Positions 1-55,853 of a stretch of DNA of 55,853 bases are shown in pieces. Within the stretch, counting starts at the first letter, position 1, and every line of letters starts with the position of its first letter. The DNA comes from Candidatus Aphodosoma intestinipullorum (GTDB lineage: Bacteria; Bacteroidota; Bacteroidia; Bacteroidales; Paludibacteraceae): NCBI GenBank assembly GCA_017694515.1, contig JADIMV010000083.1:1-55853 (forward strand), written 5' to 3'. A model generated the notes under the pieces. The model was not told the DNA's origin, ran no database searches, and saw nothing but the letters and a program-made list of their open reading frames with translations. The translations under genes were made by a program, and so were the position numbers.

Positions 1-1
1 G

Positions 2-1888
2 GAGGTCGAACAGCCATTCTTCAACCTCAGCATCACAAAGGCCGACGGTTCGCCGCTTGGTGAATACGGCTGTGCCGAGGCATCCTTCACTTCCGGTTTC
101 AACACCGAGGACTGGGAGGTAGTCCCTGAACTCGAAGTGAACTGGAAGCCGTGGACCATCGTGGGCATCAACTTGCAGGACTATGACGGCGAAGACCTCA
201 AAATCAAACTGTCCACTTTCGACTGCACCCTTGGCGGCCACTACGGTTACGCCTATTTCACCCTCTCCTGTGACGATGGTCAGATTAAGGGGCTCAGCTG
301 TGGCGACAGCCCGGTGAACGCATTCAAGGCTCCCGACGGCTTCAACTACCGTTGGTTCGACTCCATCCAGCCCGATGTCACCCTCGGCACTGAGCAGGTC
401 TTCAGCGTCGGGCCTGACGATACACGCACATTCGGCTGCGATGTCATTCAGCCCACCAACGACAAATGCTACTACACTGTCTATGCCAAGGCAACGCCGC
501 GCTACCCCGTAGCCACGGGCGGCTGTGAGGCGAAAGTGGAGGAGTGCCAGAACGTGGTCGACTTCTCCAATGCCAGCTATGTGGCCTATGTCGACCCCTC
601 TACCAATGACACCACGGTCTCGGAGGACATGTGCGACAGCGTCTTTTGGGACTTTGGCGACGGTACAACCTCGTCCGAATGGGAGCCCGTGCACACATTC
701 CCCGAAAAGGGCGGCCGCTACACCGTAACCCTTAAAGCCGTATTGGCCGACTGTGAGGACGTACAGACCTTTGATATAGAACTGCCGCGCCTTGGCACTA
801 TCCGTGACACCACCACCGTCACCCTGTGCGGCGTGGAGGGCAAAGACCTCTACACTTGGACTGACGGCACTGGCAAGTCATACTATTACAGCGGTTTCTA
901 CTCCGACTCCCTTGTCAATGAGCTCACGGGCTGCGACTCCATCTCTGTCCTTGACCTCAGGTACTTCGCCCCCGCCGACACCACTCTCTATGACACCATC
1001 TGCTCCGGTGAGATATACACCTTCTTTGGCGATACGCTGACCGGAAGCGGCACTTATGTCAAGGACACCCTTACGGCCAACGGTTGTGACTCTGTGATAA
1101 CCCTCGAACTGAAAGTGAACGAGACCCTCATCCTCGATTTCTCCGACAGCTACTCTTTCTGTGCGGACGACACTGCGTTCATCCTCCCGTTCGCCGTCTC
1201 CTCCGGCACACCATCCACTTTCGACATGACCTTCGCCGATGAGTCCATGGCCTTCCTCAACCTCTCCGGTGCGGAGGCGGCCGATACGGCCATAGTGATA
1301 GGGCAGGACACGCTCATTGACCCAGGTGCCTACGCTGTGAAACTGACCTTCTACAACAGCGACTGCGGTAACTATGAGAAGGAGCTTACACTCTCCGTCC
1401 TTTATCCCGACTCCATAATAGCGCAACGTTGGAACGATGTACTCGGCGTGCGTACGGCGGACTTCAATGGCGGTTATGAGTTCAGCGCCTACCAGTGGTA
1501 CGAGAACGGCTCTCCGCTCACTGGCGAGATTGACCCCATCCTCTATCGCCCGGAGGGTCTCGACCCCACTTCTGAATATCAGGTCTTGCTCACTCGTCTG
1601 GACGATAATGTCTCCATGTTCTCATGCCCGCTTGTGCCTCGTCAGTACAGTGACATTGAGGTGATGCCCACAGTCACCTTTGCTGGTGACGGCATAGGTG
1701 TCAAGAGCGGCGTGGCTGGCATGGCGCGCCTCTGGACAGTCACGGGGCTGCTGGTCAAGACCATAAGCCTCTCCGATGGCGTGACGCGCATCCCCGCTCC
1801 ATCTGCCGTCGGCACATACATCCTTGAAATAATCCTCGACGACGGGCAGACCCGTTCGGAGAAAATAATCGTAAAACAAACCCACTAA
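2..1888 (+). CDS. A-type T9SS-sorted surface protein; 5' end lies outside the window
   Basis: The frame is open from nt 2 (EVEQPFFNLSITKADG...), so the GTG listed at 137 is internal. It aligns with the C-terminal ~620 residues of the 47600..50677 paralog: HYGYAYFTLSC, a PKD-like WDFGDGT motif, two C..GCDS..L.L.V repeats and a QRWNDVL..QWYENG module. It ends in a T9SS-type C-terminal domain (...GTYILEIILDDGQTRSEKIIVKQTH). Confidence 0.85.
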   Translation, partial: EVEQPFFNLSITKADGSPLGEYGCAEASFTSGFNTEDWEVVPELEVNWKPWTIVGINLQDYDGEDLKIKLSTFDCTLGGHYGYAYFTLSCDDGQIKGLSCGDSPVNAFKAPDGFNYRWFDSIQPDVTLGTEQVFSVGPDDTRTFGCDVIQPTNDKCYYTVYAKATPRYPVATGGCEAKVEECQNVVDFSNASYVAYVDPSTNDTTVSEDMCDSVFWDFGDGTTSSEWEPVHTFPEKGGRYTVTLKAVLADCEDVQTFDIELPRLGTIRDTTTVTLCGVEGKDLYTWTDGTGKSYYYSGFYSDSLVNELTGCDSISVLDLRYFAPADTTLYDTICSGEIYTFFGDTLTGSGTYVKDTLTANGCDSVITLELKVNETLILDFSDSYSFCADDTAFILPFAVSSGTPSTFDMTFADESMAFLNLSGAEAADTAIVIGQDTLIDPGAYAVKLTFYNSDCGNYEKELTLSVLYPDSIIAQRWNDVLGVRTADFNGGYEFSAYQWYENGSPLTGEIDPILYRPEGLDPTSEYQVLLTRLDDNVSMFSCPLVPRQYSDIEVMPTVTFAGDGIGVKSGVAGMARLWTVTGLLVKTISLSDGVTRIPAPSAVGTYILEIILDDGQTRSEKIIVKQTH

Positions 1889-1901
1889 AACCCATACAGC
1901 T

Positions 1902-4900
1902 ATGTCATTGAGAAAGATACGTTTCGCGCTTTGCGCCCTCCTCTTGTTGATGGGCGCGGCTGCTGCCTCTGCGCAGGTGAACATACAGATACCCTACCAG
2001 TGCAGCTTCGAAGACCCCGCCGAAAACGCTAACTGGGTACTTAACTCCGGGATAAACCCGCCCGCTGACCAGGCTCTGCATTTTGACCGCTGGTACATAG
2101 AGCGCGCCGCGCAGACTGATGGCCTTTACTCCCTCTTCATCTCCAACGACGGGGGACTTACCACTCAGTACGACGTGAAGTCTAACATCATAGTCGCGTA
2201 CAGGGAGATTGCCATGCCCGCCGGCAACTTCGAGTTCTCATTTGACTGGAAGAACAATGCCCCCGAGGACAAAGCCACATGCGGACTCTATGTCTGCCTC
2301 ATCCCCGCCAACATGTTCTCCGCGCCGCAGTCTGACCCCTCGAGCAGCACCATACAGCGCTGGCTCAGCTTCGCGCAGAGCATCGAGACGGAGGGTCAGT
2401 CCGAACCCTCTCCGCTCAAAGGCTCTCTCGACTGGAAGAACAGCTCCTTTACTCAGCAGTTCAACGGAACTGGCGAAACCTACTACCTCACCTTCGCTTG
2501 GCTGAACGAGGAGCGTACGGACACTCTGGCGAACTCCATAAGCGCCTGCGTTGACAACATACAGATAACAAGCAAGGCTTGTGCCAAACCTACTGATCTC
2601 ACCGTGGAGACCATGTGTGACACCATCAAGGTCTCTTGGGAGGGCATCTGCGACTGGTACGACCTCGAATACAAGCAGAGCGGCAGCTTGGAGTGGCGCA
2701 AGATCTCCCGCCTCCGTACCAACAGCCATATCCTCTCCGGTGTAGACGAAGGGGTATACGACTTCCGCGTGCGCGGCATCTGCTATGACTCTGTTTACAG
2801 TGCCTACGCCTATAAGAATAGCAATCTCCTCTTCTGCCCGGAGAATCATTGCATAAACTATGTCGACTTGCAGAACGCGGCAAACTGCTATGTCGGCACA
2901 TTCAAATCTTATGAACAGGACATTTTCACCCCTACAAAACCGGTGGATTTCGGGTCTGACGATGTCCGTAGCCGTCATGTGGTCAATATGGCGCGAAACC
3001 AGTTCGACCCCCGCACTAACTACGCGCTCCGCACTATACCCGAGGGCGAGATGGCATCTGTACGCCTCGGAAACTGGAATACCGGCGCGGAGATGGAGCG
3101 AATAGAATACACATATACCGTCGATTGCGATGTGGCCTCTATCCTTCTCCTCAAATATGCCATAGTCTTTGAAGACCCTGAGCACGTAAAAGAAGAGCAG
3201 CCGCACTTTGACCTCATTCTGCTTGACGAGGACGGCAATCAGATTGACCCCACTTGCGGTGCGGCAAACTTCTATGCCGATCGCCGTGCTAAGGGATGGA
3301 CGGCTATATCCACCGGTTTCGGCAGCACTATTGTATGGAAAGACTGGACCACCCTCGGCGTGAACCTCGAAGAGTACGACGGTCAGACCATCACCATACA
3401 GATTACCGCACGTGACTGTGCCGCCTCAGGCCACTACGGCTACGCCTATTTCACCCTCGACTGTGCCGAGGGTGAGATTGAGAGCCTCAGTTGTGGTGCG
3501 CTCGATTACATGACCGTGAAAGCCCCCGACGGCTTTAACTATCAGTGGTTCACTGAGTATGAATATGTCACTGACGCTAATGGCAATGTGATTGACAGCC
3601 TGCCCGGTAACGACAAGGGCACCACTCAGGAGATACAGATTGAGGCAAGCAACCGTGATGTCTACTACTGCCGCTGCTCGTTCAAGGACGAGAACCCCGA
3701 AAAGGCCGCATGCTACTTTGACCTCCACACCGTGATTGCACCTCGTGAGCCTTATGCCGATTTCCAGTGGGAGTGGGCGCCTGAGAACTGCCAGAACCGC
3801 GTGAAGTTCTACAACCGCAGCCACGTCCTGACTAAGGTGGACGGCAATATCGAACACACCTCCGAACCTACTCAGACCACATATTGGACGGTGAACGGTC
3901 AGATGGAACTTATGAACGATTTCATATACAATGTACCCCCCGAGGGTGACACCCTTGAAGTCTCTCTCTTGGCAGGTATATCTAACGATGAGTGTCAGGA
4001 CGACACGACACTGATAATCCCCATACCCTCCATACTCAGCGTCACCGACACCGTCGACTCCACCGTCTGTGAGGGTACGCCCGTCCAGTGGGGCAAGACC
4101 GTCACCTCACAGGCCGGATACATCCCCGACTCTGCCCTCAACATCGCGGGCTGTGACAGCGTCACAGTGCTCAACCTCAAAGTCATACCCGCCATCCCCG
4201 ACACAAAGATTGCTGATACCATATGCTATGGCGACTCTGTGTTGTTCAACGGTCGGTGGCTCAAGGAGACCGGCGAATACCCCCTTTGGGGTGAAACCTC
4301 CGCCGGGTGCGACAGCGTCGTCGTATTCGACCTCACAGTCAGGGACAAGGTTGAGTTCTCCTACGAGGTTACTGATGTGGCGGACAACCCCGGTTCGGGC
4401 GCGATAAGGATAACCGATGCCCCCAAGGGCTACACCTACACGCTCAACGGTGTCGAGGTCGCCCCGCTCACCCACCTCAACGGGGGCTACTATAACCTGA
4501 TTGTCTACGACTCCGTGGGATGCCCCAGCGAGGAGACAGAGATATTCATCAATCAGGACTGCTTGGAGTTCTCCCTCCTCGCCGACACACCCTATACCGT
4601 CTGCGGCGATGAGGACTCCATCGTTCTCCCGTGCTCCTTCTCCGCCGGTGCTCCCACCACATACTCCATCGCCTATGGCGAAAAGGCTCTTGCCGCAGGA
4701 TTTGTGGATTACAGGGACACCTTCGATGTGGACGAGATAACAATCCTCCTGCCTGACTCCTGTCGTCCGGACTACTACACCGCCGACCTCACAGTCAGGG
4801 ACATCATCTGTGAGGACACCGTGATTCCGCTCCGTTTCGTCGTCTACTATCCCTCATCTGTCGTGCGTCAAAAGTGGAACAATGTCCTTGCCGTGACCAA

Positions 4901-5342
4901 CGACAAATACAACGGCGGCTACACATTCTCAGCATTCCAGTGGTATAGGGACGGCCTGCCCCTCACTGGGGAGATAGGCTCTTACCTCTATCTCGGGGAG
5001 GATGCGGCTCTTGACACTGCCGCTGACTACCATGTGCTCCTGACGCGTTTGGACGATGGGGTATCCGTCCCCACCTGTCCCTTCAGACCGGCCGTCCGCA
5101 CCGATGTGGCCGATTACCCGGTTCCCGCCACATCTGTCGCCTTTGCCGGTGCGCCAATGCGGATACTCAATGTATGTGAGGCGACTGAAGTCTTGCTCTT
5201 CAACTCCGCAGGCCAGCTCCTTTGGAGTGGTAGCGTGGCTTCCTCTGCCGATGAAGTGCCGATGCCCGGCATACCCGGCGTATATATGATGGTCATACAG
5301 ACCGAAAGCCTCTGCACGCCCCACAAGCTGATTGTCCGATGA
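1902..5342 (+). CDS. B-type T9SS-sorted surface protein (MAM-like N-domain, FN3, conserved core, GCDS repeats, T9SS CTD)
   Basis: 1146-aa ORF starting 13 nt after the A gene. Signal peptide MSLRKIRFALCALLLLMGAAAASAQ. MAM-like N-module (PYQCSFEDPAENANW...FEFSFDW). FN3-like module (VSWEG..YDLEYK..GVYDFRVRGIC). Core FCPENHCINYVDL...HYGYAYFTLDC. Two GCDS repeats. C-terminus ...GVYMMVIQTESLCTPHKLIVR. Confidence 0.9.
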   Translation: MSLRKIRFALCALLLLMGAAAASAQVNIQIPYQCSFEDPAENANWVLNSGINPPADQALHFDRWYIERAAQTDGLYSLFISNDGGLTTQYDVKSNIIVAYREIAMPAGNFEFSFDWKNNAPEDKATCGLYVCLIPANMFSAPQSDPSSSTIQRWLSFAQSIETEGQSEPSPLKGSLDWKNSSFTQQFNGTGETYYLTFAWLNEERTDTLANSISACVDNIQITSKACAKPTDLTVETMCDTIKVSWEGICDWYDLEYKQSGSLEWRKISRLRTNSHILSGVDEGVYDFRVRGICYDSVYSAYAYKNSNLLFCPENHCINYVDLQNAANCYVGTFKSYEQDIFTPTKPVDFGSDDVRSRHVVNMARNQFDPRTNYALRTIPEGEMASVRLGNWNTGAEMERIEYTYTVDCDVASILLLKYAIVFEDPEHVKEEQPHFDLILLDEDGNQIDPTCGAANFYADRRAKGWTAISTGFGSTIVWKDWTTLGVNLEEYDGQTITIQITARDCAASGHYGYAYFTLDCAEGEIESLSCGALDYMTVKAPDGFNYQWFTEYEYVTDANGNVIDSLPGNDKGTTQEIQIEASNRDVYYCRCSFKDENPEKAACYFDLHTVIAPREPYADFQWEWAPENCQNRVKFYNRSHVLTKVDGNIEHTSEPTQTTYWTVNGQMELMNDFIYNVPPEGDTLEVSLLAGISNDECQDDTTLIIPIPSILSVTDTVDSTVCEGTPVQWGKTVTSQAGYIPDSALNIAGCDSVTVLNLKVIPAIPDTKIADTICYGDSVLFNGRWLKETGEYPLWGETSAGCDSVVVFDLTVRDKVEFSYEVTDVADNPGSGAIRITDAPKGYTYTLNGVEVAPLTHLNGGYYNLIVYDSVGCPSEETEIFINQDCLEFSLLADTPYTVCGDEDSIVLPCSFSAGAPTTYSIAYGEKALAAGFVDYRDTFDVDEITILLPDSCRPDYYTADLTVRDIICEDTVIPLRFVVYYPSSVVRQKWNNVLAVTNDKYNGGYTFSAFQWYRDGLPLTGEIGSYLYLGEDAALDTAADYHVLLTRLDDGVSVPTCPFRPAVRTDVADYPVPATSVAFAGAPMRILNVCEATEVLLFNSAGQLLWSGSVASSADEVPMPGIPGVYMMVIQTESLCTPHKLIVR

Positions 5343-5549
5343 GCGGTGTCCACTGTAGTCGCTTTTTCGCCTCTTGCCCCGCTGCTCGTTTGCGGAAATC
5401 TCCCGCCCTCCCGCAGCAGGGCTCAGGTGTGGCCAGGCCATTGATAACATAGTGCACGGCAAAGCCAACGGCGCACGCACGCTGACAGCTCTGCTGAATA
5501 ACAAGAACAAAACCAATTAACCTTTATACTAACTTTAATTTTTACCACT

Positions 5550-8500
5550 ATGAAACGACCTTCTTTACTGAAAGTGTTGCTGCTGGCAATGTTATTGCCG
5601 GTGTCGTTGGTGTCGTGGGGGCAGGATGCATCTGCCTCGATACTCATCAACGAGAGTTTCGGTGATGGTATCCCTGAGGACTGGACGCAGGAGCATGTCG
5701 TCGGCAGTCTCGACTGGGTACTTGACACGCAGAGCGATTTCCCCGATGGAACTCGCGAGGGCGATGGAGCGCGCATTGCGTTCCGCAATACTACTGGACA
5801 GACACAGGGTTGGCGCACTAAGCTTGTCACCCCCGTGCTTGACCTCTCTCTGAACAAAATCACCAACCCTATCCTCATCATCACCCATGCGCAGGAGAAG
5901 ATGACCGGGGACTTCGACACGCTTACCATCTGGTTCAAGACCGCAGCTGATGGCGATTGGAAAGAGCTTAAAAAGTTTGACAGTTACATCTCTTTCTGGC
6001 AGACTGACACCATCCCGTTGCAGCAGCCCGGCGCATACTATCAGCTAGCTTTTGAGGGCAGCGACAACTACGGACACGGTGTCGTGATTGACAACGTGAT
6101 TGTCATGCCTAATCCCGCCTGCATGCAGCCGCACAACGTCCAGATTTGGGATTTGTCTAACACCTCGGCACAGATATTCTGGCTGGCGGGAAATAACGCG
6201 AATGGCTACAATGTGAAGATTGACACCGTGCCCCTCTCCCGTGAACAGTTGAATGCTGGGGTCAAGGCGAGTGTGGTCGATGAGCACATCTCCGGCTCCA
6301 CTTCGCTCTTCTCCACTGACAAGTTGGAGACCAACACCACATACTATTTCTATGTACAGGCCGAGTGTCCTCTCGACAACAGCGCATGGTCTGAGGAGTT
6401 CTCGTTCCGCACGGCGGTACTAAGGACGCTCCCTTTCCGTGAGACTTTCGATACATTGGTTACTGGCTATATAAGTCGTAATCCAAGGTGGACATTCATG
6501 AGTGAGACAGACTTCTTGCCTTTCAATAATACCAACTCGGATACTTACGATTTGTCTGCTTATTCCCCTGATGCGACAGTCGCTCTCCTATTGGCGGGAG
6601 ACGATTATCCTGGCCCGATAGAGGCCAATAAATACGCTTATGTAGCATCTCCACGCCTTGTGGTGGATGACCTTTCGAAAGTACAAGTCTCTTTCTATGC
6701 CTCATATAAAAGCTATGGGCAGATGACTTCGCCTTATATGTCGAAGATCTACATAGGAGGCATGACCAATACGCAGGATTATAACACTTTTGTAAAGGTA
6801 GACAGTGTGGAATTTTATAATGCGAATTCTCAGAGAGAGTTTACCGTCTCTTTCATTGGCCATCCCGAGGTGGCTGAGTGCAAGTATGTGGCTTTCATGT
6901 CTGACTTCGATGCCTCTAATTTCATGGCGATAGACGATGTGAACGTATGGATACCGGGGAAGTGTCCCGAGCCGGCTAATGTGAAGGCGATGGCGATGTC
7001 AGGCACTGATTTGCGTGTGACATGGAACAGGAGCGGTGCGCCGGGCGGCAATGTAGTGGTGTCGCAAACGGAGGTGACGGATTTCTCGTCTCTTCCGCAG
7101 GGCGCGACAAAGAAGGCTCTGGAAGCGGGGAAGGACACTGTGGACTTCACTGTGGAAGAGTGGACGGAGTATTATGTCTATGTGCAGAATGTGGCGGCCG
7201 ACGGGACTGTGAGCGGATGGAGCGAGGCCGAGTGGCTGCGTATGCCACAGAGCCGCACTTCGCCTGTGAAAAATGTACCTGTTCTGTTTGATTTCGAAGA
7301 TGAAGAGCGTTATCTGATAGATGGTACTGTATTTTCAGAACCTGAAATGGTCGCTGGTATACAGGGGTTTAGAAATATTGCTGGCAGCATGCCTTGTGTG
7401 GAGAGATCTGGAATACCAGTAGAAAAGAGTTCTAAAAATGAAGTCCGGGTTAATGTTTACAATTATCCGGGTCACTCATACACGGTTTTCCCTGCAATAG
7501 ACGGACTGGCTCAATGCCGCGTGGTGCTGTGGGCGTATTATACCAGTGGACGTGATTATGGAATGTTTGAGGTCGGTATAATGGATGATGCTAATGACAT
7601 ACACTCTTTCGTGCCTGTGGATACACTTGTTCTTACCTCCTCTTGGGAAAGGTACTCGGTAGACCTTGATAGTTACAGTGGTAATGGAAAATTCCTTGCT
7701 TTTAAGGCTTTATATAAGGGTACTCCAGATGGTAATACATTCGGGTTTGACAACGTAAGGATAGAGGAGATACCGCAGTGCATCGAAGCTGTCAATGTGC
7801 AGATTACTCCCGGTGAGACCACTGCGGAGGTCACTTGGGACGCTATGGCTGCCGCCACCGCTTGGGAGGTCAAGGCCTCGGCGGAAAAGATAGACTATTC
7901 CGAGCTTGAGACTGTAGACCAGGGTAAGTTCCTCCCTGTTGAGGTCACAGGCAATAAGGCTCTCGTCTCTGGCCTCATTCCGGGGTTGAACACCTACTAC
8001 GTCTGGGTGCGACCCGTCTGTGGTGAGGGTACTTATGGCGATTGGACTGCCCCGATAGAGTTTAAATCTCTTTGTAAAGCTAAGGAGTCTCTTCCTTACG
8101 TGCTTGACTTTGAGGGGTATCCTACGATGGATCCGTATTGGGAGGAGTATAAGGAGATGCCTATCCCGTGTGTTTATTTCGGTACGGTTACTAATACGAA
8201 CGGCTATGTGATATCTCCAAATATAACTGCTTATAGAACAAAACAGGGTAGCAGGAGTATGGAATTCGATGGCTCTGCTGATTTTAACTGGATTGCTATG
8301 CCTGAGATGAATGCCGACATAAATGACTTGCAGGTCTCTTTCTGGTTCGCTAAAAGTAGCGGTGGAAGTGGCCCTGCTCATGTACGTGTTGGTGTGATGA
8401 CTGATCCATTGGACTCTACCACTTTTGAGACGGTAGGAATATACACTTCTGAGGAAGGTTATGGTGTTTGGACTGAGGTGATATGCCCCTTCACGGACTA

Positions 8501-11500
8501 TCAGGGCACAGGTAAACACATAGCCATCATGGCTCACAAGGCGGACGATTCTCCGCAATTCTTTGTCGATACTATCGCTGTGGATGCTAAGCTCCCCTGC
8601 ATAAAGGTCTCGCATCCCGAAGCTCTCGACATTACGGCAAACACGGCCACTCTCTCGTGGGAGAAAGGTGATAAGGAGTCCGAGTGGTACGTGATTGTCT
8701 CCACCCGCACATTCTCTTCCGAGGAACTCGAGCAGATATATGCCGACTCTTACTCTGGCGATGGCGTGGCTTTCAGTGGCTTTGTTGACCAGAATCCATA
8801 TCAGGCAAAAGACCTCGCTGCCGACACATACTACTACTTCTATGTGCGCTCCGTCTGTGACAAGGCGGAGGGCGTATACGGCGATTGGGCTACCCGCACG
8901 GGTGAGTTCCGCACCAAGTGCGATGCCGCTATCCCCGGCGAGACCTTCTACGACTTCGAGTCCTCCGGCGGTGAGGGTGCTGTTCCTTCTTGTTGGAGCG
9001 GCAACGGTGATTTGGTTGTGGGCGGTGATGACTATTATCACTATCCGGAGGCGCACAGCGGCAGCATGATCGCTTCTATTGGCTCTTATAGTGGCGGTTA
9101 TCTGCACACGATAAACATATCCTGTGAGGACATTGATGAGGTGCAGGTCTCTTTCTGGGCCTCTGCTAAAACGAATGTGACGGAACGCATCCCGTTGGAG
9201 GTTGGCGTACTCTTCAATCCTAACGACATCTCCTCTTACGTGGCTGTTGACACCGTATGGCTCTATCCCGAGTTCCAGTTCTACACTGTGAAGTTTGATA
9301 ACTATGCAGGCGATGCATACGGTAACCGTGGCAAGTACATCATGTTCTCTAACCGCGATTTGGCTGGGGCTGCCGAGTGCTACATTGACGATGTCTCCAT
9401 CGACCTCAAACCCGACTGCGCTCCCGCTGATGTTGTCATTGACTCCATCGGAGAGGCTGGTGTTGAGGTGAAGTTCGTGGGTGGTAAGGCCCCGTACAAC
9501 TATGTCGTCTCATCTGAGAACATTGACCCCACTCAGTTCAACCCTGACCTCAGCGATATCAAGGTCACATCTGAGACGGAACATCTCATCGATGGTCTCA
9601 CTCCGCTCACTGAGTACTTCCTCTACGTAAGCTCCGCTTGCGGTGACGGGGGTTACCTCTGGTCTGCCCCGATTCGCTTCACTACGGCCTGTCTATCTGT
9701 ATGGCCGCTCCCCTATGAGGAGAATTTCAATAAGTATAACCAGTATGAGACATCGACAGGTGGTCTGTTCGTAAAAGTGCCAGACTGCTGGACTACAGTA
9801 TTCAATGGCAGCAGCAGGCCGGACTTTACTGTCTTTAATGGCAACAATAGGGCTGACGGCAACTGCCTGCTGGCCAACATGGGCGGCACTGACGGCGAGA
9901 AGGAATACATCGTCCTGCCCGGGGTGGATAAACCCATAGAGGAGTGTCAGGTAGAGTTCCGTATGCAGGACAGCTGGTGGTCTCGCACAGCGCAGGCTCG
10001 CATCGTAGTTGGTGTCGTGGAGGATATCTCAAATCAGGCTACAATAGACTCTACTTTTGTCGGACTGGACACAATCACTCAGCGCAGTGACATCTTCACA
10101 CCCTGCAAGGTGAAGATGGATAACTATCAGGGCGAGGGTGGCAATATAGCCATACTTGTCTATCTGGACGGTGACCAGTATGTCTATGACCTCTATTTAG
10201 ATGACATAGTCATACGTCACACTCCCCCTTGCCCCATGCCTTTCGACCCGAAAGTCAAGGTTTATGACGATGAGTCTATAACCATAGAGTTTGACAATTC
10301 GGACGGCGGCTCGGAGTGGGAAGTGAAATGCGGTGTTAAGGGCTTCGACCCGTCGACGGCATCTGCCGTGAAGTTCTCGTCTTCCGTTTACACCGTCACC
10401 GGCTTGCAGCCCGAGACTCTCTATGACATATACATCCGTACCCTCTGTCCCGATGTGGCGGAGATGACCGAGAGCAGTTGGGTGATGATTTCCGGACGCA
10501 CATCCGCTCCTGCCGTCAAGGATGAGGACTATCCGCTTGAGGACGACATGTCTGAAAATAAAGACGACTGGAAGCCCACGGAGAGCGAGGAGATTGAGAT
10601 GGTCAACCAGTGGTATATCGCCGATAATAAGGAGATAGACGGCCGGACGGGCACGATGATGTATATCTCCGAGGACGGCGGTACGACCTGCAGCTATAAC
10701 GAGGACGAGAATTCCGCCGTAATACACAGGGTCATGAAGTTCGACGTGGGTCGCTACACGCTCAGCTTCAATTACAATGTGACCGGTTATGAGGACTGGG
10801 GCGATCCGGCTGACTATCTCCGCATTGCGATGATGCCTGAGGCTTATACAATCGGATTTGACGATTATGGCGATATGTACTTGTATGACGAGTACGGCAC
10901 GGATTATGATATGGGTCCCTATGGTGATGACCTGCCTGAGGACTTCGTCGATTTGGGCAGTTACTATCTCTCCGGCGGTTGGCAGGAAGGGAATATCCAC
11001 ATCGATATAGCTCCGGGAAATGAAGGCATATTCAAGATTGTCTTCATGTGGATTGTCGATGGATGGAGCTACCCGGACGCTACCTCACCTTCGGCGGCCA
11101 TAATGGACTTCTCTGCTGATTACAGTCCGTGCGTTGAGCCGAAGAATGTCAGGTGCGATGCGGTTGGGGTCACTACTGCCGGCCTCTCTTGGACTCCGAT
11201 GGCCAAAGAGGAGTACACCACCTACGATGTCTATGTGACAGGCACGACAGACCTCCAGACACCTCCGGCTGCTGATGCGGAGGATGCCGGTATGGTGCTC
11301 CACGAAGAGTTCGCTGACACTGCGGCAAGCATTGATGTCCTGAAAGAGAATACGCCGTACATAGCGTTTGTCCGCCTCAAATGCGGCGAGGGCGACTATT
11401 CTCCTTGGAGCGCGCCTTCGGCTGTGTTCCGCACCGACTGTGGTCCCACTGAGGTAGACCGCCTCTACAGCTTCGAGGAGAGCGAGGGTCATGAGCTCTA

Positions 11501-14210
11501 CTTCGAGGAAGAAGACTATTGGGGCGACTGGACGAGATACTCTCTCCCGGAGTGCTTCACTAACGGGCACAAGGATATAGCTCTCCCCATAACTGATGGG
11601 AATACTGCTCCGAGCTTGCCCTATGTATATCAGGGAGGTGCGCACACCGGCAGCTGGTCGCTCTATTTTGGTAAGGCTGATGGCGCATACATCGTCATGC
11701 CGGACATCGAGGGTGACATGAGCAACCTCCAGCTTACCTTCTGGATGCGCTGCTTCAAGGTAGACGGTCAGACAGGAAGGGTCTATAATGAAGTTCACCA
11801 CCCGCTGAAGAGCGACAGGGCAAACGCGCTGCGCATAGGTACTGTCACCGACATGCACGACATCTCCACATTCGAGGAGATTCGCCTCTGTGACTATCCC
11901 TATGACATGGTCTACATCGACTGGAACGTAACCATGGACACCGACCCGAACGCTCTCGAATACTGGGTGAAGTTCAACGTACCGCTCTCCGGTGCGAAAG
12001 GAAAATACATCACATTCCTCAGCGATGACTTCGTGGAGCCTTACCAGAACGTCTATATAGACGACGTGAAGATAGAGGCTCTGAACACTAAAGCCGCTCC
12101 GTATGAGTTGACGGTTAACGGTATACAGCCGACTTCGGCTCACGTTGACCTCAAGAGCGATGTCGGCAGCGCATGGACACTGGAAGTGGCCTCCGACAGG
12201 TCATTCTCCGAAGACTTGCAGACGGTTGACGCCACCCCCGCCGGAGCTGACCTGACAGGCCTTAGGCCCGGAACTGTCTACTACGTGCGCGCTAAGCAGA
12301 AAGGCGTTGACGGTGCGGAATATTCACACGTTGCATATTTCACTACCGCATACACCGTAAGCTTCAACGAGAACTTTGACGTGGCTCAGGCTATACCGCG
12401 TGACTGGATGACTATGAAAGGCGGTGTAACGCCGGACATGCTGTTCGATGGCTCGGGCAGGATAACCAGTAGTAGTGACGGCTTCGGCTGGAATGCTGGT
12501 AATGACACCATACTGTCGCACATGAGGGCATTGCATTTTAATATGACCGATGACGATATGCAGTCCATCTGGCTTGTCACTCCGCCCATATCGATAACCA
12601 CCGAGGGCGACCGTGCGCAGATGATGTTCGATTTCGGCATGACACAGGGACAGTCTTATGAAATGCCGGCCACGGACAGGGTTGACAACTCAAAGAACAA
12701 GTTCGCAATACTCATCTCTGACGACGGTGGCTCCACTTGGAAGAAAGAGAACTCTACCATCTGGACCAACGATCCGGAAGAACTGGCAGAGGGCGGCATC
12801 TATAAGTCCTTCAAGTCTCTGCCGCAAGGACTCTTCCACGGGATGACCTATGACCTCTCCAAGTTCAGGGGCAAGACCGTACAGATAGCCTTCTACAACT
12901 TCTCTGACGAGAACGCTTGCCTGACGTTCCATTTTGACGACATACACGTCAACAACGTCAAGGACATGCACATAGTCGACGACATCTGCGAGTTCGACGA
13001 CTATCACATGCACGGCTTCGACCTCCTCGACACCGAGTTGGACGAGGGGCTGAACTCATTCTCCCGTGAGGTATACACCACCACGGAAAAGCCCGACACC
13101 ATGTTCTCTCTCGACCTGACCATGAACAGGCTGGCCATAGAGAGCTACGATGCCCGCGTCTGCGAGAACGAGTTGCCCTACACCGACGACAACGGCTTCA
13201 GCCTCACGGAGGGCGGCACGGCGCGCCGTAAGGTGATGCAGGATGGATGCTATGTCATCAAGGAAGTACGCCTCACGGTTGACCCGATAAGGCGTGAGAT
13301 GTTCTTCGACACCATCTGTCAGGGAGCGGAGATTATATGGAACGGCATGAAGCTCGACCGTACCGGCACAACGGAGTTCAAGACCACATCCACCGTGACT
13401 GGCTGTGACTCCATCGCCGTGATGAACCTCAGGGTAACCGGCGCACTCCAGGGTGCTGACACCGTGACTATATGCCACGGCGAGACGTACAACTTCGGAA
13501 AGTTCGGCGATATAGCCGTCAGCGGCGACTATCTCGACACATTCCAGACCGGCGGATGTGACTCTGTCGTACAGCTCCACCTCATTGTACGCCCGCAGCT
13601 TGACACTATCATCAACGCCATAATCTGCCCGGGCGAACGCTACACGGAGAACGACTATGACCTCAACCGCACTGGCACATATTCCAAGACTGTGCCGTCA
13701 CCGGTTGGCGATTGCGACTCCACCGTGACGCTTAACCTCGTGGAGATTGTGCCGGACGACATTGTCGAGTTCGAGACCACGATAAAGGAGACCGACCTCC
13801 CGTTCACCTTCTTCACCAAGACATTCGACACGAGCTACAAGCCCGGCTCATACACCGAGGATGTCGAGGTATCGAAGGACGGTTGCAGCGGCACCATAAG
13901 ACTCACGCTTATCATCGAGGAAGGCGTGAAGCCGTATGTGCCGATGACCGAGGCCGACAACCGCGAGATGTATATCACGCCTAATCCGGTGAAGGTGGGC
14001 AGCGAGGTTACGCTGGACATAGACCTTACGGACGAGGAGCGTGAGGGCATGACTGTCAATGTCTACAACGCTGCTGGTGCGCTTGTGAAGAGCATGACGC
14101 CGGGTGCGGGTGACATTAAGGTCAACTGCTACTTCTCTCCGGGCATTTATGTCGTAAGGCTGACGACGGGTACGGGTCTGAACTATCAGGGCAAGATTAT
14201 CGTACAGTAA
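5550..14210 (+). CDS. Giant (2886 aa) T9SS-sorted surface or adhesin-like protein with alternating jelly-roll (choice-of-anchor-J/MAM-like) and FN3 modules
   Basis: Uninterrupted 8.6-kb ORF. Signal peptide MKRPSLLKVLLLAMLLPVSLVSWGQ. N-module ESFGDGIPEDWTQEHVVG...VIDNVIVMP. Eight FN3-like ends (e.g. TYYFYVQAECP..WSEEFSFRT, YYVWVRPVCGEG..WTAPIEFKS). Five C-terminal GCDS-type repeats. T9SS CTD ITPNPVKVGSEV...GIYVVRLTTGTGLNYQGKIIVQ. Confidence 0.93.
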   Translation: MKRPSLLKVLLLAMLLPVSLVSWGQDASASILINESFGDGIPEDWTQEHVVGSLDWVLDTQSDFPDGTREGDGARIAFRNTTGQTQGWRTKLVTPVLDLSLNKITNPILIITHAQEKMTGDFDTLTIWFKTAADGDWKELKKFDSYISFWQTDTIPLQQPGAYYQLAFEGSDNYGHGVVIDNVIVMPNPACMQPHNVQIWDLSNTSAQIFWLAGNNANGYNVKIDTVPLSREQLNAGVKASVVDEHISGSTSLFSTDKLETNTTYYFYVQAECPLDNSAWSEEFSFRTAVLRTLPFRETFDTLVTGYISRNPRWTFMSETDFLPFNNTNSDTYDLSAYSPDATVALLLAGDDYPGPIEANKYAYVASPRLVVDDLSKVQVSFYASYKSYGQMTSPYMSKIYIGGMTNTQDYNTFVKVDSVEFYNANSQREFTVSFIGHPEVAECKYVAFMSDFDASNFMAIDDVNVWIPGKCPEPANVKAMAMSGTDLRVTWNRSGAPGGNVVVSQTEVTDFSSLPQGATKKALEAGKDTVDFTVEEWTEYYVYVQNVAADGTVSGWSEAEWLRMPQSRTSPVKNVPVLFDFEDEERYLIDGTVFSEPEMVAGIQGFRNIAGSMPCVERSGIPVEKSSKNEVRVNVYNYPGHSYTVFPAIDGLAQCRVVLWAYYTSGRDYGMFEVGIMDDANDIHSFVPVDTLVLTSSWERYSVDLDSYSGNGKFLAFKALYKGTPDGNTFGFDNVRIEEIPQCIEAVNVQITPGETTAEVTWDAMAAATAWEVKASAEKIDYSELETVDQGKFLPVEVTGNKALVSGLIPGLNTYYVWVRPVCGEGTYGDWTAPIEFKSLCKAKESLPYVLDFEGYPTMDPYWEEYKEMPIPCVYFGTVTNTNGYVISPNITAYRTKQGSRSMEFDGSADFNWIAMPEMNADINDLQVSFWFAKSSGGSGPAHVRVGVMTDPLDSTTFETVGIYTSEEGYGVWTEVICPFTDYQGTGKHIAIMAHKADDSPQFFVDTIAVDAKLPCIKVSHPEALDITANTATLSWEKGDKESEWYVIVSTRTFSSEELEQIYADSYSGDGVAFSGFVDQNPYQAKDLAADTYYYFYVRSVCDKAEGVYGDWATRTGEFRTKCDAAIPGETFYDFESSGGEGAVPSCWSGNGDLVVGGDDYYHYPEAHSGSMIASIGSYSGGYLHTINISCEDIDEVQVSFWASAKTNVTERIPLEVGVLFNPNDISSYVAVDTVWLYPEFQFYTVKFDNYAGDAYGNRGKYIMFSNRDLAGAAECYIDDVSIDLKPDCAPADVVIDSIGEAGVEVKFVGGKAPYNYVVSSENIDPTQFNPDLSDIKVTSETEHLIDGLTPLTEYFLYVSSACGDGGYLWSAPIRFTTACLSVWPLPYEENFNKYNQYETSTGGLFVKVPDCWTTVFNGSSRPDFTVFNGNNRADGNCLLANMGGTDGEKEYIVLPGVDKPIEECQVEFRMQDSWWSRTAQARIVVGVVEDISNQATIDSTFVGLDTITQRSDIFTPCKVKMDNYQGEGGNIAILVYLDGDQYVYDLYLDDIVIRHTPPCPMPFDPKVKVYDDESITIEFDNSDGGSEWEVKCGVKGFDPSTASAVKFSSSVYTVTGLQPETLYDIYIRTLCPDVAEMTESSWVMISGRTSAPAVKDEDYPLEDDMSENKDDWKPTESEEIEMVNQWYIADNKEIDGRTGTMMYISEDGGTTCSYNEDENSAVIHRVMKFDVGRYTLSFNYNVTGYEDWGDPADYLRIAMMPEAYTIGFDDYGDMYLYDEYGTDYDMGPYGDDLPEDFVDLGSYYLSGGWQEGNIHIDIAPGNEGIFKIVFMWIVDGWSYPDATSPSAAIMDFSADYSPCVEPKNVRCDAVGVTTAGLSWTPMAKEEYTTYDVYVTGTTDLQTPPAADAEDAGMVLHEEFADTAASIDVLKENTPYIAFVRLKCGEGDYSPWSAPSAVFRTDCGPTEVDRLYSFEESEGHELYFEEEDYWGDWTRYSLPECFTNGHKDIALPITDGNTAPSLPYVYQGGAHTGSWSLYFGKADGAYIVMPDIEGDMSNLQLTFWMRCFKVDGQTGRVYNEVHHPLKSDRANALRIGTVTDMHDISTFEEIRLCDYPYDMVYIDWNVTMDTDPNALEYWVKFNVPLSGAKGKYITFLSDDFVEPYQNVYIDDVKIEALNTKAAPYELTVNGIQPTSAHVDLKSDVGSAWTLEVASDRSFSEDLQTVDATPAGADLTGLRPGTVYYVRAKQKGVDGAEYSHVAYFTTAYTVSFNENFDVAQAIPRDWMTMKGGVTPDMLFDGSGRITSSSDGFGWNAGNDTILSHMRALHFNMTDDDMQSIWLVTPPISITTEGDRAQMMFDFGMTQGQSYEMPATDRVDNSKNKFAILISDDGGSTWKKENSTIWTNDPEELAEGGIYKSFKSLPQGLFHGMTYDLSKFRGKTVQIAFYNFSDENACLTFHFDDIHVNNVKDMHIVDDICEFDDYHMHGFDLLDTELDEGLNSFSREVYTTTEKPDTMFSLDLTMNRLAIESYDARVCENELPYTDDNGFSLTEGGTARRKVMQDGCYVIKEVRLTVDPIRREMFFDTICQGAEIIWNGMKLDRTGTTEFKTTSTVTGCDSIAVMNLRVTGALQGADTVTICHGETYNFGKFGDIAVSGDYLDTFQTGGCDSVVQLHLIVRPQLDTIINAIICPGERYTENDYDLNRTGTYSKTVPSPVGDCDSTVTLNLVEIVPDDIVEFETTIKETDLPFTFFTKTFDTSYKPGSYTEDVEVSKDGCSGTIRLTLIIEEGVKPYVPMTEADNREMYITPNPVKVGSEVTLDIDLTDEEREGMTVNVYNAAGALVKSMTPGAGDIKVNCYFSPGIYVVRLTTGTGLNYQGKIIVQ

Positions 14211-14322
14211 AGGCCGGGTAAAAGATGCCGTTCGTGCAATGGGAGGTGCGTAGGATGCCGCCTCCCTGCACGGGGGCTGACGGAAAAGAGACAGGTCTTT
14301 TCTAAATAAATATCAGAAGTGT

Positions 14323-14362
14323 GCGGGTGCGTTTCCGAGAGGGAAGCGCACCCGCTTTTTTT
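14323..14362 (+). terminator. Rho-independent terminator after the left G gene
   Basis: GC-rich hairpin gcgggtgcgtttcc-gaga-gggaagcgcacccgc followed by a T7 run. Confidence 0.75.
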
Positions 14363-14484
14363 CATGTGTCTGTCCTTTCAACTCCGTAGTTCCTTTGAGA
14401 CCTCTGCAAAGGCTCGTTTTTCCCCGTTGTATCTTCTTGTTATACAATGGAAAGTTTTAAGTTTTGCAGAGGTTTTCCTTTGTG

Positions 14485-14560
14485 TAAATCAAAGTTAAAA
14501 ACACGTACTCTCGCCGAAGCCTCAGGCCAGCCTCTCCGAAGCCTCTCCCTAACCTCAGGC
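14485..14560 (+). repeat. Dispersed intergenic element, copy A
   Basis: Identical 20-nt core GTTAAAAACACGTACTCTCG at 14494..14513. CCGAAGC heptads follow at 14514 and 14536, with a degenerate middle unit GGCCAGC at 14525. Spacing is 11 nt. Confidence 0.8.
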
Positions 14561-14626
14561 ATAGCCTGTGCCGTCCGCGTGGAAATCGCTATGGAAGAAA
14601 CCGTTGCGTTTGTCTCAAACTTTCGC

Positions 14627-14634
14627 TATCTTTG
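14627..14634 (+). promoter_or_regulatory. Bacteroidetes sigma-A -7 box (TATCTTTG) upstream of hutU
   Basis: Exact TAnnTTTG match about 100 nt upstream of the hutU ATG. Confidence 0.45.
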
Positions 14635-14733
14635 CGGTTGGTCTGTACGGTTGCGCGGCGGTGTGCCGGTACAGGTTGACGTAATAACGTCATTGTGTTG
14701 ATACTCAAAATAATAACTAAAATAATAACTACT

Positions 14734-16749
14734 ATGGAAGTTGATTTTCAGGCCGACATACGTGCCGGAATTCCAGACGTTTTGCCACCGGCAAAACCCT
14801 ATGACCCGGAGATAAACCACGCTCCGAAACGTAAAGACATACTGACCGAGGAGGAAAAAGAGCTGGCTCTGCGCAATGCGTTGCGCTATTTCCCGAAGAA
14901 ACACCATGCCGAACTCGCACCGGAGTTTGCCGAGGAGCTGCGCCGCTACGGCCGCATCTATATGTACCGTCTCCGTCCGGACTACGAGATGAAGGCGCGT
15001 CATATCGACGAATATCCCCACCGTTCGCGTCAGGCTGCGGCAATCATGATGATGATAACGAACAATCTGGACCGTGCTGTCGCTCAGCATCCGCATGAAC
15101 TCATAACATACGGCGGAAACGGTGCGGTGTTCCAGAACTGGGCGCAGTACCGCCTCACGATGAAATATCTCTCAGAGATGACCGATGAACAGACACTCGT
15201 GATGTACTCCGGCCATCCGCTGGGCCTCTTCCCGAGCCACAAGGACGCGCCGAGGGTGATTGTGACAAACGGCATGGTCATTCCGAACTATTCGAAGCCT
15301 GACGACTGGGAGCGTTTCAACGCTCTGGGCGTTTCGCAGTACGGACAGATGACCGCCGGGTCGTATATGTACATAGGGCCGCAGGGCATTGTGCACGGCA
15401 CAACCATCACCGTGATGAACGCCGCCCGCAAGCACCTCAAACCGGGCGAGAAGGACTATCGCGGACAGATATTCGTCTCTGCCGGCCTCGGCGGAATGTC
15501 GGGTGCACAGCCTAAGGCCGGGGTGATAGCCGGAGTGGTGAGTGTCATTGCTGAAATCAACCCGAAAGCCGTGCATACGCGCCATTCGCAGGGTTGGGTG
15601 GATGAGGTCTACACTGATCTCGACAAGCTCATGCCGCGCATCCGTGAAGCGTCGAAGAACAAGGAGGCCGTGTCGCTCGCATATCAGGGCAACGTGGTCG
15701 ACTTGTGGGAACGCCTTGTGAAAGAGGACATCTACGTGAACCTCGGCTCTGACCAGACTTCGCTTCACAACCCGTGGGCGGGCGGCTATTACCCCGTGGG
15801 CTACTCTTACGAGGAGTCCAACCGCCTCATGGCCGAAGAGCCGGCGCGTTTCAAGGAGCTTGTGCAGGAGTCGTTGCGCCGTCAGGTAGCTGCCATCAAT
15901 AAGCTGACTGCCAAGGGTATGTACTTCTTCGACTACGGCAATGCCTTCCTGCTCGAGGCATCGCGTGCGGGTGCTGACGTGATGGGCGAGAACGGCAAGT
16001 TCCGCTATCCGTCATACGTGCAGGACATCATGGGTCCCATGTTCTTCGACTACGGTTTCGGCCCTTTCCGCTGGGTATGCACGTCGTGCAAGCCTGAGGA
16101 TTTGGCTGTGACGGACCGCATCGCGACACGCGTGCTCGAGGAGATACGTCAGCACGCTCCCGCAGAGATATGCGGACAGCTGGACGACAACATCCACTGG
16201 ATTAAGGAGGCGCAGAAGAACAAGCTCGTGGTAGGCTCGCAGGCTCGCATACTCTATGCCGATGCCGAAGGGCGCATGAAGATAGCGAAGGCGTTCAACG
16301 ACGCTATCGCCGCAGGCGAAATCTCAGCCCCTGTGGTTCTCGGACGTGACCATCACGATGTCTCCGGCACTGACTCGCCTTACCGCGAGACATCCAACAT
16401 ATACGACGGCTCTTCGTTCACTGCCGACATGGCCGTGCAGAACGTCATCGGCGACTCGTTCCGTGGCGCGACATGGGTTTCCATACACAACGGCGGCGGT
16501 GTAGGATGGGGTGAAGTCATCAACGGCGGCTTCGGTATGGTCATCGACGGCTCTGCCGACTCGGAGCGTCATATCAACGAGATGCTCCTGTGGGATGTGA
16601 ACAACGGCATAGCCCGCCGCTCATGGGCGCGCAACGAGGGCGCGATGTTCGCCATTCGCCGCGAGATGGAGCGCACTCCGGGTCTCGTCGTGACGATGCC
16701 TAACATCGTGGAGGACGACACGATAATCAAAAACGCCCTTAAACACTGA
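14734..16749 (+). CDS. hutU: Urocanate hydratase
   Basis: Length and motifs match the family (GLGGMSGAQPKA, YPSYVQDIMGPMFFDYGFGPFRW). ATG at 14734 (MEVDFQADIRAG...) is preferred over the TTG at 14695. Confidence 0.95.
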   Translation: MEVDFQADIRAGIPDVLPPAKPYDPEINHAPKRKDILTEEEKELALRNALRYFPKKHHAELAPEFAEELRRYGRIYMYRLRPDYEMKARHIDEYPHRSRQAAAIMMMITNNLDRAVAQHPHELITYGGNGAVFQNWAQYRLTMKYLSEMTDEQTLVMYSGHPLGLFPSHKDAPRVIVTNGMVIPNYSKPDDWERFNALGVSQYGQMTAGSYMYIGPQGIVHGTTITVMNAARKHLKPGEKDYRGQIFVSAGLGGMSGAQPKAGVIAGVVSVIAEINPKAVHTRHSQGWVDEVYTDLDKLMPRIREASKNKEAVSLAYQGNVVDLWERLVKEDIYVNLGSDQTSLHNPWAGGYYPVGYSYEESNRLMAEEPARFKELVQESLRRQVAAINKLTAKGMYFFDYGNAFLLEASRAGADVMGENGKFRYPSYVQDIMGPMFFDYGFGPFRWVCTSCKPEDLAVTDRIATRVLEEIRQHAPAEICGQLDDNIHWIKEAQKNKLVVGSQARILYADAEGRMKIAKAFNDAIAAGEISAPVVLGRDHHDVSGTDSPYRETSNIYDGSSFTADMAVQNVIGDSFRGATWVSIHNGGGVGWGEVINGGFGMVIDGSADSERHINEMLLWDVNNGIARRSWARNEGAMFAIRREMERTPGLVVTMPNIVEDDTIIKNALKH

Positions 16750-16780
16750 TTTCTTAACTGACTAATAACATATTACGGCA

Positions 16781-18265
16781 ATGAAAATACATGAAATATC
16801 ACCCGCTCATCTTACGATAGATGACATAAGGCGCATAGTCCGCGAGGGCTATCAGTTGAAACTTTCCGAGGAGTCCGTACGCCGCATACAGGCGTGCCGC
16901 GACTATCTCGACAACAAGATGAAGACGCAGAAAGAGCCTATCTACGGTGTCACCACCGGGTTCGGCTCGCTGTGCAACATCTCTGTTGGGGCTGATGAAC
17001 TGTCACAGCTACAGAAGAATCTCGTTATGTCCCATGCTTGCGGCACAGGCGACGAGGTAGACCGCGAGATAGTCAAGATAATCATCTTCCTCAAGATACA
17101 GTCGCTCCAGTATGGAGTCTCTGGTGTGCAGGTTGCAACAGTACAGCGTCTTGTAGATATGTTCAACAACGATGTGCTGCCGGTCATCTATCAGCTCGGT
17201 TCGCTCGGCGCATCGGGCGACCTTGCTCCGCTGGCGCACATGTCGCTGCCGTTGCTCGGTCTCGGCGAGGTGTGGTTCGACGGCAAGAAGCGTCCCGCCG
17301 CTGAGGTGAACAGACACTTTGGTTGGGAACCTATCACACTGAAATCTAAAGAGGGTCTTGCCCTGCTCAACGGCACACAGTTCATGGCCGCTCACGCTGT
17401 CTGGGCTCTCATCAAGGCCGATGAGATAAGCCGCGCTGCCGATACAATCGGTGCTGTGTCTCTCGACGCTTTCGACGGACGCATTGAGCCGTTCACCCAT
17501 GAGGTACACGCCGTACGCCCCCATAAGGGTCAGATAGAGACGGCTGCCCGTATGCGTGAGCTCCTTGCCGGTAGTGAGATAATCAAACAGCACAAGGCTC
17601 ATGTGCAGGATCCCTATTCGTTCCGCTGCATACCGCAGGTACACGGCGCGTCGAAGGATGCGATTGCTTACGTGCGTTCCGTGATAGAGACCGAAATCAA
17701 CTCCGCTACGGATAACCCGACGGTCATCCCGGAGAAAGATATGGTCATCTCGGCTGGAAACTTCCACGGCCAGCCGCTTGCCATCACTATGGATTTCCTC
17801 TCAATCGCGCTTGCCGAACTCGGCTCTATATCGGGACAGCGCATTAACCAGCTCATCAGCGGAAAGCGCGGCCTGCCGAGTTTCCTCGTGGCAAAGCCGG
17901 GGCTGAACAGTGGCTTTATGATACCGCAGTACGCTGCGGCATCCATTGTCAGCCAGAGCAAGCAGCTTTGTATGCCCGCATCGGTTGACTCCATCGAGTC
18001 GAGCCAGGGTCAGGAAGACCATGTGTCTATGGGTGCAAACGCTGCGACAAAACTCTGCCGCGTGGCTCTCAACACGGAACGCATACTTGGCATAGAGCTG
18101 TTCAACGCCGCTCAGGCTCTCGAGTTCCGCCGCCCGATGAAGTCATCGCCTGTGATTGAAAAACTCGTGGCTGAATACCGTAAGGCAGTGCCGTTCGTCG
18201 ATGTCGATCAGGTGATGTATCCGCACATCGAGGAGAGCATACAGTTCATACGCCGTAATTTCTAA
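16781..18265 (+). CDS. hutH: Histidine ammonia-lyase
   Basis: MIO-forming Ala-Ser-Gly in GSLGASGDLAPLAHM. Typical ~500-aa length, directly downstream of hutU. Confidence 0.95.
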   Translation: MKIHEISPAHLTIDDIRRIVREGYQLKLSEESVRRIQACRDYLDNKMKTQKEPIYGVTTGFGSLCNISVGADELSQLQKNLVMSHACGTGDEVDREIVKIIIFLKIQSLQYGVSGVQVATVQRLVDMFNNDVLPVIYQLGSLGASGDLAPLAHMSLPLLGLGEVWFDGKKRPAAEVNRHFGWEPITLKSKEGLALLNGTQFMAAHAVWALIKADEISRAADTIGAVSLDAFDGRIEPFTHEVHAVRPHKGQIETAARMRELLAGSEIIKQHKAHVQDPYSFRCIPQVHGASKDAIAYVRSVIETEINSATDNPTVIPEKDMVISAGNFHGQPLAITMDFLSIALAELGSISGQRINQLISGKRGLPSFLVAKPGLNSGFMIPQYAAASIVSQSKQLCMPASVDSIESSQGQEDHVSMGANAATKLCRVALNTERILGIELFNAAQALEFRRPMKSSPVIEKLVAEYRKAVPFVDVDQVMYPHIEESIQFIRRNF

Positions 18266-18347
18266 ATCTATAAACCACAGAGCCTTGCCCTGTGCCTTTC
18301 CGCATTTGTGGAAGGGGTGGGCGAGGCTCTTTTATTCTATACTGAAT

Positions 18348-19598
18348 ATGTCTACACTGTTAATCAAGAATATCGGACAATTGGTACAGGCCGAGACCAC
18401 ACCTCGCCCGCGCGTCTGCGGCGAGGAGATGAGCTGTCTGCCCGTAGTGCATAATGCCTATCTGCTCTGTGAGGGCGACACGATAAAGGCTTTCGGCGAG
18501 ATGAGCGATGCTCCTGCCACGGCAGACACTGTTATCGATGCAAAAGGCCGCTTCGTGCTGCCGTCCTTTTGCGATTCGCATACCCACATAGTCTATGCCG
18601 GCAGCCGGGAGCATGAGTTCATCGACAAGATTAACGGCCTTTCGTACGAGGAAATCGCCCGCCGTGGTGGCGGCATACTCAATTCGGCCAAGCTGCTGCA
18701 CCAGACATCGGAGGATGAACTCTATCGTCAGGCTCTTGTACGTGTAAAGGAGATGATACATTTCGGGACTGGCGCGTGCGACATCAAGTCAGGCTATGGC
18801 TTGTCGACAGAGGATGAGCTGAAGATGCTCCGTGTCATTCGCCGCCTGAAAGAGACTACCCCTATGACCATACGCGCCAATTTTCTCGGCGCACATGCCG
18901 TCCCGGCGGAGTACAAGGGTCGTCAGAGCGAGTATGTAGACCTCATCTGTGAGGAGATGATACCTGCCGTAGCAGAGGAGAAACTGGCCGATTTCATCGA
19001 TGTTTTCTGCGATACTGGCTTCTTCACTGTCGATGAGACGGCGCGTATGCTTGAGACAGGTGCGAGGTACGGTCTTCGTCCGAAAATCCATGCCAACGAA
19101 CTCGGTGTGTCTGGTGGAGTGCAGGTAGGGGTGAAATACGGTGCGCTCTCCGTTGACCATCTGGAACGCACTACTGAGGCCGAAATCGAATGCTTGCGCC
19201 ACTCTGACACTATCCCGACAGGATTGCCCGGCACATCGTTCTTTCTCAATCTGCCTTTCACGCCCGTGAAAGAGATGATTGCGGCCGGACTGCCTGTAGC
19301 TCTCGCATCGGATTACAATCCCGGTTCGACTCCGTCAGGCAATATGAAGTTTGTCCTCTCGTTGGCCTGCATCAAGATGCGCCTCACACCCGCACAGGCT
19401 ATAAACGCCACTACGATAAACACCGCCGCTGCTCTCGGATTGAGCGGGTCGCACGGCTCGATTGCGGCAGGCAAGCGGGCGAACTTCTACATTACTAAAG
19501 ATATTCCGTCTGTCGATTTCATCCCGTATGCATATACCACGGACATTGTCGATACTGTGGTGCTAAATGGTGAAATCATAGAGCGTGGCGACTGTTGA
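18348..19598 (+). CDS. hutI: Imidazolonepropionase
   Basis: Amidohydrolase metal motif FCDSHTHIVYAGSREHEF. Start MSTLLIKNIGQL (ATG 18348) is preferred over the upstream TTG at 18285. Confidence 0.92.
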   Translation: MSTLLIKNIGQLVQAETTPRPRVCGEEMSCLPVVHNAYLLCEGDTIKAFGEMSDAPATADTVIDAKGRFVLPSFCDSHTHIVYAGSREHEFIDKINGLSYEEIARRGGGILNSAKLLHQTSEDELYRQALVRVKEMIHFGTGACDIKSGYGLSTEDELKMLRVIRRLKETTPMTIRANFLGAHAVPAEYKGRQSEYVDLICEEMIPAVAEEKLADFIDVFCDTGFFTVDETARMLETGARYGLRPKIHANELGVSGGVQVGVKYGALSVDHLERTTEAEIECLRHSDTIPTGLPGTSFFLNLPFTPVKEMIAAGLPVALASDYNPGSTPSGNMKFVLSLACIKMRLTPAQAINATTINTAAALGLSGSHGSIAAGKRANFYITKDIPSVDFIPYAYTTDIVDTVVLNGEIIERGDC

Positions 19599-20716
19599 AC
19601 TGTCAAACCTCCTGTCCGGTGTCATCGAAGAAGAGGGTACTTATGGCGATGAGCGGCGGCATAGACAGTTCCGTTGCTGCCATTCTCCTGAAAGAGCAGG
19701 GCTATGAGCTTGTAGGGGCTACATACCGCACCTTTGACGGCATTTCCCGTGAATGTTTGGCAAAGGAGAAAGGCTGTTGTTCGGTGGATTCGATAATGGA
19801 GGCTCGCCGCATGGCGCACGACATGGGGTTTGAGCATCATATCATAGACCTGCGCCAGACGTTCCGCGAAAGCGTAATAGCCGATTTCATCGATGAATAT
19901 CTGCATGGCCGCACTCCTAATCCCTGTGTCGTGTGCAACTCTGAAATCAAATGGGGAAAATTGCAGCAGGTGGCTGACTCTCTCGGATGTGATTATATTG
20001 CCACAGGGCATTACGCTCGCATTTCTACCGATGAAACCGGGCGTTTTTTTCTCCGTAAGGGAGTGGATGCACATAAGGATCAGACCTATTTCCTTTGGCG
20101 GCTGACGCAGGAGAACCTTTCGCGCACACTATTCCCGCTTGGTGAAATGACTAAGGCTGAGGTGAGGGCTGTAGCGGCGGCACATGGCTATGTGAAGCTT
20201 TCCCGGAAGTCGGAAAGTCAGGAGATATGTTTCATCCCTGATAACGACTACCGTCACTTCCTTGCCTCCAATGTGGAAAGTTATGCCGAGCGATACGGTG
20301 AAGGCTATTTCGTTGATACCGATGGAAATGTATTAGGACGGCATAAGGGTTATCCGAATTACACTATCGGTCAGCGCAAGGGGCTTGGCATAGCTCTCGG
20401 CAGGCCGGTGTATGTCGTACGCATTGAGCCGAAAACAAACCGTGTTGTGCTTGGCGAGAGGGAGGATCTTCTATCCCGAAGTTGCCGGATAAAGAGGGTG
20501 AATATGATGAAAATGGCCGATTTCATCGATGGGATGGAAGTCATGGCGAAAATGCGCTACAAGAGCCGTCCCGGTCTTGCCACGATATGGCATGACGGCG
20601 ATGGCATACGGGTAGATTTCCGTGAGCCGATGGAGAGTGTCACTCCCGGCCAGAGTGCAGTGCTATATGGAGGTGACGGTTGGCAGGATGTGTTATGCGC
20701 TGGGGTGATATGCTGA
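19595..20716 (+). CDS. mnmA: tRNA 2-thiouridine(34) synthase MnmA
   Basis: PP-loop motif AMSGGIDSSVAA plus family-typical CVVCN and TGHYAR motifs. The start is uncertain: TTG 19595 (overlaps the hutI TGA), GTG 19619 or ATG 19643. Confidence 0.9.
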   Translation: MNCQTSCPVSSKKRVLMAMSGGIDSSVAAILLKEQGYELVGATYRTFDGISRECLAKEKGCCSVDSIMEARRMAHDMGFEHHIIDLRQTFRESVIADFIDEYLHGRTPNPCVVCNSEIKWGKLQQVADSLGCDYIATGHYARISTDETGRFFLRKGVDAHKDQTYFLWRLTQENLSRTLFPLGEMTKAEVRAVAAAHGYVKLSRKSESQEICFIPDNDYRHFLASNVESYAERYGEGYFVDTDGNVLGRHKGYPNYTIGQRKGLGIALGRPVYVVRIEPKTNRVVLGEREDLLSRSCRIKRVNMMKMADFIDGMEVMAKMRYKSRPGLATIWHDGDGIRVDFREPMESVTPGQSAVLYGGDGWQDVLCAGVIC

Positions 20717-20753
20717 ACTGGCGGCACCGGGAACCCCAATATCTGATGAGGTA

Positions 20754-20794
20754 AAACGGGAAAAGCACCGATGAAATCGGTGCTTTTCCCGTTT
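20754..20794. terminator. Bidirectional terminator between mnmA (+) and the PspC-domain gene (-)
   Basis: Perfect 19-bp stem aaacgggaaaagcaccgat / atcggtgcttttcccgttt with loop gaa. A/T runs on both sides. Confidence 0.8.
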
Positions 20795-20816
20795 GTACAT
20801 CTGCTGAAGGTTAGTC

Positions 20817-21002
20817 TTATTCCTCAGGCATAAGCAGCATCAAAATGATGTATATTATCGCGCCTGAAAATGCAGTGAAAACCGTAAGCAGTGCGTAAAT
20901 TATCCGTACTGCAGTTATGTCCCACCCTAAATACTCGGCGAGGCCGCCGCAAACTCCGGCTATTACCCGGTCACGCGATTTATGAAGCCTTTTTCCTGCC
21001 AT
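20817..21002 (-). CDS. PspC-domain small membrane protein
   Basis: 61 aa. RDRVIAGVCGGLAEYLGWDITAVRIIYALLTVF is the classic PspC N-terminal domain, followed by a TM helix. Confidence 0.8.
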   Translation of the reverse strand: MAGKRLHKSRDRVIAGVCGGLAEYLGWDITAVRIIYALLTVFTAFSGAIIYIILMLLMPEE

Positions 21003-21339
21003 AATCTTAATACAATAAGGTTAGTAAATCCATGTCTGAATATAGATGTTTTTGTCTTTGGCCTGCTGCCGATGCGTTTATCCCAAATCGGTCATTAGAA
21101 TTTGAGCTGATTTCTATGTTTATGGCGAGTAGATTAATACGCACTTTTCCGAAGGCATAGCGGGCTATGTCAAGGAAAATTGCGTATGAAGATACCGCCA
21201 GAAACTGGAAAGCAGCCAAATAGTTTAGTAAAAACGGGATTTCAGCCGAACTCAAAATCCTCTATTGCATATCAAAGGCCGCTTAGTGGAAAACTGGCTT
21301 TCGCATAGTCCTTAAAACCTTCTAATGACCGTTTTGGGT

Positions 21340-23385
21340 TTATCCTACCTTGCAGCCCGGTTTCACCGGCGTTTCGGGACGGACGAGGCGGAGTTTGCCG
21401 TCAGCATCGACTGCGCTCAGTATCATGCCTTCGCTCATTATCCCGCGCAGCTTGCGTGGCTCGAAGTTGGCTATGAAAACCACCTGTTTGCCGACGAGTT
21501 CCGCCGGGTCAGGATAGCTCTGCGCGATGCCGGAGACAATGGTGCGGCCACCCATCCCGTCATCTATACGGAATTGCAGCAGTTTGTCTGTTTTGGGCAC
21601 TTTGGCGCATTCTAATACTGTGCCTACTCTCAAATCGCACTTCTCCCACTCTTCGTATGGTATGTTCTCACCTACTGGCTCAGGCTTGAAAGCTGCCGCC
21701 TCGTTGGCTTTTTTCGTTTCGAGCAGCCTCTGTATCTGTGCCTGTATCGGTTCGTCCTCTATCTTCTCGAACAGCAGTTCGGGCTTTTCTGTCTCATCAT
21801 CGGTATGCAACAGGTCTATATGTCCGAGCATCTCCCAATTCTTTTCTTTCATTCCGAGCATCTTGCGCAGTTTTCCCGATGAGAACGGCAGGAACGGGTC
21901 GAACGCTATTGCGAGGTTGGCCGCTATCTGGAGCGCGATGTGCAGTATCGTCGCCGTGCGCCCCATGTCGCTCTTGGCGAGTTTCCACGGCTCTGTGTCG
22001 GCGAGATACTTGTTGCCGACGCGTGCGAGGTTCATCGCCTCACGCTGTGCATCGCGGAAACGGAAATTGTCCAGCATGGTTTCAATGGCCGGTTTCGATG
22101 CACGGATTGCATCGAGAGTCTCGCGGTCATAGTTGGTCAGTTCGCCGAGCGGCGGCACTTTCCCGTCGAAATACTTGTGTGTCAGCACCAATGCGCGGTT
22201 TATGAAGTTCCCGTATATGGCAACAAGCTCACTGTTGTTCCTTGTCTGGAAGTCTTTCCATGTAAAGTCGTTGTCCTTGGTCTCCGGAGCGTTGGCTGTC
22301 AGCACATAGCGCAGCACATCCTGTTTCCCCGGGAAGTCGGCAAGGTATTCGTGCAGCCATACCGCCCAGTTGCGCGATGTCGAAATCTTGTCGCCTTCGA
22401 GGTTAAGAAACTCGTTTGCGGGCACGTTGTCCGGCAGTATGTAGCTCCCCTCGGCCTTGAGCATGGCGGGGAAGACTATGCAGTGGAACACGATATTGTC
22501 CTTGCCTATGAAATGTATCATGCGCGTGGATTTGTCTTTCCACCACGTCTCCCAATCATCGGGGCGTATCTCTTTCGTGTTCGAAATGTAGCCTATCGGC
22601 GCGTCAAACCACACATACAGCACCTTACCCTCAGCTCCCTCCACAGGCACAGGTATACCCCAGTCGAGGTCGCGGCTCACTGCGCGTGGCTGTAGCCCCA
22701 TGTCGAGCCAACTCTTGCATTGGCCGTACACATTGGCTTTCCACTCTTTATGGTCTTCGAGAATCCACTTGCGCAGCCATGCCTCGTGCTTGTCTAAGGG
22801 CAAGTACCAGTGCTTCGTCTCGCGCAGTACAGGCTTTGAGCCTGATATGGCTGACTTCGGGTCAATCAGGTCGAGCGGCGAGAGGCTTGTCCCGCACGCC
22901 TCGCACTGGTCACCGTAGGCATTCGGGTTCTTGCAGTGAGGGCAAGTGCCCGTGATATAGCGGTCTGCCAGAAACTGGTGAGCCTCCTCGTCATAATACT
23001 GCTCCGAAGTCTTCTCCACAAATTCGCCCTTGTCATACAGTGTGCGGAAAAACTCCGATGCTGTACGGCGGTGTATCTCCGAACTCGTGCGCGAATACAC
23101 GTCGAACGATATGCCGAACTCCTCGAACGACTTCTTGATAATCCTGTGATAGCGGTCCACAATATCCTGCGGTGTAACCCCCTCCTTGCGTGCCATGATA
23201 GTGATAGGCACACCGTGTTCATCAGAACCTCCGATGAACAGCACATCCTCCCCCTTGTTGCGGAGATAACGCACATATACGTCCGCCGGCACGTAGACTC
23301 CGGCCAGATGACCGATGTGTACAGGCCCGTTTGCGTATGGCAACGCGGTAGTTACCAGTGTCCTTTTGAAATCTTTCATCTTCAC
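21340..23385 (-). CDS. metG: Methionine--tRNA ligase with C-terminal tRNA-binding domain
   Basis: HIGH motif (PVHIGHLAG), Zn knuckle CPHCKN..CEACG, KMSKS-like KISTSRN, and a C-terminal EMAP-like domain ([22 protein letters not shown]). Confidence 0.97.
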
Positions 23386-23490
23386 TCTCTTTTTGTCTTT
23401 TGCCCTTTACGAGGATAGCTTGACAGCGGACGCTGAACCGGATACTAACCTGCTTGTCTGCCTGCCCTCATCCTCTCCTGCTATTTTGCA

Positions 23491-23498
23491 CAAAGTTA
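23491..23498 (-). promoter_or_regulatory. -7 box (TAACTTTG on the minus strand) upstream of metG
   Basis: Exact TAnnTTTG match about 105 nt upstream of the metG ATG. Confidence 0.4.
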
Positions 23499-23667
23499 CG
23501 GAAAAAAACTGAAACCTGCTGCCTTGACTGCACACCGATACCGTACAACCAAGGCAAATTTCCATGTAACTGTCTGAAAATAAAATGAAAACTTCTGTGC
23601 AAGATAACATTTTGAACTTGCGGATACATTGACCGCAGCTGTGGATTGCAGTACTCTCTACTTGTGC

Positions 23668-23750
23668 AAATTAAAGTTAAAAACACGTACTCTCGCCGAA
23701 GCTCCTCCGAAGCCCTGCCGAAGCCTCTCCCAATACTCACGCCATTTTCA
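23668..23750 (+). repeat. Dispersed intergenic element, copy B
   Basis: Core GTTAAAAACACGTACTCTCG at 23676..23695. Three CCGAAGC heptads at 23696, 23707 and 23718, phased at exactly 11 nt. Confidence 0.85.
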
Positions 23751-23919
23751 CCTGTCTTTCCCTTATGCTCCAGCCCGGGATTTCCCCGTTTGCCGTTTCG
23801 CATGACATGATTAAACCCGAAGTCGTTAGGTCTTGTGTGGATTGCTGGGTTTATGGAATGCCGCCAAAACCTTTAGCAAAACATTCTGATGACTGTTTTG
23901 CCTTAAACGGGGAATAACT

Positions 23920-23927
23920 TAACTTTG
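23920..23927 (+). promoter_or_regulatory. -7 box (TAACTTTG) upstream of nagB
   Basis: Exact TAnnTTTG match 60 nt upstream of the ATG at 23987. Confidence 0.45.
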
Positions 23928-23986
23928 TACTAAGTTTCGGCTTTTCGCTGGACTGGCATCCATGTCGAATAAACTGCAATATCACC

Positions 23987-25969
23987 ATGAAGCACAACCT
24001 CAGTTCGCAGATTGTACTGCACCGGATACCGCGCAAGTACTATCGGCCCGACAATGCGCTTGAGCTGTCGGGCATATCCCGTTTCGAGAAGATAAAAGTC
24101 AACATTTCAGGCACTCCAGCCGAAGGGGGCGAGACCATAGCACGCGAAATAGCCGCCCTCATACGGCGCAAGGCGAAACGCCGCGAGACGTGTGTGCTTG
24201 GCCTGAACAGCGGTCGTTCACCCATAGAAGTCTACGAGGCACTCGTGCGTATGCACCGCGAGGAAGGACTTAGCTTCGCCAATGTCGTGGTGTTCAACCT
24301 TTTCGAGTATTACCCTCTCGACTCGTCAGCCGCGCAGAGCTGTCTGAACCAGATACGCCGTATGTTTTTCGACCTTGTAGACATCCCGGCCGGGAATATA
24401 TTTTCCCCCGACGGCTCATTGCCGCAGGGCGAAATCGTGCAGCACTGTGCCGAATACGAGCAGCGCATAGAGGACTACGGAGGCATTGATTACCAGATAC
24501 TCGGCATAGGGCCAAACGGCAACATAGGGTTCAACGAACCCGGTTCTCAGGCCGCTTCACGCACGCGGCTGATACTTCTTGACTCCGTGTCGCGCAAAGA
24601 GGCGGCACGCCTTTTCGGCACGATAGACAAAGTACCGCGCGGTGCTATCACCCTAGGAGTGAGCAATATACTCAAGTCAAGGCGCATAGCCCTCATAGCG
24701 TGGGACGAGTCGAAGTCGGACATAATCAAGACCATTGTCGAAGGTTCAATGAGTGACCAGTGTCCGGCCACTTTCCTGCAAATGCACGAGAACGCAACAC
24801 TCTTCACAGATGTCCATTCAGCCGGTTCTCTCACTCGCATCAGCCGACCGTGGCTTGTAACATCGTGTGAATGGAACGATACGCTCATACGCCGTGCCAT
24901 CGTGTGGCTATGCCAGAGACTGGAAAAACCGATACTGAAGCTCACCAACAAGGATTATAACGAGAACGGACTCTCCGAACTGCTTGCACTTTACGGCTCG
25001 GCATATAACGTCAATATTAAGGTGTTCAATGATTTGCAGCATACCATTACCGGCTGGCCGGGAGGCAAGCCCGATGCGGACGACTCGAACCGTCCCGAAC
25101 GCGCTGTGCCGTATCCCAAGCGGGTAGTGGTCTTCTCCCCTCATCCCGACGATGATGTTATCTCGATGGGCGGCACGCTGAAACGGCTTGTAGACCAGCA
25201 TCACGATGTACACGTGTGCTATGAGACCTCGGGCAACATTGCCGTGGACGATGATGAAATCATACGTTTCATATCATTCGTGCGTGGGTTTCAGGAGATG
25301 TTTGATCCGCAGAATTGTCTGATACCTGAAAAACTCGATGAAATCAGGCGTTTCCTGATGGAGGAGAAGGGGGAGAACGATGTGGATACGCTTGATGTGC
25401 GCCGCTTGAAAGGATTGCTCCGCAGGGGTGAGGCGAGTGCGGCGTGCCGCTATATGGGGTTGAAGCCCGACAATGTACATTTCCTAAACCTGCCGTTTTA
25501 TGAGACAGGTACAATTAAGAAAGGCGACCTGACCGAGAGGGATATAGAGATAATAAAGGCCGTATTGGCCGATGTGCATCCGCATCAGATTTATGTGGCT
25601 GGCGATTTGGCCGACCCGCACGGCACTCACCGCGTATGCCTTGATGCAGTGTTGGCCGCCATAGATGAGATGAAAGGCGAGGAGTGGATGCAGGATTGCC
25701 GCGTGTGGATGTATCGTGGTGCATGGATGGAGTGGGAGATAGACCATATAGAAATGGCCGTGCCGCTCAGCCCGGAGGAACTGCGTTCTAAGCGCAATGC
25801 GATACTCAAACACCAGTCGCAGATGGAGGGTGCGCCCTTTCTCGGCGGCGACGAACGCCTTTTCTGGCAGCGTGCTGAGGAGCGCAACAAAGCGACTGCC
25901 GACCTTTACAACCGTCTCGGACTCGCCGCGTATGAGGCCATCGAGGCGTTCGTGAGATATAAGTTCTGA
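23987..25969 (+). CDS. nagB: Long-form glucosamine-6-phosphate deaminase fused to a PIG-L/LmbE-like deacetylase domain
   Basis: The N-terminal half resembles NagB/SugarP-isomerase (LGLNSGRSPIEVY, GIGPNGNIGFNEPGS). The C-terminal half has the PIG-L signature VVVFSPHPDDDVISMGGTL. Confidence 0.88.
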   Translation: MKHNLSSQIVLHRIPRKYYRPDNALELSGISRFEKIKVNISGTPAEGGETIAREIAALIRRKAKRRETCVLGLNSGRSPIEVYEALVRMHREEGLSFANVVVFNLFEYYPLDSSAAQSCLNQIRRMFFDLVDIPAGNIFSPDGSLPQGEIVQHCAEYEQRIEDYGGIDYQILGIGPNGNIGFNEPGSQAASRTRLILLDSVSRKEAARLFGTIDKVPRGAITLGVSNILKSRRIALIAWDESKSDIIKTIVEGSMSDQCPATFLQMHENATLFTDVHSAGSLTRISRPWLVTSCEWNDTLIRRAIVWLCQRLEKPILKLTNKDYNENGLSELLALYGSAYNVNIKVFNDLQHTITGWPGGKPDADDSNRPERAVPYPKRVVVFSPHPDDDVISMGGTLKRLVDQHHDVHVCYETSGNIAVDDDEIIRFISFVRGFQEMFDPQNCLIPEKLDEIRRFLMEEKGENDVDTLDVRRLKGLLRRGEASAACRYMGLKPDNVHFLNLPFYETGTIKKGDLTERDIEIIKAVLADVHPHQIYVAGDLADPHGTHRVCLDAVLAAIDEMKGEEWMQDCRVWMYRGAWMEWEIDHIEMAVPLSPEELRSKRNAILKHQSQMEGAPFLGGDERLFWQRAEERNKATADLYNRLGLAAYEAIEAFVRYKF

Positions 25970-26002
25970 ACCGATTCCCCTTTGAAGGGCTGTGATATAG
26001 GA

Positions 26003-26041
26003 ATGCGCCCGCTGTCAGTATGTTTCTGACAGCGGGCGCAT
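26003..26041. terminator. Bidirectional terminator between nagB (+) and the transglutaminase-like gene (-)
   Basis: Perfect 16-bp stem atgcgcccgctgtcag / ctgacagcgggcgcat with a 7-nt loop. Confidence 0.7.
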
Positions 26042-26069
26042 GGGTCTTTGGCGTTGCGACTCTGGCAGT

Positions 26070-28823
26070 TCAGAGTTTTGTAATCACGCGGTGTAGTTGT
26101 TCGCCGAGCCCGATGGTGTAGCCTTGTGATACATATACCACACGGTTGAATGTGTCGGCTATGATGAATAGCGGCAGGGGCGCGTTCTCGTTGAGGTTTA
26201 GGTTCTTGATGATTTCCCGTCGGAAAGTGTCGTTGCGGTCTATGCCGAATGATACTGTCTGAGGTAGCCCGGGAAACTCTTCTGGCTTGAAGCGTGAGCG
26301 GCTGTCGTCGTCTGGGAAGAGGAGTATCATGGGCCGTCCCCACTGTTCCAGCTCTTTACTCATGGCTGCAATGTCTTTGAGCGCATGGTTCGTAGGCTCT
26401 TCGCCCGCCCCGAGTATGCCGATAACGAAATAGCCGCGTCCTGTGGTGGAGAGCACTGATGTGGCATCTCCCGCATCGCCTTCCACATCGGCCAGCGGAA
26501 GATAAAGACCCTCGCTGTTGAAGTCGCCGATGACCTGTATGTCCTCATCATCGGTGCGCATGGTGAGCGGAATTTCTACGGTCTCATCGGGCTTTACGGA
26601 GAAGAATGTCATGGTGGCAAGCACATTGCCCCCAGCCATGCGTGTCCCCGTGACGAGGAGATAGTTGCCTGCGTCAATCCTTTTCCCGTCCTTGAAGTCG
26701 GAGAATGTTATGCCGTCGGCAGTCACGTCAGGCTCAGGATATTCAAGCAGGTGCAGCCGTCCGCCTGCATCAATGCTGGAGAGCGAGAAGTGGGAGTAGT
26801 ACTTCGGGTTGGGTAGCACGGCGGTGGGCGTGTATGTCATCTTCAGTTCGCCTACTGGGGTGGCCTTGGCTTCAGAATTGCTGGTTTCATCGAGATTTAC
26901 CTCATATCCCCTGAACATTTTTCTAAGTTCGTATATTAACTCCTCACGGCTCATGGTGTCTGTATCAAGTTCATGGAACCGGTATATCTTCACCTTCCCT
27001 GTTACGGGGTCTATCTCCGCAGGACGGCCGAGACTGTGCGCAAGAGCCACGAAAAATATGTCGCGGCTGTGCGGGTCGGCCATGCGGGTGCGCCACACGC
27101 CTTCGGGCGAGATGGGAGAGCCACCGAGATTGCAGTCGTCTACAACGCGGATGCTGTCCTTGACCCATTGGATTAGCGCGGCCTCGTTGTCTGTCAGGGC
27201 GGCGCGTGTGGCGGAGTCTATGACATCGTGGAAATAGGCCGAATAGGGGGTGAGCATCTCGTTGGAGATGCGCATCCATGGATTGTTAACCATGCCGTTC
27301 TGCACCCCTTCATTGGCGGCACGCACATCCGCCATCTTGTTGTCAAGTACCGCCGCGCTAATGTCGTGCAGGTCTTTGGGGAAATTGCGGAAAGTGGTGG
27401 TTATTATCGCTTCGGCATAACGCCTGTCATCGGTGGAACCGGCATATTTTGTGAGGAAGTCCATGATGGTTTCATGGTTACCGCGCGATTCGATTATAGC
27501 CTTATAGAGGTCTGTATCATATCTGTATCCGTTTTTCGCGCAGAAGTTTTTCGCGTCTGCCTCAGTCGGGAATGTAGCTTCGTATGCACCGCGTATGGAG
27601 TCCTCTATGGCGAGACGGCGGTTGTTCTCGGCACGTTGCGCATCCGTCACAGCTGGAATATTGGCTGTTTCGGCTGGAGGCACTATCTCTATCTCGTATG
27701 TTGCGTTTGTGCCGGGTGTCTTGTCTACAACTACTGTTACCTCCTTGTCCTTGCCGAATGTCACTTTCGCAAAGCCGAACTTGCCGTTGTGCGTTGCCCA
27801 GACTATCATGTCGCCAAGGCCGGCGGAGAGTGAAGTATGGCCGGTTTCATCGGTGCTTTTGGTGGCTACGGTGTAGAACTCGGCATAGTTATAGAGTTTG
27901 AATTCGACTGTTGCACCCGGGATAGGACGACCGTTTTCGTCCACAACCGATATGTCAGTACGCGCACTCTTGGCATAGTTGTCTATCACGTTGATTTCAG
28001 TGTAGCGCGCCGTACGGCTCATCACGTCTTCCGGCCCGTGATATTTGCCGAACACCTTTGTGTGCATCAGCATACCGCGGCTTGCCGGGGCGTTGAACCA
28101 TGCGAGGTCTAACACTGGTTCAGGCTCACAAGCTCCGAGAAAATACCATTTGCCATCGGCCCACGCCTCTACCCATGCATGGTTATTGTCCGTATGCGCC
28201 CAGCGTGGAGTGTAGACTTGCCGTGCGGGAATGCCTACTGACCGCAGGGCTGCCACGGTGAATGTGGATTCTTCTCCGCACCGTCCGTATGCATTCCTCA
28301 TTGTGGCAAGAGGCGAGGAGGTACGGGCATCTGTAGGTCGGTATACCACGTGTTCGTGGCACCAATGGTTAACTTCGAGTATCGCATCATACATCGAGAG
28401 CCCTTTTACCCTATCTTTCAGTTCATTATAGAAAATGGGGCGGTGGCCGTCAAGGTCTTCGTTGTTCACGCGTACTGGCAGGACGAAGTGGCGGAATTCG
28501 CGTTCTGGTACTTTTTTCCCCCACGGCATTTCTTCACGTGCAGTGAATGAACAGCGCACATTTTCAAGGAAATAGTCACTGTCCTGATTGGCTATGTCGG
28601 CCAATGGCATATAGGCATAGAGAAATTCGAGTGCTTCGCGTTCAGCGGCGGTTAGTTCGCTGTCGAAAACACTGAACATTTGGTCTTTGCCTATCTCGGC
28701 ACGGCGTTGTCTGAAGTCATTGTGTACCTCTTCGCGCTCTGATTTGTCCGAAATAAAGTGTCCCCCGGTACATGCCGACAGCACAAGCAGTGATGCACAG
28801 GCAATAATGTGTTTGATTTTCAT
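26070..28823 (-). CDS. Transglutaminase-like domain lipoprotein (917 aa)
   Basis: Lipobox MKIKHIIACASLLVLSAC. Transglutaminase core YGRCGEESTFTVAALRSVGIPARQVY...NHAWVEAW (Cys-His-Asp type). The C-terminus has a thioredoxin-fold-like region. Confidence 0.85.
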   Translation of the reverse strand: MKIKHIIACASLLVLSACTGGHFISDKSEREEVHNDFRQRRAEIGKDQMFSVFDSELTAAEREALEFLYAYMPLADIANQDSDYFLENVRCSFTAREEMPWGKKVPEREFRHFVLPVRVNNEDLDGHRPIFYNELKDRVKGLSMYDAILEVNHWCHEHVVYRPTDARTSSPLATMRNAYGRCGEESTFTVAALRSVGIPARQVYTPRWAHTDNNHAWVEAWADGKWYFLGACEPEPVLDLAWFNAPASRGMLMHTKVFGKYHGPEDVMSRTARYTEINVIDNYAKSARTDISVVDENGRPIPGATVEFKLYNYAEFYTVATKSTDETGHTSLSAGLGDMIVWATHNGKFGFAKVTFGKDKEVTVVVDKTPGTNATYEIEIVPPAETANIPAVTDAQRAENNRRLAIEDSIRGAYEATFPTEADAKNFCAKNGYRYDTDLYKAIIESRGNHETIMDFLTKYAGSTDDRRYAEAIITTTFRNFPKDLHDISAAVLDNKMADVRAANEGVQNGMVNNPWMRISNEMLTPYSAYFHDVIDSATRAALTDNEAALIQWVKDSIRVVDDCNLGGSPISPEGVWRTRMADPHSRDIFFVALAHSLGRPAEIDPVTGKVKIYRFHELDTDTMSREELIYELRKMFRGYEVNLDETSNSEAKATPVGELKMTYTPTAVLPNPKYYSHFSLSSIDAGGRLHLLEYPEPDVTADGITFSDFKDGKRIDAGNYLLVTGTRMAGGNVLATMTFFSVKPDETVEIPLTMRTDDEDIQVIGDFNSEGLYLPLADVEGDAGDATSVLSTTGRGYFVIGILGAGEEPTNHALKDIAAMSKELEQWGRPMILLFPDDDSRSRFKPEEFPGLPQTVSFGIDRNDTFRREIIKNLNLNENAPLPLFIIADTFNRVVYVSQGYTIGLGEQLHRVITKL

Positions 28824-28852
28824 AGGATATAGATTGTATGATTAATGTGTTG

Positions 28853-29686
28853 TTAGTTCGAGTCGGCTTCATGGTCATTGTTTCCCCTCATGGCAAAGAA
28901 GTGGTCTACTGGGCCGAATCCGTGGCCTAACGTGTAACGCGAGCCTGACGTGATGGCACTGGTAATGTAATCTTTGGCTGAACAGACGGCATCGGTCAGT
29001 GGTAGTCCCCTCGCAATGAATGAGGCTATAGCCGATGAGAGCGTGCATCCTGTACCGTGAGTGTTTTTAGTGTACAGACGTGATGATTCGAGAGATACAA
29101 TCTCGTCTGTTTCGGCGTTGTATAGTATGTCGATGAGCCGTTCGTCCGTGAGGTGGCCTGCCTTGAGCAGCACGGATATGTTCCCGTTCATAGAGAGCTC
29201 TTTGGCGCAGGCGGCCAGTTCGTCCTGCCCGCCGATTTTTCTGCCGAGTATGATTTCCGCTTCCGGGATGTTGGGAGTTATAATGCGTGCACACGGCATA
29301 AGTTCATTGATAAGCGTCTCTATTGCACTATCTTCCATGAGCCTATGCCCGGAAGTGGAGACCATTACCGGGTCGAGGACAATGTTGCGGTTTCCGTATG
29401 CGGAGAGACAGTCGCGCACGGTGAGCATGACCTCTGACGAATGGAGCATCCCGATTTTAATCGCGTCTGTGCCTATGTCTGAGAGTACGGCGTCAATCTG
29501 TCCTTTTATAGTCTCCGTCGGTATGGGGAATACGGACTGCACGCCGAGCGTGTTCTGCACGGTGATGGCCGTTATGGCCGAAGATGCATAGCACCCGCAC
29601 GCCGATATTGTTTTTATGTCCGCCTGTATGCCTGCGCCTCCGCCCGAGTCGCTTCCCGCAATGGTTATTACACGGTTGTATTTCAT
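28853..29686 (-). CDS. thiD: Hydroxymethylpyrimidine / phosphomethylpyrimidine kinase
   Basis: VITIAGSDSGGGAGIQADIKT and THGTGCTLSSAIA motifs; 277 aa. Confidence 0.93.
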   Translation of the reverse strand: MKYNRVITIAGSDSGGGAGIQADIKTISACGCYASSAITAITVQNTLGVQSVFPIPTETIKGQIDAVLSDIGTDAIKIGMLHSSEVMLTVRDCLSAYGNRNIVLDPVMVSTSGHRLMEDSAIETLINELMPCARIITPNIPEAEIILGRKIGGQDELAACAKELSMNGNISVLLKAGHLTDERLIDILYNAETDEIVSLESSRLYTKNTHGTGCTLSSAIASFIARGLPLTDAVCSAKDYITSAITSGSRYTLGHGFGPVDHFFAMRGNNDHEADSN

Positions 29687-29948
29687 AGCTGGTTACGTTT
29701 GTTATATTAAATCATTGTCTTGTTAATTATGTGATAGTTGAGACTTTCAATTTGCTTGAAAGGTTGCTATCCAGCATCCGCTCTTTGAAGAGGCCAATGG
29801 TTGACGTATTGCCTCATGCTGAGATTTTAAGTTTGGACTAAAAGTGAGTTCCCTCAAATTTACTCCTATTCTTGATTCGAGATATGGTTGTCATGTACCC
29901 GATTTCCCCGATTAGGGTACATGATATGGTTGTCATGACCCGTTTTTT

Positions 29949-31100
29949 TCATTGCTGTTCTCTTACAGATTCTATTATTTCAGTGTCAAGGCTTATCGTT
30001 GTACCTGCGTTTCTGTTTAAGAACAAGTTTACCAATTCTGTATTTATATAGTAATTGGTTTTCCATATTTTCACTTTTTCTATAAGTCCGCACCTGACAA
30101 TCATGTCTAAATATTTTGTGGCGGTTTTCCTCTGTACCTGCATATCCCGTTCCACAAACTCTATCTTTGTGTATGGATGGAAGAACAGGTTGTTTAGGAG
30201 TTCGTGTTTGTATTGCTTTCCGAATAGAGGTCGCAGAATCTGTTTATAGCGTGTCATCAGGCTGTTTATACCTTTCACCAACATTATAGTGTCATCAGCA
30301 GTTATCTCCACTCCTTTGAGCATGAACAGTATCCATTCTTCCCACGCTTTTCCTCTGTCTTCTTTTGAGTCTCTGATTGCTTGTATCAGCCGGTAGTATG
30401 TACCTTTATTATGCGTTATATATCGGCTCAAATATAGTATTGGCAAATCAAGTAAATTGTTGATTACCAGATATAAAATAGAAATAATTCTGCCAGTTCT
30501 GCCATTCCCGTCATAAAAGGGGTGTATACTTTCGAACTGGTGGTGGATGACTGCCATTTTGATTAGCGGGTCAATGTCTTGCGTTGATTCGTCATTTATG
30601 TATTGTTCAAGGTTGTGCATCAGGCGTTCGACCTCTATGCTGTCCTGAGGCGGGATGTAAACCGTTTCTCCCGCTCTGTTTTTCAAGGTAGTGCCTGGTA
30701 CGGTACGAAACCCTGCGCTGTTGCCTTCCAGTTCTTTTTGTATGGTCTTTATGTCATTCAAGGTCAATAGCTTTGTTTTTCTCGCAGATGAAAATCCTAT
30801 GCGCATGGCTTGCCTGTAGTTCAACACTTCTTTCGTTGATGCGTTGATGAAACTTTCTTTAAAGTCAAGCTCTGCTTTGTATAGCTCATCATTGGTGGTG
30901 ACGATATTTTCAATCTCTGAGCTGTCTTTGGCCTCCTGCAATGTGAGGCTGTTTATCAATATGTCTTCATTCGGGATAGTCAGTGCGACTCCTTTAAGCT
31001 CTGCGAGTTTTTTGTTCGCGAGGTTCAGCTGTTTCAGTACGGCTTTTGTTTCAAAGTCGTATGGCAATGGTAAGAGTGGAATGTCATATTGGGTTGGCAT
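29949..31100 (-). CDS. Fic family protein (probable AMPylase with intramolecular inhibitory helix)
   Basis: Fic motif HPFYDGNGRTGR. N-terminal [ST]xxxE[GN] inhibitory motif in DSSEIENI. Likely C-terminal winged-helix region. The gene is strongly AT-rich relative to its neighbours. Confidence 0.9.
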   Translation of the reverse strand: MPTQYDIPLLPLPYDFETKAVLKQLNLANKKLAELKGVALTIPNEDILINSLTLQEAKDSSEIENIVTTNDELYKAELDFKESFINASTKEVLNYRQAMRIGFSSARKTKLLTLNDIKTIQKELEGNSAGFRTVPGTTLKNRAGETVYIPPQDSIEVERLMHNLEQYINDESTQDIDPLIKMAVIHHQFESIHPFYDGNGRTGRIISILYLVINNLLDLPILYLSRYITHNKGTYYRLIQAIRDSKEDRGKAWEEWILFMLKGVEITADDTIMLVKGINSLMTRYKQILRPLFGKQYKHELLNNLFFHPYTKIEFVERDMQVQRKTATKYLDMIVRCGLIEKVKIWKTNYYINTELVNLFLNRNAGTTISLDTEIIESVREQQ

Positions 31101-31189
31101 ATACGGCGGTTTTATCGTTCGGTCAATGGCTATTTTCAGATTACGAAGTTAGTGAAAAATGTTGATAGTCGGTGCGATGGAGGCTTTTT

Positions 31190-31837
31190 TTATCTGTCTT
31201 GTGTGCGGTAGCAGTCGCGCCAGAAGCGGAGTTCGAGCGCGGTGGAGTGAAGGAAATAGGATGTCATGCGGTGCAATGTACTGTCTGTCTGTATGGCGGC
31301 GCAGCTGTCGCATAGGGTGCGGAACTGTTCCGCGTCGGTCTGGAACGATGGGTCACCATATGTGGCTATCCAGTCGACGTATGGATTATCGGCTGCGGTA
31401 TGCTGTCTGAAAATGAGCAACCCTATGTGTGCATATACCCAATAGCATGGAAGTAGCGAGGCAAATGTATAGGCGGCGCACTCCTCCTTTTCAAGTCGGG
31501 TAAGCATCCGGTCGTATGCCATATTGGCGGGACATTTGCGTGTCTCCGGCTCTATGTCGAAACGGTCGGCGAGCAAGGAGTGCAGAGAGTTTTCGGCGGC
31601 AAGGGTATCGTCAATATTGGCCGCAAGTATGTCGGCTGCGGGTGTGCCGTGCATTTGGTGGTGGAGCAGACGTAGGCGCGCCTCGAAGTTGCGCATATAA
31701 ATAATGTCCTGCGCGATGTAGGCGCGGAAACAGTCGGAAGAGAGCGTGCCGTAGGACAACTTGCGGACGAAGCGGCATCGTTCTATACTACTGATAATAT
31801 GCTGTGCGGACTGCCAGGCCGTTTCACTCCATCTCAT
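31190..31837 (-). CDS. tenA: TenA-family thiaminase II / aminopyrimidine aminohydrolase
   Basis: MRWSETAWQSAQHIISSI...FRAYIAQDIIYMRNF...LPCYWVYAHIG is TenA/PqqC-like. The ATG at 31837 overlaps the thiE stop (ATGA). The longer 31190..32026 ORF extension overlaps thiE and is rejected. Confidence 0.8.
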   Translation of the reverse strand: MRWSETAWQSAQHIISSIERCRFVRKLSYGTLSSDCFRAYIAQDIIYMRNFEARLRLLHHQMHGTPAADILAANIDDTLAAENSLHSLLADRFDIEPETRKCPANMAYDRMLTRLEKEECAAYTFASLLPCYWVYAHIGLLIFRQHTAADNPYVDWIATYGDPSFQTDAEQFRTLCDSCAAIQTDSTLHRMTSYFLHSTALELRFWRDCYRTQDR

Positions 31838-32439
31838 AGTTGTTTTGCTTTTTGGCGCAGGGTGCGCAGACGGCATTTCAGTATCTCGCGGCTCTTTGCC
31901 TCCCACAGATAGCCGAGCATACACGCCCCGCCGAACCCCCATGACCAGAGTATGCTGATATTCTCCGCATTGATGCCCCCGAGTGCCATTGTCTTGGAAT
32001 TGATGATGCCGCAGTGCTGTGCGCATGTCAGTTCAGCATCAGTGAAATGCGATATGTAACCGCTTTTCGATATGCTGTTGAATATGGGACTGAGCGTACA
32101 GTAATCCATTTGTGGGCTGCGTTCCTGAAGCTCCTGTATGGAGTGGCACGAACAGCTTATCGGGCCTTTGTAGCCTTCTGGCGCGTGGAGTGCACGGCTG
32201 TTGAGGTGCACTCCGTGTAGGCTGAACTCCTCTGTCAGACGGAAATGCGAGTGGAGTACAAGTCGGTTATGCCATCTCTCGTCTATCGAGGCTATGAGTG
32301 AACGCATACGCTCCTCGTCCCATGCTGGTTTGCGTATGTGTATGAGGTCTATGCCATCGGTGAGCATCAGTGCTATGAGTCCCGGTTCATCGGGGTAGTC
32401 GCTCTCGGTAGTGATTGCAATAAGCCGCTTAGCCTCCAT
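31834..32439 (-). CDS. thiE: Thiamine-phosphate synthase
   Basis: 201 aa, TMP-TENI family look (LIHIRKP, GVHLNS, YCTLSPIF...SK, ALGGI). It overlaps thiS by 11 nt. Confidence 0.85.
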   Translation of the reverse strand: MEAKRLIAITTESDYPDEPGLIALMLTDGIDLIHIRKPAWDEERMRSLIASIDERWHNRLVLHSHFRLTEEFSLHGVHLNSRALHAPEGYKGPISCSCHSIQELQERSPQMDYCTLSPIFNSISKSGYISHFTDAELTCAQHCGIINSKTMALGGINAENISILWSWGFGGACMLGYLWEAKSREILKCRLRTLRQKAKQL

Positions 32440-32629
32440 AGGCAGCAGTTATTATGGTCACATTGTCGCCGTCCGACAAACGGTGTTCTCCCCACGATGT
32501 GCGCGGCACTACGCGGTTGTTCACGGCTACGGCCTTACCCTTGCCGTCGGTCCCGATGGTGGGCAGCAGTTCCCCTACTGTGAGGGCTGATGCGAATGTA
32601 TATTCTCTGCCGTTAATGGTTATTTTCAT
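32429..32629 (-). CDS. thiS: Sulfur carrier protein ThiS
   Basis: 66 aa with a ubiquitin-like profile (MKITINGREY...) and a C-terminal Gly-Gly (..TAAYGG*). Confidence 0.85.
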   Translation of the reverse strand: MKITINGREYTFASALTVGELLPTIGTDGKGKAVAVNNRVVPRTSWGEHRLSDGDNVTIITAAYGG

Positions 32630-32634
32630 ATATG

Positions 32635-33531
32635 TTATAGCCTTAATTTAAGTCCTGCAAATATGGTGTCCGGATGGAAATTGAACACGGCGTTCATCTC
32701 TCCTGCCATGCACAGTCCGCAGTCGTCGCAGATGCCGAGACGCTCCCCGGCGCAATTGGCGCGGGTGTGGTCGGCATAGACGAAGTTCGTAACCCAGCAA
32801 TGGCGTTTGAAATCGTTGTGCCTCATCAGTTTCAGCCCTGACACGGAGTTCATTATTGGGTAGCCCTCACGCTTCATCCGTATTACAAGGTCTATCACCC
32901 TTTCGCGCTGCTCACGTGTTATCATGAGGTTCTCCGCATCGGGGAACGGCGTATAGAAATTGATTGATATGCTCTCTATCGCGGGATTTGACTTCACATA
33001 CTTTATGGTCTCCTCCACCGATTCCCAGTTGTATTTGTTCACTACCATATTGACGCTCAAATGCTTGTGTCCGCACTCGGCAATGTTTTTCTCCAGACGG
33101 GCGAATGTGCCTTCGCCGCGTATCATGTCATGGTATTTCCCGTACCCGTCTAAGCTGACCCAGATGCTGTCCGCATGACTCCCGGAGAACGGCAGCTGCG
33201 CGTTGGTTGTGATTGTGACCGAAAAGAAACCGACTTCGCGGGCGAGGTCTATCACGTCGTTGATACGTTTCTCCCCGTCGCGCCACAGCATCACCTCTCC
33301 CCCTTCGAGGTCTACGAACCGCGAGCCGAGCGAGTAGGAATATTCGAGTTCTTTGCGTATCCCCTCGAACGTCATTATGTTGGGGTTGGCGCGTGAATAG
33401 ACCGAACAGTGCTTGCATTTCAGGTTGCATTGGTCTGAAATGAAGAGCACCGTCTGGAGCGGGCGTTTTCTGCCAAGCACACGTGCGCCGAAAAACCACC
33501 ATCCGAGGTAGGACATCTGTTTGAGTTTCAT
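32635..33531 (-). CDS. Radical SAM protein with C-terminal Cys cluster (SPASM-like), function unknown
   Basis: CNLKCKHC (CxxxCxxC) at residues ~35-42. C-terminal Cys run CWVTNF...NCAGERLGICDDCGLC. Stop lies 5 nt upstream of the thiS start. Its ATG overlaps the stop of the UbiA gene. Confidence 0.85.
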   Translation of the reverse strand: MKLKQMSYLGWWFFGARVLGRKRPLQTVLFISDQCNLKCKHCSVYSRANPNIMTFEGIRKELEYSYSLGSRFVDLEGGEVMLWRDGEKRINDVIDLAREVGFFSVTITTNAQLPFSGSHADSIWVSLDGYGKYHDMIRGEGTFARLEKNIAECGHKHLSVNMVVNKYNWESVEETIKYVKSNPAIESISINFYTPFPDAENLMITREQRERVIDLVIRMKREGYPIMNSVSGLKLMRHNDFKRHCWVTNFVYADHTRANCAGERLGICDDCGLCMAGEMNAVFNFHPDTIFAGLKLRL

Positions 33532-34538
33532 AATAGCGTATGGGTTATTTTCAAAATGATATTGACAATCAGCAATATGAGTGCAAAGAAAGAGATGAGG
33601 TTACGCGCCGTCAGCCAGCGGAGCATAAACCAACCGATGCCGGCCTCGCAATATTTGTCGAATTTGCCCATCGGTCCCATCCATGGCCTGACTGTGAGCG
33701 GCACGGGTATATCGTACAGGAACTTACGTATCGAATCCCAAAGGAATATGGCCATAGGCAGCAGTATCAGGGTAAACAGATACGCCCAATGGAGTATCCC
33801 GAAGACAACGCCAGCCGCCATAAGAATGAAAGGCACGAAGCAGAAGACAGCCGACGCGCCGAGCATGGCGTTGCGCTTTTTCAGCAGACGGGCCAGCGTC
33901 AGCTTGTCCATCTGCGCATCTGCGTGGCGGTCAAGCACAGAGTGTGTATATAGTATGTTCGTGACCAGCAGGCCTATGGCCACGCTCACAAGTATGATTT
34001 TCTCGTCCATCACGCCGCACGCGGCATATTGCACTCCTGTCATCAGCAGCGGGCCGAACATCATTCCTATGACAAGTTCCCCATAGCCGTGATAGCTGAG
34101 GCGGAACGGCCAGCCCGAGTACGATATGCCCAATATACAGCCCACGATGGCTATGATGAGCGGCGTAGTGCCGCGGAATATCACAACCACCACACCGGCA
34201 GCGGCAGCGGCCGCGAGAAATGCGCAGATGGCCATGGCAAGGTCGCACAGCGTAGCTTCGCCCGATGTGAGGTATGGGTATTTGTGGACACGGGCGCGCA
34301 TCCCCTCCGATGCGAGTGCCTTCCGTTTTTCTCCACTGCCTACCTTGTAGTCGAAATAATCGTCGGCGAGGTTCATGCCGAGGTGTGCGCACGCCACACC
34401 GAAAAGCGCGATGAGGGCGAGCCACCATGAGAATGTGTCGTACTGCATCGCCATGCCTGTCGCAAGAACGGCTGGCAATATGCTCTGCGGCAGCGATATG
34501 TGCCGCGCGTTGTGTAGCCAGAATGATATTTTGTTCAT
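33528..34538 (-). CDS. UbiA-superfamily (MenA-like) prenyltransferase
   Basis: Polytopic membrane protein with Asp-rich motif NLADDYFDY. ATG 34538 (MNKISFWLHNARH...) is preferred because a -7 box sits 30 nt upstream. The ORF extension to 34712 is rejected. Confidence 0.85.
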   Translation of the reverse strand: MNKISFWLHNARHISLPQSILPAVLATGMAMQYDTFSWWLALIALFGVACAHLGMNLADDYFDYKVGSGEKRKALASEGMRARVHKYPYLTSGEATLCDLAMAICAFLAAAAAAGVVVVIFRGTTPLIIAIVGCILGISYSGWPFRLSYHGYGELVIGMMFGPLLMTGVQYAACGVMDEKIILVSVAIGLLVTNILYTHSVLDRHADAQMDKLTLARLLKKRNAMLGASAVFCFVPFILMAAGVVFGILHWAYLFTLILLPMAIFLWDSIRKFLYDIPVPLTVRPWMGPMGKFDKYCEAGIGWFMLRWLTARNLISFFALILLIVNIILKITHTLL

Positions 34539-34567
34539 GGGCTGTCTTGGCTGAAAATGACCATTTG

Positions 34568-34575
34568 CAAAGATA
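34568..34575 (-). promoter_or_regulatory. -7 box (TATCTTTG on the minus strand) for the UbiA-rSAM-thiS-thiE-tenA transcription unit
   Basis: Exact TAnnTTTG match 30 nt upstream of the ATG at 34538. A second identical box lies at 34741..34748. Confidence 0.5.
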
Positions 34576-34600
34576 GTGAAAGGTAAGCGCAATGCCAACG

Positions 34601-34686
34601 GCAAAACGTCAGTTTTGCATACAATATGTGCCGGAGTGTCAAGACCAGTGCTTTCACAGAGGCTTGACGCTCCGGCGCATATTGTA
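34601..34686 (+). other. Two adjacent long hairpins (7-bp and 24-bp stems)
   Basis: GCAAAAC-gtca-GTTTTGC at 34601..34618. Then tacaatatgTgccggagTgtcaag (34620..34643) pairs with cttgacGctccggcGcatattgta (34663..34686) across a 19-nt loop. The two non-Watson-Crick positions are G-U only in the plus-strand RNA. Confidence 0.7.
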
Positions 34687-34811
34687 CAAGACTTCAGTCG
34701 TGTCGTCGGCATTGCCGCACCGCCTCCTATCTTCGTGAAACAAAGATAGCGAAAGTCGGAGACAATGGCAAATGCCCGTTTCCCCGCTTTGCTTATGGCA
34801 GTTCCACACTA

Positions 34812-34900
34812 TAAATTAAAGTTAAAAACACGTACTCTCGCCGAAGCTCCTCCGAAGGCTCCCCGAAGCGTCTGCCTATCCTCTCGCCATTCTCCTGCCA
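34812..34900 (+). repeat. Dispersed intergenic element, copy C
   Basis: Core GTTAAAAACACGTACTCTCG at 34821..34840. Heptads CCGAAGC / CCGAAGG / CCGAAGC at 34841, 34852 and 34863 (11-nt phase). It aligns with copy B for ~90 nt. Confidence 0.85.
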
Positions 34901-35204
34901 ATTTAAACTCAAATCTGCCAAATAGTTAAACGTGAGTTGGGGGTTAATGTCCCAAAAGCGGGAAACAGGCCGCAGACCAAGGAGAGGATGGAGGAACGGT
35001 AGTCGAAGGTCTGGTTACATACGGTAAATCGCTCGGACAGTCAGTCGAAGATATAGCGTTAGATTGTATGCTGGCAGGGGATGCGCTGTAGTATAGAATA
35101 TAGGAGAGCGGTAGATAAGAGCCCTTGTCTGGAGAGACATAGCGTTTGGCCTTTGCCGACAAGCTGTAGACCGGATACAGAAGTGCCGTATGGGACAAAC
35201 CAAT

Positions 35205-35288
35205 GCAAAAAACGATGGCGGACAATGTGATTGCCCGCCATCTCCATCATCATTAACAAACTTGGGACTGTACGTGCGTACAGTCTCC
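35205..35288 (-). terminator. Two tandem terminator hairpins downstream of the right G gene
   Basis: Both read on the minus strand. ggagactgtac-gcac-gtacagtccc lies at 35264..35288. gatggcgg...ccgccatc followed by GTTTTTTGC lies at 35205..35242. Confidence 0.65.
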
Positions 35289-35295
35289 TCTATAA

Positions 35296-38200
35296 TTATC
35301 TCACGATAATTTTCCCTTGATACATATCGCCGAGCCCGTCAATGACGCGTACCATATACACGCCTGCGGTGTGGAGACCGTTGATGACTATCGGTTCCGT
35401 CTCAGGAGACAGGCTTTGCACGAGTGCACCCGTGCTGTTGAACACCTGTACAGTAAGCCCAGCAAGACGCTGAGGGGTCAAGTCTATGTGAACTCTGACC
35501 GTTTCGTGTATGCGTACAGGGTTAGGCGTGAGTGCCAGTTCCTTGATTTCACGTGCCGGAACTATGCCTGTCTCGTCCTCCACTTCGAGTGTGAGGTGTA
35601 CATTCATCGAACATGACCCGCTGACCGATGTCACTTTCACGTCACGTTCGTATGTACCGGGTTTGGTGTCAGTACCGAATGTCTCGCCGTAAAATTCATA
35701 CGGCAGTTGGTCGAGTGTAATTCTGCGTGTCACATCGCGGCTGGTCTCCCCGTCACGTATCACGATCAGGTTGAGCGTCACGAGCGAGTCGCAGCCGAAC
35801 TGTGTGCGGTTCGGTGTGGTCAGGGTACCTTCCTGCGTGATGTCGATGAAGCCGTTAGCGTTGTATATCTCGCCGTCGCAGATTGCATCTTCAACAACAA
35901 CATCGTGGACAGGTGTGTAGACCACAGTGTGTGTCACAATAGAGTCGCATCGGCCTTCTTCCTTGATAGTCTCTTCTTTTACAAACTCTTGCATTGATCC
36001 GTCGGACAGATATTCCTCCCCGTCGATTACAAGTGAAGTGCCAGTGCAAAGATAGTGAATTTCTTCGCCATACAAAGCATCGACCATTGAAAGGTGCATT
36101 ACGACTATGGAGTCGCAACGGTTGCCGCCAATGACTATTGTGTCCGTATAGTCTCCGGGCTTGTCGCACATGATGCCGTTCCATACGATGGGCGATCCTT
36201 CGCAGAATGTCGAGTCGAACTCAAAGCGCGCCAGTGGCTTGACCGTCAAGTCGAGGTGCACTATGGAGTCGCAGTGGTTAGAGCCGTTGCATTTCAGGGT
36301 GTGCCGTCCGGCTGCCGTCACGTTTATGAAGCCGTTTTCGTTGTAAACGTCTCCCTCGCACATCTCCGCCTCAATGGTCTTCTCCGATACGGGGCTGACC
36401 GTGAATTGCACCGTGAATGTGGAGTCTTTAGCCGTTCCTTGAGACACTACTGTACGGGAGAATGTGTTCAGCCCATCCTCGTCTATCTCGCTTACCGGTA
36501 TATTGAAACCGTGCAGCTGATAGTCGTATGTGGCGCAGTGCTTCTCTTCAGGATAGACAGTGTTAACCACAGAGTTGATGTTCACATTGTCTATATGCAG
36601 GTTAAGGTCCTCAAGTGCCGTGCGCTGAGTCTCCGTGTAGAATGCCACTTTTATGGTCTTGCCGGCATATTCGGACAGGTCTATGGACACTTCCTGATAT
36701 GTGGACGGTATGGAATAGAAATCGTTATTGGCACGTTCGTTGTTCCATATCGTGGCGTTCTCCTCTTTCCATGTCTGTCCGGCATCATCCGAGACTATGA
36801 CCATGAACTGATAGCCGTCGCGCTTGGTCAGTTGCGGAGCATCGTATGACTCGTCGCGTGTGAGCATCATGTCGAACGACAGATGAGCTTCAAGCCCGTT
36901 TTCGAGATATACTGCTGGGGTAAAGAACCATAATGAGGCGTCCGATGACGATGTGGCGTGCATACGTGCGACATTATGGGCAGAGCTATAATTGTCTATC
37001 GCCCTATGACTCCAGACAGTAGTATTTGTTATATCCGTGAAACTGCCGAACTGTGCTGTACCGGCAAAGAGGTCTTTGACTAGTATGGAAGTCGCTCGCT
37101 GCCATCCTTCTGGACATGTCACATTTGCCGTGAACGGCTCATTGAACCTCACGGATCTTGCCGTGGTGAATGTGCGCATGATGGAGAGATCCGAGACCTC
37201 ATTGTCAGAACATAGTTGCCTTACGGCGTAGTAATATTCTGTGGCAGGAGCGAGACCCTCAATCAGCACTGTATCGGCTTCCGATGTGGCTGTCTGGTAT
37301 TTGCCCGATATCATATCATCGTAGGAGGTCGCATAGCGCACTTCGACTGTCGCTCCGTTTGTATGGTTGCACGATATGGTAGCCGTTTTGTCTGTATATC
37401 GTTTGACTGTCATGCCGTCCGGAGTAGCACACGTGTTCAGCGGTTCGATTATGATGTCATCTATGTACATGTTGTTGCGCGTGGAACTTTCCTGTACATC
37501 ACTGAATACTATATACTTCCCGTCACAACCCTTAAGTGGGATTGAGAATTTGACCCAATACTTGTTCCCGGTCATGTCATCATTGACATTTCTGTTGCGG
37601 TAAAGTTCGTCCGTAGAATATGGGTAGATGCATTCTCTTAGTGTGACGAATGTTTCCGGGTTTCCTACTGCCGTCATGGTACCGACGCGTACAGATGCTG
37701 TTTTACCGCCTTGATATTCATTGTTGTTGACGTACACCTTTTCTCCGTCAACAGTTTGGGCATAAGCGTATATGGGGCGCATCCAGAATGTCAGTTGCCA
37801 GTCATCCAGATTGCCGTCCACTTTCGGCAGTGCCAGATAATTGCCGGTTTGGTATGATTCGAAATGGAGTGCACGGTCGCCTGTGTGGGAGTATTGTACC
37901 GTAGGCCCGTTTTCGACTATTTCAAATGTCTCCATACCGTAGTTTGAGAAACATTCACCGATATACCAACCTTCTGGCACTGTCTCTTCGAAGCTGTACA
38001 ATGTGTTTGGTGCGACAGGTTTACATGGTGTTTCGAACTGTACGCGGTTGCTCCACAGACTGTACTTTTCGCCTCCGTCGCACACGTTGCGGACGAATGC
38101 ATAGTATGTTTTCTGTTCCTCAAGACCGTTTATTGTCGCTGTTAACCCGTCAGCATATCCTCCCTTGTTTAGGTTCTCTGCTATGTGTCCTGTCGGGTCT

Positions 38201-41200
38201 GTTATAGACGGGTCTTCCGTCACGAATATCTCCCACTGGCGGCCTTCGGTGTCGTCTAATAGTGTCCATGAGAGTGTAACTGACTCATGGTCAAGTCCGG
38301 TTACAGATAGTTCCATGGGGTATACGCACGGAACTTTGCTGATTTCGAGACGGTCAATGATGGCCTTCGCATCGCTCTGTGCTTCGCCGGCATCGTTCTG
38401 CCAGTAGAATACGAAGTTGTAATACCCTTCATCTTCAACATATACCACGTGCATCACTGTGTCGTTAGTCCATTCATCGCTGCCGCTCAACCGGTCGCCT
38501 TTCATGAGCGATTTGCTAGACTGTGCCGTTGTTTGTGAACCGTCGGCATAGTAAACTTTATCGCTGCCGCCGTCGAACATAGCCTCGGCAGGCAGTAGTC
38601 CTGCCATGATATAGCCGTTGCCTGTACATTGCCATAGGTACGACACATAGTAAACCCCTGACGGCAGGTATACTGTGCGGTATGCCCATGAGCGGCTTGC
38701 CTTTGCTGGGTCGTAGGTGGCTGATGTACCGTCACTTGTTATATAGAGCGACTTTGTGCCGTCATACGCTTCAGCATCGCCTGTACACCATGAGTTGCCG
38801 CCCTTGGTGCCGAGCAGAGTCCAAGTGTTTTCTTCTATATTTTCAAATGACTCCAAGTAAGGCTCTTCGTAGCTGCCGACCTCTTCTGTAAGTGTGCGTT
38901 GCGTCATCGGCCCTACCCATGCGCTCTTTGTCTCGGCGTCGCACACGCTGCGCACATATATATCATAGCTGGTTACAGACTTAAGGCTGGTCACAGTGTG
39001 TTGTGCTGAGGACATGGGTGTCCCTTCCATGCCTGTTGTGTCCGCGCCATGTTCTACACAGGCGTATTCCCACTGTGTGGCTTCTCCTACCTCCACAAGT
39101 TCGAAGCCGATGCTTTCTTTGGTCACGGATACGAACTTGATTTCCTCCGGAGCTTGGCAGGCGGGGGTGTAGTCCACGGCGAGTTCATCTATATATGCAG
39201 TCCCGCTGCCTCCATTTGTCCTGTTCAGGTAGTAGTCCATTGTAAATCCGATATATTCACCATAACTGCTATTATAATTGGTGAGTGGAACATAGTATTT
39301 CTTCCATTCGTCAGTGAGCATTACAGTGTCTATGGGTATGAATGACTCGACCACATCTTCCCAGTAGGCTTCTCTTTCTGGGACAATACCGATAACCACG
39401 GCCGTACCTTTGCCGAAGAATGTTATCTGGCATTCGGCAAGGTTCTCCACGTCCATTTTCGGCAGGAATGCGTATGAAATCTTCGAAGCATTTGTCGTAT
39501 AGAGTTGCAGGCAGTTGCCATATTTGCCGTTACCGTCAATAAACGGGTACTGGTCGTGTCGGCTGTCGGTCTCAGCTACAGAGTGGAATCCCGTCCAGCA
39601 ATCCGGCTTGTACTGGCTACCGGTGCCGAGTGTGTTGTCGAACGTTTCGCTGTAAGGTAGCGCGAATTTCTCCATACATACGGTCTTGAAGCTGACTGGT
39701 CCTGACCATTGCATCACGCCGTCACATTCCGCACCTACATAGACATAGTATCTTGTGCGAGCGGCGAGATTTTCAAATGTGTACTCTTTTATGCCTGATA
39801 CAGGTATTTCCGTCATTCCGTCTATAGATGGCAGACTTATTTCTTCGGCTGTCAACTGATGATTGCTAAGTCTGATGACCACATCAGTTTGGTCAGCGTA
39901 CCACACGACGGTAGCTCCATGCGGCAATACGTCTTTCAGTGATACCTGACGCGGTGCGAGGCACGACGGCGACAGTTCTATCTTCAAGTCATCGATATAG
40001 AAGTCGTTCTGCTCTGCAAAGCCGGAGAAGAGAGTGACGAACTGACCCTTGACATCGTTATAGTCGCCGAGATACGTGTCGAGCGGTATAGTGTAGTGAT
40101 GCCATACGCCGTAGTTGTATATTGAGTCTATTGCCGTGTAGGTAGAGAGGTCGCTCATGTCCATTGTGACCCCTATGTCCAGACGGCAGGCGTTGTCTGT
40201 GAACTCGCTGAACGGCGCATATCCCCAGAAAGAAATCTGATACTTGTCTATCGTGCTGTGTGTCGCTGCTGTGTCTATCGCCGGAGAGAAGAAGAATACG
40301 CCGTCAGCCGTGGCATCTTCTATCACGCCCGAATTTATGTTGAGCGAATTTTTACCGCTGTATGGGTTATCGCTGCTTATCGTAGGCACGTTGCCGTTTT
40401 GGCTGAAGCCTGTCCAGCAGCACGACACATCTCCGTTTTGGTAGCTCTCGAAGTCTTCCGTGCCGAGCGCATCGGCTGATAGTATGCCGCATCCGGTGCG
40501 GAACTGCACTCCTTCTGTCCACGGGCCGCCTTCGGGCATACATTTTGAACGTACATAGAAGAAATATGTGGTGTTGAAGTCCAGCCCTGTGACTGTGTAC
40601 GGGTTTTCGTGTATTGTCTCTGCGAATTGTACGGCTTCATTGGCCTGTGGGTCAGTCATGGCGGCATCAAGTTCTTCTTCCTCCATTTGCTGACGGGCTA
40701 CAACAACATCCCATTCTTCCTCAATATCGCCAATCCACCCGAATGTAGCCTGTTGCGGCTGAATGTCCGTGGCCGAGACATCGCTCATCTCGGCGCAACC
40801 GTCAATGAGGTCAATTGTAACATCTTCTATATATGTGTCGCAGTTTTCTGTTGTAGGTATACGCAGGGCAATATATTTATAATCGGTCTCGTATTTGGAA
40901 AAATACACCCTGAAATCTTGCGATGACATCTCTTCGTTCGTAAGGCATCGTATCATATTGAATGAAGTGAAATCATCAAGTGATTTGAGTGCACCCACTT
41001 CCAGGATGGCGGGATTGTATTGCCCTTTCATTCTGATGTTTGCAAAGAGTTCGTTGAGAGGCCTTTCCATTTCTGGGAGAATGATATATGCGTCATTTTC
41101 GGACGAGCTTGTGGCAACTGAAATATACATGGTATTGGTTGTTGCGCTTTTGGACGGATAGTATGTACTGCCGTATTTGACCGTGTATTGCAGTTCCACG

Positions 41201-43833
41201 CACGGGAATGTCCACTGCTTGCCTACTTGTTTGCCTCCTGCAATATCGAGTGTATATGGCAGAGGCTGCTTGTCATGACATTCTGTAGTGAAATCGAAGG
41301 CTCCCATCCATATGTTAGGGGTAGACTCATTTCCTTCGCATACGCTTCTGACATAGTAATAATACTTTTGCCCATTGGCTTTGAGACCTGTGAGTTCAGC
41401 CGTCGGTTCTGTCACCGTCAGCTCCTTCTCCCATTCGTATGTCTGGCTTTCCAGCGAGTCGTAGACGCTCTCTGTGGACAACTTGATGTCCCACGAAGCT
41501 GCGCCGTTGTCATCCCATGTGAGGACAACTGATGTGGCGGACGGATCGGCTGTAAAGTTCTGCGGGTCTTTGCATGGTGGCAGAGGGCAGAAAGTCATAT
41601 CGTCTACATACGTTTCTGCCAGACCGCTTGAGTGGGAGGCATCGAGCATGTATTTGAACGTAAAGAAATGGCCGTCGAATGTATAGTTATCCATATCGAT
41701 GATATGGTGACTCCATGTGTCTGCATATGCGGTCACAGTATCGAGAGCCTGAAATGTGGCCGTGTCCTGCGCATCCTTCATTACACCTATAATAATGTTG
41801 CTGTACACATCTTGGGAGCGTACGGTAGAATAGAAAGTTATTCGTTTTTCCATAAGGTTTTCTATCTCCGGAAATACAAGGTATGTATAGGATGTCGGGT
41901 CATCTTCCGCACGGGCATAAAGGACATAATCCCCGCTGTGTGGCGTGACGCCATACCATGAGGACGGCATCTGCGAATGCGGGGTAAAAGAGTTGGAGAA
42001 AACTTTTATTCCGCGTGTAAGTTTGTAGCTTGTCGAAGATGATTCAGGATATGTGAATGTAGTGTTGTCATTCGGGTCAATTTCGAAGTCATATTCGTAT
42101 GTGTCGTCTTCGATTCTCGCCGGTGTTGAGAATGACTGTGGGTTACTCCAATCTCCATAATCGCTGCCGCACTTGTTCCTTATGTATACAAAATAAGATG
42201 TTTCGGCTGTAAGCCCGTCTACAGTGGTGGGTTTCTGAAGTCCTTGCTTGTGTACATAATCGGTCGTGGCAAGTGCGCTCAGCGCGTCCTCCACTTCTTT
42301 TGTTTCGTCAAGACGTGTTTTTGTCACTATGATGTCACACTCTGTCGCTCCATTGCTGTTCCAGTCAAAGACTGCTTGTGTAGCCGAATATGTCTTCACT
42401 GTGATTTCGCGTGCTTTCGCGCATGGAGGAATGGAGTCTACCTCAAAATTGTCCACGAAAAACGTATTATACTCATCCGACTCTGAAACGAGTGCTATAT
42501 ATTTTGCTGTCTTGTCCGCGCCCGTGAGCGGCACTATGAATTCTGTGAAGCCGCTGCCGTCGCTATGCAGGCTTACCGTTGCTACCTCATCGAATGTCTC
42601 GAACTTGGTCGGGTCGGTCATCACACCGATTTTCAATGTCGCGATTTCCGGAACATTGTATGAACCCCACAGGCGAGAGCCATAGAATGTGATTTGCAAC
42701 TGCGAAATGTCTTCTATGTCTATCTCTGGAGTTGCCGCGTATGCGTAATATCCTCCCGGAATGGCGTTGTAATAGGTCTCCGAGCCGAATGCGAGACACG
42801 GGGTAGCGTCAGGAGAATAGCTCCCGAAAGAATTTTGTGGTACATTCGTGTTGATGTACGGGATATTCTGGTTATACGATGTGCCGAAGAACCAGTCCTT
42901 GTGCTGCTGCGCCATGCCTGTCACCTCAAGGTTGAAATCCTCGAAATACGGTACAGATACTTTTTGCAGGGTATTGAACTCGACCTCAGTGCTCCAGAGG
43001 CTGTTTTCTGAACCGCACAGAGCACGGATATAGACATAGTACACTCCGCTGAGGCTGAGCCCGTCCACTTTCAGTGACCGGGCAGTGCCGTCAAGCAGTG
43101 TGTCCACCGGCGTACTCCTGTATTCGTCGCGGCTGCTGCCGAGCAGAAAGTCGCTGAGCGGCTCTTCCGAAACCCTGACATGGAACTGCCTTGTGTCAGA
43201 ACTCCCGCTCCAGTAGAGAGTGGCCGACTCTTGTGTCATGTCGGACACGGTCAACGTAGGCTGTGAGCATTCCGGGCATGGGCGTATGCTTATGTCGTCC
43301 AGTACTATACCTCGGCCGAGGTTGTCGCTCCCCTCTAATGCCAGTTGATATGTCTTCGACGAAGACACAAGCTCTACCATGTCCGTTGTCCACACGGAGG
43401 TGTATTTGTCATACACCTTCAGTGTCGCCCACGGCATATCTTCCGTTGTGCGGTAGTATATGCGCAGCGTGTCGAAGTCGCCCGCCCAGCTGTCTTGCGC
43501 GTATGCGAACGAGATGACAGGCTTCGTCATCCCGGTCACATCCACCGGAGGCAGGATGAGCATTGTTCTGAACCCCTCCTTCTGGTTTGTATTGTTCCTT
43601 AGCGCGATGCGGTAGTTTCCGCTGTGCGTCCCGTCCGGTCTGGACAGCCCGTCGCCTCCTTCGACCGTCCAGTCGTGCGAACCGATGACGTGCTCCTGTG
43701 TCCATCCCTCAGGAAGCCTGCCGCTTTCAAACCCTTCGCTCAATACGGAACCGTCGTCCTGCGCGTAAATGAGCGGTGACGTGAGTGCCGCCATGGCAAC
43801 AAATGCCGTTCTCAAACATTTTCTTAAGTCCAT
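35296..43833 (-). CDS. Giant (2845 aa) T9SS-sorted surface or adhesin-like protein, paralog of 5550..14210
   Basis: Collinear with the left G protein. Signal peptide MDLRKCLRTAFVAMAALTSPLIYAQ. N-module EGFESGRLPEGWTQEHVIG...IVLDDISIRPCPEC. Repeated Y[IV]DD..[IV] jelly-roll ends alternate with FN3 ends. GCDS/RCDS repeats are present. T9SS CTD LTPNPVRIHETV...GVYMVRVIDGLGDMYQGKIIVR. Confidence 0.93.
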   Translation of the reverse strand: MDLRKCLRTAFVAMAALTSPLIYAQDDGSVLSEGFESGRLPEGWTQEHVIGSHDWTVEGGDGLSRPDGTHSGNYRIALRNNTNQKEGFRTMLILPPVDVTGMTKPVISFAYAQDSWAGDFDTLRIYYRTTEDMPWATLKVYDKYTSVWTTDMVELVSSSKTYQLALEGSDNLGRGIVLDDISIRPCPECSQPTLTVSDMTQESATLYWSGSSDTRQFHVRVSEEPLSDFLLGSSRDEYRSTPVDTLLDGTARSLKVDGLSLSGVYYVYIRALCGSENSLWSTEVEFNTLQKVSVPYFEDFNLEVTGMAQQHKDWFFGTSYNQNIPYINTNVPQNSFGSYSPDATPCLAFGSETYYNAIPGGYYAYAATPEIDIEDISQLQITFYGSRLWGSYNVPEIATLKIGVMTDPTKFETFDEVATVSLHSDGSGFTEFIVPLTGADKTAKYIALVSESDEYNTFFVDNFEVDSIPPCAKAREITVKTYSATQAVFDWNSNGATECDIIVTKTRLDETKEVEDALSALATTDYVHKQGLQKPTTVDGLTAETSYFVYIRNKCGSDYGDWSNPQSFSTPARIEDDTYEYDFEIDPNDNTTFTYPESSSTSYKLTRGIKVFSNSFTPHSQMPSSWYGVTPHSGDYVLYARAEDDPTSYTYLVFPEIENLMEKRITFYSTVRSQDVYSNIIIGVMKDAQDTATFQALDTVTAYADTWSHHIIDMDNYTFDGHFFTFKYMLDASHSSGLAETYVDDMTFCPLPPCKDPQNFTADPSATSVVLTWDDNGAASWDIKLSTESVYDSLESQTYEWEKELTVTEPTAELTGLKANGQKYYYYVRSVCEGNESTPNIWMGAFDFTTECHDKQPLPYTLDIAGGKQVGKQWTFPCVELQYTVKYGSTYYPSKSATTNTMYISVATSSSENDAYIILPEMERPLNELFANIRMKGQYNPAILEVGALKSLDDFTSFNMIRCLTNEEMSSQDFRVYFSKYETDYKYIALRIPTTENCDTYIEDVTIDLIDGCAEMSDVSATDIQPQQATFGWIGDIEEEWDVVVARQQMEEEELDAAMTDPQANEAVQFAETIHENPYTVTGLDFNTTYFFYVRSKCMPEGGPWTEGVQFRTGCGILSADALGTEDFESYQNGDVSCCWTGFSQNGNVPTISSDNPYSGKNSLNINSGVIEDATADGVFFFSPAIDTAATHSTIDKYQISFWGYAPFSEFTDNACRLDIGVTMDMSDLSTYTAIDSIYNYGVWHHYTIPLDTYLGDYNDVKGQFVTLFSGFAEQNDFYIDDLKIELSPSCLAPRQVSLKDVLPHGATVVWYADQTDVVIRLSNHQLTAEEISLPSIDGMTEIPVSGIKEYTFENLAARTRYYVYVGAECDGVMQWSGPVSFKTVCMEKFALPYSETFDNTLGTGSQYKPDCWTGFHSVAETDSRHDQYPFIDGNGKYGNCLQLYTTNASKISYAFLPKMDVENLAECQITFFGKGTAVVIGIVPEREAYWEDVVESFIPIDTVMLTDEWKKYYVPLTNYNSSYGEYIGFTMDYYLNRTNGGSGTAYIDELAVDYTPACQAPEEIKFVSVTKESIGFELVEVGEATQWEYACVEHGADTTGMEGTPMSSAQHTVTSLKSVTSYDIYVRSVCDAETKSAWVGPMTQRTLTEEVGSYEEPYLESFENIEENTWTLLGTKGGNSWCTGDAEAYDGTKSLYITSDGTSATYDPAKASRSWAYRTVYLPSGVYYVSYLWQCTGNGYIMAGLLPAEAMFDGGSDKVYYADGSQTTAQSSKSLMKGDRLSGSDEWTNDTVMHVVYVEDEGYYNFVFYWQNDAGEAQSDAKAIIDRLEISKVPCVYPMELSVTGLDHESVTLSWTLLDDTEGRQWEIFVTEDPSITDPTGHIAENLNKGGYADGLTATINGLEEQKTYYAFVRNVCDGGEKYSLWSNRVQFETPCKPVAPNTLYSFEETVPEGWYIGECFSNYGMETFEIVENGPTVQYSHTGDRALHFESYQTGNYLALPKVDGNLDDWQLTFWMRPIYAYAQTVDGEKVYVNNNEYQGGKTASVRVGTMTAVGNPETFVTLRECIYPYSTDELYRNRNVNDDMTGNKYWVKFSIPLKGCDGKYIVFSDVQESSTRNNMYIDDIIIEPLNTCATPDGMTVKRYTDKTATISCNHTNGATVEVRYATSYDDMISGKYQTATSEADTVLIEGLAPATEYYYAVRQLCSDNEVSDLSIMRTFTTARSVRFNEPFTANVTCPEGWQRATSILVKDLFAGTAQFGSFTDITNTTVWSHRAIDNYSSAHNVARMHATSSSDASLWFFTPAVYLENGLEAHLSFDMMLTRDESYDAPQLTKRDGYQFMVIVSDDAGQTWKEENATIWNNERANNDFYSIPSTYQEVSIDLSEYAGKTIKVAFYTETQRTALEDLNLHIDNVNINSVVNTVYPEEKHCATYDYQLHGFNIPVSEIDEDGLNTFSRTVVSQGTAKDSTFTVQFTVSPVSEKTIEAEMCEGDVYNENGFINVTAAGRHTLKCNGSNHCDSIVHLDLTVKPLARFEFDSTFCEGSPIVWNGIMCDKPGDYTDTIVIGGNRCDSIVVMHLSMVDALYGEEIHYLCTGTSLVIDGEEYLSDGSMQEFVKEETIKEEGRCDSIVTHTVVYTPVHDVVVEDAICDGEIYNANGFIDITQEGTLTTPNRTQFGCDSLVTLNLIVIRDGETSRDVTRRITLDQLPYEFYGETFGTDTKPGTYERDVKVTSVSGSCSMNVHLTLEVEDETGIVPAREIKELALTPNPVRIHETVRVHIDLTPQRLAGLTVQVFNSTGALVQSLSPETEPIVINGLHTAGVYMVRVIDGLGDMYQGKIIVR

Positions 43834-44213
43834 AGGTTTTTCTGTTTAGTTAGATTAAAGTAATATGTTGGTAAAATCTTATACTGTTCTATCCGTACTC
43901 ATTCCCCGATGATTTATGCAAAGGCCGTCGCAGTGTGAGTACACACATAATATAAATCCTTAAAACATACATTCATCTTCGGATATACATTGTTGTTGTG
44001 TATGAATTTGATGCTATACGTCATTGATAATCAGAGGACTTATCTTGCCGTCAGCTATCTTTCGGCTATCTCCTCCTTATCCTCTCTTTAGCCATTCGCC
44101 AGTTTCTTCCATTATTGTTGCTAAAACGTCCATATATGGAAACTCATCGTCATGGTCACTATTGTACACAGACTGAATTCATCGGCGCGGCTGATGCCTG
44201 CCGGTGTCATACC

Positions 44214-47200
44214 TCATCTTACAAGTATCTTATACGGGGTTGTCCTTCCTTCTTGTTCTATTGTCAGTATGTACACCCCGGGCATATCCGGTACGGTCAG
44301 CTCATTGTGCCAGGCATCTATCTCTGTCTCTGAACAGAGTATGCCAGACACGCTGTACAGTCGTGCTGTGGATTGCCCTTTCACATTGGCAATCATCATT
44401 TTGCCGCCCGCCGTAGCCTCGGTCTGCATGGGATATTGCGTAGCGTCGCTTCTCGTTTCCGGCGTGAGTGGGCACGTCGGCAGCGTGATGCCGTCTTCGG
44501 CGCGTGTCAGTACGGCGTGGTACAATGCCGTCGTGTCGAGTGTGTTTCCCTCGCCGAGGTAGAGGTATGAGCCGGTTTCTCCAGCAATAGGGTTTCCGTC
44601 CTTATACCATTGGAACGCCGTGAAAGTGTATCCGCCGTTGTACTGCCCGTTCGTAACGGCCAGCACGTTGTTCCATTTCTGCCGCACTATACTTTTCGGA
44701 TAATGTATTTCGAAACCGATGGGGAAATACAGTGTATCGCACACTTTGTCTCCAACGAAAACCACTGCGTCATATATGTCCGGACGGCACGAGTCGGGTA
44801 TGGTTATCCGGATGTCGCTTCCCGAGAACTCCTCCCTGATGTTGGCAAATCCCGCCTGCCGTGCCTTGTCGCCGTACCTGATGCCATACTCTGTCGGGAT
44901 GCCTTGTGTATATGTGTAGCCGACAGGCAATATGCTGTCATCGGCGCAGGCTGCCCATATAGCCGATGTGTCTATCGTTATGTCTACGCAGACCCTGCCG
45001 ACTGTCACGGTCTGCGGCCTGCTTGCACATCCGTGTGAGTTGAATACTACTATCTCATACTCTCCTCCGCTTAGGCTGTCGAGCCGTCCGCCCGTCACCC
45101 CGTCTATCGAGTAGCGGAAATTCTCCTCTGCGCATGTGATTTCTATCTTTCCGTTGCGCGGTTCAGTTTCCGGCTCTGCCGTGCATGAGAAGAGTACCTC
45201 GGGCAGTTCAGTGACATTGACTATCACAGTAGAGTCGCACCCGTAGCGGTTCGTGAGACGGTATTCGTACCGTCCGCTCCCGCTGACGGGTTCAGGCCCT
45301 GCGTCTGACATATCTCCGTGACAGATGGTGTCATTGACAGTTGTGGTCTCGCTGCGCGGATTGACATGCAGGTTAATGATTGTGATGCTGTCGCATCCGT
45401 ATCGGTTCTTGATTTCACAGACTATGGTCGTGTCCCTCACTGCGCCGAATATTTGTACTGGGTTGCAGAATGCGAATGTCTCTCCGTAACAGAGGGTGGT
45501 GTCCGTTTCGCGGGTCTCCGTGAGTATGGACGGCACTTCTATGGTGTAAGTGGTGTCGTCGTAGCATCCTCCCGAGATGCCGGCTGTGAGCTTGATCTCT
45601 ATTTCTCCGCCCTCGTTAGGCACGGTCAACAGCGGATGCCGCTCCTCGTATTCCGTGCCGTTGATGGTCCAGACCCTTGTCTCCGCCTCCTCGTCCGTGT
45701 GGACGGTGTTGCCCTTCTCATCACGTGATACCACATGGCTCTGGTCGGTCAGTTGTATGCGGTTGCCGCAGTCCGATGGGATGTGTTCCCAGCCGAATGT
45801 GGCGAACGGGAAACGCGGCGACACCTTAGTGCGCAGTTCAAACTGGCATCCCTCGCCGCCCTCCTTAAACAGGCAGTGACATACATATTCGCGGTCGTCG
45901 TCAGAGGCTGCCTCATAAATCTGTTCAGTGGAGAGCGTGTCGTTCATATTGTCCGACAAAAACCATGCGTAGTCGAACCCGTCCGGGGCTTTCAGATCCA
46001 TAGTAGGGCTTGCTCCGCAGCTCATACCTTGTATGGTTCCTGACGCGCATCCGAGAGTGAAATAGGCGTAGCCGTAGTGTGCCCCTTGTGTGCAGTCCTG
46101 TGTGATGAGGCGTATCTTCACGTCGCGCCCCGCCATGCCCGATAGGTCGAAGCCGAGTGTGGTCCAGTCCTTCCATACTATGGTGCTGCCGTTCTGCTCC
46201 TCGACATTCCATCCTTCTGCATTCATGTCCGCGTAGAACGATGCCGTGCCGCACTCGGGGTCTATCAGCCGTCCTTCGTCATCGTATATCTCGAGGTTGA
46301 AGTACGGCTGTTCTTCTGTGGGGTGTTGCGGGTCTTCGAATACTATGGCGTATTTGAGCAGCAGTATGCTCTGGTCAGGCGATATGGTGACCGTGTACTC
46401 TATGCCGTCAGCCTCAGCCCCTGTGTTCCAGTTGCCTATGCGTACGGAGGCGAGTTCGCCGTCCGGTATCGTCTTAAGCCTGCCTCCTGTGTGTATGTCG
46501 GTCTCTCCGGCCATCCAGTGTACTGTGTGGCGGCTGTAAATGTCCTTATAGCCGAAGTCCTGCGGCATGACGGCGGCCATCTGCGGTGACGGCCCTGCAT
46601 CGCCTATGAGACATTTCACATTCCCGTCGTTCAGGTCTATGTAGTTGATGCAATGGTTCTCAGGACAGAACACGAGGTTGGTGTATTTCAGCGTGTATGC
46701 GCTCCATAGGGTGTCACCCCCGCCGACTGGCGACACTGAGCGTATGCGGAAATCGTATATCCCTTCTTCTATGCCGCCAAGCGTGTAGCTGTGGACGGTG
46801 CTGCCGACAGAGCCGCTCAGGTTTCTGACGCTCCTCCACGAGTCAGTGCCGGCCTTGCGCCATTCGAGGTCGTACAGCAGAGCCTGCCCCTTCCATGTTG
46901 ACGGCCGTGTCGCACATATCGTCCACAGTTATACCCGTCGGCGCTTTTGCTGAAGAGTTGCTTATCTGTATGTTGTCTATAGCCGTACTGATGCGGGTCG
47001 TCATGTCCGCCGGTTCGTTGTTCACCCAGATGAAGGCGAGGTAGTAGGTCTCTCCGGCGTTGAACGAGTAGGTGAATGACGATGTGTACCAGTTGCCGTC
47101 ACCTGCGAGCCGTGTACCACGTGTAGTGCCGTCCTGTTGCAGCAGACTTTGGCAGCTGACCAATGAAAGAGGTTCCATGTCGCTGCTGCCTGTCACGCTT

Positions 47201-47592
47201 CCCGGTGCCGCTCCGGCCGATGCGCTGTAGACGCTCACATAGAGTCCGCTCTTGCTGTCCGAGGCGTAGTTCCTCCATTGGAAAGTGATTTCGTATGCCC
47301 CTTGCGGCAGGCTTACCTCCCGGTATGCCACGGCCACATTCTTCTCTTTCCCGAATTTGAGGCTGTCCTCTCCCCAGTAGGAGATGTACATCGAGTGTTC
47401 GCCATCGTAGGATGTCGCGCCGCTTATGTACCATTTGTCCGTACAGTCATCGCCCGGGTTTAGTATCCATTCGCTGTTCTCCGCATTGTCCTCGAACCCG
47501 TTGAAGTAGGGCAGTGTAATGTTCTGTGCCGCTGCAGCCGTGGCGTACAGCATCAGGAAGAGGGACAGTAGCTGTCTTGAAATCTTCTTCAT
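44214..47592 (-). pseudogene. B-type T9SS surface protein gene interrupted by one frameshift (ORFs 46843..47619 and 44214..46736)
   Basis: The N-terminal ORF has a signal peptide MKKISRQLLSLFLMLYATAAAAQ and a MAM-like module, and ends ...TVDDMCDTAVNMEGAGSAV..*. One shift near 46896..46917 restores an FN3 (TWKGQALLYDLEWRKAGTDSWRSV...GIYDFRIRSVSP). That FN3 runs into the 840-aa ORF (FCPENHCINYIDL... to T9SS CTD ...GVYILTIEQEGRTTPYKILVR). The result is collinear with 1902..5342. Confidence 0.8.
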
Positions 47593-47599
47593 GGTATGA

Positions 47600-50500
47600 T
47601 TACATTTGGCGTTTGACAATGATTTTTTCCGCCGAGCGTGTGCCGTCGGCGAGAGTGGTCTCCACTATATATGTCCCTTCAGTGCCGGGCGATTCCACTA
47701 TGTTTACTCCGGTGGTTATCTTAGTGACGCTGACGAGCTGGCCTGTGACGCTCCATATTCGTGTCACTCCCGCCGCGCTGCTTTTGACCGATATATTGCC
47801 GCCAGTGAATGTAACAGTCGGGAACACTTCTATTTCCGCGAACTTTTCCGGGGTGACAGGGCAGGTGTTCGCCACGCTGCCGTCAGCCCGCGTGAGCTGT
47901 ACGTGGTATTGCGCCTCGGTGTCGAGACCATCAGGCTGATATAGGTTGGCAGACACCTCGCCCGTGAGCGGCATACCGTCCTTGTACCACTGGTAGACCA
48001 CGAAGTCGTAGCCTCCGTTGTATGCGCTGTTGCGCAAGCCCAGCACGTCGTTCCACCGCTGCACGATAATAGTGTCCGGGTAGTTGATGTCCAGTGTTAC
48101 GCTCTTTTCCTCATCGCCGCACTCCATGTTCTCGAAACGGAATGTCGCTGTATATCTGTCTGGCATGATAGTTGGAGGAATAGGTATCACGAGACTCCCG
48201 TCCTCCGGCTTCCCGTCCACTATGTTCAGTTCTTCGGCTCCGGGCTTGTCCACGCTCATGTCATACGAAGTGACGATGCCAGATGAGAGCGTGTACGGTA
48301 TGACAATCGCGCTGTCGTCGGCACATACGCTCACATTCTCCGTCCCAAGCGTGATGATGAGTGATTCGTTCACGAGAAGGTCGAGGTGAACTATGGAGTC
48401 GCATCCCCATTTGCTTTTGAATACCTCCGTGTATGAGCCTGTTTCGTAGAGCGTCTGCGTTCCGAAGATGTATGGTGTATCTGCCGAACAGATGGTGTCC
48501 TTCGTGTATTTCTCATATTTGTCATGCACCGTGAGGTTCAGCGTCACTATCGAGTCGCAGCCTGTGGTCTGGCTGACTACTGTGTCAAAATATTGTCCTT
48601 CGCTGAAAAGGAAATTCCCGCCGAACTCATACGGAGTGCCGTAACAGGTCGTTGCGTTGATGGTGTCGCCAAGCCTGTCGAGCTGCGGCAGGCTGATCTC
48701 GAATGTCCGCGCCTCTTCGCAGTCGGCGAGCTTTGCCCACAGGGTGACTGTATATGTACCGCCTTCCGAAGGGAATGTGTGTACAGGCTCCCATTCGCCG
48801 CATGTAGTGCCGTCGCCGAAATCCCAGTGTACGCTGTCGCATATCTCGTCGGTATATGTCGTGTCGCCGGACAGGGGATTGACCAGTATCACACTGCTGT
48901 GATTAGTGAATCTGACCACGTTCTGACAGCGCTCCACCGCGCTTTCGGCACTCATGTCGGGATGAGGAAAGCGCGGTATGGCTTTGGCCGAAACGGTGAA
49001 GTAGCAGTTGTCGTTTGTCAGCTGGATACATTCGCACCAGTATGTGGCGGTGTCGGGCTGAGGTACGGCTATCTGCTGGCGTGTGCTGTATGTCACATCG
49101 GGTGTGCCGTCCCTGTACCACCGGTAGCGGAAACCTGGAGGCGCTTCGAACTTATTCTCATCGCCTGTGCCGCAGCTCAGGGCACGGATCTGTCCGTCGG
49201 AGCATCCGAGGGCGAAATAGGCATAGCCGAAATGTGCACTCTGCGAACAGTCCTTTGACGTGAGCTGTATCTTCAGGGTCTGCCCCTGATACTCCGCGAG
49301 GTTAACGCCCATGGTGGACCAGTCACGCCACACGAGCGAGTCGATGGTCTCCCAAGTGTCGTCATCTGTATTAGTGCCGGGAATGAAGTCGGCTGTGGCG
49401 CAGCCGTATTCGCTGAGGTCGTAGCCTTCTTCGTCAATCACGCGTAGCGTGAAGCGCGGATTATTCTCCATCACGTGATTAGGGTCTTGCAGCACTACTG
49501 CATATTGCAGCAGCAGTACTGCTGTGTTTTCCAAATCAACGGGGTAGTCATATTCTATCATTTCGGCTTCTGAGCCTACGTCCCAGTTTCCTATCCGGAC
49601 TGAGGCTATCTCGTCTTTCGGTACTGTGCGCAGGCGGTTGGCAGTACGGGGGTCTGTTTCATCCTTGTCGTAGTGGAGGGTGTGCCGGCTGCCTATCGAC
49701 TCATAACCTGCATCGATGATACCCGGATATTTGTCCGGGTGCAGGAAGTCTCCGAAGTAGCATTGGCAGTGTTCGCCTTCAAGATCCATGTAGTCTATGC
49801 AGCGTGTACCGGTGTAGAAGACAAATTGTTTTTTCGATACCCACGCGCTGTGGAACTCTCCGCAGTTAGAGCGTATGTATACATCGTAGACTCCTTCACC
49901 GAACCCGTTTACTGTTACGGAGTTGCCTGTATATTCCCGGTGTTCAACCCAGGCCGTGTCTCCCTGACGGCGGAGGCGGAAATCGTAGCTGTCGGCACTG
50001 CCCTCCCATGTGACGGAAACATATTCTCCGTTTGTGGCGAACTGCACTTTCCGTGGCCTGTCACACGCCCCTTCGGGAATAACATTTATGTTGTCTATGG
50101 CTGCCGATTGATTGTTCACACCGCCTTCGCCGTTGTTCCACATTAGGACGAGCTTGTGCGGCGTGCCGTCCGAGGTGATGGTACAGTATGTTGAGGTCCA
50201 GTCGGTGTCATACAGTTTCTGTCTATTGTCAGTGAAGCGCAGGGCGCAAGTGTCTACCCAGTTAGGACGCAGTCCCTGAGAATGACAGTTGGTGGGTTCG
50301 GTAGCGGGTATCCATCCCACATATAATACATCGTTGATGTTGCCTCCGCACATATAGTCGAACGACAGCTCGTATGTCCCGGCATCAAGAGTGAGCGTGC
50401 GGTAGGCTACGGTGAAGTCGGCGTTGAGCGCGTAGACCGCGCTTGTCCCGCCATCGGAGGAGATGTATATGCCGTAGTCGCCCCCGTTTTTTTCTCCTGT

Positions 50501-50677
50501 GCCTATGTGCCAGATGTTCGCGCATTTCGGTCCTTGGTTGCCAGGGTTAAGTGTCCATGCGCTATGTTCGTTGACATCTTCAAAGTCGCACTCATATTTG
50601 TTGTCTGCGTATGTATGTCCGTATAGTGTGAACGCTATGGCGATGATGGCCATACGTATAGTAATGTGGTTTTTCAT
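47600..50677 (-). CDS. A-type T9SS-sorted surface protein (1025 aa)
   Basis: Signal peptide MKNHITIRMAIIAIAFTLYGHTYA. MAM-like YECDFEDVNEHSAWTL...YELSFDYMCGG. FN3 (VSVTWEG..YDFRLRR..GVYDVYIRSNC). Core CIDYMDL...AHFGYAYFALGC. PKD-like WDFGDGT. Two GCDS repeats, a QWY module, and T9SS CTD ...GTYIVETTLADGTRSAEKIIVKRQM. Confidence 0.92.
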   Translation of the reverse strand: MKNHITIRMAIIAIAFTLYGHTYADNKYECDFEDVNEHSAWTLNPGNQGPKCANIWHIGTGEKNGGDYGIYISSDGGTSAVYALNADFTVAYRTLTLDAGTYELSFDYMCGGNINDVLYVGWIPATEPTNCHSQGLRPNWVDTCALRFTDNRQKLYDTDWTSTYCTITSDGTPHKLVLMWNNGEGGVNNQSAAIDNINVIPEGACDRPRKVQFATNGEYVSVTWEGSADSYDFRLRRQGDTAWVEHREYTGNSVTVNGFGEGVYDVYIRSNCGEFHSAWVSKKQFVFYTGTRCIDYMDLEGEHCQCYFGDFLHPDKYPGIIDAGYESIGSRHTLHYDKDETDPRTANRLRTVPKDEIASVRIGNWDVGSEAEMIEYDYPVDLENTAVLLLQYAVVLQDPNHVMENNPRFTLRVIDEEGYDLSEYGCATADFIPGTNTDDDTWETIDSLVWRDWSTMGVNLAEYQGQTLKIQLTSKDCSQSAHFGYAYFALGCSDGQIRALSCGTGDENKFEAPPGFRYRWYRDGTPDVTYSTRQQIAVPQPDTATYWCECIQLTNDNCYFTVSAKAIPRFPHPDMSAESAVERCQNVVRFTNHSSVILVNPLSGDTTYTDEICDSVHWDFGDGTTCGEWEPVHTFPSEGGTYTVTLWAKLADCEEARTFEISLPQLDRLGDTINATTCYGTPYEFGGNFLFSEGQYFDTVVSQTTGCDSIVTLNLTVHDKYEKYTKDTICSADTPYIFGTQTLYETGSYTEVFKSKWGCDSIVHLDLLVNESLIITLGTENVSVCADDSAIVIPYTLSSGIVTSYDMSVDKPGAEELNIVDGKPEDGSLVIPIPPTIMPDRYTATFRFENMECGDEEKSVTLDINYPDTIIVQRWNDVLGLRNSAYNGGYDFVVYQWYKDGMPLTGEVSANLYQPDGLDTEAQYHVQLTRADGSVANTCPVTPEKFAEIEVFPTVTFTGGNISVKSSAAGVTRIWSVTGQLVSVTKITTGVNIVESPGTEGTYIVETTLADGTRSAEKIIVKRQM

Positions 50678-51204
50678 TTGTCTGTCCTATTGTGCTTTAT
50701 CTTTATGGTAATGGAACACCTCTCATATCATTTGTCTGTGTCTGTTGCGCGGGGAGGGAGCGTCATGCTGTACCCCATGCCAGTTTTAACAGATTGATGC
50801 CGCAGTTTGCCCTGCTGTTAAAAAATAACATTTGACTTATGCGTTTTGTCGTTGTGTTCATTGTTCTCTTAATATTGTTAATCAGTTTAACACTTTCTGT
50901 CTCTCATTTATTGTACCTTGCCCAAGTCCAGCTGCCGCGTTCCCTATGTCAAGGCATTTGCCATACGGCTGTCACGGATGTGTATCCTTTTACCGTGTTT
51001 TCCTTATATATCCGCAGTTGCGGCCAACTGACATGAGATTGCTGTGAAGCATGTCATACACTTTACAATTTACACAGAAGTGCGCGTGCCGTGATAGTGG
51101 CTTAACAAAAAAAAACGTTTGTGTGAGTTAATGGAGCGGTGTGAAGAAGTTTTATGTGTCTGTCGTAATGCATGATGGAAGTGCAAAGAGAGTGAAGAGG
51201 TATG

Positions 51205-51265
51205 TGTAGCCTAAGGAGAGGTTGGCTGAAGAATAGCTCGAGAGTACGTGTTTTTAACTACTTTT
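51205..51265 (-). repeat. Dispersed intergenic element, copy D (degenerate, inverted)
   Basis: The reverse complement of 51239..51258 equals the 20-nt core GTTAAAAACACGTACTCTCG. The heptad array has decayed (agctattcttc / agccaacctct). Confidence 0.7.
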
Positions 51266-51605
51266 TAGATAGATTCATTAGCAGTACTGGAAGAAATGTA
51301 TGCATGGAAGAGGCTGGAGGTTACTATAAGAGAGGAAGGAACGCATGAGATATGCCAGAGAACGGTATTTTCCGGTATGGAGTGGAATTTGTGGACGAAA
51401 GCGTCAGGAAGAGTGAGGCTCCGAATGCGGTTCAGGATAATTTCTTATCGTTTTTCGATAAAAATATTTGGCGGTTCAGCGGAAAATACTTTACTTTGCA
51501 GTGTAAATTGCAATGGCTGTATTGCGTACCCGTGTCAGGCGACGTGTTGGATGTAGGGTCTGTGCGGTGTGATGCCGGCCATTGGGATTCAGGAGACAGT
51601 TGCAG

Positions 51606-52268
51606 ATGAGAAAGTTCAGAATATTGTGCATATCGCTGCTGGTGGTCTTTTTCGCCGGCATGGCGCAGCGTCTGGTGGTGGACTCGCTCTACGGCTACCG
51701 TATGGGCGAGGGTATCGCGCGGCACAGCATGAGCCGTGACCTCGTGGAGGATACGCATGTGAGCCTCGATGTGAAGCTGGATGAGTTCAGCCGCATAGAG
51801 CCTAACGCGGTCAACGGGTTCACGGGCGATTCTGTGATTGTTATTCCTGAAAGGGTCTCTGTGGCGGCGTTTGCGGAGGCGGGCAGTGCCGGATGCCGTT
51901 CCGATATGGTGCTCAGCATAGTTTCCGGTATCCTCAATTTCCTGCTGCTGGGGATATTTTTCGTGATGACGGTCTATTTTGTCAAGATTATTGTGGCGTT
52001 CTCGCGCGATGAGGTGTTCGACAAGCGTATCATACGGTGGATCAGCATCATAGGATGGTGTTTTATTGTGACTGCGGTGTCCAACACGGTCTGGCAGCTG
52101 CTCCGCATACATCATGCCGAGATGACCATTGCGCTGGACAATATGTCGTTCTCATACAGCCACAGCATTGACTGGCATTCGCTGACCTCAGGGCTGATAG
52201 TGCTGTTGCTCAATGAGATATTGAGGATAGCGACTGGCTATAAGGAGGAGCAGGATCTGACGATATAA
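51606..52268 (+). CDS. DUF2975-like multi-pass membrane protein
   Basis: Several TM helices and the family-typical C-terminus ...YKEEQDLTI. It is followed by the usual small HTH partner. ATG 51606 (MRKFRILC...) is preferred. Confidence 0.7.
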   Translation: MRKFRILCISLLVVFFAGMAQRLVVDSLYGYRMGEGIARHSMSRDLVEDTHVSLDVKLDEFSRIEPNAVNGFTGDSVIVIPERVSVAAFAEAGSAGCRSDMVLSIVSGILNFLLLGIFFVMTVYFVKIIVAFSRDEVFDKRIIRWISIIGWCFIVTAVSNTVWQLLRIHHAEMTIALDNMSFSYSHSIDWHSLTSGLIVLLLNEILRIATGYKEEQDLTI

Positions 52269-52325
52269 GTGGGCGGACGGAGTGCGGTGCAGCGGAGGAG
52301 AAGTCAATAGAGTAGAAATGAAGAT

Positions 52326-52526
52326 ATGCCGATAGTAGTTAACCTTGATGCGGTGATGGCCAAGCGCAAGATGTCGCTCAACGAATTGAGCGCGAGAGTG
52401 GACATTACGCCTGCCAACCTTTCCATATTGAAGACAGGAAAGGCGCGTGCCATCCGCTTCTCCACACTGGAGGCTATCTGTGAGGTCTTGGGCTGCCAGC
52501 CCGGCGACATATTGGAGTACAAGTGA
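52326..52526 (+). CDS. Small XRE/YozG-like helix-turn-helix transcriptional regulator
   Basis: 66 aa. VMAKRKMSLNELSARVDITPANLSILKTGKARAIRFSTLEAICEVLGCQPGDILEY matches the short HTH proteins that pair with DUF2975. Confidence 0.85.
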   Translation: MPIVVNLDAVMAKRKMSLNELSARVDITPANLSILKTGKARAIRFSTLEAICEVLGCQPGDILEYK

Positions 52527-52567
52527 ACAATCAATATTTCAAATAACCTTTAACACCAAAGTTTTCT

Positions 52568-55519
52568 ATGCGAAAGAAATTATCACTCGCTTTTGCGGCG
52601 CTTTTCCTGTTCGCCGCAGGCGTGTTCGCGGCGACTGACCACCGCGAAGGTTTTCAGGAGTATAAACTGGCCAACGGCCTGACCGTATTCCTTTGGGAAG
52701 ATGAGGACGCTCCGAGTGTCCACGGGCGTTTTGTGACCCGTGCCGGCTCTATCGACGAGCCTGCCGACTATACCGGTTTGGCGCACTATCTGGAACACAT
52801 GCTCTTTAAGGGTACGGACAAGATAGGCGCACTTGACTGGGAAAAGGAGAAGCCTCTCTATGAAGAGATTATCAGTCTCTATAATGAACTGAACAAGAAC
52901 ACTGACCCGAAGAAGAACGACGAGATTATCAAGGCCATCAACGAGAAGTCTATCGAGGCTGCGAAGTATACGGCCACAGATGAGTTCTCTAACCTGACCA
53001 CAAGCTACGGCGGTACAGGGCTTAATGCCTATACAAGCTATGATGTGACGGTGTATTTCAACGATTTCCCGGCGGGGGCTATGGAGAAGTGGCTTCAGCT
53101 GAACTCGGACCGTCTGATGAACCCGGTGTTCCGTTCTTTCCAGGCTGAGCTTGAGAATGTGTTCGAGGAGTTCAACATGGGACAGGACGACAAACAGAGA
53201 CAGCAGATGCAATTCTGGAACGAGAAGGCGTATGCGGGTACTCCGTATGCACGTTCGGTGATAGGTACTGCGGAGCATCTGAAGAACCCGTCGCTCTCGG
53301 CACTCATCAACTTCTATAATACATGGTATGTGCCTAACAATATGTGTCTCATGCTGGTGGGTAACTTTGATTCTGAGGCGGTGAAACCTCTTATAGAGAA
53401 GACTTTCGGCCGTTTGCAGCCGAAGGAGTTGCCCGCCCGTTTCGAGTATAAGGAGACAGACCTTTCGGGAGACCAGAGGTACACGGCCAAGATGAGCGAC
53501 TACCCGTCTCTGATGTGGTTCTATCCCGGCATTAAAAAAGGTGATAAGGATGAGCTTCTCCTTCAGTTCACTCTCCGCCTGCTGAACAACAGCCGCAGCA
53601 CAGGTCTGCTCGACAAGCTGATGCTGGATGGTACGGTAAACGGCGCATACGCTATGCTTGACACACGTCGTTGCGGCGGACGCATCGTCATCGTGGGAAT
53701 ACCTTATTTCGACATGCAGCAGAGAGCATGGGAGAGCAACCGTGCTACCGAAAAAATCATCATGACCGAGGTAGATAAGTTGAAAAACGGCCAGGTGGAA
53801 GAGTGGCTCTTCAATTCCGTAAAATCGGAAATGCTCCAAGGGTATGAGACCCAGTTCGAGTATGACGGCATGAAGGTGCAGATGATAACAGACGCGTTCA
53901 CATACGGCATAAGCATGGATACCTATTTCGATGAGAAGGCCGCTATCGAGGCCATCACTCTTGATGATGTGAAGGCATGTGCGGCGAAGTATCTCAGTGG
54001 CGACCGTATGCAGATAGCGTTTGAGGAGGGAGAGACCAAGACCAAGAAACTGCCGAAACCGCAGATTAAGCCTCTCGAACAGCCAAAGGGAGTCGAGTCA
54101 GAGTATGCTAAGGCATTCAATGAAATCCCGACAACCCCGACAGTAGAGAAGTATTGCGATTTCAATGAAGTGACTGTGATGCCGCTTTATGACGGTGTGA
54201 CTTTGCACTATTCTCCGAACACCAAGAACGATATTTTCTCCTTACAGATTTCCTATAAGGTAGGTTCGGCTAAGCTGCCTAAGCTGGAGTATGCCGCCTC
54301 GCTGCTCAACTCGGCGGGCATGATGCCTGACGTGAGCGCACAAGATCTGCGCCGCCAGTTGTCAGAACTCGGCGCGACGTGCGGTTTCTCTGCCAGTGAG
54401 AGCTATTTCATAATCACGGTTTCCGGAGAGGAGAAAAATCTCAAAGAGATATGTAACCTCGTGACGCGCCAGACCCTTCTGCCCAACCTCGATGACAAGC
54501 AGATAAAGAGCATGATAAGCAATGCATATTGGGGTCGTATGAACGAGAAGAAGAATCCGGATGTAGTGAAGAGCGCGCTTATGGAGTATATGATATACGG
54601 TGACAAGTCGCACTACATAGACCGCATACCGGTGGAGGATCTTTATAAATACACTGTTATGGACGACGGCACATTCACCGAGTCGTTCCTTATCAACAAG
54701 ACTAACCTGACGGAGACCATCAATGAAGCCACAAGCTATGAGGTTGACCTTAATTACTGCGGTAAAAAACCAATCAGTGAGGTGGCAGAGGTGCTGAAAG
54801 GCAATACGCCTATCAAGGCGGAGATAAAGAGAACCGAGTGTCCTGTAATTCGCGACAAGAAGGGTTATGAAAAGACTTCCATATATTTCCTGCCCGACTC
54901 TAAGTCAGCACAGGCGCAGATATATTTCTATTTCAAGGGCAAACCATGGACTGTCGATGCGAAGAATGATGCAGAGAGAGATGCGTTCAACCAGTACTTT
55001 GCCGGCGGCTTCAGCGGCCTCGTGATGAATGAGATACGTGAGAAGCGTTCAATGGCATATACGGCAGACGGCCGCATGAATGGTGCAGCCCGTCCGAATA
55101 AAGATACATATTTCATGGGCTACATCGGTACACAGCATGACAAAGTGGTGGATGCCATCAATGTCTTCATGAACCTTGTAGATTCCATGCCGCAGTATCC
55201 GGAGCGTATGGATGACATCAAGAACTACCTGCATCAGACAGCATTCATGTACAAGCCTAATATGCGCAACAGGGCAATGCTGTATGAGAGCTGGCGTGAG
55301 TGCGGCTATACGGAAGACCCGACAAAGGCACTGGTGAAGGCGTTTGACGAGATGACGTATGATGACCTGAAGGCGTTCTACGAGGCCAATGTGCAGGGAC
55401 AGCCGATGACCATAATTATCATAGGCGACCCGAAGACCATCAACCAGAAGGCCCTCAAGGCTAAATACGGCAAGATAAACCGCGTCAGCATCAACAGCCT
55501 GTTCAAAGGCGGCTTCTAA
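52568..55519 (+). CDS. M16 (pitrilysin/insulinase) family zinc peptidase, secreted
   Basis: Signal peptide MRKKLSLAFAALFLFAAGVFA. Inverted zinc motif HxxEH in GLAHYLEHMLFKGT. 983 aa with two M16 halves. Confidence 0.9.
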   Translation: MRKKLSLAFAALFLFAAGVFAATDHREGFQEYKLANGLTVFLWEDEDAPSVHGRFVTRAGSIDEPADYTGLAHYLEHMLFKGTDKIGALDWEKEKPLYEEIISLYNELNKNTDPKKNDEIIKAINEKSIEAAKYTATDEFSNLTTSYGGTGLNAYTSYDVTVYFNDFPAGAMEKWLQLNSDRLMNPVFRSFQAELENVFEEFNMGQDDKQRQQMQFWNEKAYAGTPYARSVIGTAEHLKNPSLSALINFYNTWYVPNNMCLMLVGNFDSEAVKPLIEKTFGRLQPKELPARFEYKETDLSGDQRYTAKMSDYPSLMWFYPGIKKGDKDELLLQFTLRLLNNSRSTGLLDKLMLDGTVNGAYAMLDTRRCGGRIVIVGIPYFDMQQRAWESNRATEKIIMTEVDKLKNGQVEEWLFNSVKSEMLQGYETQFEYDGMKVQMITDAFTYGISMDTYFDEKAAIEAITLDDVKACAAKYLSGDRMQIAFEEGETKTKKLPKPQIKPLEQPKGVESEYAKAFNEIPTTPTVEKYCDFNEVTVMPLYDGVTLHYSPNTKNDIFSLQISYKVGSAKLPKLEYAASLLNSAGMMPDVSAQDLRRQLSELGATCGFSASESYFIITVSGEEKNLKEICNLVTRQTLLPNLDDKQIKSMISNAYWGRMNEKKNPDVVKSALMEYMIYGDKSHYIDRIPVEDLYKYTVMDDGTFTESFLINKTNLTETINEATSYEVDLNYCGKKPISEVAEVLKGNTPIKAEIKRTECPVIRDKKGYEKTSIYFLPDSKSAQAQIYFYFKGKPWTVDAKNDAERDAFNQYFAGGFSGLVMNEIREKRSMAYTADGRMNGAARPNKDTYFMGYIGTQHDKVVDAINVFMNLVDSMPQYPERMDDIKNYLHQTAFMYKPNMRNRAMLYESWRECGYTEDPTKALVKAFDEMTYDDLKAFYEANVQGQPMTIIIIGDPKTINQKALKAKYGKINRVSINSLFKGGF

Positions 55520-55557
55520 GTCTGATTCGTAAGAGGCCATCGTGCCTTATGGTATCC

Positions 55558-55600
55558 CGGCGGGTACGCGACAGAGTTCGTGTACCCGCCGTTTCTTTTT
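55558..55600 (+). terminator. Rho-independent terminator after the M16 peptidase gene
   Basis: ccggcgggtacgcga...tcgtgtacccgccg stem with one mismatch, followed by TTTCTTTTT. Confidence 0.7.
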
Positions 55601-55748
55601 ATGGTGCAAATTGCAACATCCCGGTATGTCAGTGCATCTCTATATAAGAGACCCATAGTATGGTGTCTTGCGGGGTTGCCGAAAACCGGAAAGAGTAGGC
55701 TGTGACATTATAATCTATATTTCTACGCGAGTTCGGGATAACGGCCGC

Positions 55749-55853
55749 TTAAAACATGGCAAATTGCGTGCTGCTCTCGAATTGGACCGGCAACGCCTGC
55801 GGCTTGTTGTCGAAGAAGCAGTAAGCCGTGAGGGCCGAACAGATGTTCATGAT
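55749..55853 (-). CDS. 3' end of an unidentified gene running off the window
   Basis: Open frame from the window edge to TAA at 55749..55751 (...FFDNKPQALPVQFESSTQFAMF*). The C-terminal aromatic residue is compatible with an outer-membrane beta-barrel, but 35 codons are too few to call. Confidence 0.3.
   Translation of the reverse strand: MMNICSALTAYCFFDNKPQALPVQFESSTQFAMF

Follow-up and report, generated by a model that had tools for sequence, protein, structure and literature searches.

The window, which is the whole stretch of 55,853 nucleotides from Candidatus Aphodosoma intestinipullorum analysed here, contains two three-gene cassettes. We read them, with a probability of roughly 0.7, as two ancient paralogous operons for T9SS surface cargo, each forming a hypervariable replacement island between strains. 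An operon comprising an A-type gene, a B-type gene and a giant G gene would have been duplicated anciently, each copy with its own terminator, and the copies would now face each other across an unrelated housekeeping block. Strain alleles would be swapped by homologous recombination in the conserved flanks, possibly under diversifying or frequency-dependent selection exerted by phages or host immunity on exposed structures. Cassettes are also lost, by deletion of the right cassette or by decay through a frameshift. Against a single species-level background, a cassette was found in four states: intact, replaced by another allele over 15 kb, carrying a frameshifted gene, or cleanly deleted.

Organization of the two cassettes

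The gene order A-B-G occurs twice in the window. The two cassettes (left, L; right, R) are convergent and flank a 21-kb housekeeping block, and the ORFs were found where the preliminary description had placed them. The left cassette, on the plus strand, consists of A_L (2..1888), B_L (1902..5342, 1146 aa) and G_L (5550..14210, 2886 aa). The preliminary description gave ~1,000 aa for the A products; A_L is cut by the window start: the C-terminal 628 codons of an A-type protein with a full size of 1030–1037 aa lie inside, and the 5′ part lies outside. The right cassette, on the minus strand, consists of A_R (47600..50677, 1025 aa), B_R (44214..47592), which is frameshifted by a 2-nt deletion in the present strain, and G_R (35296..43833, 2845 aa). 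Together the cassettes take up 29.6 kb of the window, less than the ~33 kb first estimated, and their products belong to two families, A/B and G, rather than to one, with domain types common to both. A-type and B-type proteins are themselves paralogues with ~31% amino acid identity (blastp).

Each cassette is followed by a terminator-like hairpin. The hairpin 3′ of G_L (14323..14355, plus strand) has a 14-bp stem followed by a T run, and that 3′ of G_R (35214..35242, minus strand) has a 13-bp stem followed by a T run. The strict Bacteroidetes −7 motif TAnnTTTG was absent upstream of the A genes and from the B-G spacers; among the sites checked, it was found solely before hutU and UbiA.

The housekeeping block (14211..35295, both strands) encodes hutUHI-mnmA on the plus strand, metG on the minus strand and a nagB-like gene on the plus strand, followed by minus-strand genes for a transglutaminase-core protein, thiD, Fic, TenA, thiE, thiS, a radical-SAM gene and UbiA. 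This agrees with the gene content reported earlier (hut, mnmA, metG, nagB and thiamine genes), with hutU, hutH, hutI, the nagB-like gene, thiD, TenA, thiE and thiS identified. A search of the whole window against Rfam at the gathering threshold gave zero matches, TPP riboswitches included, and the tRNA/tmRNA scan for integration sites found none.

Domain architecture and predicted export of the cassette products

The domain types named in the preliminary description, MAM, FN3, choice-of-anchor J, PKD and the T9SS C-terminal domain (CTD), were all recovered by profile searches of the products. In A_L, a PKD domain and Cys-rich GCDS repeats are accompanied by a weak T9SS CTD, and A_R contains a PKD domain and a borderline CTD. 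From the N- to the C-terminus, B_L comprises a signal peptide whose cleavage site is followed by Q, a choice-of-anchor J-like jelly roll, an FN3 domain, a central conserved jelly roll, Ig/PKD-like domains, Cys-rich repeats, an Ig-like domain and the CTD. G_L is built of about eight diverged units of ~280 aa, each with a MAM/choice-of-anchor-J jelly roll and an FN3 domain, followed by Cys-rich repeats and a T9SS type A CTD, and G_R has the same architecture. The choice-of-anchor J model NF038128 (cut-off 30 bits) matches three stretches of G_L (97.2 bits) and four of G_R (104.4 bits), and matches the N-terminal fragment of B_R below the cut-off (27.1 bits). The MAM model PF00629 (gathering score 26.4) matches G_R with 46.2 bits and G_L with 30.0 bits. 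Collectively, lectin-like jelly rolls (MAM/choice-of-anchor J/CBM-like) set between FN3, Ig and PKD domains make up these all-beta proteins.

The CTD model TIGR04183 (cut-off 23 bits) is matched by G_L (32.1 bits) and G_R (28.4 bits), and below the cut-off by A_R (22.9), B_R (18.9), A_L (17.2) and B_L (16.8). At E ≤ 0.01 (best 9e-7) it also matches 16 of the 17 members of the A/B family, the C-termini end in K-I-I-V-x, and the A/B profile shows a weak match to gingipain CTD structures. Sec signal peptides were recognised by reading the sequences: a basic N-terminus is followed by a hydrophobic core and then by a small-residue site. A Q follows this site in A_L, B_L, B_R, G_L and G_R, and Q25 is conserved to ≥90%. 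The six products are thus predicted to be T9SS type A cargo with Sec signal peptides and CTDs, in the case of B_R before its frameshift. Among the genes of the window there is none for a component of the T9SS itself. A, B and G are probably adhesins or coat proteins.

The AlphaFold2 model of B_L is all-beta (pLDDT 86). Foldseek searches with the whole model returned mostly generic Ig/FN3 strings at low TM, together with MAM-Ig-FN ectodomains and GhpA fragments. Because these generic matches swamped the search, the central domain was modelled alone. This domain (2808..3527, plus strand; residues 303–542) is the best-conserved part of the A/B family, has invariant Cys, His, Asp and Trp columns and is covered by no Pfam or NCBIfam model. 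It is predicted to be a beta jelly roll (pLDDT 86, pTM 0.84), with weak fold matches to CBM61, CBM27, CBM11 and MAM domains (TM 0.3–0.5). That it binds a ligand is a guess at the level of the modelled fold class. In PDB sequence searches, G_L had no match and the A/B profile matched solely FN3, Ig, PKD and CTD pieces.

Matches to the O-glycosylation motif D[ST][AILVMT] are 3–4 fold enriched in the A/B proteins. Part of this enrichment is a product of the conserved GCDS[IV] repeat, and it was therefore discounted as evidence.

Divergence of the left and right cassettes

In pairwise blastp, A_L shares 46.6% amino acid identity with A_R over 627 aa, B_L shares 41.9% with B_R across 1164 columns, and G_L shares 30.0% with G_R in a single collinear HSP that covers both proteins with few gaps in each 150-column block. 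All pairs have E-values of 0, far beyond chance. The earlier estimate by eye, collinear proteins that are a third to a half identical, is borne out by these values (47%, 42% and 30% for A, B and G). The conserved stretch for which synonymous differences had been pointed out does show them, with 75.5% DNA identity between 4863..5001 and 44687..44549. Synonymous sites between the cassettes are saturated (pS 0.72–0.77), and dN ranges from 0.49 to 0.77. In a neighbor-joining tree, A_R groups with the A protein of one cassette of MAG E19__bin91 and A_L with that of the other, and B_L and B_R each have separate relatives at 67–77%. The saturated synonymous sites and the presence of an orthologue of each copy in another genus indicate that the duplication is ancient, and the dN values agree with the proposal that both copies were maintained as coding sequences. 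Like the preliminary description, saturation argues against recent gene conversion between left and right.

The cassettes are inverted relative to each other and their proteins are collinear, which led to the suggestion that a giant imperfect inverted repeat could make the 21-kb core block invertible, or could support gene conversion that swaps segments between the left and right paralogues. The inverted repeat exists at the protein level; at the DNA level it reduces to short islands of 67–76% identity over 40–340 nt, and the longest exact word common to both cassettes has 23 nt. Across all known allele combinations, no left-right segment of ≥100 nt exceeds 79% identity, and the saturated synonymous sites again speak against recent conversion. 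The regions 5′ of A_L and A_R and the B-G spacers were scanned for repeats that might serve phase variation or an invertible promoter; this gave three pairs of short imperfect repeats (13–19 nt, 79–92% complementary) near A_R, none of them of the invertible-promoter type. The gene calls around the two cassettes include no recombinase. In more than 10 contigs, drawn from independent assemblies, the only junctions are G_L→hutU and G_R→UbiA (or DUF2975→UbiA), in a single orientation. Of the synteny comparison proposed earlier, then, variation in cassette number was observed, with the right cassette absent in some strains, but the core block has the same orientation in every assembly. Inversion or left-right conversion is extremely improbable on this evidence. 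Since the copies have no recombinable DNA in common and no inversion was seen, the convergent layout is incidental and has no mechanical consequence. The exchange that is seen takes place between strain alleles at one locus, not between left and right.

Alternative alleles of the left cassette

A second allele of the left cassette (allele 2) was found in strains with a nearly identical core. The two alleles are 55–80% identical at the nucleotide level, whereas the housekeeping block is 95–99% identical between strains with different cassette alleles and the hutU protein is 100% identical. The 5′ boundary lies ~140 nt (~47 codons) into A_L. The 3′ boundary lies at position ~13918 of the window, where the CTD-coding end of G_L begins (13918..14210, plus strand, the last ~97 codons); downstream of it, alleles 1 and 2 are ~98% identical. 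At position ~7035 of L001 and at ~13918 of the window the identity shifts within a few tens of bases, and the boundaries sit inside reading frames that stay open. In the allele comparison (mnmA excluded), core dS is 0.08–0.17 versus a cassette dS of >1.7, with a cassette dN of 0.21–0.24. The low dN/dS between alleles (~0.12 for G) suggests that they are old and under purifying selection, with no visible positive selection. These divergences clearly indicate that the alleles are far older than the strains that carry them, within one near-identical background. All strains were compared through metagenome contigs, a few of them with low coverage, and "same species" denotes ~97.5% identity over a 12-kb core stretch only.

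Given such data, a cassette could be a misassembly of the other, or the alleles and the deletion described below could reflect chimeric contigs joining different species. Some allele-2 contigs have only 2.5–4x coverage, and the assembly graph of one sample branches at ~21.3 kb of the window. However, left and right DNA are too unlike for an assembler to confuse them. Several independent assemblies contain the two cassettes and their two junctions, in line with the preliminary description; among them is one 97-kb contig that carries everything, and both sets of proteins are encoded on a 321-kb contig of another strain. The junction between allele 2 and the core is identical in assemblies ERZ16268044, ERZ16268171 and ERZ16268064 and recurs in BRZ_SM, the deletion junction is present in six contigs, and the open frames across the allele boundaries also count against chimerism. 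We consider an artefact of assembly or binning very improbable.

Deletion and decay in the right cassette

Some strains lack the right cassette. In these strains, a 16.1-kb segment (35348..51457, minus strand) that contains the upstream region, A_R, B_R and most of G_R is replaced by 243 nt, and the last 52 nt of G_R remain. The deletion junction was found in L102 and five similar contigs, with flanks 97–98% identical. Another allele of the right cassette, L116, is a mosaic.

B_R had been taken as an intact gene (47592..44214), and its frameshift had been overlooked. It is broken into ORFs of 258 and 840 aa by a 2-nt deletion between 46899 and 46898 (GTCATCACATGG -> GTCA--ACATGG, with the sister strain as reference), after which the reading frame stops at 46843–46845. 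The leftover ORF (46736..44214, 840 aa) lacks a signal peptide. B_R is intact, at 1135 aa as called, in the 97.5%-identical sister strain GCA_949299245.1, and the frameshift is present in two independent assemblies. B_R is therefore predicted to be inactivated in the present strain. Programmed frameshifting was considered and rejected, because the gene is in frame in the sister strain and the change is a plain 2-nt deletion outside repeat tracts.

Distribution and possible role of the triad

Many MAGs of Paludibacteraceae and Aphodosoma carry the A/B+G triad, often in several copies per genome. In a profile scan of genome contigs (best match 46% among the matches listed), a same-strand G gene accompanies 38 of the 69 loci with A/B-size genes among the matches listed, and at least 31 of the listed loci have two A/B genes together with G, in the orders aaG, Gaa and GaaG. 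In every triad an A-type gene is paired with a B-type gene, consistent with their products acting as heteromeric partners. The hosts of the related loci, among the matches listed, are gut and rumen Bacteroidales. The central domain alone matches 4298 cluster representatives at E ≤ 1e-3, corresponding to ~4,300 clusters at 50% identity. Searches of the literature that combined T9SS with either choice-of-anchor J or Paludibacteraceae yielded nothing about the A/B/G family, and the fixed triad of A-type, B-type and ~2,850-aa G genes was not found in the literature searched. Both the central domain of A/B and the architecture of the triad represent large families that lie outside all libraries searched.

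What the variation serves was considered in two ways. Instead of an adhesin or coat, the triad may be a nutrient-capture system, secreted or tethered to the surface, whose CBM-like and MAM-like jelly rolls bind dietary or host glycans for uptake, in which case the variability would reflect substrate niche rather than phage or immune pressure. The resemblance of the central and choice-of-anchor-J/MAM domains to carbohydrate-binding modules, together with the gut and rumen hosts, is compatible with such nutrient capture. But no catalytic domain, SusC/D pair or glycoside hydrolase was found in or beside the cassettes, in the window or at related loci, and the fold matches are weak, so we regard nutrient capture as unlikely.

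Replacement islands for surface cargo remain our preferred reading, and a more specific, less probable proposal can be added to it tentatively. The triad may build one dedicated T9SS-dependent surface structure of uncultured gut Bacteroidales with serotype-like alleles, which would be swapped through the signal-peptide and CTD ends under phage or antibody pressure. G could then be, for example, a long stalk or fibre that displays some eight lectin modules, with A and B as its heteromeric pair or lattice, and whole-cassette alleles would be dropped or broken when costly. The unmodelled A/B central jelly roll, with its thousands of clusters, would then be a new ligand-binding domain family.

The loci are a clear natural case in which predicted T9SS surface cargo differs between strains of an uncultured gut lineage. 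The cassettes are candidate phage receptors, adhesins or antigens and possible strain markers in metagenomes. A Pfam-type model together with one structural or binding study would annotate thousands of proteins.

Comparison with known systems

The cassette products resemble T9SS type A cargo such as gingipains, SprB/RemA and GhpA in having a predicted Sec leader, a ~75-aa C-terminal sorting domain (TIGR04183/PF18962; above the cut-off in the G proteins, below it in A and B) and large all-beta multi-domain bodies of Ig/FN3-like repeats. By analogy, the triad proteins presumably resemble the large adhesins SprB/RemA of Flavobacterium. The GhpA fragments among the Foldseek matches belong to the grappling hook of Aureispira, which we take to be T9SS cargo. 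In contrast to these likenesses, A, B and G have no sequence-level family match to any characterised cargo. At the fold level, B_L also resembles the MAM-Ig-FN3 ectodomains of PTPRK and PTPmu (8a1f, 2v5y), with an N-terminal jelly roll followed by beta-sandwich domains, but identity is ~10%, and the likeness implies no evolutionary or functional link.

TfsA and TfsB of Tannerella forsythia are encoded by adjacent, co-oriented genes and are T9SS cargo of more than 1,000 aa each. This S-layer pair is T9SS-dependent (PMC4175972). The A/B pair shares with it the adjacent, co-oriented arrangement, the size of over 1,000 aa, the predicted T9SS export and the Bacteroidales host, as an analogy only. 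No TfsA/TfsB-type match to A, B or G was found in NCBIfam or Pfam, and here a third giant gene always stands beside the pair.

The closest parallel at the level of the locus is with replacement flexible genomic islands, which occupy the same position in close strains and carry diverged or different genes for exposed structures (PMC4033161). They have sharp boundaries, and homologous recombination in the flanking sequences has been invoked to explain their exchange (Lopez-Perez, Martin-Cuadrado & Rodriguez-Valera 2014, PMC4033161). Similarly, the cassette locus lies between conserved flanks, with core identity of 95–99% versus cassette identity of 55–80%, and its sharp boundaries are compatible with homologous recombination in these flanks. 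The products would be exposed structures as well, as their signal peptides, CTDs and adhesin-like modelled folds suggest. The present islands differ in content: each is one operon of three genes for T9SS cargo, not a cluster for glycosylation or for the O-chain. Their breakpoints lie within the first and last genes, so that the alleles share the A signal peptide and the G CTD, and two paralogous islands of this kind stand 21 kb apart.

Gene organization of the two cassettes

Two sets of three genes in A-B-G order flank the core block, a stretch of housekeeping genes at 14211..35295. The left cassette lies on the + strand, with A_L at 2..1888 (open at the window edge), B_L at 1902..5342 (1146 aa), and G_L at 5550..14210 (2886 aa). 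The right cassette lies on the - strand, with A_R at 50677..47600 (1025 aa), the B-type gene B_R at 47592..44214, and G_R at 43833..35296 (2845 aa). The window holds the last 628 residues of A_L; the full protein has 1030–1037 aa in other assemblies. Pairwise blastp gave 46.6% identity for A_L/A_R, 41.9% for B_L/B_R, and 30.0% for G_L/G_R, the last in one HSP that covers both proteins end to end. The global alignment of G_L with G_R has few gaps in each 150-column block. A and B are also paralogues, with approximately 31% identity. The core block encodes hutU, hutH, hutI, mnmA, metG, a long nagB-like gene, a 917-aa transglutaminase-core protein, thiD, Fic, TenA, thiE, thiS, a radical-SAM protein, and a UbiA-family protein. 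A strong terminator-like hairpin was found 3' of both G_L and G_R. The twofold A-B-G order claimed in the preliminary description is borne out by the ORF table, the translations and blastp. Two of the six genes are incomplete, A_L being cut by the window edge and B_R not intact. Together the cassettes amount to 29.6 kb rather than about 33 kb of the window and comprise two families with common domain types, not one family.

Age of the duplication

The three left/right pairs are saturated at synonymous sites (pS 0.72–0.77, dN 0.49–0.77; Nei-Gojobori counts). In a neighbor-joining tree, which is distance-based and indicative only, A-type proteins are set apart from B-type proteins. A_R pairs with the A protein of one cassette (L020) of the MAG uncultured Bacteroidales E19__bin91, and A_L with that of its second cassette (L021). 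B_L and B_R likewise have separate relatives, with 67–77% identity. These separate counterparts indicate that the left/right split is older than genus-level divergence. Saturation and the distinct relatives of each copy bear out the old duplication proposed earlier. The copies are also no assembly artefact, as both junctions (G_L to hutU and G_R to UbiA) recur in many independent assemblies. A 97-kb contig holds both cassettes and the core block, and proteins of both cassettes are on record from a 321-kb contig of another strain.

At the DNA level, left and right share only short islands of 67–76% identity, with a longest exact common word of 23 nt; the example stretch of the preliminary description, 4863..5001 against 44687..44549, has 75.5% identity. 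Comparison of both left alleles (allele 1, that of the window, and the diverged allele 2) with the right alleles of the window, L016 and L116 revealed no segment of ≥100 nt with >79% identity in any left–right combination. At this low identity RecA-type recombination has no substrate, and gene conversion has left no trace, which argues against the earlier proposals that the core block could invert or that the paralogues could exchange segments. Only one orientation was seen, with no inverted configuration among the assemblies compared.

Allelic replacement, deletion and decay

The left cassette is replaced between strains. Allele-2 contigs encode a hutU protein 100% identical to that of the window beside a different left cassette, with a B protein of 1154 aa (73% identical) and a G protein of 2891 aa. 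In a sliding comparison, these contigs share 95–99% nucleotide identity with the window core across 12 kb and 55–80% with the window cassette (B_L 3' end and G_L compared). The switch is abrupt at approximately 13918, the start of the T9SS type A C-terminal domain (CTD) of G_L, and the other boundary lies approximately 140 nt into A_L; the two alleles therefore have the A signal peptide and the G CTD in common. Core genes differ between strains by dS of 0.08–0.17, whereas dS between cassette alleles is saturated (dN 0.21–0.24), indicating that the alleles are far older than the strains. The dN/dS of G, approximately 0.12, indicates that purifying selection is still acting. Gene calling splits G in two in some allele-2 contigs (L111 7374..13647; L113 5944..7898; L115 3769..4208): one contig has pieces of 1259 and 820 aa, and others have a 54-aa leader ORF separate from the remainder. 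Such splits may represent additional, independent disruptions or, at a contig coverage of 2.5–4x, sequencing errors.

The right cassette is absent from six contigs whose UbiA protein is identical to that of the window. In one of them, L102, the junction reads DUF2975, an unrelated stretch of 243 nt, the final 52 nt of G_R, and UbiA, between flanks sharing 97–98% identity with the window. The G_R remnant favours deletion over insertion. The right allele of L116 is 77% identical to the window in B, with A and B at approximately 75% and part of G_R at 92–94%, and this uneven identity marks it as a mosaic allele.

The right cassette also shows decay, with B_R frameshifted in the window strain, a break overlooked in the preliminary description. 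Its frame 1 translation stops after approximately 265 codons and homology resumes in a different frame. The sister strain GCA_949299245.1 (contig CASFZQ010000013.1; 97.5% identity over 13 kb of the right cassette) carries an unbroken 1135-aa gene at this position. The sole length difference at the break is GTCATCACATGG in the sister strain versus GTCA--ACATGG in the window, a deletion between 46899 and 46898 that lies outside any repeat tract. Two independent assemblies, ERZ8811479 and ERZ27234726, carry the deletion, which is thus a real allele. The downstream ORF would yield an 840-aa product without a signal peptide. These features make B_R a recent pseudogene in the window strain.

Domains and predicted folds

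The domain searches suggested earlier identified MAM, several FN3 or purple-acid-phosphatase-N type domains, three to four choice-of-anchor J domains (97 and 104 bits), and a CTD (TIGR04183) above cut-off in G_L and G_R, and a PKD domain in the A proteins. The C-termini of A and B score 16.8–22.9 bits against TIGR04183 (cut-off 23), which matches 16 of 17 A/B family members at E ≤ 0.01. All six proteins end in K-I-I-V-x. Their leaders are Sec-signal-like, followed by Q in five of the six as read from the sequence, and Q25 is ≥90% conserved in 106 homologues. The cassette proteins are thus predicted to be exported via Sec and T9SS and anchored at the surface. The interior of G contains approximately eight diverged units of about 280 aa (jelly roll plus FN3; mutually 22–30% identical), followed by Cys-rich 'GCDS' repeats as in A/B and then the CTD.

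The AlphaFold2 model of B_L, built from 106 homologues, is all-beta (mean pLDDT 86). Foldseek matched it to titin, to MAM-Ig-FN ectodomains and to fragments of the T9SS-secreted grappling-hook protein GhpA, with the low TM scores to be expected of flexible strings of domains. The central domain of A/B (B_L 303–542) is the most conserved part, with invariant Cys, His, Asp and Trp columns, and no Pfam or NCBIfam model matches it. Modelled alone, it forms a confident jelly roll (pLDDT 86, pTM 0.84) that weakly resembles CBM61, CBM27, CBM11, MAM and a phage tailspike C-terminal domain (TM 0.3–0.5). Its profile retrieved 4298 clusters (50% identity) at E ≤ 1e-3, most of them proteins of approximately 1,000–1,150 aa with the domain near residue 300. 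Nearly all homologues listed for B_L (≥990) and G_R (≥232 scored) are without a protein name; the few that are named are labelled fibronectin type III domain-containing, T9SS type A sorting domain-containing, or choice-of-anchor J domain-containing. The lectin-like folds, spaced by FN3/Ig domains, suggest a binding, adhesin or coat role. The one hint of a heteromeric A-B partnership is the retention of one gene of each type in triads.

A recurrent module

Scanning GTDB species genomes returned at least 80 loci, those listed coming from Paludibacteraceae, Candidatus Aphodosoma and Bacteroidales MAGs (gut, rumen), with a few records otherwise labelled. Among the matches listed, 69 loci have an A/B-size gene; a same-strand G-family gene occurs in 38 of these, and 31 combine two A/B genes with G, in the orders aaG (16), Gaa (13) and GaaG (1). 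E19__bin91 accounts for at least four loci, including two full A-B-G cassettes. The hut and thi flank genes are not kept beside cassettes at the other loci listed; metG lies close to a cassette in at least four genomes among the matches listed. These differing locus numbers and flanks indicate that cassette copy number, for which a comparison had been proposed, and position vary. Two cassettes 21 kb apart are not exceptional in this lineage. At L119..L121 (SRR33454318/20/23), pyruvate:ferredoxin oxidoreductase genes, not hutU, adjoin a cassette whose B shares 67% identity with B_L, so that another organism has the same cassette lineage in a different genomic setting.

Other features of the core block

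Each of the two operons next to the cassettes, hutU and UbiA, has a TAtcTTTG-type promoter motif of its own. A 31-nt inverted pair (14604..14634 and 34741..34771; 87% complementary) holds this Bacteroidetes-type -7 motif. Its first copy lies upstream of hutU and its second upstream of the UbiA-thi operon; these two outward-facing operons are near-identical in their promoter regions. The thiamine-related row (32429..34712, - strand) begins with the UbiA-family prenyltransferase and radical-SAM protein, followed by thiS, thiE and TenA; no TPP riboswitch was detected for it at the Rfam gathering threshold. The Fic gene (29949..31100) lies in a variable stretch, 29688..31141, overlapping the G+C minimum of the window (0.465, block 30001–32000). 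In the cassette-less strains L102 and L103, its place between TenA and thiD is taken by a 6.4-kb trio similar to a type III restriction-modification system; its genes encode an N6_N4 methyltransferase, a SLFN_AlbA_2/HATPase protein and a ResIII/RE-endonuclease protein. This stretch forms a small variable defence/toxin slot within the thiamine gene row.

A CCGAAGC-rich intergenic element of approximately 82 nt occurs in three direct copies (73–88% identical) after G_L (14486..14567), between metG and the nagB-like gene (23668..23749), and between UbiA and G_R (34813..34894); it has no Rfam match. The 917-aa protein (26070..28823, - strand), in the middle of the core block, combines a transglutaminase core with a Big_1-like Ig domain. 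No NCBIfam model matches it, and relatives are encoded close to A-like genes in two further MAG loci (L081, L084). Contig k141_365074 (sample ERZ27234726) is 99.96% identical to 4734..21345. Beyond approximately 21345 (metG 3' end, ~21250..21345) it continues into unrelated PspC, 452-aa and 1333-aa genes, and the right-cassette contig ends at approximately 21248 (calculated). The break reflects either a branch in the assembly graph or structural variation (insertion or rearrangement) at this site.

Comparison with known systems

The two cassettes are paralogous operons for predicted T9SS cargo and are hypervariable between strains. Alleles may be exchanged through homologous recombination in the conserved flanks, and phage or immune selection could drive the variability. 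The cassette protein families lie outside all libraries searched; T9SS surface cargo and replacement islands are known kinds. Replacement flexible genomic islands have been tied to exposed structures and phage pressure (PMC4033161), and the allele swap, deletion and decay of these cassettes follow the same pattern.

Follow-up and report, generated by a model that had tools for sequence, protein, structure and literature searches.

The intergenic DNA upstream of hutU in a genome of Candidatus Aphodosoma intestinipullorum contains a 20-nt sequence, GTTAAAAACACGTACTCTCG, which runs directly into short units spaced 11 nt apart, and the same arrangement is found again elsewhere on the same contig. 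The question is whether such a sequence is a regulatory module shared by a few promoters, a part of a small RNA or a MITE-like element, three options left open in a preliminary description of this DNA. We analysed the four copies present in the window, by which we mean the whole stretch of 55,853 nucleotides (contig C46 of the source genome), together with their relatives in the source genome and in other genomes. The four sites are members of a clade-specific family of short, non-coding, modular repeats that probably spreads as selfish DNA.

In the window, GTTAAAAACACGTACTCTCG is found exactly at 14494-14513, 23676-23695 and 34821-34840 on the + strand (copies A, B and C) and at 51239-51258 on the - strand (copy D), as the preliminary description had claimed, and a search of the window allowing up to 3 mismatches gave no match beyond these four exact sites. 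None is expected by chance and none was observed in 100 dinucleotide-preserving shuffles. The 30-mer reported as common to the three + copies, the positions of the CCGAAGC and CCGAAGG heptads in 11-nt steps and the distances of 240 nt to hutU and of 311 nt from copy B to the next gene were likewise confirmed. Matches to a 14-mer inside giant genes, with 3 mismatches, were attributed to chance.

Copy A extends from 14483 to 14557 on the + strand. An AT-rich flank (14483-14493, tgtaaatcaaa) precedes the head (14494-14513), which is followed by the units CCGAAGCCTCA (14514), GGCCAGCCTCT (14525) and CCGAAGCCTCT (14536) and by the end unit CCCTAACCTCA (14547). The middle unit of this copy had been taken for a decayed one; in fact, GGCCAGCCTCT is a recurrent unit type, GGCCAGC and AGCCAGC being found 15 and 14 times, respectively, among the first four units. 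Copy B (23665-23739, + strand) is built in the same way, with its flank at 23665-23675, its head at 23676-23695, the units CCGAAGCTCCT (23696), CCGAAGCCCTG (23707) and CCGAAGCCTCT (23718) and the end unit CCCAATACTCA (23729). Copy C (34810-34884, + strand) has its flank at 34810-34820, its head at 34821-34840, the units CCGAAGCTCCT (34841), CCGAAGGCTCC (34852) and CCGAAGCGTCT (34863) and the end unit GCCTATCCTCT (34874). Copy D (51206-51269, - strand) was thought to keep only the core, which turned out to be wrong: next to its flank (51259-51269) and head (51239-51258) we observed a tail made of AGCTATTCTTC (51238-51228), AGCCAACCTCT (51227-51217) and CCTTAGGCTAC (51216-51206). This tail represents another common unit type, a subtype unlike that of copies A-C but in an identical register, and its unit types AGCTA, AGCCA and CCTTA are common across the genome.

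Copy A is located after the terminator hairpin (14321-14362) of the giant gene upstream and before the -7 box of hutU (TATCTTTG, 14627-34), the identity of hutU being confirmed by the Pfam families of identical products. Copy B lies approximately midway between two divergent -7 boxes, one at 23491-23498 on the - strand (metG side) and the other at 23920-23927 on the + strand. Such positions place the element in untranscribed DNA upstream of promoters.

The source genome (G000) is a MAG of 2.44 Mb in 162 contigs with 52.6% G+C, and its organism is present in chicken-gut metagenomes. It contains 114 exact heads, 174 heads at up to 1 mismatch and 204 at up to 3 mismatches, the exact ones making up 56%. 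When the shorter core of the head, AACACGTACTCTCG, was searched at up to 2 mismatches, 328 sites were obtained, which fall into 194 heads preceded by GTTAAA and 134 internal cores mostly preceded by GA. The family represents about 0.84% of the DNA of this genome. A core is present within 300 nt of 38 contig ends versus about 13 expected, which indicates that the family helps to fragment the assembly.

The general plan of the element is an AT-rich flank, the 20-nt head, usually 3-4 units of 11 nt and an end unit CCCTAWCC. In a position table made with 194 copies, the head is a near-invariant zone and the flank (positions -13 to -1) is moderately conserved and AT-rich, with the consensus T.TAAATTAAG. 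The 11-nt phase proposed from the window copies holds genome-wide, since an A is present in 90-97% of the 194 copies at +24, +35 and +46; at +57 the A is found in 70%, and the signal is weaker from +68 to +101. Within units 1-3, position 5 is an A in 93%, position 7 a C in 78% and position 10 a C in 74%, other positions being variable; the frequent unit types are CCGAAGCCCCT, AGCCAGCCCCT, GGCCAGCCCTC, CCTTACCCTCT, GGCTACCCTCT and AGGGAGACCTC. The retention of one A per 11-nt unit while its neighbours vary is a pattern that fits selection for protein binding as well as neutral selfish DNA, or better. Core-to-core spacings are 44, 55, 66, 77, 88, 99, 121, 165, 176 and 352 nt, with few exceptions; all of these are multiples of 11, so the entire family shares one 11-nt register. 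A period of 11 nt also excludes a reading frame.

Three architectures were observed. The majority of the elements consist of a single head and its tail. Others form tandem arrays of a 44-nt unit (core plus 28 nt), with up to four consecutive units; a CRISPR-like array was discarded as an explanation because the "spacers" of these arrays resemble one another. The third type is a foldback element with two inverted cores, of which there are 23. A length of 81 + 11k nt fits 22 of them (81 nt in 7 copies, 92 nt in 8, 103 nt in 5, and 125 or 147 nt), the two outliers among those listed measuring 88 and 94 nt. As DNA hairpins, the foldback elements give z values of -4.9 to -8.6, and those at two unrelated loci, C99 and C157, are near-identical across 103 nt. 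The remaining heads, about 180, have a tail that ends in CCCTAWCC without a second inverted core, and about 90% of copies have one head only. With a size of about 75-105 nt, the copies are non-coding and numerous, as MITEs are. In addition, the strand carrying the element is rich in C and poor in G over a distance that exceeds 100 nt on either side of the head, the outward strand having a G fraction of 0.38-0.41 versus 0.14-0.16 for C.

Where the copies lie relative to genes was determined with our own, crude gene calls (1,666 genes, 85% coding). A head is present in 82 of the 158 divergent intergenic regions (52%), in 60/335 co-directional regions of at least 150 nt (18%) and in 5/69 convergent regions of at least 150 nt (7%), and only 5 heads are found inside called genes. 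The exact Bacteroidetes -7 box TAnnTTTG occurs between the element and the start codon for about 70% of the facing genes, versus 56% when all genes preceded by 150 nt or more of upstream DNA are considered. Element and box are separated by a broad range of distances, 25-250 nt on either side and in both orientations, and in co-directional regions the element shows no preference of orientation with respect to the neighbouring genes (36 vs 29). The copies therefore sit almost only in DNA upstream of promoters, with no fixed spacing. An outward promoter in the AT-rich flank was rejected as a general role, TAnnTTTG being present in only 11 of the 204 flanks and the facing start codon being a median of 228 nt away. 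An invertible promoter as in B. fragilis was also rejected, as the inverted cores are 55-121 nt apart and enclose units but no -7 box.

We observed that the C-rich strand of the element is the locally C-rich strand of the coding flanks (±8 kb) for 122 of 187 heads (p = 4e-5), and for 107 of the 153 heads where |skew| exceeds 0.03 (p = 9e-7). This bias could be a replication-strand bias or an effect of gene-strand composition; if replication strand is the cause, it would hint at a single-strand, fork-linked mechanism. An orientation that follows the coding GC skew is not predicted for a plain cut-and-paste MITE.

Among 26 species of the genus, GTTAAAAACACGTACTCTCG at up to 3 mismatches is present in two, G000 (204 sites) and its sister species G001 (about 278 sites; MAG CALUOH01, "uncultured Bacteroidales bacterium E19__bin91"). 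The HutU proteins of these two are 97% identical and their genes about 82-88% identical in DNA. When 20 syntenic intergenic regions with a G001 head were examined, 17-18 were seen to have one in G000 too, usually with the orientation unchanged. The heads of loci A and B are conserved in G001 at 18 of 20 positions, and the intergenic DNA around them is unalignable; at locus B, the head occupies the same place and is accompanied by a second element of the G001 unit type. In the case of copy C, the whole element and its flanks are alignable (G001:C46 at 2978). A near-perfect head at shared sites despite unalignable flanks fits protein-binding selection equally well as, or better than, neutral selfish DNA. 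The tails of the two species differ: at least two ACGGA units are present in 26/104 copies of G001 and in 0/199 of G000, whereas at least two CCGAA units are found in 77/199 G000 copies versus 18/104 G001 copies. Copies of the G001 type are often a second element beside an older one. At the level of strains, copy A is fixed, with no polymorphism and an unchanged number of units in 5 further assemblies of the species, hence in six assemblies in all, which is contrary to a selfish view; Logan contigs break inside the head and so cannot reveal unit-number variants.

A related subfamily, with the structure (A)ACACGTACCCTGC + [CCGAAGGCTGC]4-11 + CCGAAGGCTGA ACCTATYCC, is present in the species G014 and G009, again upstream of promoters, for example that of prfC. 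A sequence-only model built from both subfamilies matches G000, G001, G014 (41) and G009 (3); in the remaining 22 of the 26 species it matches essentially nothing, and 32 other genera of the taxonomic family gave no match. The species G041 is nearer to G000 than G009 is (91% vs 86% identity in HutU), yet it has no element, and none of 4 G014 sites is common with G000. The family is thus clade-restricted and patchy, with sites common to sister species and with different tails. A repeat that is patchy, lineage-expanded and re-made in each lineage behaves as selfish repeated DNA and not as a conserved regulon. Filled and empty sites were compared between G001 and G000, and each of the three candidates proved to be occupied or to lie in unalignable DNA; also contrary to a selfish view is that no clean empty site was obtained, so that mobility is something we infer.

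These data also bear on the iteron or regulator array tied to particular promoters that had been suggested from the helical phase of the heptads. It does not agree with the broad range of distances to the -7 box, with the occupation of half of the divergent regions and with the absence of the element from 22 of the 26 species; neither a fixed position relative to a promoter or origin nor conservation across related species, both expected of an iteron array, was observed.

Of the options that had been put forward, a MITE-like element is the best supported, with hundreds of copies, a clade-restricted patchy spread, tails that differ between species and 23 copies with terminal inverted cores. It is not a plain MITE since most copies are one-ended, no target-site duplications were seen and neither a parent IS nor a transposase partner was found. 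Target-site duplications, which the preliminary description had named as a sign of a plain MITE, were sought by inspection of the flanks of the 23 foldback copies, and none was found; the flanks at both GTTAAAAAC ends are AT-rich in the inverted sense and seem to extend the inverted repeat imperfectly. Where two inverted heads are separated by 0.2-6 kb, no transposase-like ORF was detected between them in G000 or in about 0.44 of the 2.4 Mb of G001 (draft MAGs), and we discarded composite transposons and IS ends on this basis. A search for Y1 transposases (RAYT/IS200; Y1_Tnp, PF01797) gave 0 matches in the drafts of G000 and G001, and Y1 genes are present in 11 other species of the genus, mostly element-free. 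A REPIN-RAYT system was rejected on account of this result in G000 and G001 and of single-head copies that are not self-folding. A phage or plasmid origin was rejected, since searches of viral contigs with the 20-mer and of plasmids with the consensus element gave no hit. In the drafts of G000 and G001 we found no enzyme able to move the element, an observation contrary to a selfish view.

An all-against-all comparison of G000 proteins revealed one multi-copy family, which we named gene X. Its product has about 175-200 amino acids, with a conserved N-terminal part of 105 residues and an Arg/Glu-rich helical tail, and is very basic. There are 9-10 copies in G000 and about 16 in G001; other species give weak matches only, over about 110 residues, and G014 and G009 give none. 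Gene X belongs to no Pfam or NCBIfam family, and its homologues number only 47, all unnamed, among 5.8 billion protein clusters. A structure model (mean pLDDT 80) gave no significant match with Foldseek, the best E value being 0.34. When single-change codons of 12 paralogues were compared, we counted 1736 synonymous versus 663 non-synonymous changes in frame, the corresponding counts for the two remaining frames being 521/2155 and 300/2289; this in-frame excess, reversed out of frame, indicates that gene X is truly coding. RNA contigs of run X25 cover it to about 30 nt from the head. A core is located 120-205 nt upstream of the gene X start in 5/5 close G000 copies and in all 7 of the G001 copies for which upstream sequence is available. 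The G000 heads point towards the gene, with a TAATTTTG box at a distance of 42-51 nt; no conserved second end was found downstream of gene X. The link between gene X and the element is too regular for chance, and it may simply mean that element, promoter and gene were duplicated together as one unit.

Could the element act as RNA? A transcribed small RNA, a 5' leader or a terminator appears very improbable to us. Some RNA-run contigs (0.4-1.7 kb) do carry the head from other loci, and the foldback copies would be expected to form strong hairpins. However, an Rfam search of the window gave nothing at the gathering score, and the four window copies, on both strands, do not fold better than shuffles (z from -0.84 to +1.50). 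There is no orientation bias relative to genes, and the copies are upstream of the -7 boxes. Copies A-C were examined in contigs from two metatranscriptomes which contain the organism and in which the adjacent genes are covered: at copy A, the RNA contigs end at 14390 and resume at 14683-88, and no depth was recorded over the unique flanks of copies B and C. Moreover, the summed depth of the head is about 10-15x that of one gene in RNA versus about 184x in a DNA run, suggesting that some copies elsewhere are transcribed and most are not. The idea that the element is the start of a small RNA is not supported by these results.

The main rival of selfish spread is that some protein may bind the head and the 11-nt units. 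The elements would then be docking arrays for a clade-specific DNA-binding protein (nucleoid-associated or insulator-like, possibly the product of gene X), selected because they organise the chromosome or insulate promoters in a generic way. Affinity would be highest at the head, each 11-nt unit would provide one contact per helical turn, and the arrays may have originated as selfish DNA. This is conceivable, but on balance we find it doubtful. Heads that are exact in 56% of cases and conserved at orthologous sites with unalignable flanks would be expected for such sites, as would the A at unit position 5 (93%) and the frequent C at positions 7 and 10 despite differing unit types. The sharing of ACACGTAC and CCGAAG by two subfamilies whose host species are about 86% identical in HutU and the enrichment at promoter-bearing intergenic regions point in the same direction. 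So does gene X, truly coding, very basic and covered by RNA (run X25), with the core at 120-205 nt from its start in all 5 close G000 and all 7 G001 copies. Nevertheless, the element is missing from 22 of the 26 species of the genus, spacing and orientation with respect to promoters are free, and the tail units of the sister species differ. As for gene X itself, G014 and G009 have arrays without a homologue of it, Foldseek detected no DNA-binding fold in its model (best E 0.34), it falls in no Pfam or NCBIfam family, and its link with the element is explicable by the duplication of a unit of element, promoter and gene.

It has also to be considered that no copying from place to place takes place, the elements being 11-nt minisatellites reshaped in situ in promoter-upstream DNA and homogenised by gene conversion. 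The driver would be a property general to the chromosomes of Bacteroidales, for instance a helical-period constraint or slippage during replication. The strict 11-nt register throughout the family, the strand composition skew, which exceeds 100 nt to either side of the head, and an orientation that tracks coding GC skew (107/153 copies, p ~1e-6) are in agreement with this proposal, but near-identical foldbacks of 103 nt at two unrelated loci (C99 and C157) and the lack of the family in most species of the genus are not, and we regard it as quite unlikely. Indeed, a head that is exact in 114 places cannot have arisen independently, so that copying from a template or conversion is needed in any case. 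Selfish spread, which remains the explanation that we consider probable, would make the family spread and turn over as MITEs, REP/BIME or the BrickBuilt minisatellite MITE do. A putative trans-acting protein would recognise the head and copy or homogenise the elements, and the tail would grow, shrink or be swapped in single 11-nt steps via slippage or gene conversion. If tails change by whole units, distances stay multiples of 11 and no selection on helical phase is needed. Copies would survive only in untranscribed DNA; they would have no gene-specific regulatory role, and any effect on promoters would be generic, through DNA shape, protein occupancy or supercoiling. A further proposal, which goes well beyond this and which we judge unlikely, is that the arrays and gene X together form a new mobile or chromosome-organising system, in which the gene X product, a small, helical, arginine-rich protein, would use the head as its recognition site and cause the arrays to be copied or converted at the replication fork with a strand bias. 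Such a mechanism would explain the orientation bias with skew, the species-specific tails and the missing known transposase.

The presence of this family has practical consequences, since half of the divergent promoter regions of this bacterium, which is common in the chicken gut, contain a copy, and the family breaks its assemblies at many contig ends. Binning, assembly and promoter prediction for such MAGs should allow for it, and the head can be used as a clade marker. The family is also a case for studying how short bacterial repeats spread and remain uniform: a perfect 20-nt head combined with tails proper to each species and no recognisable transposase offers a test of selection against conversion, for which gene X is a concrete candidate for the mechanism.

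A literature search for the exact 20-mer returned no paper. Compared with classical MITEs such as Correia of Neisseria and RUP of pneumococcus, the family is similarly small, non-coding and multi-copy, with a lineage-specific expansion, and a subset of 23 copies has terminal inverted repeats. It differs in that about 90% of its copies are single-headed, that neither a target-site duplication nor a parent IS with the same ends was found, and that its interior is an 11-nt minisatellite. The BOX elements of Streptococcus pneumoniae and the STRR heptamer arrays of cyanobacteria are dispersed repeats which combine a conserved end module with a variable number of short tandem units. The modular scheme is the same here, but sequence, unit length and host are unrelated. 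BOX elements, moreover, are transcribed and fold.

The resemblance is closer with the REP/BIME/REPIN elements of Proteobacteria and their RAYT Y1 transposases: these too are short, extragenic, high-copy and species-specific, are kept at orthologous sites, and occur as singlets, as inverted doublets of about 80-110 nt and as regular clusters. The present head, however, is not palindromic, and G000 and G001 have no Y1 transposase. REPs are mostly found in transcribed 3' regions, whereas the present copies are found upstream of promoters and seldom between convergent genes.

BrickBuilt of Porphyromonas gingivalis consists of a leader, imperfect 23-nt repeats without spacers and a tail, and is intergenic; it has up to 22.8 units per copy, a leader and tail of up to about 300 nt and 19 copies, which make up 0.44% of the genome (Klein et al. 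2015, PMC4596501). Promoter activity was demonstrated for it, no autonomous partner is known, and some copies lack one end (PMC4596501). The family described here shares with BrickBuilt a Bacteroidales host, a strictly intergenic location, a restriction to certain species, the lack of a known partner, the occurrence of copies without one of the ends and the same plan, in which a leader is followed by a spacer-free repeat of variable number and by a tail. By description, it differs in its 11-nt units, usually 3-4 per copy, in its 20-nt head and in its 200-330 copies. It is a previously undescribed modular repeat family whose closest known systems, compared by description, are BrickBuilt and REP/BIME, and it is of note for its strict register, its load on promoter regions and the lead provided by gene X.

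The repeat element lies 120-205 nt upstream of each close copy of gene X, an orphan multi-copy gene family. In Candidatus Aphodosoma intestinipullorum (G000, with contigs numbered C), the close copies are found on the reverse strand at C123:296-901, C134:1034-1582, C154:1671-2198 and C11:2-466, and on the forward strand at C69:11140-11706; more diverged copies are located at C109:10025-10330, C142:2263-2565, C124:356-664 and C139:2-235. The product, of about 175-200 aa, is composed of a conserved N-terminal part of 105 aa followed by an Arg/Glu-rich helical tail; for this protein we found neither a Pfam or NCBIfam family nor a structural match. Gene X is under purifying selection and is covered by RNA contigs in one metatranscriptome. 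We also observed that a second dispersed repeat, GTTATGGGGGCTTTGCCCCCTATRCCCCCAGTTACTTTCTT...AAGAAAGTAAC, is found near several gene X copies in this genome: it lies upstream of the gene at C154 ~2560-2640 and near it at C69 ~11730-11900 and C134 ~990-1010.

The expansion of gene X is restricted to this species, with 9-10 copies, and its sister species G001, with about 16. Other members of the genus, G016, G015, G020 and G003 among them, carry ORFs of ~105-115 aa in 1-6 copies per species, which share weak similarity (~30% identity) with the N-terminal region of gene X; these ORFs may represent an older family that was the source of the expansion.

The two sister species share one element that, flanks included, differs hardly at all between them (C158 ~16650-16800 in G000, locus L029 ~4100-4300 in G001). 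One flank reaches 100% identity whereas genes elsewhere are 82-88% identical, and this comparison of sequences suggests either a recent exchange between the two species or a very conserved segment.

Across the G000 genome, the orientation of the element follows the local GC skew of the flanking coding DNA for 107 of 153 copies (p ~1e-6), a count limited to copies with |skew| >0.03 and in which replication-strand and gene-strand effects are pooled. As for the copy upstream of hutU (14483-14557, forward strand), one metatranscriptome contig of run X24 connects position 14390 directly to 14483 and lacks the 92 nt just before the AT-rich flank of the element; this join reflects either a strain in which a deletion stops at the border of the element, or an assembly path via another copy.

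In G014, a species of the same genus with a related subfamily (loci L069 and L075-L087), the reverse strand of the unit (GCAGCCTTCGG)n can be read as successive GCC-UUCG-GGC mini-hairpins at 11-nt intervals. Since such pairing is absent from the G000 units, these mini-hairpins are probably an incidental property of the G014 subfamily.
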